A stretch of DNA of 64,000 nucleotides, from NCBI GenBank assembly GCA_963663405.2, contig CAXXSM010000076.1, forward strand, positions 96,001 to 160,000, in the 5' to 3' direction. The notes under the pieces are model-generated. The model was not told where the DNA came from. It searched no databases and was given only the letters and a program-made list of their open reading frames with translations. Of the stretch, positions 1-64,000 are shown piece after piece. The position numbers were made by a program, and so were the translations under genes. Every line of letters starts with the position of its first letter. Positions within the stretch are counted from its first letter, which is position 1. This stretch comes from a bacterium. GTDB lineage: Bacteria > Hinthialibacterota > Hinthialibacteria > Hinthialibacterales > Hinthialibacteraceae.

Positions 1-411
1 GCCAGCCCGGAAGAATTTCTGCCGGGGGCCGTCTACTAAAGTCGGATCGAAATACCCATACCGCATGCCGGTCTGCCCATCTTGATCGATATACACCTGG
101 AAGGGATCGTCCACCGATTCCGGATTGGTCAAATAAGAGGTCGGTGTGCTCAGCGCGTTAAAATATCGTGGACTCGTGTGCCCTCCCCATAAGTTATAAG
201 GAGGATAACCGTTTTGATCCAAATGATACGATTCAAGCGCCGTCGCCAGCGTCCGGAAATCACTCTCCACCCGCGCCACTTTCGCCCGGACCTGCGCGTT
301 AAGAAAGTTCGGAACCGCGATCGCCGCTAAGATTCCGATAATGGCGACAACGATGAGAAGCTCGATCAATGTAAATCCCTCCCACCGGGATTCCTGTATC
401 ATACCGTCCAT
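1..411 (-). CDS. Prepilin-type N-terminal cleavage/methylation domain protein (pilin-like paralog 1), runs off the left edge
   Basis: Not in the ORF track. Manual translation of the reverse strand from ATG 411 (or 402) gives MDGMIQESRWEG|FTLIELLIVVAIIGILAAIAVPNFLNAQVRAKVARVESDF...ALSTPTSYL..DDPF, open to position 1. Confidence 0.93.
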   Translation of the reverse strand, partial: MDGMIQESRWEGFTLIELLIVVAIIGILAAIAVPNFLNAQVRAKVARVESDFRTLATALESYHLDQNGYPPYNLWGGHTSPRYFNALSTPTSYLTNPESVDDPFQVYIDQDGQTGMRYGYFDPTLVDGPRQKFFRAG

Positions 412-591
412 CAGATCCCCATCCTTTACTATCCGATGTCTATCAACGGCTTCATAGTACAGGAATGACGAGGGACACGCAATAATATTTTGTAAAAAAA
501 CAGAATATCGTTGGCTGTATAAATAAGGTTCATATAGGGAGCATTAAAATCATTTTGGGAAATTGCGCTTTATGTTTAGGATGGCTTAATC

Positions 592-677
592 GTCTGAACC
601 ATGATTCTAAGGATTATAGGATTACCATGATTAAAAATCATAAAAATCATGATAATCAAGTAAATCAAGGTTCAGAC
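592..677. repeat. Palindromic MITE/REP-like element with ~9-nt internal periodicity
   Basis: Terminal inverted repeats GTCTGAACCATGATT ... AATCAAGGTTCAGAC enclose GGATT/TGATT and AATCA units. A related right half lies at ~20484-20531. Confidence 0.65.
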
Positions 678-910
678 AATGAAGAATCCCGCTTTGTTGC
701 GCAGGGCTTCAATATTTCACACAAAAAGTGAATGGATTGATAAAACACGTACTAACTTGCCGGAAAACCCAGAAAAAAACTGGATAAAAGATAATTGTTC
801 AGTAAACTGAAATTATCCTATACAATAACAACAGGCTCACGGGCGAATAGATTATCAATGAAACACTTATAATAAATGGAAATCATTGAATAACTTGTTA
901 ATATCAGAAA

Positions 911-1306
911 ATGAGATCGGTGTTTGTATATTTAAAAAATGTGGACAAGGCTAAAGTCGTCGTTGCGCTTGACAAGATATGTGATCAGCGTGGCGCACTG
1001 CTCGATGGATGGATCTGTCTGACGAAGGGAACTCCTGTTCTGTATGTTGATTTCTACACTGATCTCGAAATTGAATTTGAGCCCGATGATTGGACCCGGT
1101 TGATCGACTCCCTCGGATGCAAACCCAGTGTCTCCGTTACTGCCAATGTCTCCGGTCGACATAATGGCAGGCCGGAGGTTATCGCCTTCCTGAAGGCTCT
1201 TCTTGATAAATTCGAAGGAGTCGTTCAAGATGATTCTGAATCCATCTGGACAATGCAAGAAGTCCTAAGTGGGGACATAAAAGAGGGGAGAGGATTCTTT
1301 CGATGA
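911..1306 (+). CDS. Hypothetical protein (131 aa)
   Basis: ATG ORF with protein-like composition. No family recognised. Confidence 0.7.
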   Translation: MRSVFVYLKNVDKAKVVVALDKICDQRGALLDGWICLTKGTPVLYVDFYTDLEIEFEPDDWTRLIDSLGCKPSVSVTANVSGRHNGRPEVIAFLKALLDKFEGVVQDDSESIWTMQEVLSGDIKEGRGFFR

Positions 1307-1391
1307 AAGAAAACTACCAAACAAAGACTGCTTTTTATCGTCGCCTTCATTTCGAAACAAGAGCCCAGTCGTTAACCTATGAGAAAAATAA

Positions 1392-2267
1392 ATGAGTTAC
1401 GATCTTTTCTTCACAGAACCGAAAATCACGCTTAAACAATTCTTAGACTACTTTAGCGATAGGAACCACTATAGAGTCGAGAATTCTCAAGCATGTTATG
1501 AAAATGAGGATACAGGGGTGTACTTCTCTTTTGAATACTCGGATGAACAAGAGGGGGATCCAGAAGCGCCGAATGGTAATGTATCCTTCAATCTGAATTT
1601 TTTCCGGCCTCACTACTTCGCGTTAGAAGCGGAGCCGGAAGTGCAAAGCGTTGTGAATCACTTTGGCTTCAAGATTTTTGATCCCCAGTTCAATGGCATG
1701 GATGAGGGGCCGTACTCAAGGGATGGATTCCTCACTGGATGGAACCACGGGAACGAATTTGGATATAGTGCGATGTTAAACTCTGAGAAGCCTCTAGAGA
1801 TTATTCATTCTCGGTCCGGAGATGAGTTAGAGTCCATCTGGAAGTGGAATTACGCAAGAGAGAAAAATCAGAATACTTTCGGTGAATCCGTGTTTGTCCC
1901 TAAAATCATGTTCTTACAGATCGACGGGAACATTATGTCTGTCGCCGTCTGGCCAGACGCAATACCGGCGCTTATTCCAAAAGTTGATGCGCTTTTAATT
2001 CCACGACAGGAACTCGCTCCCCGCAGTCTCTTCAAAAAGCGGGATGATATATGCGTTGCGCCATTTGAGAGAGCGCTTCCCTTGCTGGAGCCTTTCAGGG
2101 CAAACGGTTACTCGCTGCCTGTGTTTGCCTTCTCCTATACTACCATACCCGCGAATGTAACTTCCTTCGTGAAAGGCCTGAAGCCGCATACAGGAGATAT
2201 AAAAGGCGTAGCGATGGATCAGGTTCTCAATCAGGAACTGATTGAAAAAGCAAGGGAAAAATTATAG
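1392..2267 (+). CDS. Hypothetical protein (291 aa)
   Basis: Long ATG ORF beginning MSYDLFF, rich in aromatic and acidic residues. No function assignable. Confidence 0.8.
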   Translation: MSYDLFFTEPKITLKQFLDYFSDRNHYRVENSQACYENEDTGVYFSFEYSDEQEGDPEAPNGNVSFNLNFFRPHYFALEAEPEVQSVVNHFGFKIFDPQFNGMDEGPYSRDGFLTGWNHGNEFGYSAMLNSEKPLEIIHSRSGDELESIWKWNYAREKNQNTFGESVFVPKIMFLQIDGNIMSVAVWPDAIPALIPKVDALLIPRQELAPRSLFKKRDDICVAPFERALPLLEPFRANGYSLPVFAFSYTTIPANVTSFVKGLKPHTGDIKGVAMDQVLNQELIEKAREKL

Positions 2268-2310
2268 TTTCACATAGTTTCTTATAACGAATAAAATCCC
2301 CCACCAAATG

Positions 2311-2367
2311 AAAAAACCCCCACCAGACATCAATCCGTTCGCCGGATTGATGACCATGAAGGAGGTT
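2311..2367 (-). terminator. Probable intrinsic terminator after the HU gene
   Basis: Hairpin CATCAATCCG/CGGATTGATG with outer pairing and a T-run on the minus strand. Confidence 0.45.
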
Positions 2368-2442
2368 CATTAATACCCTACGTGAACATACGCTGAGAAG
2401 CGCGTTGACAACAAGCGGATCCGAACAGCAGGAAACGATTCG

Positions 2443-2823
2443 TTATGACGTTCCCAATATCGCATCCTTGCACGCTTTGGCGACCCGAAATTTGACGACC
2501 GTTTTCGCCGGGATCTTGATCTGTTCGCCGGTCGCGGGGTTGCGGCCTGTCCGGGCTTTGCGTTTAACGAGAACCAATTTGCCGAATCCAGGAAGAGTAA
2601 ATCCTTTTTTCGCCTCTTTGTACCCTACAGCCGCCAACTCATCCAGCATCGACTTCACTTGCACTTTCGTCAGCTCGCACTTCTCCGCCAATTGAGTGAT
2701 CAATTGGGTCTTGGTCATGGGTTTTTTTGTGGTGGCGGCGGCGGTAGTGGTGGTTTTTTTCGCCGCCGTTTTCTTGGCTGTGGTTTTCTTCGTTGCGGTT
2801 TTCTTTGCCGCGGCTTTCTTCAT
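2443..2823 (-). CDS. hup: HU family DNA-binding protein with Lys/Ala/Thr-rich N-terminal tail
   Basis: HU signature LPGFGKL..VKRKARTGRNPATGEQIKIPAK.VVKFR. AGGAGAGG SD upstream. Confidence 0.93.
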   Translation of the reverse strand: MKKAAAKKTATKKTTAKKTAAKKTTTTAAATTKKPMTKTQLITQLAEKCELTKVQVKSMLDELAAVGYKEAKKGFTLPGFGKLVLVKRKARTGRNPATGEQIKIPAKTVVKFRVAKACKDAILGTS

Positions 2824-2969
2824 GACGCCTCTCCTTCTAGGGGGTTAATATTAAATTATTTCGAATGTAATTTAACGATTTTTTGAATTCCGTCAAGCAA
2901 AAAAATTGTAAAAATGCTATTTTTCTTCGGTTTTTAAGGGATTTTTGGGGATCGGCGGCTAAAAAGGCC

Positions 2970-4337
2970 CTATTTTAGGGGATTTTCGCGTAAAGTTCGG
3001 TTCAGATTCGCTATTTCGCGCTTAAAATCTTGGTACTCTTCATACGTAAATCGGCGCGAACGCCAAGGGGTCAACGAATTATTCTGCAGGAGCGGATCCG
3101 CCGTTGGATCGAACTGAAAACCGGAATCCGCTTCGGTGTATAATGGCGTGCCCGGCACGGGAGAATACATCGCTAATTTGATCTCACTGCCCGCTTTCGC
3201 TACGGTGTGGGACGCTTCCCGCACCGATGTGAGACTCTGCCATTCAAGACCGAGTAAAAGATACGTTCCCACTTCCCGCGCGGTGAATCCAGCCTGACGC
3301 AGATGACTCATCGCCTGTATATATTCTTCTGTACGCACTTTCCCCCCCGTGGAATGCTGCCACTCTTCCCGCGTCAATTCCAGACCAAGCCGGATCGTTG
3401 TGAATCCCGCCCGCTTCATAAGCTGGGCGGTGGGCAAGTCGATCTGCCGCACATGAAGCGCGTTCGGAGTGTGAAAACGCAGTTTTACATCCCGGCGCAG
3501 CAATTCTTCAAGCAAGGGAAGAATCCGGCGTTCTTTATCGATTAGAAGCGCGTCATCAAAAAAAGCCACATCGCTCCCGCCGTACTGTTTATCAATCCGT
3601 TCAATCGAATCCGCTGCCCTGCGCCAATCGTACTGGATGAATCGCGGCCATAACGAATGAGTCGCGCAGTACGTGCATCGGCAGGGACAGCCCACGGAGG
3701 TCAACACAGGATAGCAGGTTTCCCCCATTAGCCAATCATAGGCCGGTTCAATCCAATCCGTCCGATCCCCCAGTGAATCATTCTCACGCCATCCTCCCAG
3801 CGTAAGAATCTCGCGTGTAATCCCCGGCCAATCCTCCCCCACCACAACAGCGTCCGCCCCGGAATGCGCCTCCGCGTGCTCTCGGCATAACGCCGCGTAA
3901 ACGCCCCCCAAAACAACGATCGTCTTCGGAAACAACCGTCGCAGCATCCGGATCGCTTCAAACGCGCCGATATACCAATACGTCATCATACAGGGAACAA
4001 CTGCGATATCCGGTGAAGGAAATTCCTGCAAACGGTTCTCAACACGATCGAATGGAATCCCATACCGTTTGTATTTCCGTGGAATCTGTTTTAGCACATC
4101 TGGCAGGGGAATCTCTTCCCGGTAGTAATGACCGCAGCCATACGGATTGAGCCGGTGACGTGGAATGCGGGTAACGCCTTCCAAATCAGGCGACCGCCGG
4201 TCAAGACAATCATAAAAGTCCGTTTCCACTCCACATTGACGTAACAACGAAGCGAGTCGCAGCAAATTCAAAGGCCGCGTCCAATGATCGAACGCGGCGA
4301 AATCCGTAATCCATGGATTAAACAGAAGAACCCGCAT
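2970..4337 (-). CDS. B12-binding domain radical SAM protein
   Basis: CxxxCxxC motif (GCPCRCTYC), N-terminal cobalamin-binding-like region (VLGGVYA), FDDALL and PVPGTPLY motifs. Confidence 0.88.
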   Translation of the reverse strand: MRVLLFNPWITDFAAFDHWTRPLNLLRLASLLRQCGVETDFYDCLDRRSPDLEGVTRIPRHRLNPYGCGHYYREEIPLPDVLKQIPRKYKRYGIPFDRVENRLQEFPSPDIAVVPCMMTYWYIGAFEAIRMLRRLFPKTIVVLGGVYAALCREHAEAHSGADAVVVGEDWPGITREILTLGGWRENDSLGDRTDWIEPAYDWLMGETCYPVLTSVGCPCRCTYCATHSLWPRFIQYDWRRAADSIERIDKQYGGSDVAFFDDALLIDKERRILPLLEELLRRDVKLRFHTPNALHVRQIDLPTAQLMKRAGFTTIRLGLELTREEWQHSTGGKVRTEEYIQAMSHLRQAGFTAREVGTYLLLGLEWQSLTSVREASHTVAKAGSEIKLAMYSPVPGTPLYTEADSGFQFDPTADPLLQNNSLTPWRSRRFTYEEYQDFKREIANLNRTLRENPLK

Positions 4338-4474
4338 GATAAAAAAACAAAAACCTTAATCAAACCAATATAAGATATAGTATACTGCCATACAACTTTG
4401 ATCATAACGAGAAGACCAAATGCGTAGACGCTAAAGATAATGTTATTGCGCCAGTGGTTTGACGAGCATACCAT

Positions 4475-6313
4475 ATGTCCATATACGAAGACAATATAAG
4501 ACGCCTTCGCCGAATCAATCCCAATCTCGCCGCCCGTGTGGAGGGACAAACAGCCGACGCGTCTGTTCTCATTCAACCGACAAAAACCAAGGCTCCAACG
4601 CTACTGGTTCAACAAAACGGAAAAACTTGCGCGTTGCATCACCCCACCGATCCATTAACGCATTGTCATGAATTTTATACTTCGCTGGATGGTGTCAATG
4701 AAGCGCGGAACATACTCATTCTCGGATGCGGCCTAGGCTATTTCCCTTTGCTGCTGATTCAAAAACACCCGGCTCTGAGACGTCTCTTCATTCTTGAACC
4801 GTCATTGTCTGTCTTTCGCGCCGCATTGAGAGCAGTCGATTTAACGCCGTTGATGAACCACCCCGCCGTAACATTTATAGTGGGATATGAACCGGGGCGC
4901 GTGGCCGAATCGCTCCGCCCGTTTGTCACGGATTTCATGGCGAATCAACTCTTGTTGATTGATACGCCTTCCATCACATCCACCTTTCCCGAATGGACAA
5001 AGGCCGTCCGGCGTGAAATCCAGGAAACGCTCCAATTTGGACAGAGCGGACTCCTGGTCAAATTCAAAGACGGTCCGCTTACCCTTGCGAACCTCATACA
5101 AAACTTGGATGCGCTGGCGTCGAGTCCAGGATTGAGCGCCATTGGCCCCGTGTTTAAAAACATCCCGGCCATCATTGTCGCCGCCGGTCCTTCCCTTCGA
5201 AAAAACATCCGCCAACTGAAGGACGCCCAAAAGCATTTTCTCATCATCGCAAGTGACACCGCCTATATCCCCCTTCGAAACCACGGTATCACACCCCATC
5301 TCGTCGCCACCGTCGATCCAACAGAACTGAATGTCAAACATTTCCCTAATCCCCAATACGGCCCGGAAAGCATCTTACTGATCGATCCCGAAGCGCGTCC
5401 AGAGATCGTTGCGAAATTTCCAAACCGGATCGCGTATACCACGGATAAGCATCCGTTCTTCCATTGGCTTGATCGAAAACTGGGAGGGAAGGGAATCATC
5501 CCGAAAGGAAATATGGTTTCACAGGCGGGATTCTATGTAGCCCGCGCTCTCGGTTGTCAACCGATTATTCTCGTGGGGCAGGATCTGGCGTTGGATACAG
5601 AAAATGGAGCCACGCATTTTCATGACGCGGCGCTCAACCGGTCCGTTCAATATTTGGAAAAAGACCAAAATCATGTGCATATCAATATCCCTGGAGAAAC
5701 GTCTCGAACCACGAAAGAGCCGGTCTACTGGGTTGAAGGCATAGACGGCGCCCCTGTGCCCACCGTTCAAAATTTTCTGATTTACCTGCGTATGCTCGAA
5801 GAAGATATCCGCAAAACAGAGATTCCCGTCATCGACGCCACTGAAGGCGGCGCAAAAATCGAAGGAACTCACATCCAGACTCTCCAAGAAACCATCCAGA
5901 AGGAACGAAGAGAGAACGTGGATGTTCCCTCCATCCTGAGATCTCTACAAATCCGCTTGGCGCCGCTGAATCCATCCGCAGGCGCCGAATTGAAACAAAT
6001 ACTCAAAACCACGTTCCAAACCCGTGTCGAAATCGCGGAGCAAGGCCTGCAAATGCTGGGAAAAATGAGAAATGCGGAAAGCCCCACTCCCCTGAAAAAA
6101 ATCGAAGCCCAAATCGAACACTACCGCACCCGGATTTTCAACGATCCCATTGCGGAATATCTCATCGAATACAGCGCCCCAAAAGAACTCTTCGAATTCC
6201 TTAAACTAGGCCCCGCAAACGCCTCACAAGCAGAACAAAGACAAATCCTCTACACCCGCCTCAAAGCCCTCCTCCAAGCAACCTTAATGGCCTCCAAACG
6301 GCTGACTCTTTAA
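4475..6313 (+). CDS. Motility-associated factor (MAF/DUF115) family glycosyltransferase-like protein
   Basis: ILGCGLGY, PAIIVAAGPSL, GITPHLVATVDP, GCQPIILVGQDLA and IDATEGGAKIEG motifs typical of the MAF/DUF115 family. Confidence 0.85.
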   Translation: MSIYEDNIRRLRRINPNLAARVEGQTADASVLIQPTKTKAPTLLVQQNGKTCALHHPTDPLTHCHEFYTSLDGVNEARNILILGCGLGYFPLLLIQKHPALRRLFILEPSLSVFRAALRAVDLTPLMNHPAVTFIVGYEPGRVAESLRPFVTDFMANQLLLIDTPSITSTFPEWTKAVRREIQETLQFGQSGLLVKFKDGPLTLANLIQNLDALASSPGLSAIGPVFKNIPAIIVAAGPSLRKNIRQLKDAQKHFLIIASDTAYIPLRNHGITPHLVATVDPTELNVKHFPNPQYGPESILLIDPEARPEIVAKFPNRIAYTTDKHPFFHWLDRKLGGKGIIPKGNMVSQAGFYVARALGCQPIILVGQDLALDTENGATHFHDAALNRSVQYLEKDQNHVHINIPGETSRTTKEPVYWVEGIDGAPVPTVQNFLIYLRMLEEDIRKTEIPVIDATEGGAKIEGTHIQTLQETIQKERRENVDVPSILRSLQIRLAPLNPSAGAELKQILKTTFQTRVEIAEQGLQMLGKMRNAESPTPLKKIEAQIEHYRTRIFNDPIAEYLIEYSAPKELFEFLKLGPANASQAEQRQILYTRLKALLQATLMASKRLTL

Positions 6314-6344
6314 TGGAGCGAGGAATCCTAGAACAATAATCGAT

Positions 6345-6385
6345 GGGCGCCCAGGGCAAGGCGTTTTTCTATCTTGGCCTAAATC
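6345..6385 (+). repeat. REP-like family A copy
   Basis: GGGCGCCCAGGGCAAGGCGTTTTTCTATCTTGGCCTAAATC, which matches the copies at 9213, 9866, 13400 and 13482. Confidence 0.75.
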
Positions 6386-6416
6386 AACAAAGTCTATTGA
6401 TAATCCTAATATAATA

Positions 6417-6698
6417 TTATTTCCGAACGGCAATCCTCAAAGTCAATCCTATAGCATTTAGTATTTCTTGCGCGTTATATAAATAGGGATTGTTAGTACT
6501 TGTGAAGATATTGCGGCTTTTAGAATCGGCTTGCGAAAACGTGGATATTTCACCTCGCGCTTGGACGACATTGCGCAATGCGGAAAGGAATACTTCCAAA
6601 TCCCCATCTTCTAAAGCCGCGTTCAGATACCCCACCGCCTCTTCGGGATCTTTCAGGGATTCTATCAGATACTTATCATAATCGATCGTTTTAGTCAT
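6417..6698 (-). CDS. Addiction-module antidote (HigA-like antitoxin), HTH region degenerate
   Basis: YLIESLKDPEEAVGYLNAALEDGD..FL.ALRNV..ARG..NP..IL.AIGL.L. Start overlaps the toxin stop (ATGACTAA). Confidence 0.75.
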   Translation of the reverse strand: MTKTIDYDKYLIESLKDPEEAVGYLNAALEDGDLEVFLSALRNVVQARGEISTFSQADSKSRNIFTSTNNPYLYNAQEILNAIGLTLRIAVRK

Positions 6699-6882
6699 TT
6701 CTATATTGCTCCCAATATTCCTTGGCATTCTTTATATCACGTTTTTGTGTTTTTTTCTCTCCCCCACATAATAAAAGAATAATCTCCTTTTCTTTCATTG
6801 CAAAATAGATACGGTACCCAGGTCCGTAGTGAATACGAAACTCAAATACGCCGTCTCCAATCTCTTCTCTAAGCAACCGCAA
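6691..6882 (-). pseudogene. Truncated RelE/HigB-type addiction-module killer toxin
   Basis: C-terminal half IGDGVFEFRIHYGPGYRIYF...LLLCGG.K.TQ.RDI..AK.YW is present. The usual N-terminal ~35 aa are missing. Confidence 0.7.
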
Positions 6883-7027
6883 CGTATTCCTCGATGAAGT
6901 TGTTTTACCAAAAACCGTGATTTAATTTGATTTTAAGGTAACATTCAATAAATGTAGATTGAATCCTGCATGAATTGCGCTAGATTTGAAAACGGATTAC
7001 TATATTTTTCAAAACTTAAAGGAGAGC

Positions 7028-8038
7028 ATGATGAAAACAATCTTTCGATTAGGTGTTCTTGTCTTACTTATTCCCATCGTAACAAGCGCGTGGAGTAATC
7101 CAAGTGATATTGTCTGGACGGACGATGTGGAGAATAATCCCGTCATTGGCAGTCCAGGTTTTGGTGACAACCGGGCTTATTATGGTCAGGTTATCTTCGA
7201 TCCGATTGCGAACATCTGGCGCGCATGGTATGACTCCAGCAGTGGTTACGATGTTGGCTACGCTGAATCAACGGATTCAGAGGGAATCAACTGGACGAAC
7301 TACGCGCCGGTTACTGGTTTTACTACTTCGCGTCAAAGCAAAGCGGTTGTTCTGCAAATTGAAGATTCTCTCTTTAGAATGTGGTACATGGCTGACGAGC
7401 GCGACCAGGGATACAGCGTCTACACCGCCGTGTCAAGTGATGGAATCAATTGGGGAGACGATCAAATCATTGAAGGGATCGTGTACGACAACCTTGGTTC
7501 TTCGCAATGGGGACCCGTTGAACGTATCGCGGTGACACAGTTGGAAGATGGAACATTCACAGCGTATTGCCGCTGCGAAGAACCCTTTCTCGACGCCGCT
7601 CTGGAGTGGTTTGATCAAGGTAAAAAATTGTTTCGCTATACCTCAGAAGATGGAATCAACTGGACCTGGGGCGGGTATACCGGCGTCAATGAAATCGAAG
7701 GATTCGAAAGTTTGGAATTTTCCTCCGTCGTGAAACATCCAGACATTGAGGATGTTTGGTACGCCTGGGGAAGCATGGCGAACAGCGAGCGTCCGATTTA
7801 TTCATTTGTTTCAACGGACGATGGCTTGACCTTTGAATTGGATGAAGATCCCGTCGCCAATGTCGGCGATTATCAAACACAGCCCTACAACCAAAACCGC
7901 AATTTCCACGCAAGCGTCACCTACTTAGGAAACGGCGAATGGGTCATGTTCCGGTCGACCGCGGATCCCAAAACCACATCTCGCGCGACGGGTATTGAAG
8001 AAATCTCCAGTCCAATAGATCATTGGTATCTCTATTGA
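7028..8038 (+). CDS. Secreted beta-propeller glycoside-hydrolase-like protein with C-terminal W-motif
   Basis: AAGGAG SD, signal peptide, repeated S.DGINW blade motifs (GH43/32/130-like fold). Ends SSPIDHWYLY. Confidence 0.8.
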   Translation: MMKTIFRLGVLVLLIPIVTSAWSNPSDIVWTDDVENNPVIGSPGFGDNRAYYGQVIFDPIANIWRAWYDSSSGYDVGYAESTDSEGINWTNYAPVTGFTTSRQSKAVVLQIEDSLFRMWYMADERDQGYSVYTAVSSDGINWGDDQIIEGIVYDNLGSSQWGPVERIAVTQLEDGTFTAYCRCEEPFLDAALEWFDQGKKLFRYTSEDGINWTWGGYTGVNEIEGFESLEFSSVVKHPDIEDVWYAWGSMANSERPIYSFVSTDDGLTFELDEDPVANVGDYQTQPYNQNRNFHASVTYLGNGEWVMFRSTADPKTTSRATGIEEISSPIDHWYLY

Positions 8039-8058
8039 TAGGCTTCATCGACGACGCG

Positions 8059-8099
8059 AACGGGATTGATTCGAGACGAATCAATCCCGTTTTTCTTTT
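8059..8099 (+). terminator. Rho-independent terminator
   Basis: Perfect 15-bp stem AACGGGATTGATTCG-AGA-CGAATCAATCCCGTT followed by TTTCTTTT. Confidence 0.9.
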
Positions 8100-8229
8100 C
8101 TGATCGTACGCCAAGTAACCTCGAAGATATCTTTATCGAAATCAAGCAAAGCCGAATTTCCGAAAGGGAATATCATCACAGGATTGTATGAGAAAGAAGG
8201 AGTGAGAAGAAGACTTGGATTCGGCGAAA

Positions 8230-8976
8230 TTATTTGGATTTACCTAAATTGGCTTGTTTGATTTTTTCTCGGGCCTTCTGGTAGCACTCAGGACAGTAGC
8301 CGTGAGTGAAATTCGCATCGCTATGATTTCTCACATAGGCCTCGACTTGATGCCAGTGATCCTCATCATCCCGGATCTTTTTACATACCACACAGATGGG
8401 CAGCAGTCCTCGCAGTGTCTTCACTTCTGATAACGCTTGTTTGAGTGACGTGGTTTTCTCGTTCAGAAGGTCAATATACCGGCTGTTGACCAACGCGACG
8501 GACGCCAATTCACCAAATACAGACGCGATATCGGCGTCTTCATCCGTAAAATCGGATGGCTTGTTGGCCAATCCAATAATTCCCACTGTCTTTCCCTCGA
8601 GATTCAAGGGGGCGAACAACACGTTTTGCATGACCACATGCCCCTCCGGCATGTATTGCGCCCATTGGCTGTTCATAAAATCATTTTCGTACACAGCCTT
8701 GTGTGTTTCATAGGAGACGGCGCGCAGTCCCCGAATGGGCATGGGGAGTTCCGGATCCACTGAACAGGGCATTCCACCAGCTTCTAGAAAAAGCACTTCA
8801 TTTTCGTGACCGTCTTTACTTAATAACGCTACATACCCAGAGACGGCGCCGGTTAATTTCCGGCAGAGATCAAATATCGCGCGCGCCGATTCAGCAAACT
8901 CCTTCTTCTCCAAAATCGCCCGGGCGCCGTGGATGACGGCGGCTAGCTTCATTTCCATAGATGAGGTTTCAACCAT
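8230..8976 (-). CDS. GAF domain protein with C-terminal Cys-rich (putative Zn-binding) tail
   Basis: GAF motifs (NVLFAPL..EGKTVGIIGLANKPSDFT) followed by LPICVVCKKIRDD...THGYCPEC. Confidence 0.85.
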   Translation of the reverse strand: MVETSSMEMKLAAVIHGARAILEKKEFAESARAIFDLCRKLTGAVSGYVALLSKDGHENEVLFLEAGGMPCSVDPELPMPIRGLRAVSYETHKAVYENDFMNSQWAQYMPEGHVVMQNVLFAPLNLEGKTVGIIGLANKPSDFTDEDADIASVFGELASVALVNSRYIDLLNEKTTSLKQALSEVKTLRGLLPICVVCKKIRDDEDHWHQVEAYVRNHSDANFTHGYCPECYQKAREKIKQANLGKSK

Positions 8977-9212
8977 GATTTGATATCCCCTGTACGAAAT
9001 TTGTCATAATACATTCAATAGTAATAATTCGTCTTCTGAAAGATATCAAAAAAATACTCAGAACGAGATAACCGATAACATTAAATACAATCCAAAATCG
9101 AAGATGAAGATGAATATGAACATAAGATCATATTACATTCTCTTTTATTCATTATACAAGCAACGAGAACAGTGTGTTATAGGGATTGATTGCGTCCGGT
9201 TGGTTCAAACCA

Positions 9213-9240
9213 GCGGATACCCAGGGTAAGGCTTTTTTTA
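9213..9240 (+). repeat. REP-like family A copy (partial)
   Basis: GCGGATACCCAGGGTAAGGCTTTTTTTA. Confidence 0.6.
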
Positions 9241-9304
9241 TGAATAGGTACAGAAATCCGGTATGCTTTTCACCAGGTGAGAGTCTCAGCACAGTGACGA
9301 TTCT

Positions 9305-9802
9305 TTATTCTTCATCGAAACTATGCTTGGCATCTATCAAGTATCTATAAAGCTGATTGCTCTTTTCTCGATATTCACCGAATTTAGAAGAAACGAATTT
9401 AAGAAATTCTTCACTCATAAATTGATCTCCTTGATAAAACTGTGAAAGCATCTCTACTTCTAAATCACCAATTCCATAAATACTTCCATAACCATCAAGC
9501 ACATCGATAATTTTAGAAAAAAACTTATCAAGCGATAATTTTTTATTCTCAAAGCTAAGGCAAAGAAAACCAAGTAATGTCTCACCATATCCTTCACTCA
9601 ATTTTTTACCTGAGTCCCTTTGATATTTTCTAAGAATGTTTAGCGCCGAATCAGAATCTGAACACAACGTTAAATCAATAAGCCAATATTGAGGTTTATC
9701 AGAAATATCTATTAATTCCTCTGTCCACTTTTTCAAAAAAGAAATATCGATAAAGCCTGACTGAATTCCCGCAAATAGGATATGAAATATTGATTCCTTC
9801 AT
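9305..9802 (-). CDS. AT-rich hypothetical protein (165 aa)
   Basis: ATG ORF with GAGGTGG SD. Much lower GC than its neighbours and flanked by REP-A copies. Confidence 0.75.
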   Translation of the reverse strand: MKESIFHILFAGIQSGFIDISFLKKWTEELIDISDKPQYWLIDLTLCSDSDSALNILRKYQRDSGKKLSEGYGETLLGFLCLSFENKKLSLDKFFSKIIDVLDGYGSIYGIGDLEVEMLSQFYQGDQFMSEEFLKFVSSKFGEYREKSNQLYRYLIDAKHSFDEE

Positions 9803-9865
9803 ATTTCCACCTCTAATTCTCGAAAAGCCTATACGTTGCGAGGAATTTTTTTAAGATGTTATGTC

Positions 9866-9906
9866 GCAGGTACCCAGGGCAAGGCGTTCTTACCCTGGCT
9901 AAATCC
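9866..9906 (+). repeat. REP-like family A copy
   Basis: GCAGGTACCCAGGGCAAGGCGTTCTTACCCTGGCTAAATCC, forming hairpin CCAGGGCAAG/CTTACCCTGG. Confidence 0.8.
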
Positions 9907-9958
9907 ACCAACCCTTAGAAAATCCCCCCCAACAATCAATCCGAAAGAAAAATCATCA

Positions 9959-12505
9959 TCACTCCCCACAACCCACCGACACCTGCACCCCACCGCCATT
10001 CGCCGTATAAAACAACCGTCCATTCGACGCATACGCCCCAACGCATTCCAACACATCCACCTGCGGGCCTGTGGATATCAATTTTGCGTTATCCGACAAA
10101 TCGTAGAGGTCCATGTTCGAGCCAATCAGGTATGGTTCTGAAATGTTGAAGCGGGTGCAGTTGTATCCCTTTGTTAATGTCTTTACAATCTTGCCGGTTT
10201 CTTTATCCAGTAAATAGCCGTTTTGATATTGCGCATGGGTGAAGAGATGTTCTTTCCCGATCGTGATCGCATGAATGGCGCCGAGGACCGGATCGGATTT
10301 CCAAACCAGAGAACCATCGCTGGCGTCAAGACACCATACCCGGTTGGTTTTTCCTTCGACTGGGTTGTAGCCGCCGAGATAGAGCCGTTTGTCCTTGCCT
10401 GTGATCGTGCAGCCCGCATGGACAGTGTATTCAACCGTCGACCAGAGAACTTCTCCATCCTCCGGCTTCATCGCCAAAGTGACGCCTTTCGCGTTGGGGA
10501 AGCCCCGGCGCGTTTTGGCTGAATCGCCGAAATAGCAGGAATAATAGAGAACGCCATCCATCAGACAGATCCCCACGTCATCCCCCCCGGCGCCGTATTC
10601 CGAGAAATCCTTGGTCCATAACACATCCCCCGTGTCCACATTCCACGCGCGCAGGAGTGGTTTATGATCCTTCGGGAATCCAAAAGTGCTCTGATGCTCG
10701 AACAGCCACGATTTCCCAGTAAATTTCCCCGTGCTGAATGGATAGAACGCCATGTTTTTATAAATAATAGGCGGCATTTGGCGGTTCCAACTTGGTGAGC
10801 CGGAAAACGGCGCTTCCCAAATTAAATTCCCCGTCTCCGCGTCCAGGCAGCGCAGCATGGATTTCTCAATCCCCGCCTGCGGTACTAAAATTCGCCCTTC
10901 GTAATACACCGGCGATGTGAACGAGACGTGCACACCCGGCCAATATCGCCTCCATAGCAAACGCCCCGTCTCCTGTTCGACCGCGAAAATCTGCCCTTCG
11001 GCTGTGTGGGTGTAGATCCGCCCTTCCCCACAGACGGAGAAGTGTTTGACCGTTCCTTTGTATTTCCGGATCCATTTCATCTTAAATGGCGGTTTGATTC
11101 CCTGTTCGTTGGCGTTTGAATTCGCCCAATCGCTGAAACTGGTAAAACGGTTGTATTTCGCATCCGTTTTCGATCCTGTGAGCGGACTTCGAATCCGCCA
11201 AAGTTCAAGATCTTTCTGTGGAAGCGGTTCCTCCCCATCCGGCCCTAATCCATACAAATATCCATCCTCACACCCAAAATACACCCGCCCGTCACAAACC
11301 GCGGCGGGCGCGGTAATCGCCTTCCCAAACGCGGTTTTAAATGACCAGACCTCCCCTTCTCCAGAAAGCGGAACGATATAAAGGCTCCCATCCAATCCTC
11401 CATAGATCGCCTGATCGCACAACAAAACCGGCGCCGCGATGGAGGGATATCCCCCTAAATATTGTGTTTCTTTCTCCGCCGAATGTTTACACAGCCCAAA
11501 ATTCTCTTCCGGACGGCAGCGGTACACCACGCCCTCACGCGCGCTTACCGAACTGAAACTGAGCGACCACGGAAGATCATTCCACGTCTTCGTTCCTGGA
11601 ACCTCGCTCTTTTCCACTTCTCCATTTCGAAATCGGAGCGCGTCCACCGCTCCCCGGTTGTCCCGCCGGTGCCACTGCCGGTAGATCGTTCCATCCTTAC
11701 TAATACTCAAACCCAACGTCGCGGGGCTTTCGCGGTTTGGATCGTTAAGAGCGTAGACTTTACGAACAACCGGCGCGTCGCCCGAATCTTCCAGCCACGC
11801 GAGCGATCCCCCCGCCGGGAGAACGAGCGTTTTCTGGTAGACCGCCAGATTCCGGACACAACAGAATTGATCTTCCCACGTCACCCGTCCATTCTTATGC
11901 TTGAGCCAATCCGCCCCACTCCAGCGGTTCCCCTTGAATCCCATCGTTTCTTTGACGAAATCCCACGTCCAACAGACTGTGCCATCCGGTTCGAGAGCGT
12001 ACACCTTCGAACCCAGCGTGGCGAAATATACACGGCCGTTCGAAACGGCGGGCGCGCTGAAAATCGGCTCTCCACAGACGATCTGTTTAATTACGCTTCC
12101 ATTCACCTTGTCCAGAACATAGTAATATCCAGTCATCGCGCCGAAATGAAGATATCGCCCTGCAATGGCCGGTGATGAAACATTGCTGCAGTTAGCAGCG
12201 CCACCAGGGCTTTGAAATTTCCAAATCAATTCCATCGTTTCCGCATTAACGCAGAACGCCGCTCCCGATCCATCCACGATGTACACTCGCCCATCCGAAA
12301 CGGCCGGCGCCGTAAACGCTGCGTCCGTCAATGGAACCGCGCCAAGTAAGCCCAATGGTGTACGAACGCTCCGATCGGCGGCGCCGCCCGAATGACCGGA
12401 ATCGAATTTGAATTGTGTCCAATCTTCTCCATAAACGGTAGAGAAACATAGTAAAGATAAAACAATTGAGAAACTGATTGTTGTATAAACAAATCGCGCC
12501 ATCAT
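9959..12505 (-). CDS. Secreted PQQ-like beta-propeller repeat protein (two propellers)
   Basis: Signal peptide then EDWTQFK. Many SSPA/APAV..GRVY..G.LY.LD..TG..IW repeats. Confidence 0.88.
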   Translation of the reverse strand: MMARFVYTTISFSIVLSLLCFSTVYGEDWTQFKFDSGHSGGAADRSVRTPLGLLGAVPLTDAAFTAPAVSDGRVYIVDGSGAAFCVNAETMELIWKFQSPGGAANCSNVSSPAIAGRYLHFGAMTGYYYVLDKVNGSVIKQIVCGEPIFSAPAVSNGRVYFATLGSKVYALEPDGTVCWTWDFVKETMGFKGNRWSGADWLKHKNGRVTWEDQFCCVRNLAVYQKTLVLPAGGSLAWLEDSGDAPVVRKVYALNDPNRESPATLGLSISKDGTIYRQWHRRDNRGAVDALRFRNGEVEKSEVPGTKTWNDLPWSLSFSSVSAREGVVYRCRPEENFGLCKHSAEKETQYLGGYPSIAAPVLLCDQAIYGGLDGSLYIVPLSGEGEVWSFKTAFGKAITAPAAVCDGRVYFGCEDGYLYGLGPDGEEPLPQKDLELWRIRSPLTGSKTDAKYNRFTSFSDWANSNANEQGIKPPFKMKWIRKYKGTVKHFSVCGEGRIYTHTAEGQIFAVEQETGRLLWRRYWPGVHVSFTSPVYYEGRILVPQAGIEKSMLRCLDAETGNLIWEAPFSGSPSWNRQMPPIIYKNMAFYPFSTGKFTGKSWLFEHQSTFGFPKDHKPLLRAWNVDTGDVLWTKDFSEYGAGGDDVGICLMDGVLYYSCYFGDSAKTRRGFPNAKGVTLAMKPEDGEVLWSTVEYTVHAGCTITGKDKRLYLGGYNPVEGKTNRVWCLDASDGSLVWKSDPVLGAIHAITIGKEHLFTHAQYQNGYLLDKETGKIVKTLTKGYNCTRFNISEPYLIGSNMDLYDLSDNAKLISTGPQVDVLECVGAYASNGRLFYTANGGGVQVSVGCGE

Positions 12506-12769
12506 CGATCCTCCCCATGCTAACAGTTTTATAGTGAAATAAAGGATTTTTCATCATATCATAAAAGATTGTCTCGAATATAGCGCTCTCGCCACGAGAA
12601 GAATTCACTCGTATTGGCATTGCCGTATTTTTCACAAGGAAATACCCTATAAGGTGTCCAAATCAATCCACCCTTGTTGATTCTCTTTTTGGATTTCTAG
12701 TGATGGGAGTGATGATTCCCGATTGGGGAGATTTAACGATGGATGGAATAAACAATATGAGGTGCAGTC

Positions 12770-13336
12770 ATGCGGTATTTCCAAAAAGGTTTCACACTGA
12801 TTGAATTGCTCATTGTCGTCGCCATCATTGGAATTCTCGCGGCGATCGCCGTGCCGAATTTTCTGAACGCCCAGATGCGGGCCAAAATCACCCGCGTAAA
12901 AGCCGATTTCCGGGCGATCGACACATCGTTCCAGAGTTATATGCTCGATAATAACCACTATCCGCCCGATGTCGGTGGGCCTTGCGAGGATGTGCTCGCG
13001 TATTATCGGCTTACGACACCGATCGCGTATATTTCAAATCTCAGCGTTTTCAAGGATTATTTTACAAACGAAAATCCGGAAGGCGCGATCGGCGCGGCTT
13101 GCGAGTTTAACTATTATGATTATGGAATGGTTCCCTACATCACCGAATCTGGCGTGGGTTACGTTGTCATCAGTTTTGGCCCGGACCGGGATCTGGATAT
13201 GGGCTGGAACACAAATTCAATGGACGCGTTGAAACGAAATGACGCCCCCAATTTATCGTTCTTATACGATTCATCGAACGGCCTTATTTCATCCGGCGAC
13301 CTGATCTTAACCGGTCTCGGCATCCACAATAAATAA
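12770..13336 (+). CDS. Pilin-like protein (paralog 2)
   Basis: KG|FTLIELLIVVAIIGILAAIAVPNFLNAQMRAK class III signal, GAGGTG SD, LTTPIAY, FGPD and YDSSNGLISSGD. Confidence 0.95.
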   Translation: MRYFQKGFTLIELLIVVAIIGILAAIAVPNFLNAQMRAKITRVKADFRAIDTSFQSYMLDNNHYPPDVGGPCEDVLAYYRLTTPIAYISNLSVFKDYFTNENPEGAIGAACEFNYYDYGMVPYITESGVGYVVISFGPDRDLDMGWNTNSMDALKRNDAPNLSFLYDSSNGLISSGDLILTGLGIHNK

Positions 13337-13551
13337 ATGGAGCGCGAGCGTCTCGCCCGTGACTTAGCGGGCGCCCCACCTGTAACTTAGTGTAACTTAG
13401 CGGGTACCCAGGGCAAGGCGTTTTTTCTACCCTAACCTAAATCCCGCAAACCTCCCACTAATCCCCTCCATCATGTTTTCACGGATACCCACGGCAAGTA
13501 CCGACGCTCGCGCCGGAGCCTTTGCGTTTCCTCTGCCCTGGCCTAAATCCC
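13337..13551. repeat. Mosaic (BIME-like) cluster of REP-B and REP-A copies
   Basis: ATGGAGCGCGAGCGTCTCGCCCGTGA (13337), TGTAACTTAG x2 (13381-13400), REP-A at 13400-13445, and an interrupted REP-A at 13482-13551 containing the inverted REP-B core GACGCTCGCGC. Confidence 0.75.
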
Positions 13552-14433
13552 TCATTCTGTACACTCCATCACCACACGGAAACCAAGGCTATAATGAAAA
13601 TCGATCTGCTGTTCAAATCCACGGGACGCCGACCGGTTTTTGTCTGGGGGATTCATTGTACTGCCGCCTCGGAAAACACGAGACGTTAATGGCAAACTCA
13701 ACATGGACAAAGGCCCTTTCGGATCAATCTGCGCGCCACGTTCGCAAGGCTCCTGCCACTGGTCCGAGCACCATTCCGCCACGTTACCAAGCATGTCATA
13801 CAATCCCCAGGCATTCGGCTCTTTCTGACCCACTTCCATCGCCAAGTCCGAATCCGTGTTTCGCCGGCTCCACATATAGTCATCCGCATTGTCCGCGGAA
13901 TCGCCGAAGAAGAAGGACGTGTCCGTTCCCGCCCGGCAGGCGTATTCCCATTCCGCTTCCGTCGGAAGCCGGAACGTCCCAAGGTCTTTTTTATTCAGCT
14001 TCTTGATGAACGAACTGCATTGGGACCACGAGAGTTTCGTTGCGGGAAAATCCGGCCCAATGGCGATATGTTTTCTTTTTTGAAAGGGATTTTGTTCTGT
14101 CACCGCTTCCCATTGCCCTTGGGTGAACTCGTATTTCCCCATATAGAACGGCTTGGAGATTGTCACGGTATGCGGCGGCCATTCCCGATTCGAACGTCCA
14201 CACTCGTCTTCCGGCGAACCCATCGTAAACGTCCCGGCGGGGATCAATACCATCTCCAACGCCTTCGCGTCATCCGGAAGATTCGGCAAATCAATGGTAA
14301 TCGTCTTCTCCAGAGCGTCCGCTTCAGCCTCCGATCCGCAGGATAGGGCAAGCAGGAGAAAGATCAGTATACCGATGATTCCATAGAAAGAAAAAAACTT
14401 GATCGCGAAATGCTTTAGGGCGGCACAGTTCAT
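13552..14433 (-). CDS. Formylglycine-generating enzyme (SUMF1/FGE-sulfatase) family protein, probable lipoprotein
   Basis: IPAGTFTMGS, FRLPTEAEWEYACRAG, PNAWGLYDMLGNVAEWC, RGGS and LGFRV motifs. LALSC lipobox-like sequence. Confidence 0.92.
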   Translation of the reverse strand: MNCAALKHFAIKFFSFYGIIGILIFLLLALSCGSEAEADALEKTITIDLPNLPDDAKALEMVLIPAGTFTMGSPEDECGRSNREWPPHTVTISKPFYMGKYEFTQGQWEAVTEQNPFQKRKHIAIGPDFPATKLSWSQCSSFIKKLNKKDLGTFRLPTEAEWEYACRAGTDTSFFFGDSADNADDYMWSRRNTDSDLAMEVGQKEPNAWGLYDMLGNVAEWCSDQWQEPCERGAQIDPKGPLSMLSLPLTSRVFRGGSTMNPPDKNRSASRGFEQQIDFHYSLGFRVVMECTE

Positions 14434-14758
14434 TGCGCTCCTCCATCAACACATGGATTTTGGATCGTCCCTGCTGAATCATATTTGTAGTTCATTTGGC
14501 TCATCCAGTAGAGAGGGATCGTATAGAAAGAACTTTATAATATAAAGAACTTTCTCAATACTACTCTAAAACGAGATCCAATGCAAGTGCGTTTTATATT
14601 TTTTGGGGATTAATTTTTTGCATCACGGATGAGGTAGGATAAACACGGATTTTTTTCCGTGCAATACGTGAATATCGGAACTCTCCTTGATGTACAAAGA
14701 GAAAGGCTTTGTCAAGAAATCCCGTTGGATGCGCCAAGAGAACAATCCAAACAGGCTC

Positions 14759-17476
14759 TCACTCCATTGGAATTCCCGCCGCGTTAGCATGGCCAAGGGC
14801 TGCGGCTTGCGCGTAGTTCAACGTTTTATTGCGCAATTGTACGCTGTTGATATACCCACCGATCGTCTGGTTGTCATTATCCGCCATCAGCAGGACTTCC
14901 GGACCGAGTGACCACCGGCCATCCAATTCGATCCCGCTGGTATTGATCTGCACAAGGCCGCCATCGATATAGCTATGCATAACGCCAGCGGCGGCGTCCA
15001 CTGCCAAAACCACTCGATGCCACTGCCCCGCCGTCATCTGCCCGCCGAAATTACCCGCCGCGCCGATCGCTCCATCCGCTCGAATAAACCAATCGGCGTC
15101 GTCCGCGTTCGTTGGATCCGTTTGCCACAAGCCGGCCATTCCCAACGCGTCGATGGATATATCCATGATAAGGGTATATTGATTTATACGGGTTCCACCC
15201 CCGTTGGGTTGCAGACCGTGGATCATACGGAAATATGTGCCTTGTTCGTAACGAACCATACCAGCGCTGGTTACATTGATCATCTGCTCTGAAAAACTGA
15301 AATCAGGAACCGCCGGGGGATTGATGGCGCCGATTTCAAGTGGAGCGGCTCCCGTCGATGAAGAAAGATCCCCATCAAAATCCCATTGCGCGATTTGCAG
15401 CGCCGGAATGGGTGTCGGCGTCCCGGTCTCCTCCGGCGCCGGGGTGACTGTCGGCGTCGGTGTCGGAGTGGATGTGGATTCTAATTGTGGTTCTGTCGGT
15501 ACCGGTGTCGGCGTAGATTGAGATTCACCCTCCGATGTTTCCTCTTCGCTGGAGGCTCCGCTGGGATCGTATTCGATGTTGTTTGTAATCAGGATTTTAT
15601 CGAGTTTCGTTCCATCTTCCCTCTGTTTGACGACAAACGAGTGCACTCCCGCGTCTAACGTGAATATCACGGGATTTGAATTGTCGGCGCCTTCGGGAAC
15701 TTGATTGACCTGATCCCATACCCACGTTTCATACCCCCCCAGTTTCGTATTCCAGACAATCTCCTGTCCTCCATCCATAGAGACATAGAACGAGTTGCTG
15801 TTCCCCCAATTGGAGATCTCCCGCCCCCAGATGGTATAAGTCCCGGCCTGTTTGACAGAGAATGCGTATTCTACATAACCATTCTCCAAGCCCCCTTCAC
15901 CTTGGGGAACCCAGATAAACGCGCCGGCGATGGCGTCCGGCTCCTCTCGCATCGGCGCGTGAAGCACACCCGCTTCCGCTTCCAGCCACAACACTTCACT
16001 CGGTTTCCCATCCAACTCAACCGAAACCATTGCCGGCACAGGTAGAATCTCAATCGTCACCGTATCGCTGATTGGTGAATGAACCTCGTCATTGACTGTG
16101 AAATAGAGTTCATACGTTCCTTCGGCGTTTGGTGTAAAGATCGGATTCGCGATGAACTTGTTCGAAAATTGATTGAGATTTTTATCCGGTCCGGATAAGA
16201 TGAACCAGGAATAAGTATATGTGCCGTCCCCGCCTGTCGCGTGTCCATTTAATGGTACCGGGACTTTCCCCGCGATCTGAAGATCTTCCCCCGCATCCGC
16301 GACGAGAGGTGTGATGTTGATCGGAGGCATCAGTTCGCTATCATCTGAATCCGGACTGGCGGATGGGTCGAGGGCTTCATCATCCGGTGTATAAATTAAA
16401 TCATTTGTAATCAAGAGCCGGTCAAGCTTCGTCCCCGCCTCCCGCTGTTTCACTCGCAGCGTATGTTCTCCCTCCGTCAACAAAAATCGGACAGGTTCAA
16501 TATTCCCACCCAATTCATCCCCCTCGCTGACCGGATCCCACACCCACGTGTTATATCCGCCCATTGTAGTGTTCCACACCACTTCTTCTCCCCCATCAAC
16601 GGAAACATAGAACGAGTTGCTGAGACCGTCATTGGATATTTCCCGCCCCCAAACCTGATAATAACCGGTCAATGGCACAGTAAAATCATACTCTGCGTAT
16701 CCCTCTTCTCCGCCGCCCTGATCATCCGCTACCCAAACATATTTTCCATCCTGCGCGGTTTCATCCAATTTAATGGTCATCGGTGGGAATAGAATTCCCG
16801 ACTCTGCTTCCATGAGTGTCATCGTTGGACGAACGGTAATGGTAATCGTATCATTCGCAGGCGGATTCACTCCGTCTTTTACAATGAAATACAGAACGTA
16901 CGTTCCCGGCGACTTCGGCGTGAAAAGAGGATCGGGAGCTGAATTGGTCGAAAATTGGTCTAAAGAAACATTCGGACCGGATAGAACTGACCAGGAATAC
17001 GTATAATTTGCGGTTCCACCCGTCGCAAATCCATTTAATACGATGGGCGAAAAAATCTCCTGATCCTCTCCGGCGTCAGCGGTGATTGGACTCTCCTCTT
17101 CGGGATTGTAACCTGGAGTACTTTCGTCCCCCTCTCCTATCGTAAACGAGATTTCTTCGGAAAACTCGCTCTCATTGAAATACTTGTTATACGATTTCAG
17201 GGCAAAAAAATAAGTTCGGCCTTCCTCCAAATGGGTAATTGTATATGTGTTCACATTCCCTACATCAATCACCGAATCGTATAATCCACTCTGCGTTCCA
17301 TAATAAACATTGAAACCGGTCTGCGTGGAATTAGGATGAGGATCCCAGGTAAGAGTCACCTCTCCAGCGCCGCTGGATTGGGATTGCGATAGAACGGCTG
17401 TAACTATAATGAAAAAAATAAGAAGGCTTGGATACCTATTTAAAAACCAATTCAGTGGATAATGAGAGGAAACCAT
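14759..17476 (-). CDS. Secreted modular protein: FN3 + 2x(PKD-like + CBM-like) + PT linker + LamG-like
   Basis: Signal peptide, FN3 (VTLTWDP..GFNVYYG..YFFALKSYN), duplicated ADAGED..EAE.G..WGREISN..SNSFYVS..GTKLD module, TPTPTP linker, AQWDFDG/WHRVV LamG. Confidence 0.85.
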   Translation of the reverse strand: MVSSHYPLNWFLNRYPSLLIFFIIVTAVLSQSQSSGAGEVTLTWDPHPNSTQTGFNVYYGTQSGLYDSVIDVGNVNTYTITHLEEGRTYFFALKSYNKYFNESEFSEEISFTIGEGDESTPGYNPEEESPITADAGEDQEIFSPIVLNGFATGGTANYTYSWSVLSGPNVSLDQFSTNSAPDPLFTPKSPGTYVLYFIVKDGVNPPANDTITITVRPTMTLMEAESGILFPPMTIKLDETAQDGKYVWVADDQGGGEEGYAEYDFTVPLTGYYQVWGREISNDGLSNSFYVSVDGGEEVVWNTTMGGYNTWVWDPVSEGDELGGNIEPVRFLLTEGEHTLRVKQREAGTKLDRLLITNDLIYTPDDEALDPSASPDSDDSELMPPINITPLVADAGEDLQIAGKVPVPLNGHATGGDGTYTYSWFILSGPDKNLNQFSNKFIANPIFTPNAEGTYELYFTVNDEVHSPISDTVTIEILPVPAMVSVELDGKPSEVLWLEAEAGVLHAPMREEPDAIAGAFIWVPQGEGGLENGYVEYAFSVKQAGTYTIWGREISNWGNSNSFYVSMDGGQEIVWNTKLGGYETWVWDQVNQVPEGADNSNPVIFTLDAGVHSFVVKQREDGTKLDKILITNNIEYDPSGASSEEETSEGESQSTPTPVPTEPQLESTSTPTPTPTVTPAPEETGTPTPIPALQIAQWDFDGDLSSSTGAAPLEIGAINPPAVPDFSFSEQMINVTSAGMVRYEQGTYFRMIHGLQPNGGGTRINQYTLIMDISIDALGMAGLWQTDPTNADDADWFIRADGAIGAAGNFGGQMTAGQWHRVVLAVDAAAGVMHSYIDGGLVQINTSGIELDGRWSLGPEVLLMADNDNQTIGGYINSVQLRNKTLNYAQAAALGHANAAGIPME

Positions 17477-18044
17477 AATAAGAACCTTCCCTCCTCCCGG
17501 TCAAACAACACAGGAGAAAGCAAATTCGACCGAATGACTGCCTGTAATCAAAGGTTCATCCTAGTGATTATGTTTATTTATTAAACCATCATGATCGAAA
17601 ACACAACGATGAAAGGCCAAGGCATGTTTTTTTCTGCCCTGACATAATTCTGTATTACTTCAATTTAAGATCGGCCGCGTTTTCGACCTGCAAATCTGAA
17701 AATTTATTATACCTTTTAATTTACATTATGTCAAATTACATTTCCTTTTAATTCATTATATTCAATTTTATCCTTCAATCATATTCTGATAGCGAATAAT
17801 TTCGGAAAAACGAAATGATTAATAGAAAAAGGATTACAAAATCGCTTGAATTAGTCGATCTATAATAACTCAATATGCGGAACAAATATATTTCGTTACG
17901 AGCATAACTATATTCTACAGCAATTTGAATAAAATAGATGATTTTTTCTAGTAATTTGATAACTACAGGATGAGATTTTCAATGAATTTGTAGCAATTAT
18001 TCATGTATTCTATTTGTAGCAAGTGGATGATCGGTATTGAATCA

Positions 18045-19022
18045 TTACCGGCCCTTTGAATCTTTGGAAAAGGTCATTCGTGAGGATGGTTGGGCGCGCT
18101 GACTAGGCGCGCTGGGTGTCGATTTCGTTTCACTCGCTCGGGCGATGGATGGGCTGGAGGATGAAGTTTGATTGATCTTTGCGTTGATCCCATCTTCGAT
18201 CGTATCGATATGACTAATGATTTCTTGTTTCTGTGATATCACACGGTCGATTCGGATAATCTCATTCAACTGTTGCCGCAGCGTTTCCTTCAGTACTTTT
18301 ACATTAGAGAGTTGCAACGTCGATTGTGATATTTTGCTGGCTTGAAAACTGCTCGATTGGCTCTGAAGAGATTTCAATCGCTCATGCACTGCGTTAAACA
18401 GATCCTCATCCCCCGCCTGCGCCGCGTCTATCCGGAGTTTTTCCAGCAATACGCTTCGCAGATTCTCATAAAAATCGATCTCCAATACGATTACGTTTTT
18501 CCAGCATTGAATTAAATTTAGGCGCCCGGCCAAAGCTTCGTGGATTTTCGTACCTAAATCGGACAGTTCCTTGGAATAGGAGGCTTTCAGGCTTTGGATT
18601 TCCCGCCGGTATTGAGTCCGGGCGCTCGTCTGGCAATCCGGCTTCTGGATTTCCTTCTGCAGATTGTTGTACCGTTTGATTCCCGGTTTGCTCTCGATTT
18701 GTTGGATGGATGTTTCCGTCACCGAGAGTGGACCGGCGATCTTATCCGCGCTATCCCTCTGTTTGTTTAATTTCTTGATGATATCGACCACCCATGCGGG
18801 TAATTGTATGTTCGATCCTTCCGGCGTTTTGATGACGGCGTCCAGTTCCTCAAATGTCGCGAATGGGCCAAACTCTTTTTCTTGTCCTTCAACAGGAACT
18901 TTCATCGCAAGAGATTGCACTTCTTCAATCTCGCAATCGATCTGACCAACGACTTTGGATGGTTCTCCATTTGCTAATAATATAATTAAATTTCGCAGGT
19001 CTGCTTTTGCCGCCATGTTCAC
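18045..19022 (-). CDS. Coiled-coil hypothetical protein
   Basis: Long ORF with helical Q/E/K/L-rich composition and a Ser/Pro-rich tail. Start may be the ATG at 19016. Confidence 0.75.
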   Translation of the reverse strand: MNMAAKADLRNLIILLANGEPSKVVGQIDCEIEEVQSLAMKVPVEGQEKEFGPFATFEELDAVIKTPEGSNIQLPAWVVDIIKKLNKQRDSADKIAGPLSVTETSIQQIESKPGIKRYNNLQKEIQKPDCQTSARTQYRREIQSLKASYSKELSDLGTKIHEALAGRLNLIQCWKNVIVLEIDFYENLRSVLLEKLRIDAAQAGDEDLFNAVHERLKSLQSQSSSFQASKISQSTLQLSNVKVLKETLRQQLNEIIRIDRVISQKQEIISHIDTIEDGINAKINQTSSSSPSIARASETKSTPSAPSQRAQPSSRMTFSKDSKGR

Positions 19023-19752
19023 CTGTTCAAATACTTGATACTATTGGTTTTCCTTGTCGCGAATCAATTCTTCTCATTGACAACCGGGCCGGCTTCGTTT
19101 ATTGGATATAATATCTTATATAATATAATCAAAATTGAAATCAATTTCAAATCGTATGAATCCACAGATAATTATTTTTTTTCTATTTTTTAAAATTGCT
19201 GTTCCTGTCTCATGATCAATTACCGAATGGTTGGGCTTTCCAGATTTAGGCCAAAAAAATACCGTCTATTGCTTTTCACAATACGAGTTATATGAGTAAA
19301 TTGTTTGTTTTTGCGGTATTATATTATTATTAGAAATACATTATCTTTATTTCTATCTTCATAAATGCGCTTTAAATTCCAATGCCTTGTTTCTCACGAG
19401 GCTCAATCCCCAACTCTCTTCGATAATTTTCTTTCTAATTCATTATAATGGGGAAAAAAGAAAACGCTACATTGTATCTGCAGGTTATTTGCTCCCCCTA
19501 TTATATCCACTGGAATTGAAGAGTATCGTGAATCCTGATTTTCGATAAAATATATTTTATAATATGAATCTAATTAATTTGAAATCCTGGACACCGTCTT
19601 TTCTTTCAAACCGCAATACGAATTTGAAGAAAGGAAACCTAAGGATACAAATCGATGTATTATGTGGAACGCTGGAGGTTGGTTTTTCATTTAACACTTA
19701 CAAGAAAAAACAGAATCGCCTGAATAACAAGGCGTCACGAGGGAGAAGAACA

Positions 19753-20409
19753 ATGGGGAAAAAAAGGAATGTATTGCATGGATTCACGTTGATTGAACTG
19801 CTCATCGTCGTCGCCATTATTGGAGTGCTCGCGGCGATCGCCGTTCCGAATTTTCTGAATGCGCAGATCCGCGCGAAAGTGTCGCGCTGCTACGCCGATA
19901 CAAAAGCGCTCGGAACGACCATTGAAATCCTGCGGATGGATAAAGGCGTGATGCTGGTCGATTGGTGGGACGACGACCGGGAATGGGGTCATGAGCGTCT
20001 CCGCACGATCTTCAACATGGTCGGCGCTGGAGACTTCGAAGCGCGGGGCCGTAACGCCGTGCTTGCGCCGTTGACGAGTCCTGTCAACTACATGTCATCT
20101 ATTCCAAAAGATCCGTTTCAAAGCCCGGCGATCGATGGCGGCTGCTACTATTATTACCTCGACAACGATCCCGAAGATCCAACCGACGATCACGATTTCC
20201 CCGCCTACAAAGAAGGCACAGCCGAAGTGTATGGCAACAAACCGTTGAAATCGGGAGAATGGGCCATCGGCGGTATCGGCCCTGATGGGGAATGGTACGG
20301 GGCGACATGGACCGACGCCACCTCCAACGCCCGTGGCAGCAAATACGATCCCAGCAACGGCCTCTCCAGCCGCGGCGATATCATGCTCACCTCCCGTGGG
20401 ATCGATTAA
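19753..20409 (+). CDS. Pilin-like protein (paralog 3)
   Basis: Start reassigned to MGKKRNVLHG|FTLIELL (GAGGGAG SD). LTSPVNY..IPKDPF, IGPD and YDPSNGLSSRGD. Confidence 0.93.
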   Translation: MGKKRNVLHGFTLIELLIVVAIIGVLAAIAVPNFLNAQIRAKVSRCYADTKALGTTIEILRMDKGVMLVDWWDDDREWGHERLRTIFNMVGAGDFEARGRNAVLAPLTSPVNYMSSIPKDPFQSPAIDGGCYYYYLDNDPEDPTDDHDFPAYKEGTAEVYGNKPLKSGEWAIGGIGPDGEWYGATWTDATSNARGSKYDPSNGLSSRGDIMLTSRGID

Positions 20410-20434
20410 TGGAGCGCGAGCGTCCCGCCCGTGA
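20409..20434 (+). repeat. REP-like family B copy abutting the pilin stop codon
   Basis: ATGGAGCGCGAGCGTCCCGCCCGTGA, one mismatch to the copy at 13337-13362. Confidence 0.75.
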
Positions 20435-20543
20435 ATTTGGATACATAGAGTGAGTGTTTCAATTGTGTATCCTACAATAATGAATCATATCCTGAACATC
20501 CTGCTAATCTTGCCCATCCAGATTCAGACAAAAAAAAATCCAT

Positions 20544-21221
20544 TCACCCCATCTCCCCAACCGGCCGTATAACCTGTTCGTGAGAGATCTCCTTAATTCG
20601 CCCCTCATCAAAGAGAAATATCTGATTGGCGAGACGAACCGCCTCTTCCCGGTTATGCGTGATATGCAGAGTCGTGACACCTGTATTTTTCGTGATGGAT
20701 TGTAAGAGACGGCACATCTCCGCGCGTGTGTCGTCATCTAACGCGCTCAGCGGTTCATCCAAACATAAGATCGGAGGTTCAAACGATAACGCGCGAGCCA
20801 GCGCGACACGTTGGCGCTCCCCCCCACTCAGACCCTCCGGTTTTCGATCGAGCAGATGGGTAATGCCGATCGACTCCGCGAGAAAGCCAATCCGTTCTTG
20901 GATTGCCTTTTTCGGCCAGCGGCGTATGGACAAGGCGAATCCAATATTACGGCGCACGGACATAGTCGTAAACAACGCTCCTTCCTGCGGGACAAAACCA
21001 ACGCGCCGTTCCGCCGGTTTTAGTTTTGTCACATCCCGGCCGGCGAGATGAATTTGTCCGCTTTTGATGGAACGCAATCCGCAGATCGCTTCCAACACCG
21101 TTGTCTTGCCACAGCCGGTTTTGCCCATTAGAACGCCATAGTTACCCGCCGCGACGGTCAGATTGATATCCCGCAGCGAAAACGTCCCTAAATCGATGGA
21201 TAGATTCTGAATCGTGATCAT
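20544..21221 (-). CDS. modC: ABC transporter ATP-binding protein (ModC/CysA-like)
   Basis: Walker A GKTGCGKT, LSGGERQRVALARAL, LDEPLSALD. Overlaps the permease stop. Confidence 0.8.
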   Translation of the reverse strand: MITIQNLSIDLGTFSLRDINLTVAAGNYGVLMGKTGCGKTTVLEAICGLRSIKSGQIHLAGRDVTKLKPAERRVGFVPQEGALFTTMSVRRNIGFALSIRRWPKKAIQERIGFLAESIGITHLLDRKPEGLSGGERQRVALARALSFEPPILCLDEPLSALDDDTRAEMCRLLQSITKNTGVTTLHITHNREEAVRLANQIFLFDEGRIKEISHEQVIRPVGEMG

Positions 21222-22114
21222 GGCGCCCTGCGGTAGTTTTCAAACGTTTTCCCACCGAGAAAACGCACCAACACTAATACAACGATCGCCGCCGCCACCA
21301 TAATCAACGAAATAGCCAGCGCCCCTTTGACGTTCCCGATCCCCAGTTCCAAAAAAACGGATACCGGCAGGACTTCGGTCCGCATACGAACCGATCCCGC
21401 GAAGACCAATATCGGCCCGAACTCGCCCAGCGCCCGCGCCCAGGCCAACGTTCCCGCCGTTAGAATCCCCCGGAACGATTGGGGCAGAACCACCCGCCAA
21501 AACGCCTGGCTGTGATTGCAGCCCAGGGTAAGCGCCACATCTTCCTGCCGGGGTGAAATCTGATCAAACGTAGCCCGCATTGTCCGTACGGCGAACGCGC
21601 ACGCCACCATGAATTGCGCGAGAACCACAGCGGGGATCTGAAACACAATCCCCGCGTCCCGGCCGAAGAGTTTTTTCGATACGATCCGGAAAAGATCATC
21701 CACTGTAAAAGGGTCGCTGTCGGTTCCCGCCACCGTCAATCCAAACAAAATCAACAGACTCAATCCGATGACTAATGGCGGCAGCACAATCGGAATATCC
21801 AAGATCGAGTCAATCAGAATCTTTCCCGGAACCTTGAACCGTGACAAGAGATACCCAATCGGCAGCGAGACGATCACCGACAACACGGCGGTGATCGTAC
21901 ACGTGATCATACTCAGGCGGATGGAATATTGTATATTCGGATTGCGCAGCGCGATGGAAAAATCGTTCCACTCGACTTTGAGCAATCCCGCCACAATAAT
22001 CATCAAAATAAAGAGGATATAAAAGGAACTTAACGAAGCGAACAGCGTAAAGAATGGAATATCCGTTTTAACGCGGTATTCATGGTTTGGAGTGGATAAC
22101 TGCGTAGATTTCAC
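21218..22114 (-). CDS. modB: Molybdate/sulfate-type ABC permease (ModB-like)
   Basis: DIPIVLPPLVIG, EDVALTLG EAA loop, LAWARALGEFG. Confidence 0.8.
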   Translation of the reverse strand: MKSTQLSTPNHEYRVKTDIPFFTLFASLSSFYILFILMIIVAGLLKVEWNDFSIALRNPNIQYSIRLSMITCTITAVLSVIVSLPIGYLLSRFKVPGKILIDSILDIPIVLPPLVIGLSLLILFGLTVAGTDSDPFTVDDLFRIVSKKLFGRDAGIVFQIPAVVLAQFMVACAFAVRTMRATFDQISPRQEDVALTLGCNHSQAFWRVVLPQSFRGILTAGTLAWARALGEFGPILVFAGSVRMRTEVLPVSVFLELGIGNVKGALAISLIMVAAAIVVLVLVRFLGGKTFENYRRAP

Positions 22115-22137
22115 GAATCGTTTTATATTGATGGGAA

Positions 22138-23058
22138 TCAGGCTTTTGCGAGAGCCTTTTGGAGTTTTTCGATATAACGGGGAACCGCTTCCATTGGTTC
22201 TTCATTCGATTCGTATTCGAGAGCGACATAGCCCCGGTAACCAGCCTCCCCGATGATATCGACGATCCGGTCGAAATCGGCTTCGTATTTTTGATTGGAA
22301 TCGGACCACATTTCGACTTTTATCTGTACGTTGACAGCATAAGGAGCCGCTTTTTCGATCTCTTTGTAGGGATCGCTGGTGTGGAAATTGCCTGTGTCGA
22401 GATTGACGCCGAACCATTCGGAATCGACTTCATCGACGATCGCGAGCAGACCTTCGGCGTCCGATACGATCCCACCGTGGTTTTCAAGCGCGAGGATAAT
22501 CCCTTTCGTTCCGGCGTATTCACAGGCTTCTTGGATGGTGTCGATGGAATATTGCCGGGCCTGCCGTTCATTGGCGCCGTCACGCACTCTTCCCGCGAAA
22601 ATCCGGATGCAGGGGGCGCCGAAAATGGCCGCGTAATCGACCCACTCGCGGCAGTATTCAAGTTGCTTATCCCGCTGCGGACCGGGAGGGTAGGTGAATT
22701 CATTGCCGATCGCAGTGGCGGAAATATCCAGACCGAGCATGAACGCTCTCCGTTTGTACCGGATGAAGTACTCTTCCAAAGGATATTTGGGGAAGTAATA
22801 CGATGTCGGTTCCGCCGCATCCAATCCCATTTGGGCGCATTCATATAGAAATCCATCCATATTCATGGTGTAGGGATCGGGATCGTTGAGGTACTTGCGG
22901 AAGGAATATGCGGAGAGACTCGCTTTCATTTTGGGATCGACTCCACGGATGATGGGAGGGATCGCCTGCGTAACCGTTGGGTGAGCCGCTAAGGCCGCCA
23001 CACCGGAGAGCGCGAGTAAGCTTTGTTTAATAAATTGCCGCCGGTTTGGATCTATCAT
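22138..23058 (-). CDS. Tat-exported sugar phosphate isomerase/epimerase (xylose isomerase-like TIM barrel)
   Basis: NRRQFIK Tat motif. LALENHG, NLDTGNF and ALEYE motifs. Confidence 0.88.
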   Translation of the reverse strand: MIDPNRRQFIKQSLLALSGVAALAAHPTVTQAIPPIIRGVDPKMKASLSAYSFRKYLNDPDPYTMNMDGFLYECAQMGLDAAEPTSYYFPKYPLEEYFIRYKRRAFMLGLDISATAIGNEFTYPPGPQRDKQLEYCREWVDYAAIFGAPCIRIFAGRVRDGANERQARQYSIDTIQEACEYAGTKGIILALENHGGIVSDAEGLLAIVDEVDSEWFGVNLDTGNFHTSDPYKEIEKAAPYAVNVQIKVEMWSDSNQKYEADFDRIVDIIGEAGYRGYVALEYESNEEPMEAVPRYIEKLQKALAKA

Positions 23059-23551
23059 CGTTTTTTTCCTTTCCTGCTTAAATTCAACGCTCCAAAATTA
23101 TAATGAATAAATGAATCCGTTGAAGATGGTTTGTTCCACCATATGTCATTCCAACCAAGAAGTCACCCGGTAAGATTCAGAAATAGTCTTGTTTTTCCGA
23201 ATTTGTTCCACTCAAGAAAATACCATAGAATCCTTGCGATATCCAAGCCCAAATAGCAAAAAAGGATGGGAAAAATAAAACACCGTTTCATTTCGGTTGA
23301 TGGCTGCTATGAACAGATATATCTTGTGAATTATAGATACGATACGGAGACAAAAAGGCCCTGCAAAGCGTGACTTAAGCATAACTCATCTATGGAAAGT
23401 ACGTCATCATCTATCTCAATGAGTTTCTATCTAAAATTTTAACTTTTTGCCGTTTCTTAATAGAACAATAAATCCTTTTCGTTTATTGACGATAATAATA
23501 CGATAGGCCTCGTTCTATCTATGAACGATCGATTTCGAATGAGAACCAATT

Positions 23552-24838
23552 ATGCCACAGTCCGAACATTTAGAACGCTTAAAAAGAGATATCGACTCCT
23601 GGAATCAATGGAGAGAGGAGAACCTGGGTGTTCTCCCCGATCTCAGTTGGGCGGATCTGAGTAAGATGGACTTGAGTGAAGCGAACTTGATTGTGGCGGA
23701 CCTGAGTCATGCGGATTTACGGGAAGTGAATCTGAGTCATGGAGATCTCCGGCAGGCGAATTTAACGGGAACGGACCTGAGCGGGGCGGATCTCTTCCGG
23801 GCGAACATCAGCGATACGGAAATGATTGAAGCGGACCTGAGCCGGGCGGACCTGCGGGAGGCCAATTTGAGCGGGGCGGATCTGCGTTGGGCCAATCTGC
23901 GGGGAGCGGAGCTGAGCGGCGCCAATTTTGATCGTGTGAAATTCCGAAAAGTCGATCTGAGTGGAGCGTATCTTTTTCAGGCGAATTTTGTCGGCGCCGA
24001 TCTCCGGGACGCGGATCTGAATGACGTTAATTTATTGAAGGCGAATCTTAGCGGGGCGGATCTAAGTGGCGCGAACCTGTGCGGGGCGAATCTGAGTGAG
24101 GCGAATCTGAGCGGCGCGCAGCTGGATGGGGCGGATCTGATGTTTACCAATTTTACGAGAACGACGCTGACAAAGGCGAATTTTAAGCGGGCGAAATTGT
24201 TCCGTACCATTTTCGCCGACGTGAATCTCAGCGAAGCCATTCACCTGGAAAGCGTCGAACATTGTTTTCCTTCCACCGTCGGTGTCGATACATTTTTCCA
24301 GTCTAAGGGGAAAATCCCTGACGCGTTTCTCCGGGGAGCGGGTGTGCCGGAAAATCTGATTGTTTATAAAAACCCATTAACTCATGACGCGAATCATTAT
24401 TATTCCTGTTATATCAGCCATAGTGATAAGGATAAGGATTTCAGCGAAATGCTGTTACTGGCGCTGCGGAAAGAAGGGATTCGCGCCTGGCGGTTCCCGG
24501 AAGAGATCAAGATGACGGAATCGATCCGGTGCGAAATCGGCCGCAGCATCGACCGCCGGGATATTTTGCTTTTTATTTGTTCCGAAGAATCTCTAACAAG
24601 CGCCTGGGCGATGGAAGAAATCGAACACGCGTTGATGAGAGAAGAGACGGAAAACATACAAATCCTCTTCCCGGTCACTATCGATCCATTTCTCGAATAT
24701 TGGCAAGCGCCTTTACAGAAAGACCTTCTTAACCGAATCATCGTAAATTTCAGTGGTTGGTCTCAAAACTCACAGATTTTATATCAGCGGATTCCTCGAT
24801 TGATCTCTGCATTGAAAAAGAAGAAGAATTCTTTCTAA
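23552..24838 (+). CDS. Pentapeptide-repeat + TIR-domain protein
   Basis: WNQWRE start, long A(D/N)LSG repeats, then YSCYISHSDKD...SEESLTSAWAMEEIEHAL (TIR_2-like). Confidence 0.88.
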   Translation: MPQSEHLERLKRDIDSWNQWREENLGVLPDLSWADLSKMDLSEANLIVADLSHADLREVNLSHGDLRQANLTGTDLSGADLFRANISDTEMIEADLSRADLREANLSGADLRWANLRGAELSGANFDRVKFRKVDLSGAYLFQANFVGADLRDADLNDVNLLKANLSGADLSGANLCGANLSEANLSGAQLDGADLMFTNFTRTTLTKANFKRAKLFRTIFADVNLSEAIHLESVEHCFPSTVGVDTFFQSKGKIPDAFLRGAGVPENLIVYKNPLTHDANHYYSCYISHSDKDKDFSEMLLLALRKEGIRAWRFPEEIKMTESIRCEIGRSIDRRDILLFICSEESLTSAWAMEEIEHALMREETENIQILFPVTIDPFLEYWQAPLQKDLLNRIIVNFSGWSQNSQILYQRIPRLISALKKKKNSF

Positions 24839-24871
24839 AAGAGTGGAGAGGATTTCAAGCCCGTGATTGCT

Positions 24872-26752
24872 CTACTTCACTCGTGGAGCGAAGATCTCAG
24901 CGAAACGATCCGGTTTGTCTTCATTGCGGACGATATCCACGTATCGCGGTCCTCCATCGTATTGGATGGTAACAGTTTCGAACACTTCATCTTTTAAAAG
25001 GAGCAGTTCAACCGATCGTGTTGTTGGGCTGTCCGCGATCGCGTCTTTCAGGCGGTTTTCGCTGAATTTTTTTCCATTTACACCGATGATTTTGACGCTG
25101 TCGTAAAGTCCCGCTTGATCCGCTGGGCCGCCTGGGCTGATTTCCGTGATCTCACCAGTAGTTGAGACGCGCATACCTAATGATGTGAGAGAATGATCTT
25201 TATCATAATCTGTTGGTTTAGGTGAATATTCAATCCGGTAGCCTAGACGATCGAGAACAGTCAGGGGGAGTTCATCATGCCATCCGCGCACGCGGTCTTC
25301 GATCAGCGCTTCCCAATCGTATGGAAGCAGCTCATTTAGTATTTCAACGATGTCTTTTTCTTCATAACCCATGAGCATTTGGTTTTTATCGTACCGGCCA
25401 AGAAACCGCTGGATAAAATCGTCCAGGCAGAGTTTCGAATCGCTTTCTTCCTGGAGAATGGTGTCGATTTCATACCAGAGGAGCGCGCCTTCAAAATAGT
25501 AGTCTTGTGGCCGGTATAATCTCCGCCAATGCTCACTTCCCCGGCGGCGCAGATAGGAAGATGACGCGGTGTCTTCTAGATTGATGGAACGGCGGCCTTT
25601 CTGCAGCATCAAAGAGACAATAGTCTTGCCCACGCCTACCCATTCATCCCGCAGGCCGCCTTCGAAGGATGTTCGATCCTTGGTTTCAAACAGGCCGGAG
25701 CGGGTGGTTAGAACAACGCCGATGTATTGATCCAATCCTTCATATACCCATAGCAATCGAAGGTCTTTCGGTACTTGATAATCAGGAGTGGCCATCCCTT
25801 GGGGACGGTGGTATTTACCGCACCAGCGATGCCCGTATTCGTGCGTAATGAGGTGGCCGGTGACGCGCAGCTGGTCTTCTTCCAGGCCGTTGGCGCCAAC
25901 AACGTTCAGACTTGATCGCATATGCTCTAATCCGATAAACGGCAGGTTGTCACTTAACATCAGCAGGAAATGGTAGTCATAATCGTGTCGCTTACCGAAC
26001 ATCACCATCGCTTCCGCAACCATCTTGCGGATTTTATCCAACGTTTTTTCATCGGGGTGAAGCCTTGGTTTCGATTCCGCTAAGAGATGGAGAAAGTGGG
26101 GCGTTCCACCGTCTGGCGTTACATCGATAAAGCGATACCACTTACCGCAGACCAACGGGCTGTCGACGAGTTCACGGATAGACACTGGATTAAACTGAAT
26201 GGTACCTTCGTCCTCTTTTTGAGCGGTTAATGAGGAGCCCCATTTCCATTCTTTGGGTAATTGAAGAGTGAGATTGACATTGATATCGCTGATATCGTAT
26301 CCCTTTGGATAGAGGAGGCAGGTGTTCCATGCGATGATTCCAAGCTGGGATGTGCCATGCGTGTCGACACCCAGCGAATATGCTGGCGCCGCTTGGTTGC
26401 AGATGTAGGTTGTATCGGCCTGAATCCGGATTACGCCGTTTGGAATATCGATCAGGAAATGAAATACGTCATGGGGATCGCGGGTCCAGGATAGGCGTTT
26501 TCCATCTTCTGTGGAGAAGAAAATTTCGGCCAGATTTTGAATCGGGCTTTTGGGACCGTGCACACCTTCAACCCATTTGGGGTAATAGAGATCGAAGACA
26601 GGGCCGCTGACATGATAGGTGGAAGACGCTTTGAGCAAACCACGGGGTAGATCCCTCGCGTCCACATCCAGCGTCATTGTCGCCGCCGCGCTGGAGGAGA
26701 CGGCCGCTGTGATTAGAAAGATGGCTAATAAGAGACATTTCTGATTCCGCAT
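24872..26752 (-). CDS. M61 glycyl aminopeptidase family protein with PDZ domain
   Basis: GLEH, HEYGH, LWVYEG and GGPADQAGL (PDZ). Signal peptide from MRNQK. Confidence 0.88.
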   Translation of the reverse strand: MRNQKCLLLAIFLITAAVSSSAAATMTLDVDARDLPRGLLKASSTYHVSGPVFDLYYPKWVEGVHGPKSPIQNLAEIFFSTEDGKRLSWTRDPHDVFHFLIDIPNGVIRIQADTTYICNQAAPAYSLGVDTHGTSQLGIIAWNTCLLYPKGYDISDINVNLTLQLPKEWKWGSSLTAQKEDEGTIQFNPVSIRELVDSPLVCGKWYRFIDVTPDGGTPHFLHLLAESKPRLHPDEKTLDKIRKMVAEAMVMFGKRHDYDYHFLLMLSDNLPFIGLEHMRSSLNVVGANGLEEDQLRVTGHLITHEYGHRWCGKYHRPQGMATPDYQVPKDLRLLWVYEGLDQYIGVVLTTRSGLFETKDRTSFEGGLRDEWVGVGKTIVSLMLQKGRRSINLEDTASSSYLRRRGSEHWRRLYRPQDYYFEGALLWYEIDTILQEESDSKLCLDDFIQRFLGRYDKNQMLMGYEEKDIVEILNELLPYDWEALIEDRVRGWHDELPLTVLDRLGYRIEYSPKPTDYDKDHSLTSLGMRVSTTGEITEISPGGPADQAGLYDSVKIIGVNGKKFSENRLKDAIADSPTTRSVELLLLKDEVFETVTIQYDGGPRYVDIVRNEDKPDRFAEIFAPRVK

Positions 26753-26790
26753 TGTGTAGATCCTTTCCATGACAGAATTGTAAATGGATT

Positions 26791-27543
26791 CTAATGGATT
26801 GGCCACGAATTACCATACCATTGGCGCACGATGGCTTCGCTGGTGTCAAATAGCTGACAGATTAAAGTGGGATTGAGAACGTCCTGTGGATTGCCCTGCG
26901 CGAGGATACGGCCTTGATAAAGGGCGGCCACCTGTGTGGCGATGCGCCGCGCGGAATGGAGATCGTGGGAGACGTATAGTATGAGTTTTCCGGTTTTGTA
27001 TAACTTGACAAGGATGTCTTCGAAAATGATCTGATGCTTCAGATCGAGGAAAACTGTTGGTTCGTCCAGGAATATTACGGGGGTGTTCTGGACAATGACT
27101 TGCGCCAAATAGACCCGCTGCCGTTCGCCTCCGCTCAAAGTTGAGAGTTTCCGGTTTCTAAATTCCTCTATATGACATAATTCAAGCGCGTACTCAAGGC
27201 GCTGTTTTGAAGTTTGCGGTGACTCGATGTGGTTCCAGGGATGGGTCGCGAGTGAGACGAATTCAGCCACGCGGTATCCTTGGACAGAAGGCATGGATTG
27301 GGGTAAATAGGCGATGATCCGGGCGCGTTCCATGCGGGGGAGACTTAATAAATCATACTCCTTGTGATAAAGCCGATCCGCATGGGTGGGGATTAATCCA
27401 GCGGCGGCGCGGAGGAACGTGCTTTTTCCCGCGCCGTTGGGTCCAACGATCGCGAAGACACCGGCGTCCGGGATGTCGAGAGAGACAGAATCGAGGATCG
27501 TTTTGTTGGCGATGGAAACGGAAAGGTTTTGGATCGATAGCAT
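26791..27543 (-). CDS. Iron-siderophore/cobalamin-type ABC ATP-binding protein (FepC/BtuD-like)
   Basis: GPNGAGKST, LSGGERQRV, LDEPTVFLDLKHQ, SHDL. Confidence 0.88.
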   Translation of the reverse strand: MLSIQNLSVSIANKTILDSVSLDIPDAGVFAIVGPNGAGKSTFLRAAAGLIPTHADRLYHKEYDLLSLPRMERARIIAYLPQSMPSVQGYRVAEFVSLATHPWNHIESPQTSKQRLEYALELCHIEEFRNRKLSTLSGGERQRVYLAQVIVQNTPVIFLDEPTVFLDLKHQIIFEDILVKLYKTGKLILYVSHDLHSARRIATQVAALYQGRILAQGNPQDVLNPTLICQLFDTSEAIVRQWYGNSWPIH

Positions 27544-27835
27544 TCAATATATCCTTTTTTGAACGGGGGCGCGCCGTATGAATAACAAGCAATAAGAGAA
27601 CAATCACATAAGAGATTGCGTCAATGGGTGACACGCAGAATTTCCCATTGACTGAAATTATAATTTAAGAGGACTGAATTCCAAAAGACTCACAATGAAT
27701 GAAGGATGGGGAATCGATTGATTTCATGTTGTGAGTGAAATGTGGTTTTTCATTGGTTCCATGCAGTGTGATCCATGATACAATGTTCTGTGGAATAATC
27801 GATTTAATTTGTTTGTGCAAGGGAGATGTGAAATA

Positions 27836-28486
27836 ATGAATATGCGAGTTAGGAATCACTGGTTGGGTTTTACGTTGATTGAATTGCTGATTGTTGTCGC
27901 GATTATCGGGATTTTGGCGGCGATCGCCGTACCCAATTTTCTCAATGCGCAGATCCGCGCGAAGATTTCCCGTACGAAAAGCGATGTGCGGATGTTGGAT
28001 GACCAAGCCGTTATCCGAAATATGGATTGTGGATTATGGTTGATTGATGGCAACGATACTGGACAAGCTGATCATTGCGAGTTTGAAGCCGGTTATAATT
28101 TCTGGGGCAAGACACCGGCGGAAGCGCAGGTCGATACCCAAGGGGCGCTTGGGGATAATTTCTTTAACGGACAGATTTACCAACAATTAACAACCCCCGT
28201 CAATTACATCAATTCGATCCCGGTGGATGTGTTCACCAAGGGATTGTTTTACGGTTATGAGGATCGCGGGTGTTCTAATGCGCCCATTGGCACGCATTAT
28301 CTCTTCTTTGCCTGCGGGCCGGATGGGGATACATTTGATTGGTACATTGGCCGTCATGCGACTCCATACGTTTCATCGAACGGGCTGACGTCCAATGGAG
28401 ATGTCTGGCGGTCCCGTAAACTGCGTATCCGGCCGGACGAAGGCGACCTGTATCAACAAGAGATATTCCAAGATTACTGGGAGTGA
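27836..28486 (+). CDS. Pilin-like protein (paralog 4)
   Basis: LG|FTLIELLIVVAIIGILAAIAVPNFLNAQIRAK, LTTPVNY, CGPD and YVSSNGLTSNGD. Confidence 0.93.
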   Translation: MNMRVRNHWLGFTLIELLIVVAIIGILAAIAVPNFLNAQIRAKISRTKSDVRMLDDQAVIRNMDCGLWLIDGNDTGQADHCEFEAGYNFWGKTPAEAQVDTQGALGDNFFNGQIYQQLTTPVNYINSIPVDVFTKGLFYGYEDRGCSNAPIGTHYLFFACGPDGDTFDWYIGRHATPYVSSNGLTSNGDVWRSRKLRIRPDEGDLYQQEIFQDYWE

Positions 28487-28646
28487 TTTTCTTAAACGGG
28501 CAATTATTTATGCGTATTCATTCCGTTTTATGTAACGGATTCTTTTCCCGCGTTATATTTCACGGCTGACAAAGATTTCATACGTCGAGAAGGCGCGTTA
28601 CTCTATTCCTCTGGATAGATATCTTGCTGACGCAGGAGACTGATGA

Positions 28647-28852
28647 ATGAGAAATTGCGTGATACTGAATCCTGCGCGTATTCTTCTGTTCTAAAACCTA
28701 CACGTATTCTTCAAGGTTTTTTCTTCTACTTATTGTTATATCTCACTACGTGGACGCCTTTTGCGCCGAATACCCAGTGAAACAAGATGGAACGGGTGAT
28801 TTCACAACGGTTCAAGCCGCGCTGGACGCTGTGTTATCTAACGACATTGTGT
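28647..28852 (+). pseudogene. Decayed 5' fragment of the beta-helix gene at 29746
   Basis: ATGAGAAATTGCG..., early TAA after a short internal duplication (CCTGCGCGTATTCTTC/CCTACACGTATTCTTC), then VKQDGTGDFTTVQ-coding remnant. Confidence 0.85.
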
Positions 28853-28931
28853 TCATGCGGCACAAATCACGATACTATATTTGTTATAGCAAAATCGATT
28901 TGATTTGTCGGCGTTAGGGAGAGATGGAATC

Positions 28932-29585
28932 GTGAATCAGCGTTTTCGGTATTACCGATGCGGTTTTACGTTGATTGAATTGCTGATCGTTGTAGCGATT
29001 ATTGGGATTCTGGCGGGGATCGCCGTGCCCAATTTTCTCAATGCGCAAATCCGCGCGAAAGTGACTCGTACGAAATGCGATATGCGCATGTTGGACGATC
29101 AAGCCGTTATCCGCCATATAGATACCGGCTTATGGTTGATTGATGGGAATGACGCAGGACAAGCCGAACATTGCGAGTTTGAAGAGGGATTTCATGACTG
29201 GGGCTTGGTACCCGATGAATTATATATTGATACACAGGGGGCGGCGCTCGGGAATGAATTCTTCAATGGGCAGATTTATCAGCGATTAACTACCCCCGTC
29301 AACTACATTAATTCAATCCCGGCGGATGTGTTCACCAGGGGAATGTTTTATGGGTATTTTGACCATGGGTGTTCGAATGCGCCTAAAGGCGCGTATTATC
29401 TTTTCTTCGCTTGTGGGCCGGATGGGGATCTATTTGATTGGTTCATTAACCGTCCTGCGATTCCGTATGTTTCCTCGAATGGGCTGACGTCCAATGGAGA
29501 TGTCTGGCGGTCCCGTAAACTGCGTATTTATTCAGACGAAGGCGCCTTGCACAACGAAGCGCTATTCCAGGATTACTGGGAGTGA
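28932..29585 (+). CDS. Pilin-like protein (paralog 5), tandem duplicate of paralog 4
   Basis: GTG start. CG|FTLIELL..., highly similar to 27836-28486. Confidence 0.93.
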   Translation: MNQRFRYYRCGFTLIELLIVVAIIGILAGIAVPNFLNAQIRAKVTRTKCDMRMLDDQAVIRHIDTGLWLIDGNDAGQAEHCEFEEGFHDWGLVPDELYIDTQGAALGNEFFNGQIYQRLTTPVNYINSIPADVFTRGMFYGYFDHGCSNAPKGAYYLFFACGPDGDLFDWFINRPAIPYVSSNGLTSNGDVWRSRKLRIYSDEGALHNEALFQDYWE

Positions 29586-29745
29586 TTTTCTTAAACGGGC
29601 AATTGTTTATACGCATTCATTCCATTTCCTGCATCAGATTCTTTTACCGCTATATATCTCATGGTTTAAGAAGGTTTCATTCTTTGAGAAGGCGTATTAC
29701 TCTATTTCTCTGGATTGATATCTTACTGACGCAGGAGATTGATGA

Positions 29746-31215
29746 ATGAGAAATTGCGCGATACTGAATCCTACACGTATTCTTCAAGGTTCTTTTATCC
29801 TATTCATTGTTCTATTTCATTTTGTGGATGCTTCTTGTATTGAATACACAGTGAAGCAAGATGGGACGGGTGATTTCACAACGGTTCAAGAGGCGCTGGA
29901 CGCCGCGTCTTCTGGCGATGTTGTGACCGTGTCCGGCGGTTCATATGTTGAAGATGTGAGTATTGGACATTTCAACGTTCCTTCATTGAAAAAAGATAAT
30001 ATTACTTTCCGCGCCGCCGAGGGAGAAACCGTCGAAATTATTGCGGCCAACACCAAAAACCGGGCGGGTGGATTGACACAAGCTGGATTCGATCCAGGCC
30101 CCGCCGACCGCGCCGGCTTTGTTTTGAATGGAGATAACGCTCTCATTGAAGGAATCAGATTCATCCAACCTTCCGCTGAGTTGAATAATATCGATCAAGC
30201 CTTGGCGGTTATCGTTGGCAGTTCCAATGTCACATTCCGGAATTGTGAAATTGTGGGACCTTCCCCTGATGACGGCCCCGCCTCGAATACGGAAGGGGAT
30301 TTGGTTGGATTGGCCATTTCCCCGATCGACGTATTCGCGCTGAGTCAAGGAACGGGTGTACCTCCAACGAATCTGACTATGGAAAACTGCCGGTTCCATC
30401 ATGTTGAATTCGGATTCGGTACCGAAGATATGTTGAAAACGGGTTTGCCGCCTGAGACAACCTTGCGGAATTGTGAATTTTATTACAACCGCAATGGAGT
30501 TGAAGTGAATGATGGAACTGTCCATCTGTTTGATTGTAATATCCATGACAATAGCGTCGGCGTTCAGGCCGCTGATGACCAGGCGTTTCTCACCAATTGT
30601 GTCATTTGGAATAATGGAAGACATGGCGTGCAGCTGGATGAAGGGGAGATTGATGCGGTTGAATCCGCTCAGAATCCAACCGTAGTTATCGATCAGTGTG
30701 AAATCAGAGACAATGGCCTGGATAATGAAGGCGCCGGAATCCAGATGGAACTCGGTACGCTGACAGTGAAAAACACGGTTCTCTCGAATAACGTGAACGG
30801 CCAAGTGTTTATCTCTTCCTCCAATAAAGGAGACTCGACGGTAACGATCGATCATTGTGATCTCTATGAATCGATTATGGGATTCGCTATCGCGACTACG
30901 GAAGATCTGATTAGTTTAGCTGATATCACGATTACTAATTCCATTCTTGTTGATGAAATCGGCGTCATGAATAATATGGGAGTGTTAGCGGAATTTACCG
31001 TAGAGTATTGTGATTTCTTCGTGACTGACGAGCCATTTGTTGGCGCATCCATCGTTTCGAATACTATTCTAAACATAGCGCCTGGATACGTTGATGCGGA
31101 GAGTGGAGATTTTTACCTTACGCCGGATTCCCCACTGACTACGGCCGCGCAGGATGGGGAGTACATTGGATCGAAAGGCGTTAAAACGCCAGTGGTGAAT
31201 TGGATGGTTCACTAA
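29746..31215 (+). CDS. Secreted right-handed parallel beta-helix (pectin lyase-like) protein with C-terminal W-motif
   Basis: YTVKQDGTGDFTTVQEALDAA N-cap, repeated .NC.I..N rungs, DFYLTPDSP...IGS. Ends KTPVVNWMVH. Confidence 0.85.
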   Translation: MRNCAILNPTRILQGSFILFIVLFHFVDASCIEYTVKQDGTGDFTTVQEALDAASSGDVVTVSGGSYVEDVSIGHFNVPSLKKDNITFRAAEGETVEIIAANTKNRAGGLTQAGFDPGPADRAGFVLNGDNALIEGIRFIQPSAELNNIDQALAVIVGSSNVTFRNCEIVGPSPDDGPASNTEGDLVGLAISPIDVFALSQGTGVPPTNLTMENCRFHHVEFGFGTEDMLKTGLPPETTLRNCEFYYNRNGVEVNDGTVHLFDCNIHDNSVGVQAADDQAFLTNCVIWNNGRHGVQLDEGEIDAVESAQNPTVVIDQCEIRDNGLDNEGAGIQMELGTLTVKNTVLSNNVNGQVFISSSNKGDSTVTIDHCDLYESIMGFAIATTEDLISLADITITNSILVDEIGVMNNMGVLAEFTVEYCDFFVTDEPFVGASIVSNTILNIAPGYVDAESGDFYLTPDSPLTTAAQDGEYIGSKGVKTPVVNWMVH

Positions 31216-31221
31216 GAGGAC

Positions 31222-31248
31222 AGTGGATCGCGTTTTAATGATCCACTT
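31222..31248. terminator. Hairpin after the beta-helix gene (possible terminator)
   Basis: AGTGGATC...GATCCACT followed by TTATAT. A second hairpin lies at ~31275-31308. Confidence 0.4.
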
Positions 31249-31330
31249 TATATATTGATCGCTCCCGGTGGGTCAATAAAGCGCGGTCTGCCCTACCGCG
31301 GCTTATTTGCGCGTTTGAATCTCAATCATT

Positions 31331-31801
31331 TCATGTGTGAAACAAGGATTGGAGGCGCGTAGGGATGAAATGGGCGAGCATGGAGCGGCGTTTTTCGCGG
31401 CGTTCTGTCGATCCATCCAAGATTGATTCCACTGCTTGCGCCATTGTTTCTATACTGATTGGCCGATGGAGCGCCGTGGGGACATTGTATCGTTTTAATC
31501 GATTCATCTCCTCTTGTGTGATCGAGGAGTAGATCGACAGAATCCTCGAATATTGAAAGATTCCTTTCAGCAGCCAAAGTATATAACTGGGAGAAGAGAC
31601 AGTATCGCTCTGTCCCAAAATGCAGAGATCATAGTTTTTGTACCGCGCGTGGTTCCATAAATCCAGATCATCACTTGCCGTTATAATTGTACCGTTCTGA
31701 TTGGATACAATCCGTTTCAACAATGTAAGTTCTTCTGGCAGTAATCCAATAGATAGAATGCGCAACGCCTGCTCATCCTCATGAGGCATCTTCATATTCA
31801 C
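31331..31801 (-). CDS. Degenerate response-regulator receiver-like protein
   Basis: Receiver topology (RILSIG..YDLCILG..ALHRPIS.E.MA.AVE.IL) without the acidic pocket. GGAGGTG SD. Confidence 0.6.
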   Translation of the reverse strand: MNMKMPHEDEQALRILSIGLLPEELTLLKRIVSNQNGTIITASDDLDLWNHARYKNYDLCILGQSDTVSSPSYILWLLKGIFQYSRILSIYSSITQEEMNRLKRYNVPTALHRPISIETMAQAVESILDGSTERREKRRSMLAHFIPTRLQSLFHT

Positions 31802-31937
31802 CTCCGTGAGTATACGATTCTCTCAATCACGTATTCAAATGGAGCGCGGCGCCAGCGTCCATTCTTTACTGAATTAGTAGCACAATTTTATTGGATTGTC
31901 ATTTCAGGAAAGGAAAATGTTGGAAACGGATGTGGTA

Positions 31938-32885
31938 TTATAGAAACCTCAATCCTTCTTCCTTGCCCACAGAGCGGATATGTTGGGCTGCTTGGTTATA
32001 TTCTTCGGCTGTGCTTAAGTGTTCCAGCATCAAGGGAACGCCATCTAGTTTGCTCAATTCTTTTAAGTATACGCCATAATCGAGATAGCCCAGACCAGGA
32101 CGAATTTCATCCAGGTGAACGGTGAGTTGCTGACGCATAATGATGTCTTTCGCATGGCAGCTTTTTAAATAGGGACCAAGTTTCATAAAACACTCGCGGA
32201 TCAGCGCGGCGTTGCTGTAATACCGGCGTGGGCTGTTGACGATGTTGACGGGATCGAGGTGGGCTGCGCAGGCTTTGCGGTCTATGGCGTGAATCAGGCG
32301 AAGATAGGAATCGGGGGAATCGGGAAAAGCGTATGGCATCGTCTCTAACGCGTAAACCGTGCGTTTCGGTTCTACGGCGTCAATGATTTCACGGACCGAC
32401 TCAACGATTTTGTCGAAGGTCTCTTGGCTTAGATTATCTGGATGATGCCCATCCCACTTTTCTCCAACCGAGCCGCTGATGTTGACGCAGCATTCCGCGC
32501 CGATCCGGTCCGCGAGATCCAATTGTTCTTTGCATTTTTTCAGCGCGGCGTTTCGTTTTGTTTCATCGGGATCGAGGGGATTACTCCAGGCTCCCACTTC
32601 GGCGATGATGATATTGGCTTCTTTGGCGGCTTTGGCGTAGGCTTGGACGATGTCATCGCTTTGCTGAGCGTTGACGGGGCAGTACGCCGCGCTGTAGCCC
32701 AGGCGTTTCATGATCGCCACCCATTCGTCCGGTGAGTTATATTTTTCCATCGGCGGCCCTCCCAGCCGGATGGGATTGGCCTGGGCGGCCATGGCGCGCC
32801 GATGAGACGATGCGGTAAATAGAGTGGCGCCGAGTATGGATAATTTTGCGAAACGGCGTCTTGATACGGATTTTTCTTGACTCAC
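31938..32885 (-). CDS. Tat-exported sugar phosphate isomerase/epimerase
   Basis: SRRRFAK Tat motif. YALETMP, HLDPVN, CHAKD and LMLEH motifs. Confidence 0.88.
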   Translation of the reverse strand: MSQEKSVSRRRFAKLSILGATLFTASSHRRAMAAQANPIRLGGPPMEKYNSPDEWVAIMKRLGYSAAYCPVNAQQSDDIVQAYAKAAKEANIIIAEVGAWSNPLDPDETKRNAALKKCKEQLDLADRIGAECCVNISGSVGEKWDGHHPDNLSQETFDKIVESVREIIDAVEPKRTVYALETMPYAFPDSPDSYLRLIHAIDRKACAAHLDPVNIVNSPRRYYSNAALIRECFMKLGPYLKSCHAKDIIMRQQLTVHLDEIRPGLGYLDYGVYLKELSKLDGVPLMLEHLSTAEEYNQAAQHIRSVGKEEGLRFL

Positions 32886-32918
32886 GATCGTGTATCCTTT
32901 CGTTTATGATAATTGAGT

Positions 32919-33830
32919 TTACATACGCTGACAGTATTCTTTCCATACCTTCAGTGAGCGTTCCATTTTGCCTGTGATGTCTCCTTCGAAACCATATCCT
33001 TGGAAACCGAATGGGCCTGTATATCCAAGGCGGATGAAGGTTCTGACGAAGGCTTCAGTGTCGTAGTCTCCTTCGCCGAGAGGCAGGATGCCATCCGTCA
33101 CCTTTAATTCCGAGGCGTTTTGGAGGGAACCGTTAATTGTGACGCAATTCAATTTCGGGAGCGCGAGTTTTGCTTTCTTCTCCAGGTCTTTGGGGCCTTC
33201 CACATACAGCCAGTGGAAGAGATTGAACGTGCATCCCAGATTTTCCCGGTCCACGTGAAGCGCCAGGCGCAGCGCGTCTCCTATTCGTTCCGCCCAGAAA
33301 TTGCAATGGGGGTAGATTGAGATCCGTAGCCCATTTTCCTTGCCGAGATCCGCCGCTTCCCGGAGAATGGGGATCGCCAGTCTGTCTCCCGCGGGATCGG
33401 AGGATTTGTATTTCCGGCTTATTAGTGAGATCCAAAGGATCGCCCCGCTGCCTTTTAACAATCCAATCAGGTCTTTGATCCATTGGGGGAGGATTCCCGC
33501 ATCGATCTCGATTGTGGAATAGACCGTGATTAGATCGATCCCTTTCCGCTTCATTGTTCGCAATGACTCCGGGAATTCTTTAAAACGTTTCTCGTCATTT
33601 CCAATGGTATAGTCATAGCGGGGATTCCCGATGCGTTGAAGCCAATCGGCGATTTGCGCGGCGCTTAAATCGCTTTTGAAGAATCCAGCGCTCATGATAA
33701 AAAAGCGGTCACAGAGGGGAACGACTGTTTCTTTGGCTTTGGACGCTGGCGGCGCCCAGACGGTAGCGGCGAGTCCCGATCCAGCGAGCAGCGATGTTCG
33801 CAAAAATTGACGGCGCGGTTGTTGATTCAT
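32919..33830 (-). CDS. Tat-exported xylose-isomerase-like TIM barrel protein
   Basis: PRRQFLR Tat motif. IYPHC, TFNLFHW, LPLGEGDYD and GYTGPFGFQ. Confidence 0.82.
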   Translation of the reverse strand: MNQQPRRQFLRTSLLAGSGLAATVWAPPASKAKETVVPLCDRFFIMSAGFFKSDLSAAQIADWLQRIGNPRYDYTIGNDEKRFKEFPESLRTMKRKGIDLITVYSTIEIDAGILPQWIKDLIGLLKGSGAILWISLISRKYKSSDPAGDRLAIPILREAADLGKENGLRISIYPHCNFWAERIGDALRLALHVDRENLGCTFNLFHWLYVEGPKDLEKKAKLALPKLNCVTINGSLQNASELKVTDGILPLGEGDYDTEAFVRTFIRLGYTGPFGFQGYGFEGDITGKMERSLKVWKEYCQRM

Positions 33831-34009
33831 TGGATTCGATCTCCCTGTTTTTTGTCGATTGCCTTGTTCATAATGACTCAATATACCATAGGAAAAACGA
33901 GAAAAACAATAGCTGGAATCGATCGATGTTTTTTCCTTGCTTTTCACACAACCTTTTTTGATCGTTCACCGTTAAAATAGTAATGCGATTGAGTCTGGTG
34001 GAGGTATTC

Positions 34010-35818
34010 ATGATGAAATGTATTGTGGTAGTCCTATTATTGTTTTCTGTTGCGGGTATGGGATGGTTTGTTGATCCTCCCAGCGTGAACGCGGCGGAAG
34101 AACCGGCGGGAACGGAGGAATTCCAAGACGATCCAGCCGCGCATGCGCTCTATGACAAGATGGTGGAAGCGATGCGGAGCGCCGAGAGCCTCTATATTGA
34201 AAGTGAGTATCAAGATGAGGCGAAAGGCGAGGTATACAGCTCAGGCATGTATAAAATCTGGTTGAAAAAGCCGAATTACTTCCGGATGGAGGTATTCCCT
34301 GGTGGGGATACTTCGCCGAAGGGAATTCTCGTTGGAGACGGAGAAAATTTGTGGATTTATTGGCCGAATGGGAAACCCCGCTATGGTTGGGAATCTAAAG
34401 GAGAACGCGCCGAACTATATGAAAAACATAAAAACACCTTCTATATGACGAAATACTGCGCCAATGGAATGCACTCCATCAGTCACGAAGCGTGCTGGCT
34501 GGGTATGGGGATGACGGTTCTCGATCCGAGCACGTTTCACGGTTATACCGATTCCCTCCAAGATTACATCGATGGAGTCCAAAGCATGGGAACGGAAACC
34601 GTTGGGGGGGAGGAATGCGAGATTATTGAAGTCAGCATCATGAAACACCAGCGCAGCTGGATTTTATGGATCGCGAAGAAAGATACTCTCCCCCGTAAAT
34701 TGAAGCAGATTGTCCGCGTCAGCTACGATATTATCATGCACGAACAGTGGACAACGCTGAAGATCAATTCCGAAATGGACAATCAATTATTTGTCTGGAA
34801 ACCGGGGGAGGATTGGCTCGAGTGGAAGAAGCCTCCGATCGAAGAAGGACTGCTCAAAAAGGGTACGATGTTTCCTGATTTCGATCTCGCTTCGATTGAT
34901 GGGGGGCGGATCCGGTTGTCTGACTATAAGGGGAAGATCATTTGGTTCTATATCTTCCGCGCTGGTTGACCGGCGTGCCGTGAGGAGATAGGGAGTCTCC
35001 AAAAAATATATCAAACTTATAAGAAAAAAGATTTTGTCGTTCTAGGATTCAACCGGTCGGATAGTAAACAAGTGGCGGATCAATTTCTCATGGAAAACGG
35101 CGCGACGTTTCCAACGATCCTCGACACATCCGATGATGCAATGAAACTCTCAGGCGAAATGGAATCGATTGGCATGAGCGCCGTTCCATTGACGTACATC
35201 ATCGGTAAAGACGGCCGGATTATCGACGCGTGGTATGGGTACCGAGGGAATAACGAGTCCACCGTTGTTGATTTTTTTAGTAAGGATGTGACGCTCAAGG
35301 GGAACATTCAATTCGTGGATGATGAGTATACGGTTCCGCTTCGCGGGGAGTGGGAATTCGCTGAGGATATGATCCAACAGAACGATCCGAACGCGAATCC
35401 GGCTTCGTTGATCTTTCAACCCGTGATTGAAAAAGGTGATTTCGTCTGCAAAGCCCGGATCGACGATGGAACCGGGGGCATCCGGATTCTGTTGAATTAT
35501 CAAAAACCGACGAACTATTTTGTGTGGAATATCGGCGGGGAAGAGAACTCGACCATCTCGCTCGAACAGTGGAACACGCTCGATGGGGATTATTCGATCT
35601 ACATCGTTCTAAACGATCTCGAAGATTTTACGTTTGAGCGTGGAATGTGGCACTCGATCCGTGTAACCGTTGATGTCAAGGGACGGATGATTGAAGGATA
35701 TATCGACGGTCAGAAATTGCTTGAATTTAAAACGAAATATTTAAAACCGAGTCAATTTGGATTGGGCACATGGCAGACAAACGCTGCGTTTAAAGCGGTT
35801 GAGATGAATGTTTATTAG
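34010..35818 (+). CDS. Exported LolA-like + TlpA-type redoxin (UxxC) + jelly-roll fusion, probable selenoprotein with UGA readthrough at 34967-34969
   Basis: ORFs 33983-34969 and 35072-35818 are in frame and joined with no other stop: PDFDLASIDGGRIRLSDYKGKIIWFYIFRAG-U-PACREEIGSLQKIYQTYKKKDFVVLGFN...VPLTYIIGKDGRI. Confidence 0.85.
34984..35000 (+). promoter_or_regulatory. Candidate bacterial SECIS hairpin
   Basis: GGAGAT-AGGGA-GTCTCC stem-loop with a G-rich loop, 14 nt after the in-frame UGA. Confidence 0.6.
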
Positions 35819-35834
35819 GGCTCAATTTTATTCT

Positions 35835-38800
35835 TCACCAATACCGTTTTCGTAATGTTACTTTTTTATAGTCTTTGTTTATATCAAAGAGTTCTTGGAG
35901 TGGTTTGAGATAGGGGCTTTCGGCGGGGGATTCATTGTTGATGGTTTCAATTGTTATGGTGTTTACCGGCGTGAAGGCCCGTTCGAGCATATCTTTGAAA
36001 AGTGAGTAATATTCAGGCAAATGAGAATCGTTGGGAGTTACTTTGATATCTAGATCTTTGCCATTGCGGCGGGAGATCATGACAAGTTGTTTACCGTGGT
36101 AGACAAGATGATTTGCGGGACGCCGTTCGGGTAGATTGTATTCGAGGCCCTCTACTGATACGCCGCAGAGGGATGCGGGATCGTTGGCGTTGATCCAAAA
36201 AATCGATTCCTCCGAAAGCCCGTTTTGCAGCGCGCGCAGGGCGGTGGATGAGATGAACTGCAAACCGGGAATTCCTTCAAAGAAACATCCCGCCATGATT
36301 TCTCCTGAAAGTTCCATCAGCCGCAGCGCTTTGAATAATGCGCCCCAGCGCAGCGCGGGCCGTTCGCGTATTAGCAATGTCCGGAAAAGAATCCCATATC
36401 GATCCAATAATAGCCGTACGCGGTCTTTCAGGCGTTCAAGTTCTTCTACGGCGTCCTGCGCGGGAGTGGGTGGATCGAGAACATACCAGTTGCCTGCGAA
36501 GGGCCGTGACATCTTCCAGCGGCTGAACGCTGCGCGGCGCCCGCCTCCATTGATTTGAGATAAATCGCTGGCCTGAAATTGATTCTCCACTCCTTTACGT
36601 AATGATCCAAACGAATCGTTGGTTACTTTTCCCTGCCAGACCAAATCCCATAACGCGTTGGTCAGGCTCGCGGAATCCAGGTTTGTGTGATTCAGCAATT
36701 GTGAGAAATCATACTTGCCTTTAGGATCGGGAAAGATCGTTTCTAAAGAGATTGAATTATTCGTTTCTTGTGTATTGATTTTTCCAGCAGGATCATTTTT
36801 GTTCCCACCGTTCTCTTCGATAAATAAATCCAATTGATCGTGGAAGCCGATGGTGACTTTCTCTTTTCCGCAGCCAATCCAGGCGAGATTGGTTTCCTGC
36901 ATGAGCGTGTCCATCGATGATGTGGAATAGGCGTTTATCCGGGCGGGGAGGAATTCACGTTCCCAAAGTTCTGGACTTGCTGGATAGGCGAAGAGTTTTT
37001 CGAGAGCGTATTGCAGGTGTTCCAGCGTATCTCCTTTTCGGGCGATTCCTTGATGAGACGCCAGGAAGAGTGGCAGCGCTTCGGGGGGGGAGTGGATCGA
37101 AATGGGGGATCGCTTCTTTCCTGGTGAGACGGAGTAGGATTTCCAAATTCTCGCTATCACATATTTCCTCTTCTGTACAACCGGCGCTGATCGAGCCGAT
37201 GACAACCCGTTCTGTTTCTACAAGTGTATCCAGCGCGGTGTTTAGACTGGATTCGGAGATCCCTAATGTTTCGAGAATGTAAGTTTTTGTAACTGGTCCG
37301 TAATATTGCAGCCATTGCCCCAGCCAATCGGCGAAGGGATCGCTGTCTTCTGAAACTGTTTCGTAGGGAGGTAGAGAACTTACAATTTCATTTATTGGCA
37401 GTTCTCTTTGATTGATTAGTGAATTGATTGATATCTGCGAACGGTCTATCTGTAGAGATGTAATGAACCGCGGAAGTTTTTCTAATGCGGTAATAGAAGC
37501 CGGCGTGTTTGCGGACCATCTGATCCACGCTATTTTCGTGTCTAATGTTTGTATTGTCTCACTGGGTTGGATTGAATGGTCTTTTTCTATCGCTTGAAGA
37601 AGGGCGATCCATTCGGCGCGTGGTATTAACAGGCGTTCTTTGATCCAATCCAATAGATCCACTGTCGTTCGTGGAGAGTAGCCGGGAAAAGTACGCTTTG
37701 CTTTCTGTTCAAAACGCTCGATCAATTCCCGCGCAATCTCCGGCCGTAAATCTTGTGAAAAAACCGCCTGTTTGATTAGATCATCGCGTAAATTCGAAAC
37801 GGCGCCGGCGGGAGAGTCTTCTTTATACATGAGCTGGTTGGTCTGCCGCCATAGAAGCCCTTCGGTGAAGGGGGAGGGAACATGGGTTGCGACTTCCGTG
37901 ATGGTGATTTCGCCTATGTGGATTTCATCCAATAGTTTTTTCAGTGTATTCAGGTCAAACTCATCCCGCAGACACCCACGCCATGTTTCCATGAGAATGG
38001 GGAAATCTTCATATTGAGTAATTGTGTCCAGAAGTTTTTTTTGAACGCATCCTATTCAGCCAAAGGGGCGTCCGCCGGTCGAAGGAATCGCGGGGTAAGA
38101 GCAGCGCCCGCGCGGCGTTTTCGCGAAACCGGGCTCCAAAAAAACCGCTTCGTTCCAATTTCTGTCGCAGCAACGATTCTATATCTTCCGCGCGTAGAGA
38201 AAGGAGGAATTCTTTAACAGGGAAATCATAAGGCGGAATGATCGCGATGGCGTCGTTGTGAGGCAGAATTTTTAGCTCGCTTCGATTTGTGTTTTCCCAT
38301 AAGGCGGAGAGCGCCAGCGCAAAAGGATAATTGACTTTCCCGCCCCATAATGTATGCAGAATCACCTGTGAACAGTTCTTATCACCGCCGGGAAACTGGG
38401 TGTATTCCACCAGCAAATTATGGCGATGTGGCAGCCCAGTTCCAGATGCTTTTTTTTGTTTTCGTAAAAAGAGAATCAGCGATCTTGCCGCTGTCTCTTC
38501 CATGCAATAGTCATGAATTAGTGTTTTTTCGAATCCAGAATCTTGAAGATTACTATCCGCTGTTTCGAGAAAGAGACTGATCTTTTCCGCAAGGTGGAAA
38601 TCGCGGTTGATCTCTTCCGCGATCCAAAACGGCGCTCCTTCTGTGGTTCCATCACTCAGCGCCGCGATGACGTCGTTGTGGGTGATCTGGTGGATTTTCC
38701 AATTTTGCGCGCCGAATGTGAACACATCACCTGGTTTATGTTCCCAGACAAATTCTTCGTCCAGTTCTCCAACCTTGGTTCCTGTGTCCCGGCGCCGCAG

Positions 38801-40329
38801 TATGAAATAGCCCCGGTCAGGGATCGTTCCACCGGATTGATAGACAAGGCGAAGCGTTTTTTCTTTGGCGCGAATGGTGTTGTCGATACGGTCGATGGAG
38901 ACGAGTGGTTGTAATGCGCGGTTCCGGCTTCCGGCGTAATGGCCGCTCAACATTTTAAGGACAAGATCGTATTCCACGCGGCTCAATTCGTGGTAGGGAT
39001 AACTGGTTTGGAGAAAATGATAGAGCGCGTCGATGTCCCATATTTCAACGCCGGTCATTGCGGCGATCACCTGAGCGAGCACATCCAGCGGGGATTGAAT
39101 CGTATGTCCGCTTTCGATTTCCCGATCGAGAACACAGCGTCCGATTGCGGCGGCTTCCAATAGATCGCGTCCATGAGTGGGGAAGAAGAGACCTTTGCTG
39201 ACCTCTCCAACGCGATGCCCGGCGCGGCCGATTCGCTGCAGGGCCGCTGATATTGACATGGGGGATTGGATCAAAATCACTTCATCCAATGCGCCGACAT
39301 CGATCCCCAATTCCAACGATCCCGTAGCGATGATCGCGGATAAATTTCCATTTTTCAAACGCTCTTCAACAATGCGCCGGGTTTCGAGGGAGAGGGAACC
39401 ATGATGCGGGTAAGCGATCAGTTGTTCTTCATCCTGATTGATGAGTAGAGCGATCTGTTCGCAGAGACAGCGGTTGTTGGCGAATAGAAGCGTAGAGCGA
39501 TTTTCGCGATGATCTCTTTTAATTGTTTGACCAGTGGCGGCCAGAAGTCCGTTTCTTCTAGATTCTCTCTTGGTTTGACGGGGAAATGGACGCGGATTTC
39601 GTAATCCTTGGATTGTTCGGAGCGGATAATTCGAACATCCCGCTTTTTATATTTCACATGTCCACCGTGTTCTTCAATCTGATACCCGCCAATGAAATCG
39701 GCTACTTCTTCAAGAGGTTTGACGGTAGCGGATAGGGCGATGCGTTGAAATTCTCCCGCCAGAAGAACGAGCCGGTCAACGGCGGTGATGAGATGGGTTC
39801 CGCGTTTTGTACGGGCGACCGCGTGGATCTCATCGAGGATGACGCATTCGATCTGTGTCAAGATCCTGCGTCCCCGCATGGAACTAATCAACAGGTTTAA
39901 ACTTTCCGGTGTGGTGATCAATATTTCCGGGGGATGACGCAGCATTCTCTCGCGTTCGCTGCGGGTCGTGTCACCGCTGCGGGTGAGAACGTTGATTTCT
40001 GGAAACGGAACGCCTGCGCGCTGGAAGTATTCGCGGATTTGCGTTAGGGGTTCGAGAAGGTTTCGTAAAATATCATTGTTGAGGGCTTTGAGCGGGGATA
40101 CGTATAGAATTCGGGTATGTCCGCGCGCCCATTGTTGTGTAACCAGACGATCGATCGCCCAGAGAAATGCCGTGAGTGTTTTGCCGCTGCCCGTCGGCGC
40201 GGTGATGAGCAGGTGTTCTCCACGCGCGATCGGCGGCCATGAGCGTTTTTGCACGTCGGTTGGAACGCCAATTTGTTCCGTAAACCAGTTTTGAATGATG
40301 GGATGAAAGAGTGATAGCGGATTCCCCAT
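35835..40329 (-). CDS. lhr: Lhr-family ATP-dependent DEAD/H helicase, split by three homopolymer frameshifts (likely sequencing errors)
   Basis: APTGSGKT, YVSPLKALNND, TTPESL, DEIH, LSAT, HHGSLS, SLELGIDVG, QRIGRAGH, ANDPA. Indels at ~39502 (A-run), ~38038 (8 T) and ~37086 (8 G). Confidence 0.9.
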
Positions 40330-40450
40330 GTTTGTACCTAGGCGCCGTTCGGTTGACTTTCCGTATGATGTATCGTATGAATGGATTTGTAAACCGTTTT
40401 ATAACCATGAAGACGGGCGTAATCCAACGATAGAAAGGATGACTCTTATC

Positions 40451-41848
40451 ATGCGAATGCTTCCTTGTCTCTTATTCATTCTATTCATGATTTTCTGTAT
40501 CCCGTGTTTAGCACAGGAAACGATTATTGTCCGGCCTATTGAGATCGATGATGTCTTGATCAATCCGGGAATCGGTTTTATGACCTTCCAGCGTTTTAAT
40601 GGGGATAAACTGAATGAAGGGAAACGATGGACGGAAGGATTTCCGATTGAGTATCAGGATTTTGATGGGAATCTGGAGAATGAGAATCACCCGATGACTT
40701 CACTCGCTTATTTCCGGATTTATTGGAAATTCATCGAACCGGAGCGGGATGAATACAATTGGGAACTGATCGACAAAGCTCTTGAGACCGCCGCCGCACG
40801 CGGTCAGACGTTGTTGCTGCGTATTGCGCCCTATGGCACGGGGCCGGAGCGGGACGTTCCTGATTGGTATCGGGATATGGTGGGGGAACGGAAGGAACTG
40901 CCTGTAGAGAAATGGCAGGTCGATCCAGAAGATCCTCGCTATGTGGAGCATTTTTGCGATCTGATCCGTGATTTGGGGGAACGGTATGATGGACATCCCA
41001 GTTTGGAGAGCGTCGATCTTTCGATTGTCGGCGCCTGGGGGGAAGGCGCGGGATCGGAACGGTTGACAGAGAAAACACGGGAAGCGCTTGTGGACAGTTA
41101 TCTCGAAGCCTTCCCCAATACACACTTGCTCATGCTGTTGACCGATCCCAAAACGAATGGCTACGGTCTCTCGAAACGGAATGTGGGATTGCGGTTTGAC
41201 TGTTTGGGGGATATGGGGGGATTCAGTCCTACTTGGTGTCATATGTATGACATGTATCCACAGGATATTATTAAATGTGGATTCCGCGACGCATGGAAAA
41301 CGGCGCCGGTCAGTTTGGAAGTCTGCTGGGTGATGAGGCATTGGAAAGATCAGGGCTGGGATGTTGATTACATCATCGACCAATCCCTTAAATGGCATAT
41401 CTCTTCTTTCAACTCCAAATCATCCCCTGTTCCTAAAGAATGGGAGCCCCATGTTGACCGGTGGCTGAAAAAAATGGGGTATCGCTATGTCTTGCGGAAA
41501 TTTACCTATCCTTCCATTGTGAAACCGAATGGAAAACTTACATTTACATCCTGGTGGGAAAACAAGGGAGTCGCTCCCTGCTACCATCCGTTTCCTCTCG
41601 CGCTGCGGCTGAATAGCGAAAATGAGAAAGCCATACTGCTTTTAGCCGCTGATATTCGAGAATGGCTTCCTGGCGATAATCTGTGTGACAGTTCCGTCGT
41701 TGTTCCAGAGTATCTTTCCGAAGGGGAATACCAGCTTGAGATCGCTATACTGGACACACTCACGCATACGCCGAATGTCAAACTTGCGATTGAGGGAAGG
41801 CGTCCGGATGGGTGGTATCCATTGGGGGGGATTCGGGTGAAGAAATAA
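40451..41848 (+). CDS. Secreted DUF4832-type / GH42-like TIM-barrel protein
   Basis: Signal peptide, LINPGIGF, YFRIYWKFIEPE..YNW, GAWGEG, KMGYRY and WENKGVAP. Confidence 0.75.
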   Translation: MRMLPCLLFILFMIFCIPCLAQETIIVRPIEIDDVLINPGIGFMTFQRFNGDKLNEGKRWTEGFPIEYQDFDGNLENENHPMTSLAYFRIYWKFIEPERDEYNWELIDKALETAAARGQTLLLRIAPYGTGPERDVPDWYRDMVGERKELPVEKWQVDPEDPRYVEHFCDLIRDLGERYDGHPSLESVDLSIVGAWGEGAGSERLTEKTREALVDSYLEAFPNTHLLMLLTDPKTNGYGLSKRNVGLRFDCLGDMGGFSPTWCHMYDMYPQDIIKCGFRDAWKTAPVSLEVCWVMRHWKDQGWDVDYIIDQSLKWHISSFNSKSSPVPKEWEPHVDRWLKKMGYRYVLRKFTYPSIVKPNGKLTFTSWWENKGVAPCYHPFPLALRLNSENEKAILLLAADIREWLPGDNLCDSSVVVPEYLSEGEYQLEIAILDTLTHTPNVKLAIEGRRPDGWYPLGGIRVKK

Positions 41849-41859
41849 TAGTAGTTCTA

Positions 41860-42681
41860 TCAATCTTGGCGTAACGACTGTATCGCTTCTTGAATGGATA
41901 CTCCACATTTTTTACCATTGATAAAGTGGTGAATGGTTGTATACCCCACATCGAGTAAGAGCTGAAACGCTTCCTGAAAATCCGCGCCTGCGCGGGAAGG
42001 ATCGTGCGCGTCGGAGCCAACGACGACAGGGATTCCCCTTATTTTCATCTCGTTTAGAAATTCGATACCCGGATTCATTTCCGGAATGATTTTATTTAAT
42101 CCCGATGTGTTTAATTCCAAGGCTGCGCCTGTCTTTGCGATTCGGTCTAAACTGCGCTTAATACTATCCATCGATTTTTGAATATCCCATGATTCGGGTA
42201 TCGCCAATTTAACAACATCCGGATGAGCGAGCGCATGAAAGAGGCCGGATTCAGCGGCGGAGGCGAGATGATCAAAATAAATGCGTTCAAACTCGCGGAC
42301 GTCTCCTTGGTAGAATCGGTCGATGTAATCCGGGATATGGGCGTGCACGGAGCCAAGAATATAATGAAATGGGGCTTTTGTGTGTAATTCTGTCAACCAG
42401 CCCTCCATCTCGGGCAGATAGTCGCTTTCGAGACCGAGTAATATATCCAAACGGCCCGCCCATCGATCGCGCGCGTCTTGGACGAGAGAGAGATAGGCGC
42501 CGAACTGATCCATTTTCATCCGCGTGCTGGGGGACCAACCAGTGGGAATCGGATTGTGGCATGTGATAATGATCCCTTTCAAATCCCGCCTTTCAGCGGT
42601 GGAGGCGTATTCATCTATACTTCCAACCGCATGGTTGCATAAGGGAGTATGGATGTGACTGTCGTAGACAATTCGGTTCAT
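41860..42681 (-). CDS. Histidinol-phosphatase HisJ-family PHP protein
   Basis: DSHIHTPLCNHA, TCHNP, GLESDY, LGSVH, AHPD, ELNTSG and GSDAH. Confidence 0.88.
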   Translation of the reverse strand: MNRIVYDSHIHTPLCNHAVGSIDEYASTAERRDLKGIIITCHNPIPTGWSPSTRMKMDQFGAYLSLVQDARDRWAGRLDILLGLESDYLPEMEGWLTELHTKAPFHYILGSVHAHIPDYIDRFYQGDVREFERIYFDHLASAAESGLFHALAHPDVVKLAIPESWDIQKSMDSIKRSLDRIAKTGAALELNTSGLNKIIPEMNPGIEFLNEMKIRGIPVVVGSDAHDPSRAGADFQEAFQLLLDVGYTTIHHFINGKKCGVSIQEAIQSLRQD

Positions 42682-42900
42682 TAGTGTGGAAACCGCTCCT
42701 CTCAACCTTTTCATACATACTAAATAGTGACATAGAAAGAATAGCAATATCTTCAAGAAAACGGACGGGGTAAGGTTTTGTAAAGAATCACAGTTTGATA
42801 AAAACCATAATCTTGATAAAACGTTGATGTTAGCGGGCTGTAAGAAATGATGTGATTTTGTGTATGAAATAGATCGATTGATATGCGCGCTTAATGATCG

Positions 42901-44394
42901 TTATTGGTTTTTTTGAACGACTTGTATATTCGTTAATCGAAGCATGTTCTTACGCTCACCAGTTTCGGGATCAAGGCCGTTTCGGAGGCCGAATCCATAG
43001 AGCAGTTCACCGGGAGCCACTTCTGCTATCCATGTGTATCCGGAGTAGCGTTCAGGATGAACGCTGGTGTGATCCGTCCAGGTTTTGCCTTGATCCGCGC
43101 TGAACATGATCTTCGCGCCCGGCCGTCCGTAGCTACAAGCCAGCACTCCATTCGACATGACCACAAGGCATGGATAGACGCCGTCGATCCCGGTCCGGTG
43201 AGGACCATCCCATGTGAGGCCCTGGTCTTTGCTGTAAAAGATACATAGTGGATTATCTTTCCATTTTTGCGAATCACTGCCGGAACGGATGGCGGCGATG
43301 AGGGTACCGTTTTCAAGTTTCTTCAACGATCCCTCGTTCCATCCTTCGCTGCCCCAGTTGGGTTCATAGGCGATGGTGGAATAGTATTTCCATGTCTGCC
43401 CGTTGTCCGTCGAGCGAGTGAGGAAACTGCGGCGGTAATTCTGACCGTGCACAGGAGATTCTTTTGTGTCGGTGTCAAACCATCCACACATCAACGCCAG
43501 GAGAGAACCGTCGTCGATCTCTACGATTGAGCGCATGAATAATGGGCCAGGATGATAGGCGTGGCCGTGGGAACCGACAGCGTGGGGTACAGTAAACGGG
43601 CATTCAAACGGATCTTTGATGGTTTGACCGTTGTCATCGCTGGTGTACCGTTGACCGATGAATGCGCCTTTTTCTCCTTCTTTTGGCAATGTGCGGTACG
43701 CGAGACCGAGCAGCGAACTATCAGTAAATTCGTGTGATATCATGGCGGATTGAGAATGTCCTTTTCCCCACAACAGCGAGTCGTTCGTATAAGGTTTCCA
43801 TGTGTATCCTTTATCATCCGAATATTTTCCATCGCTGATAACACGTCCACTTGATGTGACAAACATGGTGTTGAAATGCGTTCCCTCGGCGAAGTAACGA
43901 TCCGGCTCGATCGAAATCGCTAGATGATCTTTTGGATCTTGCACTTTGATGGCGAAGTCGCGGTAATCTAGCGCGGGATGATCAGGGCCTTTGTGGATGG
44001 CGCTGGGTTCGATTGTAAAATTATGGATTCCACTTGGCCAATCCTTTGTGCTGATTTGTATGCGTAGTTTCCCCGCTTCTGGATCTAGATCGTTTTGTCC
44101 ATTGTCTTCAATCATTCCATTGGGGCCGTAATAGGCTTGCTGGTTCTCTTCATGGAACTGAAATCCAGGAAGGGTTTCTTCTTTTAGAATTGTGTAGGGA
44201 TGATGAATTGTCCAATTTTTAATATCAGAAAAGGATGTGTGAATGGAGATGGTTATGGGCTGTCCTTGTTTGACGGATAGCGGTTCGACAGAAAAATGGG
44301 TATAGATTCCTGTATGAGGAGTTTGCGCTTGAGCGGCGCCGGTTAGGATTAAAATGGATAGAGTGATAAATTTGCATTGTAGGGGAAAACGCAT
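42901..44394 (-). CDS. Secreted BNR/Asp-box (sialidase-like) protein
   Basis: Signal peptide and Asp-boxes SDDKGYTW, SDDNGQT, STDNGQTW, SKDQGLTW, SADQGKTW. Confidence 0.82.
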   Translation of the reverse strand: MRFPLQCKFITLSILILTGAAQAQTPHTGIYTHFSVEPLSVKQGQPITISIHTSFSDIKNWTIHHPYTILKEETLPGFQFHEENQQAYYGPNGMIEDNGQNDLDPEAGKLRIQISTKDWPSGIHNFTIEPSAIHKGPDHPALDYRDFAIKVQDPKDHLAISIEPDRYFAEGTHFNTMFVTSSGRVISDGKYSDDKGYTWKPYTNDSLLWGKGHSQSAMISHEFTDSSLLGLAYRTLPKEGEKGAFIGQRYTSDDNGQTIKDPFECPFTVPHAVGSHGHAYHPGPLFMRSIVEIDDGSLLALMCGWFDTDTKESPVHGQNYRRSFLTRSTDNGQTWKYYSTIAYEPNWGSEGWNEGSLKKLENGTLIAAIRSGSDSQKWKDNPLCIFYSKDQGLTWDGPHRTGIDGVYPCLVVMSNGVLACSYGRPGAKIMFSADQGKTWTDHTSVHPERYSGYTWIAEVAPGELLYGFGLRNGLDPETGERKNMLRLTNIQVVQKNQ

Positions 44395-44418
44395 ATTTGG
44401 TCTCCTATATGTTATTAT

Positions 44419-45297
44419 TCATTGATAGCATTGCGCATTCTTGTTGACGCTGACGGAAGAAAAACTTTCGTGAAAGAAATCCACGACTAAAGGAAGCGAT
44501 TCTTCCACAATACTGAATGTATGCGAACCTTCAAAGACCTTGTATTGATGGGGGATATCCAATTCAGTGAGTTTTTCATGAAAATGTTCGTTCATGGTGA
44601 AGTCAAAGGCTTGATCCGCTGTTGTCAGAAACAGACACATGGATTTTAAGTTGGCGGCGAGTGGAAGGGGATTGAACGATTCTTGTTGTTCTTGCGTAGT
44701 CCCAAAAATGGAAGGAACGCTGTGGTTTTGTTCCGTGGGGAGAGAAAAATTGGGGAAATCGAGCAATCCCAAAATCGCAGCGGCGGCTATGAACCTGTTT
44801 GCGTGTCGTTCCGCGTATCGAATCGCTCCAAAGCCGCCCATTGACCAACCTGTGATCCCCCGCTGTTTAGATAACTTGCTGATATTCAGATGTTTTTCGG
44901 AGACTTGGATTACTTCGTCAATGAATGTTTCGAATTGGCTTTGCGCTGAGACGGGACTATCGATCCACCACCCGTTTTCCCCATAGGGCATTATCGTTAC
45001 GAAACGGGCTGCCAATAAAGTCTCGCGTGTGGTTTCAAAATCGGTGAGTGAAAAATGGTTGCGTCCCGCGCCGTGAAGAAGGTACACCACCGGCCAGGGA
45101 GCGCCGGTATCGGAGTACTCTTTTGGAACGACCGCGGTGAATGATGTTAATTTGTTTAACGCGGGGCTTTGGATCCGATAATGGAAGATTTGATCATGGA
45201 TTGCCCGCATGTTGGTCACTTCGGGCTCATCGCAAACGGCTATCGTAGAGAAAATCATCCCCATCCAGATTCCCATGCTCCGATGGATTGCTCTCAT
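44419..45297 (-). CDS. Secreted alpha/beta-hydrolase esterase (CE1/tributyrin esterase-like)
   Basis: PVVYLLHG, nucleophile elbow GWSMGG, catalytic His in GSHTF. Confidence 0.88.
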   Translation of the reverse strand: MRAIHRSMGIWMGMIFSTIAVCDEPEVTNMRAIHDQIFHYRIQSPALNKLTSFTAVVPKEYSDTGAPWPVVYLLHGAGRNHFSLTDFETTRETLLAARFVTIMPYGENGWWIDSPVSAQSQFETFIDEVIQVSEKHLNISKLSKQRGITGWSMGGFGAIRYAERHANRFIAAAAILGLLDFPNFSLPTEQNHSVPSIFGTTQEQQESFNPLPLAANLKSMCLFLTTADQAFDFTMNEHFHEKLTELDIPHQYKVFEGSHTFSIVEESLPLVVDFFHESFSSVSVNKNAQCYQ

Positions 45298-45425
45298 GAC
45301 TTTTTCTCCATAAAATATGGTTAGAAACATGATTATTAGTATTCCTATACTAGAGTAATTAATGATTGAAGTAAAGATATATAGGAATATAATTTTTTTA
45401 ATTTTTGGGGTATTGTTAAATCTAT

Positions 45426-45439
45426 ATAATACGTATACT
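45426..45439. promoter_or_regulatory. LacI-type operator overlapping the -10 box (TATAAT 45425-45430) of the aldolase gene
   Basis: ATAATACGTATACT, identical to the site at 47065-47078. Confidence 0.7.
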
Positions 45440-45468
45440 ATTCGCTAAACTTCATATAGAGAGGCGTT

Positions 45469-46263
45469 ATGAAATCATTGCCGAATAATCGTGTATTGGA
45501 AACACTTCGAAGCGGGAAGATTGTTTTTTCCTGCAGCTTGACTCCAGTCTGTGATCCTAAAATCGCTGAATTGATTGGGCTGGTTGGATTCGATTGTCTT
45601 TGGATCGATATGGAACATCAGGATTTCGATTATCAAAGCGTATTTAACGCCTGCCTGGCTTGCCGGGCGACAGGGATGGAGCCGATGGTGCGTATCCGGC
45701 GGGAGGGGCGTCATTCCTGTTTCCGGGGATTCGAAGTAGGGGGGACGGGGATCATGGTTCCGCATTGTATGGGGGAGGTGGACGCCAAAACGATTGTGAA
45801 AGAGGCGCGGTTTTCTCCTATGGGTTTGCGTGGCATGGATGGTGTTGAGGTGAGCGCCCGCTATGGGATGACGCCGATGGAGGAGTATATCGAATGGGCC
45901 AACCGGGAAACGTTCATCGTTGTTCAGATCGAGGACCGGGAAGCGGTGGATGAGATTGACTCGATCGCCGCCGTGGAGGGAATCGATATTCTTTTTATCG
46001 GTCCGGGAGATCTGAGTCAGAGTTATGGACGGCCTGGGCAGTGGGATTGTCCAGAGATCCAACGCGCGTTTGAGCAGGTCGCCCAAGCGGCAAAGGAACA
46101 TGGAAAATATTGGGGCGCGCCGGGAGGCAATCCGGAACGAGCGCGGACATTGATTGAAATGGGTGCCCGTTTTCTGAACACCACATCATTGAGCGGTATT
46201 ATGCGGAAGGGATTTCAAGACGCGTTTGAATCTTTTGACGCTGTGCGGCGGGAATTTGGTTAA
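45469..46263 (+). CDS. HpcH/HpaI aldolase family protein
   Basis: GFDCLWIDMEH, RFSPMGLRG, VQIE and FIGPGDLS. Confidence 0.92.
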   Translation: MKSLPNNRVLETLRSGKIVFSCSLTPVCDPKIAELIGLVGFDCLWIDMEHQDFDYQSVFNACLACRATGMEPMVRIRREGRHSCFRGFEVGGTGIMVPHCMGEVDAKTIVKEARFSPMGLRGMDGVEVSARYGMTPMEEYIEWANRETFIVVQIEDREAVDEIDSIAAVEGIDILFIGPGDLSQSYGRPGQWDCPEIQRAFEQVAQAAKEHGKYWGAPGGNPERARTLIEMGARFLNTTSLSGIMRKGFQDAFESFDAVRREFG

Positions 46264-46289
46264 TCACGCATGATGAATACTATCCATTG

Positions 46290-46832
46290 TTAAAATCCCA
46301 GTTCGTAAATATCCCCGATGCTTACCAAACCATTCGAGCTGTCATATTCCATATGAATACCAAGCGCTCCTTCCGCTGTGCTGGGTTCGTATAATCCATT
46401 CGGGGCGGCTCCTAATAAGATATACGTTCCTTTGGCGTCGCGTACGCGTGGCATATGATCAAATTCTCCTCCATCCCGTTTTCCATCCGCTACATCAATC
46501 GGCCAATAGGGGTAGACATCTCCATCCCGATCCGTGAGTCCTTTGGGGCGGAACGGATCGTAGGGGATTGAGGAGAGGTAGGGAGTGGGTGTGGTGAGGC
46601 GGATCAGGCGGGTTAAGCGTCCTGAAATGCCTGGTGAGTAGGACGGGTATTCGTTGTTATCGAGCCGATATTGCGCCAATCCCATTTTGATGGCGCGCAT
46701 GTCGGATACGCTCCGGGCGACTTTAGCGCGGATTTGCGCGTTCAGAAAATTGGGGACGGCGATCGCCGCCAGAATCCCAATAATAGCCACGACAATCAGA
46801 AGTTCGATCAATGTGAATCCGTTTGCTTTCAT
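46290..46832 (-). CDS. Pilin-like protein (paralog 6)
   Basis: Start reassigned to MKANG|FTLIELL (AGGTG SD). LTTPTPYLSSIPYDPF and YDSSNGLVSIGD. Confidence 0.93.
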   Translation of the reverse strand: MKANGFTLIELLIVVAIIGILAAIAVPNFLNAQIRAKVARSVSDMRAIKMGLAQYRLDNNEYPSYSPGISGRLTRLIRLTTPTPYLSSIPYDPFRPKGLTDRDGDVYPYWPIDVADGKRDGGEFDHMPRVRDAKGTYILLGAAPNGLYEPSTAEGALGIHMEYDSSNGLVSIGDIYELGF

Positions 46833-46864
46833 GTTTTCACCTGATAGTGTACCGGGATCGAGGT

Positions 46865-46878
46865 AGTATACGTATACA
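46865..46878. promoter_or_regulatory. LacI-type operator upstream of pilin 6
   Basis: Near-perfect palindrome AGTATACGTATACA between a minus-strand TTGACA (46901-46906) and the pilin start. Weaker site TTTTAACGTATACA at 46970-46983. Confidence 0.72.
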
Positions 46879-47040
46879 TTTTTTTGTGATTTTATCCATT
46901 TGTCAAGAGAATCTATCACAATTTTATGAAGAAAATATTAAAAAAGAAATTTCTTGGGATCAATTGGTTTTTTAACGTATACATGCCTTTGTATCAGAAT
47001 TATTTTGGATATTTTATTTCCTGTTTTTGGAAAACAATGG

Positions 47041-47078
47041 TTGACGGGGTAGGCAAGAGTGTGAATAATACGTATACT
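47041..47078 (+). promoter_or_regulatory. Sigma70-like promoter with overlapping LacI-type operator
   Basis: TTGACG-17nt-AATAAT, with operator ATAATACGTATACT at 47065-47078. Confidence 0.68.
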
Positions 47079-47137
47079 AAAAATGCTTTAAATATTCTAT
47101 GAAGGACCAAATTCTATCCAGAAAGGGTGAACTCAAA

Positions 47138-48610
47138 ATGATGGGGCTGAAAAAGGGATTTGGATTGTTGATTTTAGGGCTGCTTGCCGTGAATGTTGGG
47201 CTGGCTCAAGAGTGGAGCGCCGTGTATACGGAGGATTTTGAAGCGGCCGCTGTTGGGGAGAAGCCCGAAGGCTGGACCGGTGGCGATGGGGACGATACGG
47301 ATGATGTCAGCATCTTTTGGGAGGTCTCCGATTTCGTGGGTTTTGATAACGAGCCATCCGGAACCACGCATAATCTGTCCATCGGTGACGACAGCGATCA
47401 AGGAAACGCCGTCATTGCCATGCCGTTTCCGGCGCAAACGGAAAACTTCAAATTGACGATTTACGTAGGAAACAATCGTCCAGGAAGTTCGTTTCTGCGA
47501 ATCGCTTTGGGCGATTCGGAGGATGGCGGTCTTGATGGCGCGGGAAAATTGGGAATCGGGTATTTGAATATGAACATGAATACAACAAATGGCCTGCTTC
47601 CCAACTTCAACAGCGCTGTGGATGGGATCACTCTCCCTCATGGCAATGCGGCGCTGCATAAAGTGGAATATTACGTGGCCCGGAATGAGGAGAATACCGC
47701 GTATACACTCGCCGCCGTTACGATCGATGACATTGCGGTTCTGCCCGCCACGCCAACGGAGAATGCGCGTACTCAGTTGAATCTAATGTATTTAATAACA
47801 AGCACCAGCGGGACCAATGTCGATCTCACAATTGATGATATCACCATTGAAGTGGGTGGTTCTGGAATCGAAGCGCCGCCTGATATGGAATTCACGCCAT
47901 CGGATACCGTTTATGAAGAAACCTTTGAATCCATCGATTTGAATGGTGTTCCAGAGAATTGGACGCCGGGCGATGGCGATGATTCCGATGGTTCGGTTGT
48001 GGTTTGGGGCGTGTCGGATATGACTGATTTTGAGGGAATCCCGGATGGTTCCACGAAAACGATGTATCTCCTAGATGAATTCGATAGCGGGAACATTATC
48101 GCTGAAGTGGCGATCGACGCGCAGGACGCTCCCATCCGTTTTAGTTTTTATGTGGGGACAACGGAAACCAGTGAAGGAGATGAAGACGATGATACTGTGC
48201 GCGTGGCTATGGGGGATAGCGCCGATGGAGGCATCGCATCAAGTGGAAAGGATGGGATCGGATTTTTGGATGTCACGTTCCGGCCAATCACGGGGGATCT
48301 GAAACTGGATTTTAGTAATACGGAACATCCATCCGGATTTACTGTGCCTCATGCGGATGGGCAGATGCATTTGATAGAATACGTTGTCTTCCGGAATGAG
48401 GATGGTACCGCGTATGAAATGCGCAAAGCGTTTGTTGATGGCGTCGAGGCCTATCCGTTGTCCTATGTGGAATTCCAGCGCGCACAGATCGATCTGCTTC
48501 GTTTCATCACCTATACCGGTGGATTTCATCATATTTATTTAGATGATGTGCGTGTTGAAATTGGCTCCCAGGCAAAATTGACGGAAATTGTGAATTGGAG
48601 TTTGTTCTAG
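47138..48610 (+). CDS. Secreted acidic protein with two tandem jelly-roll-like domains and C-terminal W-motif
   Basis: Signal peptide and internal duplication (VY.E.FE....P..WT.GDGDD.D...W.VSD). Ends TEIVNWSLF. Confidence 0.82.
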   Translation: MMGLKKGFGLLILGLLAVNVGLAQEWSAVYTEDFEAAAVGEKPEGWTGGDGDDTDDVSIFWEVSDFVGFDNEPSGTTHNLSIGDDSDQGNAVIAMPFPAQTENFKLTIYVGNNRPGSSFLRIALGDSEDGGLDGAGKLGIGYLNMNMNTTNGLLPNFNSAVDGITLPHGNAALHKVEYYVARNEENTAYTLAAVTIDDIAVLPATPTENARTQLNLMYLITSTSGTNVDLTIDDITIEVGGSGIEAPPDMEFTPSDTVYEETFESIDLNGVPENWTPGDGDDSDGSVVVWGVSDMTDFEGIPDGSTKTMYLLDEFDSGNIIAEVAIDAQDAPIRFSFYVGTTETSEGDEDDDTVRVAMGDSADGGIASSGKDGIGFLDVTFRPITGDLKLDFSNTEHPSGFTVPHADGQMHLIEYVVFRNEDGTAYEMRKAFVDGVEAYPLSYVEFQRAQIDLLRFITYTGGFHHIYLDDVRVEIGSQAKLTEIVNWSLF

Positions 48611-48621
48611 ACCAGCGATCC

Positions 48622-48650
48622 GGGAGGAGAAATGGATGGCTTCTCCTTCC
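48622..48650. terminator. Hairpin between convergent genes
   Basis: GGAGGAGAA...TTCTCCTTCC inverted repeat. Confidence 0.45.
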
Positions 48651-48652
48651 GG

Positions 48653-49672
48653 TTATCCGGATTCCCGGCAGATGATTTCGCGGCTGACGAACACTTTTTG
48701 ATAGGGCGCCGGCAGTTCCTCTTCATTCAATACGGTTCCCGCTACGAAACCACAGACAGCGTCAAGGATTTCGTGAGTGAATTGTGGAACGGATGTGATG
48801 GAGGGGAGCGTATAGCGGCAGATCGGAAAATTCTGATATCCGATCACGCGCAGATGCTTGGGAACGGACAAACCCGCGTCATGCAGCGCCCGGATCGCTC
48901 CAATCGCCTGCGCGTCGGATACGCATACGATGCTGTCCGGTTTCATGTTTTGTGACAGGGCTTCGTGTGTCAACATATAACCGCCATGTTCGTCGAAATC
49001 TCCATGATTGAGAATCAGGCGGTGGATTCGTTTTGCTTTGCAGAATTGTTCGTAAGCGGCGATGCGGGCCTTGTCGACTTGGCTGGTCCAATGGCGGCCG
49101 AGGTAGAGAATGCGGCGGCAGCCGCGTTCCCATAAGTAATCAAGAGTCGCCCGGAACTGCTGTTTGTAATCGATCGTGATGGAGTGAAATTCATCCAGCA
49201 AACGTCCGATGAACAAAATGGGAATCGGCAAATGAGCCATATTTTCACGAAACCAGTCATCGCCTTGGAGAGAAGTTCCCATGATGATGCAGAGCCGGTA
49301 CGAACTCAGGCCGAGGTTGATAAAATACGTCGGATCATTTAAGAGGCGGTCTTCTTGGAGATTGTGGAAGAAGAATGAGGCTTTTGCCATACCCTCCATA
49401 GTTTGGAGCCGGTCCCGGATGCCATGATACACGAGCGGGCTTTTAAAAATATTGCAGAACATGATCCGCAATTCGGTTTTTTGCCCTTTCAATTCACGGG
49501 CCGCTTCGTTGCGAACGTAACCGAGTTCTTTGATCGAGTGTAAGATGCGGTTTTTGGTTTCCTCGGTTATGCTGAAGTTGTTGATTTCACCGTTCAAGAA
49601 ACGGGAAACCGTTGGTTGAGAAACGCCCGCGAGACGGGCGACGTCTTTCATCGTTGGTTTGTTCTTTTTCAT
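48653..49672 (-). CDS. LacI family transcriptional regulator
   Basis: TMKDVARLAGVSQPTVSRFLN HTH, ELGYVRNEAARELK hinge, SDAQAIGAIRAL..GLSVP. Confidence 0.95.
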   Translation of the reverse strand: MKKNKPTMKDVARLAGVSQPTVSRFLNGEINNFSITEETKNRILHSIKELGYVRNEAARELKGQKTELRIMFCNIFKSPLVYHGIRDRLQTMEGMAKASFFFHNLQEDRLLNDPTYFINLGLSSYRLCIIMGTSLQGDDWFRENMAHLPIPILFIGRLLDEFHSITIDYKQQFRATLDYLWERGCRRILYLGRHWTSQVDKARIAAYEQFCKAKRIHRLILNHGDFDEHGGYMLTHEALSQNMKPDSIVCVSDAQAIGAIRALHDAGLSVPKHLRVIGYQNFPICRYTLPSITSVPQFTHEILDAVCGFVAGTVLNEEELPAPYQKVFVSREIICRESG

Positions 49673-49887
49673 GATCGGCGGTTACGATGCGCTAAATGAT
49701 AATTATGCAATTGAAAATGTTGGACTGTAACGATTGAAAAATGGACAATGCGCATTGATTAAAAACAGTGTTAATAGGCTCAATGTGAAACGTGTTCTAA
49801 CGAGATCGGTTGTATCGCATTGATGAATTGAACACAGAGTTTTGAACTGGATTCAACTGGTATTCATTCTATATCCAAATATTGATT

Positions 49888-52200
49888 ATGTCACTTCGTA
49901 CATTACAGAAACGAACGATTGAATGTGATCTTACGATCATCGGCGGCGGATTGGCGGGTGTTTGCGCGGCGATTACCGCGGCGCGTTTGGGATTGCGTGT
50001 AGTTTTAATTCAAGACCGGCCGGTTTTGGGGGGGAATTCCAGCAGTGAAATTCGCCTGTGGGCGTTGGGGGCGACATGTTACGGACGATCGCACAACCGG
50101 TATAGCCGTGAAAGCGGTGTTATGGGAGAACTGTTTATTGAAAACCGGTATCGCAATCCCGAAGGGAATCCCGTCATTTGGGACACAATCCTGCTGGAGT
50201 GGGTTCACCGGGAATCCAATATAACATTATTGCTGGATACTGCAGTATACGATGTCACGATGGATTCTACTTACCCGAATCGGATTCGATCGGTTCACGC
50301 GCTCAGCGCGTTGAATCAAAATGAATATAAGGTTCGTTCGCCCTTATTTCTCGATTCGAGTGGAGATGGGATTGTTGGGTATCTCTCCGGCGCTGAATTC
50401 CAGATGGGCCGTGAAGCAGCGCAGACGTATCAAGAGCGTTTCGCGCCCCCACAGGATGACCGGCGCCTTCTCGGTTGTTCAATCTATTTTATGAGCAAGG
50501 ACGCCGGGGAACCGGTTCGTTTTATCCGCCCGGATTATGCGCTGGATCTTGCTGCAACTGATATTCCCAAATTCCGCCGGATCCGGTCTGAAGAGAACGG
50601 GCCGGAATTTTGGTGGATCGAATATGGTGGATTGATGGATACTATTCACGAAGCGCATTCGATCAAATGGGAACTCTGGCGAATTGTGTATGGGATTTGG
50701 GATTATATCAAGAATAGCGGTCAATGCGCAAATACGGAAAACTTAACTTTGGAATGGGTGGGTTTGATTCCGGGTAAACGTGAATCGAGGCGGTTCATTG
50801 GCGATTACGTTTTGACGCAATCCGATATCACAGAACAAAGGCGTTTTTCCGACGCCGCCGCGGTTGGGGGATGGCCCATCGATCTGCATCCCGCGGAAGG
50901 TGTTTTTTCCTGTGAAAACGCTTGTTCACAAGAACATCCCGATGGCGTCTATACCATTCCATATCGTTGTTATTACTCAAAAAATATAGAGAATCTGTTT
51001 TTAGCAGGGCGTATTATTTCCGCGTCTCATGTGGCGTTTGGATCGGCGCGGGTTATGGCGACCTGCGCGGTGGGCGGGCAGGTGGTTGGCGCGGCGGCTT
51101 ACCTGTGCCGGATGGCGTCTTTAACTCCTAGACAGTTGAGCGGCGATGGCGCCGAATCTTTGCAAAACCTTTTATTGAGAGAGAATCAAGATATCCATTG
51201 GCTGCGGGGAGAGGATCCGGTTAACATCGCTCGAACGGCGAATGTGGCAAGTTCGACGTACCGGAAACTTTCCAGTTTCTCTATCAAGTCTGATTCTAAA
51301 TATTCGATTGATGACGATTTTGCGTTGATGTTTCCGGTAACAGAGGGGCGATTGGATCAAATCACGTTTCCAATTGCGGCTGAGCGGGATACATGTGTCT
51401 CCGTTTCAATCTGGATTAATGATAAGAAAATGAATTACATTCCGAATTGTAAGTTATGGGAAGAGACGATTTCAATTCCAAAATCTGAATCTTACAATTT
51501 AGTTATCCCCGCCGATCTTTGTTTCAAAGAGCCATTGTTTGTCTGGGTGATTGTAAATAAGAATGAAGATATTTCTTTTTTTCAATCCAGTGATCAAGCG
51601 GTAGGTGTCATCGCAAAAAAACCGGAACGGCCCCGTGAACTCCATCACCAATATGTGGGACAATTGATTTGGAAGCCACGAAAAATCAATGTGGCTTTTT
51701 CCATCGAGCCCGCGCAGGATTGCTATCAGCCTGGAAATGTAATTAATGGATACTCACGGCCTTTGCAAACGCCCAATTGTTGGAGTTCGGAGCGATTAAA
51801 AGATGGTGAAACGGAATGGATACTACTTCGGTGGGATTCACCGCAGACGATCACTCAAATCGATGTGATCTGCAACGCTGATTGGGATAATCCTTTGGAA
51901 ACCCTGTTCACCCGGCATCGCGATCGGACGTTGGAAGAAATCTTGAGAGATGTGGATATAGAAATCCAGGATCCGGATGGTTCCTGGCGCGCGATTCAAC
52001 GTGTGCGGGGAAATCATCATACCATGATCCGGACGTGTATAGAACCGGAAGTCGTAAAGGCGGTTCGTGTGACTTGTCTTGCCGCGAATGAAGAGTATCC
52101 GTTCGCAGAGATTTTTGATATTCGTGTGTATACCGCTGGTTGTGATGTGTATTGGAAGAAGGCGGCGCAGATTCAATCCGCAAATGGAAATGCAGAATGA
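49888..52200 (+). CDS. FAD-dependent oxidoreductase with C-terminal carbohydrate-binding-like domain
   Basis: IIGGGLAG..AAITAAR.G, DRPVLGGNSSSE, DSSGDG, GKRESRRF.GDY, GGWPIDLH and SARVMAT. Confidence 0.9.
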   Translation: MSLRTLQKRTIECDLTIIGGGLAGVCAAITAARLGLRVVLIQDRPVLGGNSSSEIRLWALGATCYGRSHNRYSRESGVMGELFIENRYRNPEGNPVIWDTILLEWVHRESNITLLLDTAVYDVTMDSTYPNRIRSVHALSALNQNEYKVRSPLFLDSSGDGIVGYLSGAEFQMGREAAQTYQERFAPPQDDRRLLGCSIYFMSKDAGEPVRFIRPDYALDLAATDIPKFRRIRSEENGPEFWWIEYGGLMDTIHEAHSIKWELWRIVYGIWDYIKNSGQCANTENLTLEWVGLIPGKRESRRFIGDYVLTQSDITEQRRFSDAAAVGGWPIDLHPAEGVFSCENACSQEHPDGVYTIPYRCYYSKNIENLFLAGRIISASHVAFGSARVMATCAVGGQVVGAAAYLCRMASLTPRQLSGDGAESLQNLLLRENQDIHWLRGEDPVNIARTANVASSTYRKLSSFSIKSDSKYSIDDDFALMFPVTEGRLDQITFPIAAERDTCVSVSIWINDKKMNYIPNCKLWEETISIPKSESYNLVIPADLCFKEPLFVWVIVNKNEDISFFQSSDQAVGVIAKKPERPRELHHQYVGQLIWKPRKINVAFSIEPAQDCYQPGNVINGYSRPLQTPNCWSSERLKDGETEWILLRWDSPQTITQIDVICNADWDNPLETLFTRHRDRTLEEILRDVDIEIQDPDGSWRAIQRVRGNHHTMIRTCIEPEVVKAVRVTCLAANEEYPFAEIFDIRVYTAGCDVYWKKAAQIQSANGNAE

Positions 52201-53726
52201 ATGAAAGTATAGGTTTTGGATTTTGGGATGTAGCCGTTTTGATTGCATACTTTGGCGTTGTGGTGGGGGTGGGTTTTTTCTTCCGCAAACACCAATCCCT
52301 TTCGGATTATTTCCTGGCGGGCCGCCGGACACATTGGCTGATTGTAGGGATTTCGATTATCGCAACATTATTCAGCGCTGTCTCGTTTGTCGCGCTGCCC
52401 AGCGAAGCCTATGCGAATGGTTTATCGATGTATCCGCGATCGCCGCTGGTGATTCTCGTGGCCCCACTTGTGATTCTTCTTTTTATTCCATTTTATTTAC
52501 GCAGGGAAATCTTCACCGTCTTTGAGTATTTAGAGGAACGCTTCAATCTTCCCACCCGGCTTATCGCCAGTGGTATTTTCTTGTTGGTCCGGAGTTCGTA
52601 TGTCGCTGTAGTTTTTTATGCCAGCGCCAAAGCCTTTCAACCTGTGTTTCATGTTCCGATTCCTGTTATCATCATTGGTGTGGGTTTTATCGCTACAGCG
52701 TATACGGCGCTTGGTGGAATGAAGGCGGTGATCTGGACGGATTTTTTTCAGTTTATCATCCTGTTTGGGGGAATCCTGATTGTATTGTTTAAGTTGATCG
52801 GTGAGAGTGGAGGGGGGATCACTGAAATCTATTCATTCGCATCCGAGCGTCAACATGGTTTTGATCTATGGGCCACGGAATCGTTTTATTCGTTTTCGCT
52901 GTATGAACGAGTGACGCTGTGGTCGATTTTCGCGTATGTGTTGGTCTGGAATTCATATACCTATGGCGTCGATCAGCTGACAGTCCAGCGGTATCTGTCA
53001 ACAAAAGACCAAAAGGAAGCGGCGAAAGCGTCGTTTTTTCAATTTTTGATGCTGCTTCCATTTGTCGCTTCGTTTTGGTTTGTCGGCACGGCTCTTTTTT
53101 ATCACTATGGAATGAATCCATCCCTGGCTCCTCCCTCTTCGATTGATAATGATAGTATCCTTAGTTATTACATTCTCTCAGAATTGCCACCCGGTCTTGT
53201 TGGGTTGATCTTCGGCGCCATCCTCGCCGCTGTGATGTCGACTGTCGATTCGGGAATTAATAGTCTGACGACAGCGACGATTATTGATTTTTATAAGCGG
53301 CTTGGAAACGTTCCACGCAGCGATCGGGCCTATCTCGCATTGTCCAAGCGTTGGACTTTGTTCTGGGGGGTGTTTAGCATTTTGGCGGCCTGCGCGATTG
53401 CGATGGTTTCCGAAAGCGCCAATACGACGATCATTGAAGTGACGGCCATCTGGGGAAACTTGAACGCGGTTCTTCTCGGCGTTTTTTTACTAGGTATGCT
53501 GACCAAACGATGTTCGCCGATATCGATTTATATAGCGATGGCGGCTGGGATATTCACAACCGTTTATGTTTCTACTTTCATGTATTATCAAGCTTCGGAA
53601 GAGCAACGAATTTCATTCATGTGGATCGGCGCAATTATTTTAGGGGCGACTTGCGTCACAGGATATGTGTGCAGTTTTATCTTTCCTAATCAAACTCCCG
53701 TTGGCAATGAGCAATCTATACAATAA
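52197..53726 (+). CDS. Sodium:solute symporter family transporter
   Basis: DYFLAGR, FEYLEERF, GGMKAVIWTD, DQLTVQRYL and AAVMSTVDS. ATGA overlap with the upstream gene. Confidence 0.93.
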   Translation: MNESIGFGFWDVAVLIAYFGVVVGVGFFFRKHQSLSDYFLAGRRTHWLIVGISIIATLFSAVSFVALPSEAYANGLSMYPRSPLVILVAPLVILLFIPFYLRREIFTVFEYLEERFNLPTRLIASGIFLLVRSSYVAVVFYASAKAFQPVFHVPIPVIIIGVGFIATAYTALGGMKAVIWTDFFQFIILFGGILIVLFKLIGESGGGITEIYSFASERQHGFDLWATESFYSFSLYERVTLWSIFAYVLVWNSYTYGVDQLTVQRYLSTKDQKEAAKASFFQFLMLLPFVASFWFVGTALFYHYGMNPSLAPPSSIDNDSILSYYILSELPPGLVGLIFGAILAAVMSTVDSGINSLTTATIIDFYKRLGNVPRSDRAYLALSKRWTLFWGVFSILAACAIAMVSESANTTIIEVTAIWGNLNAVLLGVFLLGMLTKRCSPISIYIAMAAGIFTTVYVSTFMYYQASEEQRISFMWIGAIILGATCVTGYVCSFIFPNQTPVGNEQSIQ

Positions 53727-53763
53727 TAATTGACTGTATCGTGGATTCATTATTGCGGTGTTT

Positions 53764-54987
53764 TTATAGAAGACCTATAGGAATGGCGTATGTGTTGTTG
53801 GCAAGCGGTATTACCTGTTTGCATAGGCATATGATTCCCCCTTCTCCCCGCTTATGTTGAAGATTGGATAAACATCTGAATGTGCGCGTCCATTCTCGTT
53901 TTGGCGTGGCGGATTTCTTGACCTCAACAGGATATAGAGTCTGGTCTTGTAAGAACATAAAATCAATCTCTTGTCCATCCTTATCTCTATAGAAATAGAT
54001 TTGTGGAATCCGTCCACGGTGACGCCAACTCTTGAGGATCTCGGTAAACACATATGTTTCCAGAATCGGTCCTGACATAGCGCCTGCTTCCAGAGTTTCG
54101 GGGGATGTCCATTCGGTAAGATACGCGCATAATCCTGTGTCAAGAAAGTACAGTTTCGGTCTTTTTACAAGTCTCTTAGTAAGGTTGCTATAGTAAGGTT
54201 GAAGGAGATAGACTTGATGGCTTGCCTGGAGGATGGATAGCCAGTTTTTCGCTGTGTTTACACTGATATCCGCATCTCTTGCCAGATCTGAGTAATTCAG
54301 CAGTTGTCCCGTCCGGGCGGAACAGGCTTTAAGGAATTTGAGGAAAGACGCTTCATTCCCCACTTGCGTCAAGTCTCTGACATCTCTTTGTAAATAGGTC
54401 TGAACGTAGGAACTGAAGAATAGATCGCGGTTTTTAATTGGGCCGGCGGTTAAAGAGGGAAAGCCTCCCAGCCAGATGTCTTTATACACGCGCCGTAAAC
54501 TGGAACTGGTTTGTGAACTCTCTCGTTCAGCAATATGGTTTTTTGTTGGGAGAAACGGATCTACATTGAGGGAGGTTTTTTGCCGTTCCCGGTTTGAAAA
54601 TCCATAGAGTTCCAGTATCGCGACTCGGCCGGCCAGCGTTTCTGTTACACCTTTCATCATATGAAACTGCTATGATCCTGTCAGCCAAAACGCGCCTGGT
54701 TCTCTGTTTGCGTCGACTTCCATTTTGATAAAGGGAAGCAGTTCTGGCGCGTATTGGATTTCATCAATCAGAACGGGGCTGTTGAATCGTTGTAGAAATA
54801 GAGCGGGATCTTCTTTGGCCAAACTCCGCAAAACGGGATCGTCAAGTGTAACGTATCTTCGGCCGGAATCGCATATTTTTTGTAGAAGTGTTGTCTTGCC
54901 GGTTTGACGGGCTCCAGTAAGTAAAACAGCTGGAAATTGCTTGGACGCATCGAGCCAGCAGTCACTCATCGCGCGAGGGTGGTACAT
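53764..54987 (-). pseudogene. AAA_14/DUF4143 ATP-binding protein interrupted by an in-frame TAG at 54670-54672
   Basis: GARQTGKT, IDEIQYAP, WLTGS*QFHMMKGVTETLAGR, KLYFLDTG and EIDF..VEVK. Both halves are in the same frame. Confidence 0.8.
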
Positions 54988-55075
54988 AGAATAGGCTCCG
55001 TCTATTTTGCAATATGGTTGCATTATAGACGGAACGTAGATTCATGATAAGTGGGTATACTCACTTTTTTTAGAA

Positions 55076-55217
55076 TTCATCCGAGTGAGTACTTTTTAGT
55101 AACAATTTCTATCGATGGTGATTGCTGAGAATGAAAGGGATACCCGTTATTGCGCTATCCAAATGTAGTATCGAATAAGACAAAGGCAGATGAAAAACCT
55201 TGCCTTTGCTACCCTAT
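55076..55217 (-). repeat. ~140-150 bp degenerate direct repeat, copy 1 (includes a REP-A-related hairpin)
   Basis: TTCATCC..GTGAGTACT...TATCCAAATGT...CAAAGGCAGATGAAAAACCTTGCCTTTGCTACCCT aligns with 57597-57748. Confidence 0.7.
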
Positions 55218-55265
55218 CGTAAGAACGAGAAATGTGTTTGAGAATACCGTATTATCGTAAGAAAA

Positions 55266-56360
55266 TTATTCGGTTTTCGGCTCCATGGATGTTTCGAATT
55301 GCATGGTGTCGGCTTCAGGAACGATGACTAACGCTCCCATTTTACGTTCTCCATACGAATTCCGCGAATAGCAGATTATGATCGGCTTGCCGATTTGGGC
55401 TGTGATTGTGTTGGAGAGGATCGTGTCATTCGAGTTATGACTATAATAATATCGAGTTGAAGACTGCCGTTTGACTTCGATATTCATTTGATGTTCCTGC
55501 TGTGAGCTATCATCGGTATCAAAGCGGATATTTAAGATGAAGGGACCAATGGGGGATTCGATTTCTCCGGAAAGAGAGGAGGTGCCGAACCAGTACCCAA
55601 TGGTCTGAATCGGAGGCATGCCCAAGAAATTAACTAGATGCATTTTCAGTTGTTCGGGTAAATGTCGAAACTGCGCCGCATCGATGTTTTGTGTGAAAGT
55701 TTCGGCCTGGTCCCACTGTAAATCGATGATTTCCGCGCCGGGGATTTGTTCAACCAGTTCGACAATGGCGGCGTTCGATTCCGCCTTGCCTTGGATCAAT
55801 ATTGGTTTCATTCTCTCTCGTTCATCTGTCATGTTTCCCGATCTTGGGAGTCTATCAAAATAGCGTTCATCCAATTGAATGATATCCGAAATTTGCATGC
55901 GTGTTTCATCAAGAGTCTTTAACAACTCGGTGGTGAACGTATTTGAAAGGGTTAGTACTACAAGAGAGAAATCTTTCCATTGGTTTTCATCATTAGGCGT
56001 TTCAAACATATAGATCCGTAATATTAACGATGATGTATCCTTCGTTTTTATATCAGGAACGTCTAATTGGGATATAAGGTTTTTAATTCTATCCATTTGA
56101 TTCGCAGGCGTGTTAATAATCAGGCGGTTCGAATGCCGATCCTGATGAATCTCATCAATCCCAAAAATATCTCTAATGAGCCGTTCTAGATCACTTATGG
56201 GATAGTATTCAATAGGAATAATCTGAGTCTCCATCTCACCTTGATCTAGATCGCTCTTAGACGATGAGGAACTGAAACCGCCGTTTTGTGATTGGGACCA
56301 GGCTTGATTGAACGCGCACAATACGAATGCCATCAAGAAATGTACGATTCGAGTGTTCAT
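55266..56360 (-). CDS. Secreted protein with a single secretin N-terminal (NolW-like) domain
   Basis: Signal peptide, then ETQIIPIEY..ISDL..LI....DRHSNRLII.....MDRIKNLISQLDVP. No secretin barrel follows. Confidence 0.65.
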   Translation of the reverse strand: MNTRIVHFLMAFVLCAFNQAWSQSQNGGFSSSSSKSDLDQGEMETQIIPIEYYPISDLERLIRDIFGIDEIHQDRHSNRLIINTPANQMDRIKNLISQLDVPDIKTKDTSSLILRIYMFETPNDENQWKDFSLVVLTLSNTFTTELLKTLDETRMQISDIIQLDERYFDRLPRSGNMTDERERMKPILIQGKAESNAAIVELVEQIPGAEIIDLQWDQAETFTQNIDAAQFRHLPEQLKMHLVNFLGMPPIQTIGYWFGTSSLSGEIESPIGPFILNIRFDTDDSSQQEHQMNIEVKRQSSTRYYYSHNSNDTILSNTITAQIGKPIIICYSRNSYGERKMGALVIVPEADTMQFETSMEPKTE

Positions 56361-56379
56361 GGTAATTTCTCCTTCTTCT

Positions 56380-56910
56380 TTATAAGTTGCAGACAAAATA
56401 GACTTCTCCATGATCCAACGTTCCATACAATACCCGTTGGGGGGAAGACGCTTCCTTTTTTTTCTCTAATACGATTTTTGGATTTTCGACCTGGGGATAG
56501 ATTTCATTGATGATTTTTCCTGATATGATCTGCGTATCTCCAGTTCTTTCCATTGATAATGCAGGGGCGGGCGCCGCATTTGTATCTTTCGTGACTTGTC
56601 CATTCATATTACTTACTGTTAAGAAACATCCAATACATATTCCAAGAGCAAATGTTACAAATGGTTGTGTGAGAAACGTGTAGATCTTTGAGAACCATGA
56701 AAATTGACATGAATTTTGTGTATGATCGCGCCATATATTTTCAAAGATTTCAGCTTTATCGTTCGCTGACAAATCGGGAACCGGTATTTGATCCAGTTGT
56801 TCGAAGAGCGAGCCATACGTCTCGTATTCTTTCATTAATTCTTCTTCCAGACGGAATTCACTCTCAAAAAGAAGTTTGAATTCTTCGTATGACAATCGTG
56901 GACGCTGCAT
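56380..56910 (-). CDS. Putative single-pass anti-sigma factor
   Basis: Immediately downstream of the ECF sigma gene, with one TM segment (FVTFALGICIGCFLTV). Confidence 0.65.
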   Translation of the reverse strand: MQRPRLSYEEFKLLFESEFRLEEELMKEYETYGSLFEQLDQIPVPDLSANDKAEIFENIWRDHTQNSCQFSWFSKIYTFLTQPFVTFALGICIGCFLTVSNMNGQVTKDTNAAPAPALSMERTGDTQIISGKIINEIYPQVENPKIVLEKKKEASSPQRVLYGTLDHGEVYFVCNL

Positions 56911-56921
56911 TTTACAAACCT

Positions 56922-57491
56922 CTACCGTGTGATTTTATCGGCTAATCGTTTCCGCAAAGCGAGCAAAGAACGCCGGATATGAGTTCGAACAGTATTCTCG
57001 CTGCAACGCAGTGTTTGAGCGATTTTGGCCGTTGGCATATCCTCATAATAGCGAAGGATAAACGCTGTCCGCTGTGTTACGCTGATTTTTTGTAACGCGT
57101 GAGTGATCCATTCTTGAATTCGAGCCTCCTCAAGTTCTTCGTGGACCGTTTGACCCTCTGCAATCAACATCGAAAAAGGAATCGTTTCCGATATGATTCG
57201 ATTATTATTCTTGATGGCTTTCCGGTAAAAATCGATCGCTGTATTCACCGTAATCGATTTTAACCAAGGAACAAATGGTTTTCCATCGTGAAACGTATTC
57301 AAATTGCGAAACACTTTAAACCAGACTTCTTGTACGCAATCCTTGACGAGTGAAGTATCGAGCACGATCCGGTAGCAGATGCGATGTACGCAATCGACAT
57401 GCCGGTAGTACAAGAGAGCCGCGGCGCTCCCATCTTCGTTTTGAATCGCCTTGATCAGGGCGTTGTCTGAAATCTGTGATTCCCGTTTCAT
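56922..57491 (-). CDS. ECF RNA polymerase sigma factor
   Basis: Region 2 DCVQEVWFKVF..F.PWL.SI..NTAIDF.R and region 4 QRTAFILRYYEDM...IAQTL.CSENTVRTHI.R. Confidence 0.92.
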   Translation of the reverse strand: MKRESQISDNALIKAIQNEDGSAAALLYYRHVDCVHRICYRIVLDTSLVKDCVQEVWFKVFRNLNTFHDGKPFVPWLKSITVNTAIDFYRKAIKNNNRIISETIPFSMLIAEGQTVHEELEEARIQEWITHALQKISVTQRTAFILRYYEDMPTAKIAQTLRCSENTVRTHIRRSLLALRKRLADKITR

Positions 57492-57596
57492 GGTTCTATT
57501 AATTACTATACGAAAGGCAATATGAATATGGTGACAATTGAGGAAGAAATAGGAAGGAGAGTCAAGTGAGTTGATATTTACGAATAGAAAAGGCTG

Positions 57597-57748
57597 GTTC
57601 ATCCAGCAAGTGAGTACTTATTCAGTTCTCTAATAAAGATCTTTATCATCCGTCGCTTAAGAAATCAGATAAATACTGATCAATACGTTATCCGAATGTG
57701 GTCAGGAATTATACAAGGGCAGATGAAAAACCTTGCCCTTGCCACCCT
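57597..57748 (-). repeat. ~150 bp degenerate direct repeat, copy 2
   Basis: TTCATCC..AAGTGAGTACT...TATCCGAATGT...CAAGGGCAGATGAAAAACCTTGCCCTTGCCACCCT. Confidence 0.7.
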
Positions 57749-57828
57749 CTCCTATCAAAACTTCTATATTTTATGTATTGAATTTAGAAGGTATTGCCAT
57801 TCGATTTAAGACTTGCCATTTTTTACTG

Positions 57829-60363
57829 TCAATACAATCGCCAGTCATCAACGGATACCGGTAGAACGCTGTCGAGATAGCCGCTGCGCAGTTCAACAAA
57901 TTCGCGCAGGATTTGATACGAATCAACAATCTGCTGGCGCCGTCTTGATTGCGATCGATTGAGATAGTCTTCCAAGAGGGCCAAGTCGTCGAGCAGTATT
58001 CCTTCATCGCGATCTATTTCAGTCAACACAGGGGCGTCCGGAATTAGAAACTGGCGGTTCAGTTCGACTCGGAGACGTCTTAGATATTCCTCATGAATCC
58101 CCGTGTCTTTGTGGAAGAGGCCGGTGATGTCTCCAGGACGGCGTGAGCCGTGCTCCGCTTGACCATTCAGGGGAAAATCAGGAGGCATCCGGTAGAACTG
58201 CGCGTTGCTGTCGGTGAATCCCCACGTTTTATCAAGATCCCAGGGGATGATTTCCCAGTGCCCACCGTCTTCTTCGGGATTCAAGTACATCCAATTATTG
58301 TTGTGGAAACCATCCCAATTGCTGCATAGTACGGAGACGACGCTGTAGGTCAGAAATTCCTCTACATCGAGATATTTTTCGATTGCTTCACGGCGGCGGC
58401 TCGCAAGATTGGTATTCAGCGCGTTAAGGAGGGTTTGGATGCTTTCGTTCCCTTCGTCTTTATTCGTATGTTTGATGAAACCGGTGTTGTGTTCCAATTT
58501 ATAAAGGTCCATACTGGAATCGCGATCATTCATCTCTAAGAATATTTCATTGACCTGCTGGACGATCAATCGCTGGGTATGGGATTCCTGCGCCGTTCCC
58601 GGATTCTCGATGACGCGGTACCAATCAACGCGAGGCGCCAGTATTCCATTTTGACGGTAGAACCAGAATCCCAGATATTCGCGGAAAGGCCCTGTTGGTC
58701 CAGCCGTGCCGCTGAATGAGGGCGCTTCGGGAATGATGTTGATCGTTCTGTCTCCCCGGAATTCTTCGCCTTTGTTGAATTTGATCTTGTTCCCATTTTC
58801 GGAGCGGATATACCGGACGCCGTCGAATACTTCGAGCTGATTCCCCTCCGGAAGATATGTCACCGCCGCATCGTATTGGTTGGCGCTTTCCGGCAGGGAA
58901 GAGGAGATGGAATCGTAGATCCACAAAATTGGCAGTATTGATTCGATCTCTCCGTCAAAGACGAAATACGATTCGAAGGGATGGCGTTCCGCCTCGTGGG
59001 GGAGCCTTAGAATTTGCCCATCGGTCCGTTCAATCTCGATGTTATATCGGATCAAGGATTGAGAAGGGAAGGGAGGCAGTACGGCTTCCAGGGTTACGGA
59101 ATCTATAGATCGGCCGGCGATGGTCATGGGGATTCGATCTTGGTTGTCCTGTGAGACACCGCTGGGTAATACTGTTGGGGCGAGGACAAAGTCGGTACTG
59201 TCCGATAGCCAGACGTTAAAGCCAACCAACGCGATCACGTTTTGTCCCACATGGAGTATGTTCCGGGCGTTCCCTAGTTCAATCTCTGTAAGGGTATCCG
59301 ATTCATGGTTCTCGACGGCCAGTGATTCATGTGTATATGGATCCGGCGCGGTGTGGCGCGCTGCCTCATTTCCGTTAATGTAGCAGATAAATCCATCGTC
59401 GTGATAGATACTTAGCGTCAATGCGCCTAGTGATGCGGGATCGTCTACAGTGAATTCCCGGCGGATGTAAAATGTCGTGTAGGATCCACGCATATCCGGT
59501 AATAGTGTATTTACTCGCTCGGTGTCTCCGTATCCAAAACCACCCGGCCCTTGTTCCCAGGATGAATCGTCAAAATCGAGCGATGTCCATTCCATTCCTT
59601 CGGATGGTTCTGACAGTCCCTTCCAATAGCGCCATGTGTCATTGGCGTTGATCAGGGCGTTTGGATTTGATGCTGCGCTTTTTCCCACACGTTCGTATAG
59701 AAGATAGGCGGAATTGATGATCTCCGGTGAGGAAAGACCGAACCGCGCGTGCACTTCTTCTGCTGAAGTTGGATTTCGAGGGATTCTTTCATGGGAGATA
59801 ATTAAAGGGCGGGGAAGTGTTCCATCGACTGAATTACGCGCGCCAGGAGTGCCTTCATCCCGAAGCGAAGCGCGCCAGGAGTGAAAATCCCCCGCTGGCA
59901 GATCCCATGCGATCCGTTCGAGTGTGCGTCCATACCCGTCCGCTCCACGCGGCCAGGGGGAATCATCGTCGTAGCGGAAATTCTCGACTTGTGTCCCGTC
60001 CGGGCGTTGGAGAGTTAACCGTTCGCCTCCATTGGAGAGTTTTCCATCGAATGGGCCTAGGACGGAATAGGATTTATTACGCCAAGTCCGGTGTGTGGGA
60101 ACGCGGGCCACAATTAAATAGGCCCCAGCGCTCAAACTGGTTCCTTGGGGGAATGTATAGGTTACGCCGTTCGTTAAAGCGTATCCAGACAGATCCACGG
60201 CGCCCGGTCCAGGATTGTAGATCTCAATAAATTCCCGAAGTCCACCACCTTCATCCCCTTGATCAACCGGGTCGTAATTGAGTTCGTTAATAACTACATC
60301 TCCCCATCCAATCATGGGACATACCATTAATATCGCGAATACAAACAATGGAATCCGTTTCAT
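57829..60363 (-). CDS. Secreted lamin-tail-domain + CotH kinase family protein with C-terminal W-motif
   Basis: VVINELNY..EFIEIYN..VDLSGY..LSNGGE (LTD) and NWDGFHNN..WEIIPWDLD (CotH). Ends PVSVDDWRLY. Confidence 0.88.
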   Translation of the reverse strand: MKRIPLFVFAILMVCPMIGWGDVVINELNYDPVDQGDEGGGLREFIEIYNPGPGAVDLSGYALTNGVTYTFPQGTSLSAGAYLIVARVPTHRTWRNKSYSVLGPFDGKLSNGGERLTLQRPDGTQVENFRYDDDSPWPRGADGYGRTLERIAWDLPAGDFHSWRASLRDEGTPGARNSVDGTLPRPLIISHERIPRNPTSAEEVHARFGLSSPEIINSAYLLYERVGKSAASNPNALINANDTWRYWKGLSEPSEGMEWTSLDFDDSSWEQGPGGFGYGDTERVNTLLPDMRGSYTTFYIRREFTVDDPASLGALTLSIYHDDGFICYINGNEAARHTAPDPYTHESLAVENHESDTLTEIELGNARNILHVGQNVIALVGFNVWLSDSTDFVLAPTVLPSGVSQDNQDRIPMTIAGRSIDSVTLEAVLPPFPSQSLIRYNIEIERTDGQILRLPHEAERHPFESYFVFDGEIESILPILWIYDSISSSLPESANQYDAAVTYLPEGNQLEVFDGVRYIRSENGNKIKFNKGEEFRGDRTINIIPEAPSFSGTAGPTGPFREYLGFWFYRQNGILAPRVDWYRVIENPGTAQESHTQRLIVQQVNEIFLEMNDRDSSMDLYKLEHNTGFIKHTNKDEGNESIQTLLNALNTNLASRRREAIEKYLDVEEFLTYSVVSVLCSNWDGFHNNNWMYLNPEEDGGHWEIIPWDLDKTWGFTDSNAQFYRMPPDFPLNGQAEHGSRRPGDITGLFHKDTGIHEEYLRRLRVELNRQFLIPDAPVLTEIDRDEGILLDDLALLEDYLNRSQSRRRQQIVDSYQILREFVELRSGYLDSVLPVSVDDWRLY

Positions 60364-60737
60364 TGTTTCAATCTTTCCTCCGAGTATCTTTTTAAGTATA
60401 TCGAAGATTGAAAGATCGTCAAAAGTATATGCTTTGGTAAACTTGCCAAAATTCATTGGGATTCTTCTAGAAGCGAAATCAGACGCCTTGAGACCGAAAT
60501 ACTATGAACGGATGAACCTCTTTTTTGTCTATCTAAATATGAATGTGGCTTGATATGAATGTGGCTTGGATTGTTCGAGTGAATCGAAATCTGAATATCC
60601 CGATCAATGTGTTTGTGTATAATTTTGTAAAAAATCGAATGGTTGATACGATACGATACAATATTTTACATTGCTTTATTGAATTAAGAATGAATGCAAA
60701 TTTAATAAGACAGATTGAAATATAGGAGAGAATAATT

Positions 60738-62713
60738 ATGCGATATTCCTTTTTTTTCATTTTAACGTTCTTTTTAGCCTTCCCTGGTTTCTCGCAAACA
60801 GACGTTCCTACAATCAACGAACCGATATTAACCATTCCTTACGGTTTCGAACCGGGTGCGTTATGTTTGACTTTTTCGCCGGATGGCAAACTGCTTGCTG
60901 GTTTCGGTGATGGCGCCATAAGAATCATTCGAAGTCCAGACGTATCGTATAATGACGAAATTGTTCTGATCGATCCAGAAGCAGCTATTACAGCCATTCA
61001 TCTTTCTCCAGACAATCAAATCATTATAACAGGTAATGCCAAAGGACAATTAAAATTATGGGATTTTGAAACAAACGAATTTCTACAACAACTTGGTGAG
61101 CATGATTCTCCAATCCGGGAGGTTGCATGGTCGCCGGACGGTTCTTTCATTATTAGCGGAAGTGATAATGGTGTCGCTTTATTGTGGGATGCGAACAGTA
61201 GAACGTTACTGGAGCGATTTCCCCTATCTTCTCAAGAAATAATTGGTGTTGGTTTCTCCTCGGATAGCAGCCGTTTTTTCGCCGCATCGTCCGATGGCGT
61301 TCTTAGACTCTACGATTCGAACGATCCATCCAATCTGATTCAAGATCTTCAAACAAATATTCCAATTTATACTGCTTGTTTATCTCCGAACGCCGATCGA
61401 ATTGCCGCGTGCGGTGAAGAAAAAATCTTATTATGGGAAAAAGAAACAAACGAATGGAACGATATAATCATCCGTGAATATCAAACACCGGGCGCCGCCT
61501 GTGAATTTTCTTCGGATGGAAAAAGCCTCTATGTTGCGATGGAAAAGGCCTTCGTTTATTTTGACATTGAAACGAGAGAAAGACATGTATATTATCTTCC
61601 GGAGGATAACGATACTTGTCCTATTACCGATATGGCCGTGTCGGACCGATTTCTTGCGGATAATAGTGAGATGGTTTATGCGCTCGCTTATCGATGCGGT
61701 AAAAGCCGCCCCGTTGAAATTCGGACGACTAAAGAAAAACAATTAGTGAGTACTCTTCGAAATCCAAGTTTTTACGGACAACAACATATTTGCGATTTAT
61801 CAGAAGATGGTTCGCAATTGCTTCTAGCGATGGGGCGCTGTAAGGATAGAAAAAATCCAAACTATTATTCTTCGATCCTTATCCGAGATCCCAACACCGG
61901 TGAAATCGTGCAAGAATTCAAAGAGCATGGTGAATGGGGAACGGGGAGTTTTTTACCAGGAAGCAAGCAATTTATAAGCGGCAGCAATCTTGGTTTGCGG
62001 TTGTGGGATATATCAAAAACAGATCCTGTGTTCTCTTATCCTGATTATACAAAGAAATCTGGGACATTGCTGTTTCTCCATCGGGAGACCGGATGGCGGC
62101 CGCTAGTTATTCAAACACACGCGATGTCGTAGACGTCTTGGATTTGACTACTGGCGAAATATATTATTCATTCAGTGAGGGAGACGATATTATAACTTCG
62201 GTTGAGTTTTCCCCCAACGGCGCATCCATTATCGCAGGTGGTTACAATAAAAAGATCTACGTTTTTAACGCTAGCGATGGACAATTAATTCATTCGCTGG
62301 ATTTGAATGATTCCTACCCAGAAATTTTTGACATTGCTTTTGCGCCTGATAGTAAAACGTTTGTTACTGCCAATAATTTCAACGATGTTTCGGCATGGGA
62401 TTATGAAACAGGTGAATTGAATATCATATTTGATTTTGGTCATTACCCCTTCGCATCAGTGGAAGTGTCGCCGGATGGAAAATGGGTAGCCGTGGGTTGT
62501 CTATCTGTCTATCCGGTATTTATCGGTGATATGAACACGGGTAAATTGATTGCAAAATTGGAGGGCGGTCAGGATTCGGTCCAAAGCATTAAATTTTTCC
62601 CCGGCGGGAATAGACTCGTCACCTCTGCGGCGGACGGTTCCGCGATGATTTGGGATTTAAATGGACTCTTATCCTCCTCTAATGTTGAAAATTGGGATCT
62701 GTATGATAAATAA
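60738..62713 (+). CDS. Secreted WD40-repeat protein with C-terminal W-motif, one frameshift near 62051
   Basis: Signal peptide and FSPDG..LWD repeats. Restoring one A in ACAAAGAAATC gives TKEIWDIAVSPSGDRMAAAS and joins the two ORFs. Ends SSNVENWDLYDK. Confidence 0.85.
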
Positions 62714-62846
62714 GATAAACTATCATGATCGAGATCGCAACCTGCAAATGAAAATGAGTCGCGGGAGTGTTTGCGAATGAGAAAGTACAGGGGACTCATT
62801 TTTATATAAATATCTTTAGCATGTATTCATTTGCCGGATAAGCAGG

Positions 62847-62879
62847 AAATAGAAAAGGGGCGTCTTGCCGGCGCCCCTT
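62847..62879 (-). terminator. Rho-independent terminator of xylA
   Basis: AAGGGGCG...CGCCCCTT stem followed by TTCTATTT on the minus strand. Confidence 0.8.
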
Positions 62880-62905
62880 GCAGGTTTCAATTTATTGTAA
62901 GATTT

Positions 62906-64000
62906 TTAGCGAATATATTCATTGAGGATATTTTCGAGATACTCCTGCCGTCCGCTTTGGACTTCAGGTTCACCGTTTTCGAGGGTGTATGCGTTGAGGG
63001 ATTCGAAGTCCATTTCTCTGTTTTCGATCTTTTGGCCAAGTCCGGTGTCCCAGCCGCCGTATCGCTGTTGGAGGAAATCTTCGAAGGGTTTCTCTTCGAT
63101 TAACTTCGCCGCGATTTTTAAGCCCCGCGCAAAAGCGTCCATTCCACCGATGTGCGCATGGAAGAGATCGGCTCCATCGATCGACTGCCGTCTCACTTTG
63201 GCGTCGAAATTGAGCCCTCCTGTTTTAAAACCACCCGCTTTAGTGATGATGTACATCCCCAGCGCCGTGTCGTAGAGATCGGTCGGGAATTGATCGGTGT
63301 CCCATCCTAACAATAGATCTCCCCCGGTTCGCGTCGACGGATCCTAGGATGTCATTCGCGGCGCAGAACGCCAGTTCGTGGTGGAATGTGTGGCCCGCCA
63401 ATGTGGCGTGGTTCGCTTCGATGTTCATCTTGAAATCGTTCACGAGTCCATATTTTTGGAGGAACGCGTAGCAGTTCCCCGCGTCGAAATCGTATTGATG
63501 CTTTGTGGGTTCTTTGGGCTTGGGTTCAATATAGAATTGGCCTTCAAAGCCGATTTTCTTTTTATAATCAACCGCCATATTTAAAAACGCGCCTAGGTGA
63601 TCGAGTTCGCGTTTCATGTCCGTGTTTAAAAGAGTTTCGTAACCTTCCCGTCCACCCCAGAATACATAGCCTTCTCCACCCAGTTCTTTGGTGACTTCCA
63701 TCGCTTTTTTTACTTGGCTGGCGGCGTAGGCGAAAACGGCGGGAGATGGATTGGTCGCCGCGCCCGCGAGAAACCGGCGGTGACTGAACATATTGCTCGT
63801 TCCCCATAGCAGTTTCATCCCTGCGTCCGCCTGCTTTTTCTTGGCGAGAGAGACGATATGATCCAAGCGTTTATTGGTTTCATCGAGCGTATCGGCTTCC
63901 GGGGCGATGTCCCGGTCGTGGAAACACCAGAATTGAACGCCCAGTTTGGTAAAGAATTCAAACGCGGGCGTCCAACGTCATTTCTGCGATCTTCATTGGA
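62906..64000 (-). CDS. xylA: Xylose isomerase, 5' end beyond the window, +1 homopolymer frameshifts at ~63323 and ~63966
   Basis: [58 protein letters not shown] and [11 protein letters not shown]. Confidence 0.96.

Follow-up and report, generated by a model that had tools for sequence, protein, structure and literature searches.

A phylum-wide family of prepilin-type proteins derived from GspG, with a near-invariant helix and diverse heads

Six pilin-like genes lie scattered over 47 kb of a 64,000-nucleotide stretch of contig C76 (GenBank CAXXSM010000076.1; hereafter the window) from a bacterium of the Hinthialibacterota, and the question is what such a set of genes is for when no assembly genes accompany it. 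An earlier note, made from the sequence alone, proposed a large repertoire of interchangeable (pseudo)pilin subunits with variable ligand-binding heads, assembled by a shared machine encoded elsewhere. It named as checks an HMM count in the genome and its relatives, a table of neighbouring genes, structure prediction and a search for the T2SS/T4P core genes. It also named three findings that would speak against it: only these few copies in the genome, a match to a characterised major pseudopilin, or a genome with no prepilin peptidase or assembly ATPase. None of the three was obtained outright. A degenerate back-translation of FTLIELLIVVAIIG matched the window six times with no mismatches (335-375 and 46777-46817 on the minus strand; 12791, 19783, 27869 and 28965 on the plus strand) and did not match in 100 shuffles, which bears out six genes with a common class III signal and helix. 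The starts 19753, 27836, 28932 and 46832 given earlier are the nearest start codons ahead of the motif. The copies are:

1..411, minus strand: family copy 1 (P0001); leader MDGMIQESRWEG, then FTL; the C-terminal third lies beyond the window
12770..13336, plus strand: family copy 2 (P0002); 188 aa; leader MRYFQKG, then FTL; smallest head
19753..20409, plus strand: family copy 3 (P0003); likely start Met at 19753, within ORF 19564-20409
27836..28486, plus strand: family copy 4 (P0004); large insertion, two subfamily-invariant Cys, C-terminal tail
28932..29585, plus strand: family copy 5 (P0005); probable GTG start
46290..46832, minus strand: family copy 6 (P0006); leader MKANG, then FTL

Translations and alignment show that G/FTLIELLIVVAIIG.LA.IAVPNFLNAQ.RAK, followed by L..P..Y and D.F, is invariant in all six copies, and that (G/A)P(D/N) and Y..SNGL.S.GD are present in all five copies complete in the window, so that the internal motifs reported earlier hold. 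The full P0001 gene (G000:C76:95791-96543) can be read in the genome sequence beyond the window edge, where the protein ends in ...YEPSNGIQSRGDLHRFGP and has the C-terminal SNGIQSRGD. P0004 and P0005 are 75% identical, P0005 being a recent tandem duplicate of P0004; the other heads share 20-35%. The relative G012 has one copy in place of this pair (80% identical to P0004, 72% to P0005), as well as an ortholog of P0006 (82% identity) inside a syntenic block. No part of the genome is denser in copies than these 47 kb with their six; random gene sets reach this density in 15 of 500 draws.

An HMM search of the genome (8.4 Mb, 82% complete, 7,045 ORFs called) yielded 161 family genes, 128 of them strong and about 33 divergent, which amounts to about 2% of the called genes (128-161 of 7,045). 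The copies are distributed over 64 of the 170 contigs; about half are solitary, and 11 tandem pairs less than 2 kb apart were observed vs 3.1 expected. The head domain was found in all 35 genomes of the phylum that were examined, with 32 to more than 113 matches per genome. The large repertoire claimed from six genes is thus confirmed, and the six are members of a phylum-wide multigene family derived from GspG. Every genome of the phylum devotes a comparable share to this one family, and none of the Pfam and NCBIfam models scanned covers the head at the family level (weak T2SSG matches only); in the literature, we found no paper describing the family.

All six window proteins exceed the cut-offs of the N_methyl model PF07963 (24.8-38.7 bits vs 21.2) and of TIGR02532 (28.8-38.9 bits vs 16.3), in agreement with the class III signal with E at +5 recognised earlier. 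The hallmarks of the type IV pilin superfamily (a small residue at -1, F at +1, E at +5, G14 and P22 in the helix) are found in the strong copies, and the leader of the family proteins is short and basic. The motif is present in 126 of the 128 strong copies; among these, position -1 is always small (G in 61, A in 45, S in 20), F1 is present in 125, E5 in 126, and G14 and P22 in 122 each. Half of the copies have A or S at -1, where classical PilD enzymes cleave poorly; Sulfolobus class III substrates accept small residues besides Gly at this position. Since G and A exchange at -1 between orthologs, selection acts to keep the predicted cleavage site a small residue. Over helix residues 1-28, the paralogs agree to 93% at the protein level, with nucleotide identities of 86, 97 and 43% at codon positions 1, 2 and 3, and one identical 28-mer is encoded by 87 distinct DNA versions. 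Because third positions have diverged while the protein stays 93% identical, the helix has been kept near letter-perfect in more than 120 paralogs by purifying selection, not by gene conversion. This constraint exceeds the need of membrane anchoring alone.

The head is built on a GspG core that is interrupted, across 124 paralogs, by four variable insertions. An hhalign comparison with the genome's own operonic GspG gave a probability of 96% (E 4.9e-9), with the motifs YP, P..Y, DP(F/W), Y.Y and S.G.D in register. AlphaFold2 models of P0002 (pLDDT 89.7; the first head folded) and P0004 (pLDDT 87.7) both have a GspG-like fold: the former matches four GspG/PulG structures with Z-scores of 8.8, 8.7, 8.4 and 8.0 (EpsG 3gn9: Z 8.8, rmsd 2.6 over 100 residues), and the top match of the latter among 48,161 representative PDB chains is EpsG 4lw9 (Z 7.8). 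The loose likeness to GspG suggested at the outset is thereby upheld. However, LTTP..Y, D.F, Y.Y and GPD, the blocks that mark the family, align in hhalign with motifs of operonic GspG and are its inherited core. The loops had also been called hypervariable. Four variable segments do exist (YP to LTTP, D.F to Y.Y, Y.Y to GPD, and GPD to SNG; column conservation at most 0.2, mean insertions up to 8-9 residues), but they reflect old divergence of paralogs rather than rapid change, because individual paralogs can be followed as 1:1 orthologs into other genera and families: P0002 has single orthologs in four of five related genomes, at 74, 74, 64 and 62% identity. A frozen helix with free-running heads amounts to a clean natural experiment on the essentials of a type IV filament subunit. 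Binding assays, tests of G/A/S processing and metaproteomics are within reach, since the heads are small and predicted with confidence and the orthogroups are clear.

With GspG/PulG/EpsG (PF08334, TIGR01710; PDB 3gn9, 3g20, 4lw9, 1t92), the family shares the class III signal, F1, E5, the fold of the head and, in most heads, the lack of the type IV pilin disulfide (of 124 heads, 54 lack Cys altogether and 26 have a single one). It differs in lying outside gsp operons, in a head about 40 residues longer, and in numbering more than 120 copies per genome, whereas GspG occurs once per machine. GspG has a C-terminal calcium-binding loop and ends in ...DG..DDI.NW; the longer C-terminal stretch Y..SNG..S.GD of the family is not aligned by hhalign beyond GPD. 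SNG..S.GD precedes the last strand at the equivalent place. Only P0006 exceeds the Pfam T2SSG cut-off (PF08334, 28.7 bits vs 21), and all six fail that of the GspG equivalog model TIGR01710 (41.9-66.8 bits vs 88.85), which rules them out as GspG equivalogs. The helix resembles type IVa pilins (Geobacter PilA-N, Myxococcus PilA, Thermus PilA4), which are the nearest PDB matches of the N-terminal 60 residues (78-62 bits) and share G14 and P22. The likeness is limited to the helix: the head is GspG-like with no conserved disulfide loop, and the nearest NCBIfam match, PilA_Myxo (NF041775), scores 52-62 bits vs a cut-off of 400, so that a PilA major pilin identity was rejected.

A parallel in numbers is DUF1559 (SBP_bac_10, PF07596) of the Planctomycetes, likewise a huge prepilin-type paralog family in polysaccharide-degrading bacteria, for which 68 paralogs, two of them essential, are described in Planctopirus limnophila (PMC10632474) and 74 in Rhodopirellula baltica (PMC2754498). 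The present family has a shorter head, other C-terminal motifs and another phylum as its host, and membership in DUF1559 is ruled out, as none of the six window proteins matches PF07596 at E up to 1. The H-X9-DG prepilin-associated model is likewise absent from their NCBIfam matches at E up to 1. A six-frame search of the genome with PF07596 gave three weak matches, none in a pilin-type member and one in a 636-aa thioredoxin-head protein. The family is a second, independent case of the same puzzle, namely why some polymer degraders maintain pilin-like paralogs by the dozens or hundreds.

The lack of PilB, PilC and secretin genes in the window extends to the whole contig, where a profile search found no match to T2SSE, T2SSF, Secretin or Peptidase_A24. 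As had been predicted, the machinery is encoded elsewhere: other contigs carry seven T2SSE, two Peptidase_A24, about eight secretin and further T2SSF genes, as well as three T2SS-like operons. Each full operon has its own GspG passing TIGR01710 (two scored 124 and 135.7 bits), and none of the three contains a family member. Two PilT-family ATPases are present (468 and 417 bits vs a cut-off of 319); such retraction ATPases are typical of type IVa pili rather than T2SS. Beyond the operons, a motif scan of the genome revealed no further protein resembling a major pilin, and no motor dedicated to the family was found. A TPR-T2SSE ATPase lies 1 kb from two copies, but none of its orthologs in four relatives has a family member upstream. 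One divergent member occupies the G position of a small operon (ECF sigma, anti-sigma, the member, a PilC-like platform and two pilin-like genes).

Each window gene had been described as lying beside catabolic or secreted-protein genes. Among 229 neighbours tabulated genome-wide, export-signal-like N-termini are indeed mildly enriched (29% vs 21.5%; odds ratio 1.5, p 0.007), but the neighbours are heterogeneous, include housekeeping genes (AlaRS, ribosomal L19, GyrB, PNPase) and show no recurrent partner, which makes this a weak description. ABC transporters are rare among them, T2SSF occurs once, and ECF sigma or anti-sigma genes adjoin several copies. Glycoside hydrolases, sulfatases and esterases are numerous in the genome, and some adjoin copies. 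Around orthologs, the flanking genes mostly differ: no neighbours of P0002 are kept beside its four orthologs, and the beta-helix gene following P0005 is absent beside the G012 ortholog. Some proteins have the head but no pilin helix: it is the C-terminal domain in thioredoxin-like proteins and in a BlaR1/M56 protein adjoining a BlaI-type repressor, which suggests a module for binding or sensing. Of 19 M56 matches, 4 have a head gene fused or next to them, where we estimate about 0.8 by chance, and three further head-domain genes, of which two are strong family members, directly follow M56 genes. One 978-aa metagenome protein, named a BlaR1-type transducer by its source, carries two heads.

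The reading we favour, at about an even chance of being right, is that the paralogs are alternative or mixed subunits of a shared type IV filament machinery with diversified binding heads. The precursors would be cut by a PilD-like peptidase, held in the inner membrane and then taken into the machinery as alternatives or mixtures. Identical helices would allow any paralog to pack in one fibre core, and the varied heads would offer different binding surfaces for macromolecules, e.g. polysaccharides, on a fibre or a short periplasmic pseudopilus that might serve in capture, uptake or sensing. The frozen helix and the BlaR1-type fusions suggest that subunits may be exchanged within one fibre and that heads may bind ligands. 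We count for this reading that the motif scan gave no rival major pilin outside the operons, that one divergent member takes the G position of a small operon and that the head is kept throughout the phylum; the absence of members from the full T2SS operons, the lack of a dedicated motor, A or S at -1 in half of the copies, the uninformative neighbours and the little synteny count against it, and no RNA run was found to contain the locus.

A possible but doubtful alternative is that the proteins do not polymerise. The helix would then act solely in export, cleavage and anchoring, or in a loose array like the Sulfolobus bindosome, and the heads would be periplasmic receptors from which ligands pass to transporters or to signalling proteins of the BlaR1/ECF type. 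The heads at the extracytoplasmic end of BlaR1/M56 and thioredoxin-like proteins, the upstream M56 genes and the flanking ECF sigma and anti-sigma genes fit this, and G, A or S at -1 is reminiscent of class III substrates in archaea, among them the sugar-binding proteins of Sulfolobus. In the bindosome, as in the family, a pilin-type signal is borne by a set of proteins, there binding proteins, and not by one fibre subunit (PMC3047682). However, the bindosome is archaeal, has full-size ABC solute-binding proteins as cargo and requires BasEF, and we rejected membership in it: the five ATPases scanned score 36-51 bits vs a bindosome_BasE cut-off of 1000, and the heads, of about 150 residues, have the GspG fold and not a two-lobed solute-binding fold. 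The scarcity of ABC transporters also argues against receptors of this kind, and anchoring leaves unexplained why E5, G14 and P22 are retained and why 28 residues stay 93% identical although their synonymous sites are saturated.

It is quite improbable, in our estimate, that the three T2SS machines use the paralogs as alternative pseudopilus subunits, each of which tunes the piston surface to a class of secreted enzymes. The GspG ancestry, the operons themselves, the many degradative enzymes and the enrichment of export signals would agree with this, but none of the operonic GspGs has the family helix, conserved pairs of enzyme and pilin are lacking (the four P0002 orthologs; the P0005 beta-helix gene vs G012), housekeeping neighbours are common, and two PilT-family ATPases, of the type IVa kind, are present. 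A store of alternative or silent pilins for antigenic or phage-receptor variation, by analogy with Neisseria pilS cassettes, would provide for the constant N-terminus with variable heads and for the excess of tandem pairs. It seems highly improbable: the strong copies are mostly full-length and nearly all have their own leader and cleavage motif, the copies are dispersed over many contigs, single paralogs persist as 1:1 orthologs, and ongoing gene conversion is excluded because synonymous sites in the common N-terminus are saturated.

Within the favoured reading of shared filament subunits, a bolder version, which we regard as unlikely, is that more than 100 heads on one conserved helix form a combinatorial, PilT-retracted fibre that fishes polymers into the periplasm, with the head reused as a BlaR1-type sensor. 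Such a fibre would offer a pilus-based route of uptake in place of SusC/D-type systems and could also account for the DUF1559 expansion of the Planctomycetes and for the dextran-binding fibres described there (PMC5394234). BlaR1-type transducers with the same head would then switch on the matching catabolic genes.

The earlier note had described six pilin-like genes in the window, and a pattern search, translations and an alignment showed its coordinates and motifs to be correct. A degenerate pattern for FTLIELLIVVAIIG gave six matches in the window with no mismatches, compared with none in 100 shuffles. When the six translations were aligned, G/FTLIELLIVVAIIG.LA.IAVPNFLNAQ.RAK was invariant, as were L..P..Y and D.F downstream of this helix motif; (G/A)P(D/N) and Y..SNGL.S.GD were present in all five complete copies. 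The first copy (1-411) is truncated by the window edge, and the full gene in the host genome ends with the same C-terminal motif. The tandem duplicates P4 and P5 are 75% identical, and the remaining heads share 20-35% identity. With six copies in 47 kb, the window has the highest density anywhere in the genome, equalled in 15 of 500 random draws. A promoter and terminator scan was no better than shuffles (30 vs 27.5 and 23 vs 19.5).

The window occupies C76:96001-160000 of the host genome (G000), whose assembly comprises 8.44 Mb in 170 contigs and is 82% complete. A profile built from the six window copies yielded 150 scored matches among 302 candidates in this genome. After 7,045 ORFs had been called, two rounds of HMM search identified 161 family genes with an E value of 1e-3 or lower, including 128 that score more than 100 bits (strong copies); this genome-wide count bears out the large repertoire that had been proposed from the window. 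Strong copies are carried by 64 of the 170 contigs and are scattered as random genes would be, with the exception of tandem pairs, of which 11 lie less than 2 kb apart, a number that none of 500 draws attained (expectation 3.1). No same-strand neighbour was found within 100 nt for 67 of 123 copies.

Across 126 copies, helix residues 1-28 have 93% protein identity, the first, second and third codon positions are 86%, 97% and 43% identical in nucleotide, and the identical 28-mer is encoded by 87 different DNA versions. The helix of every copy is under purifying selection and is not maintained by gene conversion. F1, E5, G14 and P22 are retained. At position -1 the 126 motif-bearing strong copies have G (61 copies), A (45) or S (20), and within orthogroups this residue switches between G and A, a pattern consistent with a cleavage site that requires just a small residue. 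The family precursors would be cleaved.

The N-terminal methylation motif is the only Pfam/NCBIfam model above cut-off in all six window copies. TIGR01710 (GspG) scores 42-67 bits on them, below its cut-off of 88.85, Pfam T2SSG is above cut-off for the sixth copy (P0006) only, and DUF1559 (PF07596) does not match any of the six at E values up to 1. In a PDB sequence search residues 1-70 (the helix) alone matched, best to type IVa pilin helices, and Foldseek alone returned nothing at an E value of 0.001 or better. AlphaFold models of the second copy, P0002 (pLDDT 89.7), and of the P4 subfamily (pLDDT 87.7) both have GspG structures as their best matches. For P0002 these are 3gn9 (Z 8.8, rmsd 2.6, 100 residues), 3g20 (Z 8.7), 4lw9 (Z 8.4) and 1t92 (Z 8.0), and the two best of 48,161 chains for the P4 subfamily model are EpsG, at Z 7.8, and PulG, at Z 6.5; such Z values are middling by the search tool's own caution, and nearly every top row is a pilin or pseudopilin. 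When a profile of the heads of 60 paralogs was aligned with the GspGs encoded within the T2SS operons of G000, the probability was 96%. Profile and fold support the loose GspG kinship suggested in the earlier note. In the profile register YP and Y.Y are shared, LTTP..Y corresponds to P..(F/Y), DPF to DPW and S.GPD to S.G.D, and the motifs that seemed the family's own are therefore the GspG core. What is new in the family is its four insertions, together with an extended C-terminal stretch that finishes with SNG..S.GD.

P0002 has a single clear ortholog in four of five related genomes (74, 74, 64 and 62% identity), after which the next full-length match is at most 50%, and it has many metagenome relatives at 59-78%. 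The heads are therefore old and each is conserved rather than fast-evolving. They had been called hypervariable, which applies to the divergence between paralogs and not to the rate of change. A silent-cassette variation system is an unlikely reading of this family, whose paralogous heads differ behind a constant helix. In G000 a small number of copies are truncated or broken. When P0002 was used as a query against genome contigs for related loci, no relative was found. The head profile matches 31 of 31 relatives and 35 of 35 genomes of the phylum examined, which span six families of a single class; the count per phylum genome runs from 32 to over 113, the upper figure being a lower bound. Among 1.84 billion representative proteins it found 6,664 clusters at E values up to 1e-3 and 4,556 at 1e-10; some of these clusters have 2-5 heads in tandem. 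Source records attribute the closest orthologs to Candidatus Hinthialibacter antarcticus or to Candidatus Omnitrophota MAGs, and a spread outside the phylum is indicated solely by ESM-Atlas look-alikes, which carry the labels Sumerlaeota, Omnitrophota and Planctomycetota.

No T2SSE, T2SSF, secretin or Peptidase_A24 match was placed on C76, the contig of the window, and the claim that no assembly genes lie nearby holds, the machinery being located on other contigs of G000. Three T2SS-like operons were found, on C29, C118 and C133, and those on C29 and C118 have a G gene that exceeds the TIGR01710 cut-off; a Tad-like cluster is on C109. Two prepilin peptidases are encoded, a PilD-like peptidase gene lies at G000:C139:15008-15829, and two PilT-family ATPases are above cut-off.

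Loci with secretion or pilus genes in the host genome
G000:C118:110000-126000 (L111): second T2SS operon, T2SSF platform gene in three pieces, secretin in three ORFs
G000:C118:178774-183903 (L124), one strand: small operon of ECF sigma, zf-HC2 anti-sigma, divergent family member, PilC-like platform and two pilin-like genes
G000:C132:67942-70659 (L123): 905-aa protein with N-terminal hydrophobic segment (read from the sequence), TPR repeats and T2SSE ATPase

The split genes of the second T2SS operon suggest decay or frameshift errors. The small operon has no ATPase. Two family copies are found 1 kb away from the 905-aa ATPase, which has full-length orthologs (42-43%) in three same-family genomes and a more weakly matching ortholog (28%) in one same-order genome; as a dedicated motor this ATPase was rejected, since the orthologs in these four relatives have no upstream family gene.

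The 229 genes flanking family copies share no partner family in an all-against-all BLAST, and an obligate partner gene was thus rejected. The largest cluster has nine members, taken as GFO/IDH/MocA oxidoreductases (nine such neighbours by Pfam). Pfam scans in two batches (119 genes at E 1e-5, 110 at E 1e-10), both heterogeneous, also found five FG-GAP proteins, three sulfatases, three PQQ-propeller proteins, several glycoside hydrolases and esterases, three ECF sigma factors, one FecR-type and one zf-HC2 anti-sigma protein, and housekeeping genes (AlaRS, L19, GyrB, PNPase, a LysRS-type synthetase and guanylate kinase); many neighbours have no Pfam family. By a crude test, 29% of neighbours have an export signal; for the whole genome the share is 21.5% (odds ratio 1.5, p 0.007). 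Of the earlier statement that each copy sits beside catabolic or secreted-protein genes, this mild enrichment remains; no partner recurs and the neighbours include housekeeping genes.

None of the P0002 orthologs in four genomes adjoins any of the window's neighbour genes. The beta-helix neighbour of P5 is missing next to the ortholog in G012, a related genome, and synteny around the P4/P5 ortholog is not kept. The block around P6 (46290..46832, - strand) is the only syntenic one, in the closest genome alone, and includes the following gene.

Neighbour of P6 in the window
47099-48610, + strand: 503-aa secreted protein with two copies of one domain

This protein belongs to no Pfam family, and G000 has no paralog of it. 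Its counterpart in G012 is 73% identical and has the P6 ortholog and a LacI regulator next to it.

The head also occurs at the C-terminus of proteins without the pilin helix.

Head-bearing proteins without pilin helix in the host genome
G000:C132:229526-231864 (L109): BlaR1/M56 sensor-protease with C-terminal head, following a BlaI-type repressor gene
G000:C22:37744-42174 (L107): two tandem AhpC/thioredoxin-like proteins (701 and 636 aa) ending in the head
G000:C92:5400-7106 (L108): 568-aa protein ending in the head

Three further head-domain genes, among them two strong family members, each have an M56 gene immediately upstream; 4 of 19 M56 matches are linked to a head, vs about 0.8 estimated by chance. 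A 978-aa metagenome protein, named at source as a BlaR1-type transducer, has two heads. The C-terminal domain of BlaR1 is an extracytoplasmic sensor. Because the head takes this place in BlaR1-type proteins, the analogy suggests that it is a ligand-binding module. In the favoured reading, family members would enter a shared type IV filament machinery, and their heads would bind ligands. The sensor position of the head could also be accommodated by membrane-anchored receptors, a possible but rather doubtful reading. That the paralogs act as secretion adaptors, a reading that the mild export enrichment favours and the missing conserved enzyme-pilin pairing disfavours, seems quite improbable. Among known systems DUF1559 of Planctomycetes comes closest; the family here is a separate one, GspG-derived and from another phylum. 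Two papers give 68 (PMC10632474) and 74 (PMC2754498) DUF1559 paralogs in Planctomycetes, of unknown function, and a third describes dextran-binding fibres of unknown composition on planctomycete cells (PMC5394234). The Hinthialibacterota paper (PMC9324843) mentions, in the part consulted, Tad pili and flagella; our literature search found no description of the family, whose genes may be listed in the supplementary tables of that paper.

Other features in the window
35835-40329, - strand: Lhr-type helicase with DEAD, Helicase_C, WH_Lhr, DEAD_assoc and WH4_Lhr domains, spread over four ORFs that follow or overlap one another
55266-57602, - strand: ECF sigma factor, 176-aa ORF and 386-aa protein with a Secretin_N short domain
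57829-60456, - strand: 875-aa protein with lamin-tail and CotH kinase domains
23552-24838, + strand: pentapeptide repeats and a TIR domain in one protein

The helicase gene is either broken or mis-assembled. The Secretin_N short domain, in a protein with no secretin domain, is the sole secretion-type domain in the window. A further neighbour of a family copy (L001:1-2937) joins TIR, NB-ARC and TPR, and both this protein and the pentapeptide-TIR protein may be of defence type.

Follow-up and report, generated by a model that had tools for sequence, protein, structure and literature searches.

A nine-residue C-terminal tail on unrelated exported proteins of a candidate phylum, a probable and hitherto undescribed label for transport to the outer membrane or across it

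To our knowledge, the C-terminal sorting signals described so far are all either whole domains, as in the type IX secretion system (T9SS), or a motif followed by a membrane helix and a basic tail, and we know of no linear signal in the substrates of the classical type II secretion system (T2SS). In the β-signal of the BAM machinery, hydrophobic residues alternate and the last residue is aromatic. Hydrophobic tails at the C-terminus are recognised by the PDZ domains in Prc/Ctp and DegS, DegS-type proteins sensing YxF-like ends, and PDZ grooves usually read positions −1 and −3 (p0 and p−2 in PDZ numbering). In the tripartite signals, as set out in the portion of PMC11980579 considered here, the motif precedes a transmembrane helix and a basic cluster, a dedicated membrane enzyme carries out the cleavage, and the clients of the MYXO-CTERM and GlyGly-CTERM systems cross the outer membrane via T2SS. 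The same paper and PMC9324843, both taken in part, and further publications on the phylum, on protein-sorting signals and on T2SS, mostly at the level of abstracts and without supplements, do not describe the tail reported below.

The window, that is, the whole stretch of 64,000 nucleotides that was analysed, encodes five proteins which share the C-terminal end [TSV]-x-[VI]-x-[DNE]-W-x-[LIV]-[YFH] in the translations of their open reading frames. These five and one look-alike are as follows.

6986..8038, plus strand: propeller protein, likely start at 7028 or 7031; tag SPIDHWYLY at 8009-8035
26791..27543, minus strand: ABC-type ATPase ending in NSWPIH, with no signal-peptide-like N-terminus and no V or I at −7
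29746..31215, plus strand: exported right-handed β-helix protein; tag TPVVNWMVH at 31186-31212
47099..48610, plus strand: exported protein with an internal duplication; tag TEIVNWSLF at 48581-48607
57829..60456, minus strand: exported LTD-CotH protein; tag VSVDDWRLY at 57832-57858
60738..62713, plus strand: exported WD40 propeller gene; tag SNVENWDLY at 62678-62704, followed by DK

The original prediction had quoted a tail for each of the five proteins, and all of these tails are present in the sequence. The LTD-CotH tail stands, with the correction that its gene is on the minus strand, at the coordinates above. The WD40 gene, which had been taken as a single frame, is broken in the assembly by a one-base frame change near 62050-62060 into two overlapping ORFs (60738-62132 and 62093-62713). 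The ATPase was considered as a sixth carrier and set aside; lacking both the upstream V/I and a signal-like N-terminus, it apparently resembles the others by chance.

The propeller protein is exported, five-bladed and glycoside-hydrolase-like, and has no Pfam match. Its AlphaFold2 model (pLDDT 86) is matched by Foldseek to propellers of the GH159, GH130 and GH43 type (E 4e-12, TM 0.57), and the tail is retained in 29 of the 30 orthologues of this protein. The β-helix protein matches Beta_helix (9.5e-18), and a match to DUF5123 stops at residue 467 of 489; the duplicated protein matches no Pfam family. In the LTD-CotH protein, the complete CotH profile (49-322 of 322) reaches to residue 861 of 875.

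The genome (8.44 Mb, 82% complete) yielded 6505 genes by our own ORF calling, which is a crude heuristic. The pattern W.[LIVM][YFH] forms the exact protein end in 145 of these 6505 genes, where its frequency inside proteins (933 matches) predicts 2.7, an enrichment at the C-terminus of approximately 50-fold. In 28 further proteins a single residue follows the pattern, and in six two residues do, which agrees with the earlier claim that the tail has neither a transmembrane helix nor a basic end. For the strict nine-residue motif, the counts are 79 within two residues of the C-terminus and seven internally, where residue shuffling gives 3.8 occurrences anywhere; chance is excluded as the origin of the excess. 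The conserved positions are −9, −7, −5, −4, −2 and −1: tryptophan occupies −4 in 88 of the 99 tails that match at the remaining motif positions, and the last residue of the 145 exact tails is Y, F or H. Among 34 aligned orthologues of one family, the tryptophan is invariant and the valine nearly so, and the linker is variable. The tail is selected at the protein level: there are 125 distinct sequences among its 126 coding stretches of 27 nt, with all four Val and all six Leu codons in use. The same diversity rules out a DNA-repeat artefact at gene ends.

Sequence clustering divides the roughly 170 carriers into 73 unrelated groups, 48 of which are singletons. When the five window proteins (translated as six pieces) were surveyed with Pfam along with 21 other tagged proteins, soluble families or no family at all came up, and no barrels; the families represented are LRR, LamG, SnoaL, PD40, NHL, sulfatase, esterase, FG-GAP, CotH, β-helix and WD40. 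The Pfam domains stop 13-22 residues ahead of the C-terminus, and in the AlphaFold2 model of the propeller the last 13 residues contain no strand. This finding is congruent with the original prediction, according to which the tail follows the last domain of unrelated exported proteins. It is also difficult to reconcile with the view that the tail is a structural cap, a quirk of composition without signalling or, once more, repeated DNA at gene ends. Given the number of unrelated clusters, the position of the tail beyond complete domains, its absence from homologues in other phyla (see below), the diversity of its coding sequences and its enrichment at protein ends, we regard that explanation as scarcely credible.

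With respect to export, a signal-peptide-like N-terminus was found in 140 of 173 tagged proteins versus 2239 of 6332 untagged ones, by a crude heuristic test on our own gene calls. Lipobox-like N-termini are depleted among the carriers (3/166 versus 116/1659 of the other exported-type proteins). The tail had been said to be absent from Tat-dependent proteins of the window, and genome-wide this does not hold, as two tagged proteins, both sulfatases, possess Tat signals. It follows from these two carriers that recognition should come after the membrane has been crossed and should tolerate folded cargo.

The tail is abundant in most of the 35 species of the phylum, whose orthologues bear the NCBI label Hinthialibacter, and no excess of it was seen in 87 genomes of other phyla, so that the lineage restriction which had been postulated is borne out. 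In homologues from other phyla, the tail is either missing or replaced by a sorting domain. In distant relatives of the propeller, the position of the tail is taken by the type A domain of T9SS (TIGR04183; 47 and 44 bits). The LTD-CotH tail is retained in paralogues and in homologues from the same phylum, whereas homologues titled Verrucomicrobia/Limisphaerales and those from other metagenome-assembled genomes end at the domain, without the tail. A C-terminal domain of approximately 70 residues ending in FYRLxK takes the position of the tail in the homologues of one tagged family of 692 amino acids (50-64% identity, some labelled Verrucomicrobiota) and in CotH homologues; this domain has no Pfam or NCBIfam match and is not a described system. 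In this lineage, the tail stands in for the known sorting domains of its relatives.

Within the phylum, the tag is rich in the genomes designated f1-f3 and g27, and poor in G001, G027 and G028. G001, which is apparently tag-negative, has a rare variant, V[AP]SWR[LV]Y, at the end of six large proteins (883-1024 aa), and two smaller ORFs of 167 and 128 aa end in EVASWRLY and AAAWQLYR, respectively. In a 260-kb sample of G028 with 92 signal-peptide-like ORFs, neither the tail nor any other recurrent end was found.

T9SS is absent from the lineage genomes that were checked. SprA (TIGR04189) has no match in genomes G000, G012 and G008, and reaches 29.5 bits in G003 against a cut-off of 200. The tail domain TIGR04183 likewise gave no match in the first three of these and one below the cut-off in G003, PF14349 gave none in G000, and the window proteins show no match to a T9SS domain. 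Two Bacteroidota controls scored 2382 and 2402 bits for SprA and contained 100 and 150 tail domains. The earlier statement that the tail is not a T9SS C-terminal domain is thus upheld, as is its separation from the other sorting signals modeled in Pfam and NCBIfam, none of which matched the tail on the window proteins or on the 21 further tagged ones.

From its position, distribution and carriers we infer that the tail is a sorting signal, probably an undescribed address label that leads to or across the outer membrane; that it serves as an address or docking label of some kind is the reading we favor, with a measure of reserve. As such, it would be a phylum-specific label read in the periplasm following Sec or Tat export, and would direct folded soluble proteins to an outer-membrane step, resulting in release or surface display. 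The likeliest route would be one of the multi-copy type II secretion-type machines of this lineage (pseudopilus and secretin), in which more than 100 GspG-like pseudopilin paralogues are encoded. The following pseudopilin genes lie in the window.

12770..13336, plus strand: prepilin-type pseudopilin (NCBIfam annotation)
19564-20409: further pseudopilin copy, prepilin motif at residue 72
27809-28486 and 28905-29585, plus strand: two prepilin-type (GspG-like) pseudopilin genes, which match the prepilin N-terminal domain of NCBIfam and, in part, GspG/PilA
46290..46919, minus strand: prepilin-type pseudopilin (GspG match, 2e-18), in divergent orientation to the tagged 47099-48610 gene

The pair at 27809..29585 is situated directly upstream of the tagged β-helix gene, on the same strand and separated from it by 160 bases. 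Genome-wide, the next downstream gene on the same strand is of the prepilin type for 11 of 166 tagged genes; among other genes of the exported type the figure is 14 of 1659 (odds ratio 8.3, p 4e-6). These 11 carriers come from ten different clusters. In G012, a near-complete genome (8 contigs) of another genus, a prepilin motif lies no more than 400 bases downstream of seven of 100 tag sites, where 0.27 are expected and 2000 randomisations gave at most three. Of 21 loci in 20 genomes, 11 retain one particular pair of this kind. This adjacency could reflect shared "secretome islands". Only about 7% of the tagged genes have such a neighbor.

The components of a T2SS are present. Our genome contains nine secretin matches and at least three T2SS-like operons (on contigs C118, C29 and C133) with GspD/E/F/G/J/K-type genes, which include the core GspD, GspE, GspF, GspG and minor pseudopilins. 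The operon on C29 also encodes three small uncharacterised proteins, placed between its GspL-like and GspD genes. The cargo would arrive in the periplasm by Sec or Tat, a signal-like N-terminus being found in 136 of 166 tagged proteins by the crude test and Tat signals in the two sulfatases. Matches to PF07596 (DUF1559), sought for the identity of the pseudopilin family, were zero in this genome and are uninformative. Presence/absence profiling over the 35 genomes gave no clean contrast: every one of them has pseudopilins and yields matches to two secretin queries, and tag-poor genomes also have pseudopilins, with 28-76 prepilin sites. Across the 35 genomes, the tag excess correlates with the prepilin count (rho 0.66, and 0.40 on a per-Mb basis), related genomes not being independent of one another.

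A reader of the tail was sought among the secretins, the PDZ proteins and by complex prediction with a pseudopilin, and none was found there. The secretin on C60 lacks an orthologue in each of the 34 other genomes (identities of 23-35% at best), and that on C18 has orthologues only in the tag-poor G001 and in G014 and G033; both were rejected. A GspC-type PDZ protein was not seen in the annotated secretin loci. The predicted complex between residues 32-186 of a pseudopilin (28-row alignment) and the last 47 residues of the tagged protein encoded upstream of it (34-row alignment) yielded no answer (score 0.00, mark 0.32) and speaks neither for binding nor against it. We consider T2SS specifically as the route to be a tentative possibility. 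Still more speculative, and rather unlikely as formulated here, is the proposal that the tail is a linear and portable signal for a T2SS-type machine, read by its pseudopilins or in the secretin vestibule, with the GspG-like paralogues acting as adaptors matched to the cargo and in some cases encoded immediately after it.

The position and distribution of the tail would be equally suited to surface docking rather than export, in which the tail, in the style of a minimal dockerin, would hold exported proteins non-covalently on a surface receptor such as a pseudopilin fiber or an outer-membrane protein. Binding-type and enzyme modules are numerous among the carriers (LRR, LamG, CotH, sulfatases, glycosidase-like propeller), and tagged genes are co-oriented with adjoining pseudopilin genes. 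Both faces of the tail (−9, −7, −5 and −4, −2, −1) are conserved, as expected of a peptide buried in a groove. Nine residues are, however, very short for stable anchoring, and no receptor was found; we rate docking as unlikely. The present data separate neither reading from the other, and the two are not exclusive.

The hydrophobic and aromatic end of the tail also brings to mind a periplasmic PDZ protease or chaperone (S41 C-terminal processing peptidase, HtrA/DegS-type), for which it would be a signal of maturation, quality control or stress, not of localisation. The PDZ proteins annotated in the genome number eleven (four HtrA-type, three S41-type, two M61, RseP and one β-helix-PDZ protein), none of them out of the ordinary for its type. 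These protease families are near-universal, whereas the tail is confined to one phylum, and the tail conserves −1, −2 and −4, not −1 and −3. A free hydrophobic residue stands at a fixed place in 145 tails, and 28 of 173 tails carry beyond it a single extra residue, mostly charged (K, E, R, D and similar), so that a reader which needs the free carboxylate at that place would not suit every tail, a consideration that bears on the address-label reading as well. Since the sorting domains found in relatives at the same position would also be left unexplained, this alternative seems to us improbable.

A bare nine-residue tail on 2-3% of the proteome, common to a candidate phylum, would represent a new way of addressing exported proteins, and the label reading favored here would have practical value. 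The tail would make it possible to predict, with no more than the sequence, which proteins these uncultured polymer degraders secrete, flagging approximately 170 proteins per genome as predicted extracellular or surface-exposed. Should the T2SS-type route be true, the tail would bear on the long-standing question of how T2SS chooses its substrates and would furnish a short transferable tag for experiments.

Among described systems, the original prediction had likened the tail to the BAM β-signal. Both that signal and the DegS-sensed YxF end have a terminal aromatic residue after hydrophobic positions, as does the tail with its Y, F or H; the likeness is not supported, since carriers of the β-signal are barrels, whereas the tagged carriers that were checked have soluble folds. 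As to the pattern, the terminal Y, F or H is there, and the conserved positions of the tail do not alternate throughout. The FYRLxK end shares its position with the tail but belongs to a whole domain, and the tail is a peptide. The tripartite signals (MYXO-CTERM/myxosortase, GlyGly-CTERM/rhombosortase, LPXTG and PEP-CTERM) resemble the tail in marking the C-termini of dozens of exported proteins throughout a lineage, whereas the tail stops 0-2 residues past its motif and has no helix, basic tail, or invariant Cys or Gly. The T9SS type A domain of the Bacteroidota (TIGR04183/PF18962) likewise forms the very end of many unrelated soluble enzymes and adhesins that are exported by Sec, in dozens to hundreds of copies per genome as is the tail, but it is a β-sandwich of 70-100 residues, whereas the tail consists of nine.

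The original prediction was that five window proteins share a C-terminal motif, and translation confirms the endings as quoted. Each conforms to the nine-residue tail [TSV]-x-[VI]-x-[DNE]-W-x-[LIV]-[YFH]-COOH, in which position -1 is the last residue.

Tails of the five window carriers
8009-8035, plus strand, propeller
31186-31212, plus strand, beta-helix
48581-48607, plus strand, duplicated protein (gene 47099-48610)
57832-57858, minus strand, LTD-CotH
62678-62704, plus strand, WD40

For LTD-CotH the tail stands, and the gene, whose strand had been left unstated, lies on the minus strand. The WD40 tail is also present, but the gene (60738-62713) is not the single ORF supposed: a one-base frame change in an A-rich stretch near 62050-62060 splits it into two overlapping frames. 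The break may stem from misassembly or may mark a genuine pseudogene; the tail persists on the downstream piece. The tagged CotH gene is followed immediately, in the same orientation, by an ECF sigma factor gene, a small anti-sigma-like ORF and a gene for a 386-residue protein with a Secretin_N domain (55266-57602, minus strand). The gene at 24872-26806 on the minus strand encodes an exported protein of M61 glycyl-aminopeptidase type, with a weak PDZ-like C-terminal region, and adjoins an ABC ATPase gene.

The claim that the carriers differ in fold is borne out by Pfam (beta-helix, LTD plus CotH, WD40 repeats). The propeller has no Pfam match; AlphaFold2 models it as a propeller (pLDDT 86) resembling GH159, GH130 and GH43 enzymes in a structure search (E 4e-12, TM 0.57). 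Its last strand spans residues 315-322, with none in 323-335, and confidence drops to 64 in the last block. The CotH domain is complete and ends 14 residues before the stop. Pfam analysis of 23 tagged proteins, plus one adjacent pseudopilin, returned LRR, LamG, SnoaL, PD40, NHL/SGL, sulfatase, esterase, FG-GAP, CotH or nothing, with 13-22 residues left between the last domain and the stop in the tagged proteins. Because the domains end this early and the modelled propeller has a strandless end, the tail is an appendage and not an integral strand.

The host genome (8,442,966 bases, 170 contigs, 82% complete) yielded 6505 genes with our own simple ORF caller. W-x-[LIVM]-[YFH] is the exact end of 145 of these proteins, where its frequency inside proteins predicts 2.7; 28 further proteins carry one extra residue and six carry two. 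A sequence logo built from these 145 shows T/V/S at -9, S/P/A at -8, V/I at -7, D/N/E at -5, W at -4, L/V/I at -2 and Y/F/H at -1. The strict nine-residue motif occurs 79 times C-terminally and seven times internally (3.8 expected anywhere by shuffling), and 88 of 99 tails fitting the remaining motif have W at -4; at -1, R (6) and Q (3) also exceed expectation. Selection acts on the peptide, since 126 tails are encoded by 125 distinct 27-nt sequences and all synonymous Val and Leu codons are used, which rules out a DNA repeat as the origin. TAA terminates 83/126 of these genes, versus 46% of all called genes.

Enrichment on exported proteins, also predicted originally, was recovered with a crude hydrophobicity test: 140/173 tagged proteins have a signal-peptide-like N-terminus versus 2239/6332 untagged (odds ratio 7.8). 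In a stricter tagged set 136/166 pass; the 30 failures comprise seven likely split genes, two at contig ends, two Tat signals, 11 short ORFs and eight unexplained. Both clear Tat carriers are sulfatases, and lipobox-like N-termini are depleted (3/166 versus 116/1659). Grouping by BLAST without the tail sorts these 166 into 73 clusters, of which 48 have a single member. Pfam, NCBIfam and the literature searched yielded no account of the tail.

The phylum's 35 species genomes were scanned for a degenerate DNA pattern (tail plus stop codon), with the same pattern backwards as control.

Pattern matches and control matches
Own genome: 98, control 11
Other 25 genomes of the order (groups f1-f3): 17-102, control 2-16
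Genus g27 of another order: 25-36, control 3-8
G001: 2, control 4
G027: 7, control 3
G028: 9, control 7
G029: 16, control 6
G030: 13, control 5

Tag-poor G001 (loci L151-L157) carries a variant, V[AP]SWR[LV]Y, ending six proteins of 883-1024 residues; a 167-residue ORF ends in EVASWRLY and a 128-residue ORF in AAAWQLYR. None of 92 signal-peptide-like ORFs in a 260-kb sample of G028 bears the tail. In six genomes from other phyla the pattern matched 0-3 times, versus 3-6 for the control. Orthologues are labelled "Candidatus Hinthialibacter antarcticus" or "Candidatus Omnitrophota" by NCBI, and OLB16/Hinthialibacterota was earlier assigned to Omnitrophota, according to PMC9324843; this makes Hinthialibacterota the most likely identity of the phylum. 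Among 81 genomes of the phylum holding an NCBI-labelled Omnitrophota MAG, none lies more than 7 above control (highest count 8, control 8).

Of 30 orthologues of the window propeller (53-100% identity), 29 retain the W-x-[LIV]-x end behind a linker of variable length and sequence; two distant relatives (P0040, P0041) end in a T9SS type A sorting domain (TIGR04183; 47 and 44 bits). Tail-bearing CotH homologues are all from this phylum, and CotH homologues in Verrucomicrobia/Limisphaerales-titled records and other MAGs end at the domain or bear other C-terminal extensions. The clearest replacement is seen in a 692-residue tagged family. Here the tail ends the protein at 21/21 loci in 20 genomes, and among 34 aligned orthologues (676-705 residues) W is invariant and V nearly so. 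Homologues sharing 50-64% identity, some of them with a Verrucomicrobiota label, reach 738-781 residues and have, instead of the tail, a C-terminal domain of about 70 residues ending FYRLxK. The tail thus fills the slot where other bacteria place C-terminal sorting domains. The FYRLxK domain, without a Pfam or NCBIfam match, is possibly another undescribed sorting domain; its pattern, ...LRLSWP..GY.LQ...W...FYRLxK, is common to secreted proteins P0178-P0282 and loci L024, L050, L053, L057, L064, L081 and L083.

T9SS itself is absent. SprA and Por_Secre_tail profiles gave zero matches in the host genome, G012 and G008 and only sub-threshold ones in G003, while two Bacteroidota controls scored about 2400 bits for SprA with 100-150 tail domains. 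Nine secretin matches in the host genome include at least three T2SS-like operons, a Tad locus, a type IV pilus locus and three odd secretin loci. One secretin (L096, contig C60, 10457-14822), whose neighbours are an S8 subtilase and an unknown protein, lacks orthologues in the phylum's 34 other genomes. In the phylum's other order, secretin domains occur within open frames of 2029-3966 residues (G028:C6, G030:C377, G032:C11, G033:C148, G034:C9).

Prepilin-type (GspG-like) pseudopilin genes are massively expanded: the host genome encodes about 130, some of which match GspG in part; N-terminal prepilin motif sites number 56-205 per genome of the order and 28-76 in tag-poor relatives.

Pseudopilin genes in the window
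12770-13336
19564-20409
27809-29585
46290-46919

The stretch 27809-29585 comprises two, which precede the tagged beta-helix gene in the same orientation; the one at 46290-46919 diverges from the tagged gene at 47099. Among genes up to three positions away from a tagged gene, an unbiased survey found pseudopilins to be the sole enriched family (42/134, p 1e-8). A pseudopilin is directly adjacent to 23/166 tagged versus 63/1659 other exported-type genes, and is the next same-strand downstream gene for 11/166 versus 14/1659 (odds ratio 8.3), the 11 carriers representing 10 different clusters. In G012, of another genus, a prepilin motif follows within 400 bases on the same strand at 7/100 listed tag sites (random expectation 0.27, maximum 3 over 2000 randomisations). 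Behind the 692-residue protein, a pseudopilin lies within 516 bases downstream at 11/21 loci; its own orthologues are 70-85% identical, versus at most about 54% for other listed family members. Across the 35 genomes, tag excess correlates with prepilin count (rho 0.66; 0.40 per Mb), related genomes not being independent.

These features fit an address label carried by soluble, folded proteins that are exported by Sec or Tat. On such a protein the tail would be read in the periplasm, and a T2SS-type machine would be the candidate route across the outer membrane. This route is the best available candidate, being the only folded-protein outer-membrane exporter found here and because tagged genes are linked to pseudopilin genes, a link that is statistical and partial. 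The tail may alternatively be a surface-docking label, or a recognition site for a PDZ protease or chaperone. For an address label serving T2SS there are precedents, as PMC11980579 describes MYXO-CTERM and GlyGly-CTERM as C-terminal tags with T2SS-using clients; as presented there, these possess a membrane helix and a basic tail, whereas the tryptophan tail has neither.

Follow-up and report, generated by a model that had tools for sequence, protein, structure and literature searches.

The 64,000-nucleotide stretch of DNA analysed here (the window) carries on its forward strand a gene that translation table 11 splits into a 328-aa ORF (33983-34969) and a 248-aa ORF (35072-35818), the latter giving no match by itself in a Pfam scan. 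When TGA is translated as U, we found no stop within 34010-35818 besides the TGA at 34967-34969, and the genome-level search reads the same frame with one TGA inside. The features of this locus are:

34000..34004, + strand: Shine-Dalgarno-like GGAGG, 5 nt upstream of the ATG at 34010, read from the sequence
34010..35818, + strand: predicted complete selenoprotein ORF of 602 aa with U320, from the ATG at 34010 to the TAG at 35816-35818
34010..34093, + strand: putative Sec-type signal peptide (MMK, hydrophobic core, VNA/AEE), found by eye in the translation
34142..34810, + strand: DUF2092 domain with a LolA-like fold, residues 45-267 (PF09865, 33.8 bits against a cut-off of 21.2)
34862..35287, + strand: ResA/TlpA-like thioredoxin-fold redoxin with a U-P-A-C site, residues 285-426
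34967..34969, + strand: UGA very probably decoded as selenocysteine (U320), where CxxC proteins have their first, nucleophilic Cys
34976..34978, + strand: TGC codon for Cys323, the predicted resolving Cys of UxxC, from sequence and translation
34984..35000, + strand: SECIS-type hairpin GGAGAU/AGGGA/GUCUCC, with a 6-bp stem, a 5-nt AGGGA loop and a 14-nt spacer after the UGA
35297..35815, + strand: ConA-like lectin beta-sandwich, CBM66/DUF1080-like, about residues 430-602

The first-pass annotation of this DNA had proposed a protein of about 602 aa with selenocysteine near residue 320, and the frame gives exactly 602 aa with U320; it stays open for 282 codons after the UGA. The start at 34010 is favoured over the ATG at 33983 because of the GGAGG at 34000-34004. 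The N-terminal signal proposed earlier is visible by eye as signal-like n-, h- and c-regions, and the AF2 model has a helix at residues 3-15, with low confidence thereafter until about residue 40. All three LolA/DUF2092-like motifs named at the time, KKPNYFRME, GDGENLWIY and LWIAKKDTLPRK, are found in the translation. A promoter and terminator scan of 33700-36000 gave counts no better than those of shuffles.

The context of the TGA, read from the sequence, is F-R-A-G-TGA-P-A-C-R-E-E, which had been taken to place it at the first Cys of a TlpA-type CxxC. The alignment with ResA/TlpA-type redoxins agrees, as ResA (3c71) pairs U320 and C323 with its two active-site Cys and the cis-Pro loop is aligned too. 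Of the 75 aligned homologs that extend to the Cys323 column, 72 have Cys there. At the U320 column, the best 120 database homologs comprise 62 with CxxC, 45 that end exactly one residue before the column and 13 with other residues, so that the predicted split annotation is indeed what databases hold for the 45 proteins called as ending just before the UGA. For the codons themselves we examined 79 loci from species-representative genomes, 7 of which we left out because they aligned poorly or not at all; the 72 usable loci have TGA (49), TGT/TGC (17), AGC/AGT (4) or TTG (2), which is the Cys/UGA alternation that had been anticipated. The single close ortholog among 60 related genomes (51% identity) has TGA too.

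Contigs from the likely source sample show no difference from the window, and a contig from another study (about 97% identical), spanning 34117-35244, has 34 differences, none of which is at the TGA or the hairpin. The earlier proposal to verify the TGA in reads is thereby borne out as far as contigs go, all of which keep the TGA; the read support consists of contigs only, with a word depth averaging about 2-3. We also considered a reassigned genetic code and rejected it, as TGA is an ordinary stop, ending 1322 of the 3494 frames in the genome that stay open for 300 codons or more (38%). It is the comparative data that carry the case for selenocysteine beyond chance, the window alone being insufficient, and we regard the in-frame UGA as very probably a true codon for selenocysteine.

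The hairpin reported earlier at 14 nt after the UGA is present, and it is both conserved and covarying in homologs. Across 50 UGA sequences (47 distinct rows) 96% of the stem cells pair, and both-sided changes occur in 3 of the 7 pairs (A-U to G-C 2, U-A to C-G 9, G-C to A-U 2). The covariation score was reached by none of 500 shuffles, and slid registers pair at only 26-71%. The stem is kept while the encoded peptide varies (EEIGSLQ, EEMCHLQ, QEVVYLQ), with at least 6 of 7 pairs retained in 49 of 50 TGA loci versus 7 of 23 non-TGA loci; part of this conservation is protein constraint, because the hairpin lies within the conserved coding stretch R-E-E-x-x-x-L-Q. Taken as a single sequence, the hairpin is weak: z is -2.1 over 71 nt, and 7 of 200 shuffles do equally well. 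An Rfam scan of 34900-35100 returned only a chance match (eiav_FSE, 9.8 bits against 40, E 6), and so no curated Rfam family covers the hairpin. The bacterial SECIS is described, in the accessible part of the source, as having a small apical loop containing G (PMC1088965), and the hairpin here lies directly 3′ of the UGA with a small, G-containing loop. Furthermore, the genome contains another UxxC redoxin ORF, on contig C117, and there too the UGA is followed, at a distance of exactly 14 nt, by a hairpin, here of 7 bp. This compact geometry (14-nt spacer, 6-7-bp stem), seen twice in the genome, could aid selenoprotein finders for these phyla.

Both the TlpA-like and the LolA-like folds named in the first-pass annotation proved right by Pfam and Foldseek. 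The redoxin region matches AhpC-TSA (PF00578, 76 bits, residues 285-405) and Redoxin (PF08534, 57 bits). The N-terminal domain, modelled by AF2 with pLDDT above 95, matches in Foldseek the LolA structures 8orn_A and 4ki3_L (TMt 0.66 and 0.70) and 8v1k_A, the RseB structure 3m4w, and 3buu. It fails the models of LolA proper (PF03548, 13.3 against 23.6; TIGR00547, 15.5 against 112), and differs from LolA by many invariant polar residues (R92, E94, H159, R215, R229, R236). The domain is thus a DUF2092 with a LolA-like fold and not LolA itself. The coupling of lipoprotein or lipid handling to redox chemistry that had been suggested comes down to an analogy at the level of the fold, given the unmatched LolA models and gene neighbourhoods of homologous loci that contain, among same-strand ORFs, no lipid or lipoprotein link. 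A third Cys in this domain, C203, is Cys in 112 of 120 homologs; it was considered as a redox partner and dropped, because the 8 exceptions have Y, F, L or A in its place, and such replacements indicate a structural residue buried in the fold.

The C-terminal domain is modelled with a pLDDT of 93.9 (AF2 with alignment A3). Foldseek relates it to CBM66, the levan-binding module of B. subtilis SacC (4b1m and 4azz, TMq/TMt 0.71-0.80, E 3e-10), and a profile search against the PDB likewise gives 4azz (E 2.3e-8), with weaker matches to 4jqt and 3imm; sequence identity to CBM66/DUF1080 is just 13-14%. In Pfam, 3keto-disac_hyd (PF06439) scores 14.9 bits against a cut-off of 26.8, and DUF6250 (14.9) is also below its cut-off, while homologs of the window domain match PF06439 strongly. 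DUF1080, which we take to be the older name of the 3keto-disac_hyd family, had been given as the type of this beta-sandwich: the ConA-like fold is right and the Pfam family stays under its cut-off. As the evidence is that of fold and profile, with PF06439 below its cut-off, our assignment of the domain goes no further than the broad ConA-like/CBM66 group.

Reading the locus as two separate genes is the default under table 11, and the hairpin by itself only marginally beats shuffles (z = -2.1). Nevertheless, a true stop at the UGA, or a TGA that is a sequencing error for TGC/TGT, seems to us extremely improbable: the stop would break off the thioredoxin fold halfway through its active site, the TGA is shared by 49 independent loci from species representatives and by the contig from the other study, and the frame after the TGA is open and conserved, with the next possible start 34 codons on. 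Less remote, and still very unlikely, is a relic selenoprotein gene in an organism whose selenocysteine system is decaying, such that translation stops at 34969 and yields a LolA-like fragment only. Speaking for it is the state of selB. The first-pass annotation had made the Sec machinery a check of its reading, and contig C22 does carry a tRNA-Sec (69 bits against a cut-off of 47, ARAGORN anticodon tca) and profile matches above their cut-offs to selA (531 bits), selD (342) and selB (250). The tRNA, selA and selD are intact, whereas selB is frameshifted in the assembly near C22:49675, the first 46 positions of the model matching in one frame that ends in a stop and positions 50-580 in another. 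If this split is real, selenocysteine insertion would fail in the organism. Decay would also fit a relative (L051) with a 1-nt insertion after the UGA, another (L021) whose internal deletion removes the redox site, and two (L101 and L102) with TTG at the column and the hairpin still there. Yet the ORF beyond the UGA has remained open over its 282 codons, the second UGA-redoxin with its matching hairpin is also intact, and there is another probable assembly indel nearby, as the Lhr helicase gene beside the locus is likewise spread over two overlapping frames. Because Lhr shares this fault, assembly indels are a plausible cause of the selB split, and with the low depth it is simpler to suppose an indel from sequencing or assembly. 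Two further markers were sought: selA is found in all 3 other TGA-form genomes tested and also in both Cys-form genomes tested, so its presence does not discriminate, and a search of the genome for a selenocysteine formate dehydrogenase as an independent marker gave weak sub-cut-off matches only.

The junction with the lectin domain calls for similar weighing. The lectin fusion was found in the window lineage only, and a relative with 94% identity (P0122, 194 aa) has the frame interrupted, its lectin ORF starting at the junction in another frame. The P0122 start agrees with the window +1 frame if 1 nt is inserted near 35243-35248, and in a P0122-like frame the redoxin would stop after WYGYRRE. 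Neither the 120 database homologs nor the 72 usable loci include a case of this lectin following the redoxin, and a metagenome scan with residues 330-602 gave 201 pattern matches and no relative. Accordingly, the protein might consist of DUF2092 and redoxin alone, with the lectin as a separate overlapping gene joined in frame by an assembly indel. We regard this as unlikely, since a contig from run X1, probably the source sample, spans 34390-35408 with no gap or difference, and since two-domain homologs run about 20 residues beyond AWYGY. The last redoxin helix in the AF2 model (residues 415-426) lies past the indel site and would be lost in a split, which would also leave the lectin ORF without a signal peptide. 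Moreover, the nearest relatives of the lectin domain are C-terminal parts of AhpC-TSA/thioredoxin proteins (P0127, P0129, P0135, P0137, P0139, P0141 and P0143 among 27 scanned), and a 682-aa paralog in the sel locus has the same redoxin-then-lectin arrangement. Taken together, we consider it likely, on comparative sequence grounds, that 34010-35818 encodes one exported 602-residue protein in which the UGA at 34967-34969 is decoded as selenocysteine.

For this selenoprotein we propose the following mechanism. SelB with Sec-tRNA(Sec) would bind the intra-coding hairpin 14 nt 3′ of the UGA and bring selenocysteine to the ribosome. This is the established bacterial selenocysteine pathway, the parts of which were recognised here by sequence alone. 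The redox centre of the product would be U320-P-A-C323, set in a thioredoxin fold of the ResA/TlpA type, and the protein would act as an extracytoplasmic disulfide reductase. Its N-terminal selenolate may attack a substrate disulfide or sulfenate in the cell envelope, Cys323 may resolve the resulting selenenylsulfide, and the centre would be re-reduced by a CcdA/DsbD-type membrane electron shuttle encoded elsewhere. We scanned the same-strand ORFs among the 134 neighbour ORFs found: neither CcdA/DsbD nor a conserved operon partner is among the 52 upstream and 46 downstream, which are heterogeneous, with BlaR1-M56 proteins beside 3 loci. Because no CcdA/DsbD neighbour is conserved, the electron donor is one that we purely infer. 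The LolA-like half-barrel of DUF2092, always attached in the family, most likely would select or hold the substrate or a partner, and the lineage-specific CBM66/DUF1080-like lectin most likely would anchor the enzyme on, or direct it to, a glycan belonging to the envelope or the environment. Export, the direction of electron flow, the substrates and the roles of the flanking domains are likewise what we infer from this model.

A more specific role can be imagined and is, in our judgement, doubtful: the LolA-like cavity, with its invariant Arg, Glu and His, might capture an envelope lipid, an acyl chain or the N-terminus of a lipoprotein, which the fused selenolate would then reduce. If so, the protein would be an extracytoplasmic repair enzyme for, as an example, lipid hydroperoxides or lipoprotein thiols, functionally akin to GPx4, and in the window lineage the lectin domain would pin it to envelope glycan. 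Selenium-dependent envelope repair would then be common to Planctomycetota and Verrucomicrobiota and have been missed by annotation.

The two-domain DUF2092-redoxin core is a widespread, large family, mostly of Planctomycetota and Verrucomicrobiota. It is systematically mis-annotated, 45 of the best 120 database homologs ending at the selenocysteine codon under source names such as ‘outer membrane lipoprotein-sorting protein’ or ‘DUF2092 domain-containing protein’. The selenocysteine form is commoner than the Cys form in genomes labelled Planctomycetota or Verrucomicrobiota, and UxxC redoxins are, to our knowledge, the commonest kind of predicted bacterial selenoprotein. Because UxxC redoxin selenoproteins have long been known, the window gene is a new architectural variant and not a new principle, and the gene family leaves knowledge of selenocysteine decoding itself unchanged.

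Among characterised redoxins, ResA is the best match (3c71/1st9; phmmer against the PDB E 9e-15 for 3c71, 25-26% identity, Foldseek TMt 0.84-0.88), and DsbE (3gl3) likewise ranks among the top matches by sequence and fold. The alignment covers the CxxC pair and the cis-Pro (VP/LP) loop of ResA/TlpA/CcmG, with selenocysteine in place of the first Cys. The window protein is not a ResA/TlpA equivalog, because its NCBIfam scores fall below the cut-offs (NF002854, 64.3 bits against 170; NF047696, 30.6 against 230). Whereas ResA, TlpA and CcmG are single membrane-anchored domains, the window protein is predicted to be soluble and multi-domain, and its gene has no adjoining cytochrome c maturation genes or CcdA. 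The redoxin selenoproteins of NCBIfam likewise have a thioredoxin fold with U in or beside the redox motif; their models score far under cut-off against the window protein, at 25/100 for NF053656 (TUGYCR), 18/120 for NF040769 (SelL-related) and 15/300 for NF041054 (WAxxUGC_long), and NCBIfam has no curated model for the DUF2092-redoxin family. The lectin subfamily, for its part, sits mostly on exported redoxin and PDZ proteins and not on glycosidases.

The closest published counterparts are other selenoproteins. We found no literature joining a selenoprotein with DUF2092, and none relevant by title, among the matches listed, joining selenocysteine with LolA; the accessible text of PMC13188914 makes no mention of LolA, lipoprotein, Planctomyc or signal peptide. 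To call the window protein an unusual selenoprotein, as was done earlier, is nevertheless an overstatement: the TGA form is the majority (49/72), and UxxC redoxin selenoproteins have, according to the accessible portions of the sources, been in print since 2004-2005 (PMC1088965, PMC13188914). These sources describe Prx-like thiol:disulfide oxidoreductase and thiol-disulfide isomerase-like selenoproteins (PF00578/cd02966, UxxC), predicted by Kryukov & Gladyshev 2004 and in the Sargasso Sea survey (PMC1088965, PMC13188914). As far as their accessible text goes, they have in common with the window family the AhpC-TSA/redoxin fold, the UxxC motif, Cys homologs and a G-loop hairpin just 3′ of the UGA. 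Relative to these descriptions, the window family is set apart by the addition of a DUF2092 domain of about 230 residues before the redoxin, and the window protein by the further addition of a lectin domain after it.

When the TGA at 34967-34969 is read as selenocysteine (Sec, U), the frame from the ATG at 34010, which has a GGAGG 5 nt upstream, is open to the TAG at 35816-35818 and encodes 602 residues with U at residue 320, and both the position and the length proposed by the first-pass annotation are therefore borne out by the window sequence (context TTC CGC GCT GGT TGA CCG GCG TGC CGT GAG GAG). Under translation table 11 the gene is split, as anticipated, into a 328-aa ORF stopping at the TGA and a 248-aa ORF from 35072. 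Pfam places DUF2092 at residues 45-267 and AhpC-TSA/Redoxin at residues 283-413. The top NCBIfam match of the 602-aa protein is ResA (64 bits, cut-off 170), and none of the NCBIfam selenoprotein models comes near its cut-off.

Sequencing runs were represented by Logan contigs only. The contigs of runs X1 and X2 show no differences from the window, and a single X1 contig covers 34390-35408 without a gap; these two runs are from one sample, probably the source of the assembly, and are not independent. A contig from X3, a run from another study, covers 34117-35244 with 34 differences, none of them at 34967-34969 or in 34984-35000.

In the genome assembly (8.44 Mb in 170 contigs, 82% complete; the window is from contig C76) the four components of the Sec machinery all lie on another contig, C22:

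C22: tRNA-Sec, 69 bits, anticodon tca
C22: selA, 531 bits
C22: selD, 342 bits, fused to a CMD/AhpD-like domain
C22: selB, 250 bits

The machinery that the first-pass annotation proposed to look for is thus found, with the qualification that selB is frame-split in the assembly: at C22:49539-49700 model positions 1-46 and the remainder lie in two frames, the first of which meets a stop near C22:49675. The break may be real or may come from a 1-nt indel; an assembly indel is probable because the Lhr-type helicase gene at 35835-37992 of the window (minus strand) is also split, into overlapping frames (35835-37205 and 36955-37992) that suggest another assembly indel, and because contig depth is only about 2-3. 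In this genome TGA serves as a normal stop, terminating 1322 of the 3494 open frames that reach 300 codons or more. The selenium locus spans C22:29000-52000 (L118 being C22:29000-48000) in the order tRNA-Sec, selA, an HGD-D family gene, the selD fusion, three large proteins (701, 636 and 682 aa) and selB. Each large protein has an N-terminal AhpC-TSA domain; T2SSG/DUF1559-like parts occur in two of the three, and a lectin domain with 38% identity to that of the window in one.

Next we examined which residue homologs carry at the Sec column. A collection of 5.8 billion proteins gave 310 matches, and among the best 120 the column holds C-x-x-C in 62 (typically WRVGCPPCREE) and other residues in 13 (SxxC 3, ExxC 3, single others), while 45 end exactly one residue before it (...WRAG or ...WRCG), the same premature stop that table 11 imposes on the window's gene. 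In the source records these cut proteins are named "outer membrane lipoprotein-sorting protein" or "DUF2092 domain-containing protein". Scanning one genome per species yielded 79 loci, of which 72 were usable; L048, L087, L092, L110, L113, L114 and L115 were left out because the site aligned poorly or not at all in them (L110 matches the query in part by tblastn). At the Sec column 49 loci have TGA, 17 TGT/TGC, 4 AGC/AGT and 2 TTG, so that the Cys/UGA alternation looked for is present. Going by the titles of the source records, TGA forms belong chiefly to Planctomycetota (Thermoguttaceae, Pirellulales, Planctomycetaceae, Phycisphaerae/Sedimentisphaerales) and Verrucomicrobiota, and Cys forms include Zixiibacteriota, Krumholzibacteriota, Stahlbacteria, Riflebacteria and Ignavibacteria. 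Only 1 of 60 related genomes, G009, has a close ortholog (51% identity over residues 17-418), with one TGA in ...WRCG-U-PACREEIGSLQ; its locus L020 duplicates L061 and the pair was counted once. selA was found in 3/3 TGA-form and 2/2 Cys-form genomes tested.

Individual loci show further variation. Locus L059 (~850-860) has a second TGA two codons 5′ of the Sec codon (WR-U-G-U-PAC), at a column where a family subgroup has Cys (WRCGU), and is a possible double-Sec site. At L021:1408-2115 lies an internally deleted gene copy, with residues ~37-168 joined straight to ~386-418 where a GMGMS / IGMSAVP stretch is repeated and the entire redox site gone. Just 3′ of the TGA-form gene of L107, a second AhpC-TSA/Redoxin protein of family-like size (4502-5776, 425 aa) possibly makes a tandem paralog pair with it.

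A hairpin had been proposed 3′ of the UGA, and its position is exact:

34984-35000, plus strand: hairpin GGAGAU-AGGGA-GUCUCC, 14 nt after the UGA

Taken alone, the window hairpin is marginal (z = -2.1; 7 of 200 shuffles fold equally well). We aligned the window with 49 other UGA sequences (50 in total, 47 distinct rows, gap-free over 45 nt; L051 was excluded for a 1-nt insertion), and in this alignment 96% of cells pair in a 7-pair helix (columns 18-24 with 28-34), compared with only 26-71% in registers shifted by 1-3 columns. Three helix pairs show two-sided changes (A-U to G-C in 2 rows, U-A to C-G in 9, G-C to A-U in 2), and none of 500 shuffles reached the covariation score. Because the stem is kept while the overlying peptide varies (EEIGSLQ, EETGSLQ, EEMCHLQ, EEMRHLQ, QEVVYLQ), protein constraint alone does not account for it. 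At least 6 of the 7 pairs form in 49 of 50 TGA loci versus 7 of 23 non-TGA loci, and among these seven are two TTG forms, which look like recently decayed Sec genes. Some pairing persists in Cys forms, so shared coding sequence makes up part of the hairpin signal. Judged from these alignments, the hairpin is conserved, covaries and is linked to the UGA, and its small apical loop containing G fits a feature of bacterial SECIS elements stated in the sections consulted of PMC1088965. A 7-bp hairpin also lies exactly 14 nt after the UGA of a second redoxin ORF (contig C117, ~11800-13900, minus strand, motif AWW-U-LYC). This ORF, with a signal-like N-terminus and a CNDTIC motif in its C-terminal part, is a candidate second selenoprotein of the genome. 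Collectively, we consider 34010-35818 to be a real and well-supported selenoprotein gene.

The AF2 model built with a 121-row alignment has pLDDT >95 over residues 40-420. In Foldseek the redoxin matches ResA (TMt 0.84-0.88), and phmmer aligns U320 and C323 with the active-site Cys pair of ResA and aligns the cis-Pro loop as well, which agrees with the placement of the UGA at the first Cys of a TlpA-type CxxC. The N-domain was expected to be LolA-like, and this holds for its fold (Foldseek matches LolA, TMt 0.66-0.70; RseB; the LolA-superfamily protein 3buu) with DUF2092 as the Pfam family; it falls outside the family models of LolA proper. Near-invariant polar residues are many in this domain (R92, E94, H159, R215, R229, R236), and its conserved C203 is probably buried, since the substitutes are Y, F, L or A. 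The C-terminal domain (35 homologs, pLDDT 93.9) is a ConA-like sandwich nearest CBM66 (TMq/TMt 0.71-0.80, profile E 2.3e-8); the expected beta-sandwich is therefore present, and its DUF1080-type assignment has behind it a 3keto-disac_hyd match that, like DUF6250, is under the Pfam cut-off.

Most homologs end 103-120 residues past U and are hence two-domain proteins. Nine loci (L045, L049, L062, L067, L076, L085, L097, L108 and L066) carry, 3′ of the redoxin, a different module of ~100-140 residues ending ...LDWHLQKxP and without similarity to the window's lectin. The lectin itself is related at E <= 1e-3 to 153 of 1.84 billion representatives, and at least 7 of the top 27 scanned look exported and carry AhpC-TSA or thioredoxin at the N-terminus, often together with PDZ. 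From these relatives and the 682-aa redoxin-plus-lectin paralog in the C22 sel locus, the pairing is a recurrent theme of the lineage. The in-frame fusion could instead be an assembly artefact joining two overlapping genes, since P0122, the protein of a 94% identical relative, starts at the junction in a way that fits the window only with a 1-nt insertion, and another contig has frameshifted pieces. We regard this as unlikely and favour a native fusion, because in the model the last redoxin helix (residues 415-426) would lie beyond the indel site and a separate lectin ORF would have no signal peptide. Some family members have long N-terminal extensions (P0102, 996 aa; P0097, 806 aa), the one in P0102 containing a BlaR1-type peptidase M56 membrane domain, and M56 proteins adjoin the family gene in three loci (L040, L069, L101), which hints that the module serves a subset of the family as the outer, sensing portion of a signal transducer.

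The gene stands alone, between two xylose-isomerase-like TIM-barrel genes upstream and the Lhr helicase gene downstream, all on the minus strand. Neighbours of the homologs are heterogeneous, and no CcdA/DsbD was found among those scanned.

UxxC redoxin selenoproteins are standard entries of the prokaryotic selenoproteome (table in PMC13188914; Table 3 and text of PMC1088965), for example the "Prx-like thiol:disulfide oxidoreductase" (PF00578) and the "thiol-disulfide isomerase-like" type (cd02966). In the paper titles listed and in the review text we found no mention of a DUF2092 or LolA-like fusion to a selenoprotein, such terms having 0 occurrences in the review text of PMC13188914. The DUF2092-redoxin family may already belong, without a name of its own, to the published categories. 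The gene is a good annotation fix and an architectural variant of a known redoxin selenoprotein type, not a new mechanism.

Follow-up and report, generated by a model that had tools for sequence, protein, structure and literature searches.

A probable LacI-switched sugar-breakdown locus in the Hinthialibacterota that includes a GspG-like pilin and a W-tagged protein with a predicted lectin fold

Introduction

In Klebsiella oxytoca, the maltose regulon includes the Pul type II secretion system along with its cargo pullulanase. The locus described here lies at positions 42901–53726 of a 64,000-nucleotide stretch of a Hinthialibacterota genome (the window, to which all coordinates refer). It resembles Pul in that a GspG-type pseudopilin is predicted, from its operators, to be induced by the substrate along with a protein that is exported and serves the same sugar pathway. 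In Pul, however, the regulon takes in the whole machine (~14 genes) and an enzyme is the exported cargo, whereas here we find a single orphan pseudopilin with the machines encoded elsewhere; the partner is predicted to be non-catalytic, with a lectin fold and a W tail at its C-terminus, and the regulator is a LacI-type repressor.

Pilins have been linked to polysaccharides in Caldicellulosiruptor bescii, where the major pilin CbPilA is xylan-induced and binds xylan and cellulose, according to the accessible part of that report (10.1101/614800). The likeness, within the same part of the source, is a polysaccharide-responsive pilin used for attachment and a pilus locus beside non-catalytic binders, the tapirins. 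C. bescii is Gram-positive and has one major pilin and a complete pilus locus, whereas the present diderm-type genome has ~129 orphan paralogs and separate catabolic loci, and its system is known from genes alone. In the bindosome of Sulfolobus solfataricus, the sugar-binding proteins bear class III signal peptides (PMC3047682, accessible part). As described there, the bindosome likewise ties type IV pilin-type machinery to nutrient acquisition and not to motility, but its binder itself carries the class III signal peptide, whereas in the present locus the signal peptide of the binder is of the ordinary kind and the pilin is a small protein apart from it. Among PVC bacteria, polysaccharide-degrading Planctomycetes encode dozens to hundreds of prepilin-type DUF1559 paralogs of unknown function, as far as the accessible part of PMC2754498 goes. 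These are similar as large paralog families with prepilin-type N-termini in polysaccharide degraders; the pilin described here differs in matching T2SSG, with no PF07596 match at E ≤0.01, and in being one member that can be tied to a defined repressor regulon.

In the polysaccharide utilization loci (PULs) of Bacteroidota, a regulator and a transporter are clustered with exported hydrolases and a non-catalytic glycan binder, and the substrate induces them. The present locus has the same components, with induction predicted, but it lacks SusC/SusD, relies for uptake on a predicted inner-membrane Na+ symporter, has a non-lipoprotein binder and includes a pilin gene. A reading made from the sequence alone had placed the pilin and tagged protein where SusC/SusD would be expected. 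To our knowledge, SusC/SusD are not expected outside the Bacteroidota, and a search of the genome (82% complete) gave 0 matches to SusD (PF07980) and 2 to Plug (PF07715), both outside the locus, so that expectation is not upheld. Because the genome is without SusD and has only two Plug domains, the analogy is a loose one. We found no pilin–binder cassettes of this kind in print; the main text of a Hinthialibacterota paper (PMC9324843) contains no prepilin, type II secretion or sialidase, and the main text of a laminarin-PVC paper (PMC13526803) contains none of the pilin terms searched.

Results

Gene content of the locus

Genes were taken from a crude ORF call that gave 7541 ORFs across the 8.44-Mb assembly. 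All eight genes named by the sequence-only reading are present. The minus strand carries a secreted BNR/Asp-box β-propeller protein (42901–44394; 497 aa, signal peptide, five Asp-boxes; Pfam BNR_2 1.5e-10) and an exported α/β-hydrolase esterase (44419–45330; PF00756, Pfam Esterase 2.6e-13), with orthologues at 68–71% identity in three genomes and at 55–63% identity, respectively. The BNR protein is a candidate distant sialidase-like hydrolase; its matches to PDB sequences are weak and comprise GH33 sialidases and BNR proteins (E 3e-8, residues 322–445 only). On the plus strand lies an HpcH/HpaI class II aldolase for 2-keto-3-deoxy sugar acids (45469–46263; Pfam HpcH_HpaI 2.7e-25), for which the best NCBIfam models are GarL, HpaI and rhamnonate aldolase, every one below its cut-off. 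Because the sialidase match is weak and partial and the aldolase falls below the NCBIfam cut-offs, any substrate proposed for the pathway is a guess.

At the other end of the locus, a cytoplasmic FAD-dependent oxidoreductase (49888–52200, plus strand; PF12831, Pfam FAD_oxidored 9.8e-89) has a long C-terminal extension and no close relative among solved structures. It is followed on the same strand by a sodium/solute symporter (SSF; 52197–53726; Pfam SSF 1.1e-44, TIGR00813 1.3e-62), whose probable start, ATG 52197 as judged from the translation, overlaps the oxidoreductase stop. Pfam searches of the locus revealed neither a TonB-dependent receptor nor an ABC binding protein, as had been claimed, and none of the gsp operon genes (secretin, ATPase, platform, minor pseudopilins).

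The LacI repressor and its operators

The repressor gene (48653–49672, minus strand; Pfam LacI (PF00356) 2.6e-15, Peripla_BP_3 3.8e-24) encodes the only LacI-type HTH in the assembly: PF00356 has one match genome-wide, at 56.4 bits against a cut-off of 27, and phmmer found no second HTH-bearing LacI paralog in the assembly. CG-centred palindromic operators near the regulated promoters are typical of the LacI/GalR family, and a perfect or near-perfect 14-bp CG-centred palindrome with the consensus AGTATACGTATACT lies upstream of the aldolase, pilin and W-tagged genes. Operator O1 (ATAATACGTATACT, 45426–45439, 20.4 bits) lies between the divergent esterase and aldolase genes, with 29 nt separating it from the aldolase ATG. 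O2 (AGTATACGTATACA, 46865–46878, 20.6 bits) is the best match in the genome and lies directly downstream of the promoter-like -10 of the pilin gene, and O3 (ATAATACGTATACT, 47065–47078, 20.4 bits) overlaps the -10 of the tagged gene.

Four palindromes had been claimed, and the 14-mers at 45426, 46865, 46970 and 47065 are all there. Three of the four are within 2 mismatches of AGTATACGTATACT; the copy at 46970–46983 (TTTTAACGTATACA) is a weak right half-site with 6 bits against ~21 for the others, in a stretch missing from three orthologous intergenic regions, and we rejected it as a fourth operator.

The palindrome is specific to this locus. A matrix built solely from 9 sites of three other, related genomes was scanned over the 8.44 Mb, and O1–O3, which lie within 3.3 kb of the LacI gene, ranked as the top 3 of 334 matches of at least 10 bits, with the next match at 17.7 bits. 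With at most 1 mismatch allowed, the window contains the form TATACGTATA 5 times, where 0.78 are expected; 1 of 100 shuffles gave as many, and 4 of the 40 genome-wide matches to TACGTATAC (both strands) fall inside a 1.65-kb stretch of the locus.

The locus, its operators and its TTGACA -35 boxes are kept in four of the order's 26 genomes, which span four genera and two families and, being relatives, are not independent samples. LacI, the tagged protein and an orthologue of the locus pilin each occur in exactly these four genomes. Gene order is identical in G012, G020 and G001, and an operator equivalent to O1 precedes the aldolase gene in G012 and G020. In the four-genome alignment the operators and -35 boxes stand out as conserved islands amid diverged intergenic DNA; AATACGTATACTA at O3 is an invariant 13-nt island where mean identity is 54%. 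A search of the genome contigs for a related locus gave a single weak match of unrelated appearance (34% over 60 residues), which was set aside. No RNA run was among the sequencing runs listed for positions 44400–49700; four runs from two studies contain this stretch, whole or in part, as contigs. This specificity and conservation, beside the sole LacI HTH, agree with the earlier proposal that the palindrome is a LacI-type operator.

A promoter scan, which overall was not above chance (21 sites found, 17.9 expected), placed a promoter-like TTGACA-17-AAAAAT before the pilin gene (46906–46878, minus strand), with its -35 kept in the orthologous loci, and TTGACG-17-AATAAT before the tagged gene (47041–47069, plus strand), where the four-genome alignment conserves TTGACA. 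The reported overlap of operators with -10 boxes thus stands for the tagged gene; the pilin operator abuts its -10, and at the aldolase gene the best promoter-like match is 33 nt upstream of the operator. Because the pilin gene has its own operator and -35 box, both kept in all four genomes, its proposed co-regulation with the catabolic genes is a sound deduction, well supported by comparative genomics.

Between the LacI and oxidoreductase genes we found no canonical operator in the window at up to 4 mismatches. The alignment of this intergenic region is poorly conserved, and among the loci only G020 has a canonical operator there. The window also carries a different palindrome, CAATGCGCATTG. 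Since the oxidoreductase/symporter operon lacks a canonical operator here, the description of the whole as a LacI-controlled locus is supported for the left half, with O1–O3, and not for that operon. From these comparisons the sugar-breakdown cluster is very probably switched by one LacI-type repressor, with the pilin and the lectin-like protein among the regulated genes.

The GspG-like pilin

The pilin gene (46290–46832, minus strand) encodes a GspG-like pilin/pseudopilin of 180 aa whose signal peptide is of class III, in which the short basic leader MKANG, with Gly at -1, precedes FTLIEL with Glu at +5. Matches to Pfam N_methyl (2.6e-8; 33.5 bits, cut-off 21.2), T2SSG (1.3e-6; 28.9 bits, cut-off 21) and TIGR02532 (34.5 bits, cut-off 16.3) are above cut-off, and the GspG equivalog TIGR01710, at 67.3 bits, is under its cut-off of 88.85; PF07596 (DUF1559) is absent from the Pfam matches at E ≤0.01. 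The C-terminal motif is YDSSNGLVSIGDI. The predicted model (pLDDT 79) resembles the EpsG/GspG chains 3gn9, 4lw9 and 3fu1 with TM scores of 0.57–0.61 (target length) and probabilities of 0.89–0.96 at E ≥0.17; the best Foldseek E overall was 0.05, below significance. The head of ~150 residues matched no known carbohydrate-binding family.

Major pilins of the type IVa class have a disulfide-bonded D-region. The protein encoded here is without cysteine over its 180 residues and hence has no such region, and we rejected it as the major subunit of a motility pilus on this ground and because it is an orphan gene with ~129 paralogs in the genome.

These ~129 paralogs amount to about one per 65 kb. Among 29 of them the N-terminal helix, including Glu+5, is near-invariant and the heads are variable. 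No other protein of the locus is as well conserved as the pilin: its head domain is 79–83% identical in three genomes, with the next-best paralog at ≤51%. In the order, 22 of the 26 genomes have at least 81 matches each to the pilin profile, and the other four have 66–78. Machine parts are found on other contigs of the genome, with 9 secretin, 7 T2SSE and 2 prepilin-peptidase (peptidase A24) matches.

The W-tagged protein

The tagged gene (47138–48610, plus strand) encodes a secreted protein of 490 aa with a Sec signal peptide, two tandem domains modelled with a ConA-like lectin fold and a disordered C-terminal tail. The last ten residues, LTEIVNWSLF (48578–48607, plus strand), form the W tail and have pLDDT 30 in the model. 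There were no matches in Pfam or NCBIfam, and among 1.84 billion protein representatives there was one relative, the G020 orthologue. The two halves are 35% identical (E 2.5e-45). The model, built on an alignment of 6 rows, is of middling confidence (pLDDT 68), and its residues 253–479 match lectin domains with Z 14–17 and rmsd ~3.2–3.7 over 176–200 residues. The best structural neighbours are β-sandwich domains from two sialidases, 8hls (Z 17.4 and rmsd 3.2 over 188 aligned residues) and 5mqr (Z 16.9), followed by calreticulin and L-type lectins (Z ~15); Foldseek matches include SGBP-B of B. thetaiotaomicron (7kwb). Judged by this model, the protein is a tandem ConA-like lectin fold, an orphan by sequence, with putative carbohydrate binding.

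Pilin and W-tagged genes across the genome

A W-type tail ends 177 of the 7541 crude ORFs (2.3%). As had been noted, another pilin gene of the window (28905–29585) is directly upstream of a tagged gene (29746–31215), and in this genome the two kinds of gene are neighbours far more often than expected: 23 adjacencies were observed against 5.9 ± 2.3, which is 3.9 times chance, and the largest of 1000 shuffles gave 14. Tagged genes fill 23 of the 252 slots next to pilin genes compared with their genome frequency of 2.3%, whereas untagged genes with a crude signal-peptide-like start fill 59 of 252 against 23.9%, which is no enrichment. In 18 of the 23 pairs, both genes have the same orientation. 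The pairing is not obligate, as a tagged neighbour is found at only 23 of 129 pilin genes (18%) and a pilin neighbour at only 13% of tagged genes.

The glycan context that had been proposed for such pairs was also seen elsewhere. Glycan or sugar-acid genes occur at 13 of 20 other pilin+tagged loci compared with 5 of 20 random ones (Fisher p 0.025, or 0.054 if the partner's own domain is excluded; loci were sorted as glycan-catabolic by the author, post hoc and unblinded). The predicted complex of the mature tagged protein (residues 25–490) with the pilin head (residues 30–180) scored 0.00 in two runs without controls, a result that speaks neither for nor against contact. Since the tagged proteins share one tail and the pilin heads differ, a common reader of the tail fits better than docking to a specific pilin.

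Discussion

Our leaning, a modest one, is towards a repressor-controlled island in which a substrate-dedicated pilin aids export or display of the lectin. The island would break down a glycan and so release a 2-keto-3-deoxy (ulosonic-type) sugar acid. A single LacI would bind AGTATACGTATACT at the promoters of three genes (aldolase, pilin and W-tagged), the first of these promoters being probably common to the divergent esterase/BNR operon, and would block them until a substrate-derived inducer appears. The induced cell would then export the BNR hydrolase, the esterase and the non-catalytic tandem-lectin protein, and the freed sugar acid would enter through the Na+/solute symporter and pass to the FAD oxidoreductase and the HpcH aldolase. 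The pilin would be cleaved by prepilin peptidase, assembled by a type II secretion or type IV filament machine encoded elsewhere, and act as a substrate-dedicated subunit that aids export or surface display of the lectin, and perhaps of the enzymes. The pilin had previously been assigned to substrate capture or uptake, which is one of several readings; what we infer is a role in export, display or capture, and the locus hints at a pilin-linked export or display route for sugar-binding proteins.

It is also conceivable, if rather unlikely, that the pilin is itself a glycan-binding adhesive fibre, comparable to the type IV pili that cellulolytic Firmicutes make in response to glycans, and that the tagged lectin is a separate protein, merely co-induced, with no contact between the two. 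The variable heads on an invariant N-terminal helix in the 29 paralogs would suit different ligands served by one machine, the pilin has a promoter and operator separate from those of the tagged gene, and the accessible part of the C. bescii work offers a precedent in its xylan-induced, xylan- and cellulose-binding pilin (10.1101/614800). However, such a fibre leaves unexplained both the same-strand arrangement of 18 of the 23 pairs and an enrichment that is specific to W-tagged genes and absent for exported proteins generally, and the head is small (~150 residues) and without a match to a known carbohydrate-binding family.

Less probable again, and in our view improbable, is a pilin-like protein that is never polymerised, its class III signal peptide serving only to anchor a small protein, periplasmic or on the surface, that acts in the pathway as chaperone, receptor or binding component, like the archaeal bindosome or the former 'solute-binding' label of DUF1559 proteins. 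Sulfolobus sugar-binding proteins do carry class III signal peptides and require a dedicated assembly system, in the accessible part of PMC3047682, and ~129 paralogs stand against a handful of machines. A near-invariant helix with Glu+5, though, meets the demands of filament packing and machine recognition, beyond those of a mere anchor; the match is to T2SSG, with PF07596 not among the matches at E ≤0.01; and a secondary symporter, such as the transporter encoded here, works without a binding protein. That the association is incidental, a scattered pilin copy having come to lie among divergent promoters with operators for the catabolic neighbours and having no role in the pathway, seems very improbable: pilins are abundant here (129) and throughout the order (at least 81 in 22 of 26 genomes, 66–78 in the other four) and 82% of pilin genes have no tagged neighbour, but the orthologue of this one is limited to the four locus-carrying genomes (79–83% identity, against ≤51% for other paralogs), keeps its own -35 box and operator in all four and is, in G012 and G020, the first gene of an operon that contains a second BNR-like gene.

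This lineage and its neighbours have at least 100 pilin-like genes of unknown function and degrade complex glycans without SusC/SusD. The locus offers a handle on them, as it brings together one pilin paralog, a lectin-like partner, a repressor and three operators conserved in four genomes, and it turns an association of many pilins with many glycan genes into one that is testable with recombinant proteins and synthetic DNA, with no culture needed. If, as in the export or display reading that we favour, the pilin is necessary for the lectin to be exported or displayed, this would be a new nutrient-acquisition use of type IV filament machinery and would also suggest a reader of the W tail. A broader and speculative idea, which we consider doubtful, is that the ~129 pilins make up one half, and the ~177 secreted proteins with a W tail the other, of a single modular surface system. 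In it, substrate-induced pseudopilins would form short fibres, built by shared type II secretion or type IV filament machines, and the fibres would export or bear those lectins and enzymes with W tails that belong to the matching catabolic locus. If true, bacteria nearly without TonB-dependent transporters would have in this system a functional equivalent of SusD/SGBP display or of the cellulosome, and this locus would be the first such pair tied to a defined repressor and operator.

Gene content of the locus

The source assembly (G000), of which the window covers positions 96001-160000 of contig C76, comprises 8.44 Mb in 170 contigs, with 47% G+C and an estimated completeness of 82%. Between positions 42901 and 53726 of the window we found all eight genes that the sequence-only reading had placed there: a secreted BNR/Asp-box protein, an esterase (PF00756), an HpcH/HpaI aldolase, a 180-residue pilin with N_methyl and T2SSG domains (46290-46832, reverse strand), a secreted 490-residue tagged protein ending in VNWSLF that has no match in Pfam or NCBIfam (47138-48610, forward), a LacI-family regulator (48653-49672, reverse), a 770-residue FAD oxidoreductase (PF12831), and an SSF Na+/solute symporter whose probable ATG overlaps the oxidoreductase stop. 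As that reading had also claimed, neither a TonB-dependent receptor nor an ABC binding protein was found within these limits; the whole G000 genome gave only two Plug-domain (TonB-dependent receptor) matches and no match to SusD. Elsewhere in the window, adjacent or overlapping ORFs on one strand suggest frameshifted single genes at three places: four helicase-like pieces (35835-40329), a DUF4143 protein and a piece upstream of it (53764-55023), and, at the window end, two pieces that overlap (62906-63866).

A candidate operator precedes the pilin, tagged and aldolase genes

Operators of the LacI family are CG-centred palindromes, and four of this kind had been proposed for the locus. All four 14-mers are present, but the copy at 46970 is only a right half-site, scoring 6 bits against ~21 for the others, and its surrounding stretch is absent from the orthologous loci. 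The remaining three, O1 (45426, aldolase), O2 (46865, pilin) and O3 (47065, tagged gene), differ from AGTATACGTATACT at no more than two positions. Allowing one mismatch, TATACGTATA is present five times in the window, where chance predicts 0.78, and of the 40 genome matches to TACGTATAC, four fall inside one 1.65-kb stretch of the locus. To avoid circularity, we built the operator matrix from nine sites that all come from three other genomes. Scanning the whole of G000 at a threshold of 10 bits returned 334 matches, among which O1, O2 and O3 rank as the top three (20.4-20.6 bits). The three palindromes are thus beyond chance. The fourth-best match, CGTATACGTATAAT at 17.7 bits (contig C36, 26060-26073), is flanked by an operon of a pilin and a W-tagged Laminin_G_3 protein and by a GH32N/GH43-like gene, and this second pilin-lectin pair (locus L016) may be under the control of the single LacI. 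No LacI-type HTH other than that of the locus LacI was found in the assembly (one PF00356 match), and a phmmer search with the protein gave one further relative, which has no HTH.

The palindromes had been said to overlap the -10 boxes of the aldolase and tagged genes. This holds for the tagged gene, where a promoter-like TTGACG-17-AATAAT (47041-47069, forward) has a -10 box overlapping O3, but not for the aldolase, where O1 lies 33 nucleotides downstream of TTGAAG-16-TATAAT (45366-45393, forward). The -10 box of the pilin candidate, TTGACA-17-AAAAAT (46906-46878, reverse), abuts O2. Because the promoter scan overall did not exceed chance expectation (21 sites for 17.9 expected), we take these matches as consistent with repression rather than proof of it. 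The suggestion that LacI controls the locus is supported for its left half, which carries the candidate operator; the intergenic region between the LacI and oxidoreductase genes, in contrast, has no canonical site in the window. This region is poorly conserved, with a canonical site in the related genome G020 only. It does contain a perfect CG-centred palindrome of another kind, CAATGCGCATTG (49746-49757), with a half-copy ~65 nucleotides downstream (about 49811). The three orthologous loci do not conserve this element, which may serve a different regulator or represent a diverged site of autoregulation.

The arrangement is conserved in four genera

Orthologues of the tagged protein occur in four of 41 related genomes, G000 included, and LacI orthologues (E ≤1e-40) in four of the order's 26 genomes. 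Both sets consist of G000, G012, G001 and G020, which represent four genera and two families and have an identical gene order. Only G012, G001 and G020 have a pilin head (residues 31-180) with 79-83% identity to that of G000, every other match in the 26 genomes reaching at most 51%. In G012 and G020 an extra BNR-like gene of ~560 codons follows the pilin gene immediately, in the same orientation (locus L006, 7864-9546, reverse; locus L007, 11615-13309, forward); the window lacks it, and the ends of its pilin and aldolase genes are 26 bp apart. The tagged gene of G001 is broken by a run of unknown bases.

In every one of the four genomes, the pilin and the tagged gene are each preceded by a site with at most 2-3 mismatches. 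The aldolase is likewise preceded by a site in G012 and G020, while the G001 contig ends short of the aldolase gene. The alignment of the pilin/tagged intergenic region has a mean identity of 54%, within which AATACGTATACTA stands out as a 13-nucleotide invariant island and both divergent promoters retain their TTGACA boxes. The predicted co-regulation of the pilin with the catabolic genes is therefore well supported by comparative genomics.

The tagged protein has a lectin fold

The tagged protein is an orphan: of 1.84 billion representatives searched, one is related to it, the G020 orthologue. The halves of the protein share 35% identity (E 2.5e-45). A structural model built from six alignment rows (pLDDT 68, pTM 0.58) has a pair of beta-sandwich domains and ends in a disordered tail, and Foldseek matched it to tandem CBM22, BT3469, the lectin wings of the Vibrio cholerae sialidase, and SGBP-B. 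The strongest structural alignments of residues 253-479 are to beta-sandwich domains from two sialidases, Am1547 (8hls; Z 17.4, rmsd 3.2 over 188 residues) and BT_1020 (5mqr; Z 16.9), followed at Z ~15 by calreticulin, the L-type lectins ERGIC-53/Emp47 and the sialic-acid-binding domain of the V. cholerae sialidase. Together with the likeness of the halves, these matches indicate a tandem ConA-like lectin-fold protein, and from the fold we infer that it would bind sugar.

The pilin belongs to a large GspG-like family

The pilin begins with MKANG followed by FTLIEL, with the glutamate at +5, contains no cysteine, and has a C-terminal YDSSNGLVSIGDI motif. Its N_methyl and T2SSG scores exceed the Pfam cut-offs; its score for the GspG equivalog does not reach the cut-off (67.3 bits against 88.85). 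The pilin model (pLDDT 79), for which 29 paralogs and orthologues were aligned, is similar to the EpsG/GspG major pseudopilins, with a TM-score of 0.57-0.61 (target length) and a match probability of 0.89-0.96 but E ≥0.17. By regular expression, 129 of 7541 crude ORFs of G000 are pilin-like; copies in the window lie at 12776-13333, 19768-20406, 27854-28483, 28950-29582 and 46293-46832, with more in loci L011-L030, which include the pilin and W-tagged loci L012 and L016. An alignment of 29 copies shows hardly any variation in the first 26 residues of the mature protein, while the heads are 38-47% identical; all the copies apparently serve one assembly machinery. Machine genes elsewhere in G000 gave nine secretin, seven T2SSE and two prepilin-peptidase matches. 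In the order, the family profile has at least 81 matches in 22 of 26 genomes and 66-78 in the remaining four; counts run from 36 to at least 81 in the rest of the class and from 0 to 4 in six outgroup genomes.

Pilins pair with W-tagged proteins

In G000, the one genome for which the tail and the pairing were established, 177 crude ORFs carry W-x-[LVIM]-[YFHW] no more than three residues from the stop, most of them with the pattern T/P-x-V-x-D/N-W-x-L-Y. Others in the window are at 6986-8038 (DHWYLY), 29746-31215 (VNWMVH), 57829-60456 (DDWRLY) and 62093-62713 (ENWDLYDK). Pilins had been suspected of adjoining tagged genes beyond chance, and they do: a tagged gene is the immediate neighbour in 23 of 129 cases, against 5.9 ± 2.3 expected (1000 label shuffles, maximum 14). 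Tagged genes fill 23 of the 252 slots beside pilins (9.1%, genome frequency 2.3%), whereas untagged genes with a crude signal-peptide-like N-terminus fill 59 (23.4%, genome frequency 23.9%), so that, within the limits of the crude predictor, the enrichment is specific to the tag. Eighteen pairs are on the same strand, four, including the pair studied here, are divergent, and one is convergent.

We examined the context of the 20 pairs outside contig C76 (124 non-pilin ORFs of at least 100 residues), excluding the three on C76, this locus among them. No Pfam match at 1e-5 was found for 14 of the 20 tagged partners; the rest have CBM9 (2), Laminin_G_3, cohesin plus dockerin, sulfatase or a Kelch fragment (1 each). 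The proposed proximity to CAZyme-type genes found support: genes for glycans or sugar acids occur in 13 of the 20 loci against 5 of 20 random pilin-free loci (Fisher p 0.025, or 0.054 with the partner's own domain left out), in a sorting done by the author, post hoc and unblinded. The random set was scanned at 1e-8 (144 of 147 ORFs), a threshold that all pair-set hits used for classification also pass. The 13 loci include GH2, GH13, GH32/43, GH106, BNR, sulfatase, FGE-sulfatase, CBM9, GFO/IDH/MocA and CE4 genes, and an enolase-type dehydratase with SDR and MFS genes. Locus L012 (contig C18, 51831-58603) combines an SSF symporter piece, BNR_2, a pilin, a W-tagged protein, an AraC regulator and a DHDPS/NanA-type lyase, and by gene content reads as a second design of ulosonic-acid type.

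Discussion

The BNR propeller, the esterase, the class II aldolase, the Na+ symporter and a lectin whose closest folds flank sialidases together suggest that the substrate is a glycan from which an ulosonic sugar acid (sialic acid, KDN, Kdo or Dha-like) is released. Because the sialidase matches of the BNR protein are weak and the aldolase, of the 2-keto-3-deoxy-acid type, falls below every equivalog cut-off, we infer this substrate rather than assign it.

The regulatory part reads as an ordinary LacI-type local regulon. What appears unusual is the presence, in a catabolic regulon, of an orphan GspG-like gene with its own candidate operator and a non-catalytic lectin-fold partner. The Pul secreton, which belongs to the maltose regulon, is a near known case, but it is not a cassette of an orphan pilin and a binder. 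The same distinction applies to the xylan-induced pilus of C. bescii (10.1101/614800), the type II secretion up-regulated on fucoidan in a planctomycete (PMC11685898), the archaeal bindosome (PMC3047682) and the unexplained DUF1559 expansion (PMC2754498). We found no description of such cassettes in the literature searched, which covered few subscription journals. The best-supported reading is that the pilin would export, display or assist the lectin. Taken whole, the model of a regulon in which a pilin helps a lectin falls slightly on the probable side, and a physical link between the two proteins is more uncertain still than a role in export or display. The locus would be a variant on known system types, and its defined repressor and candidate operator make it directly testable.
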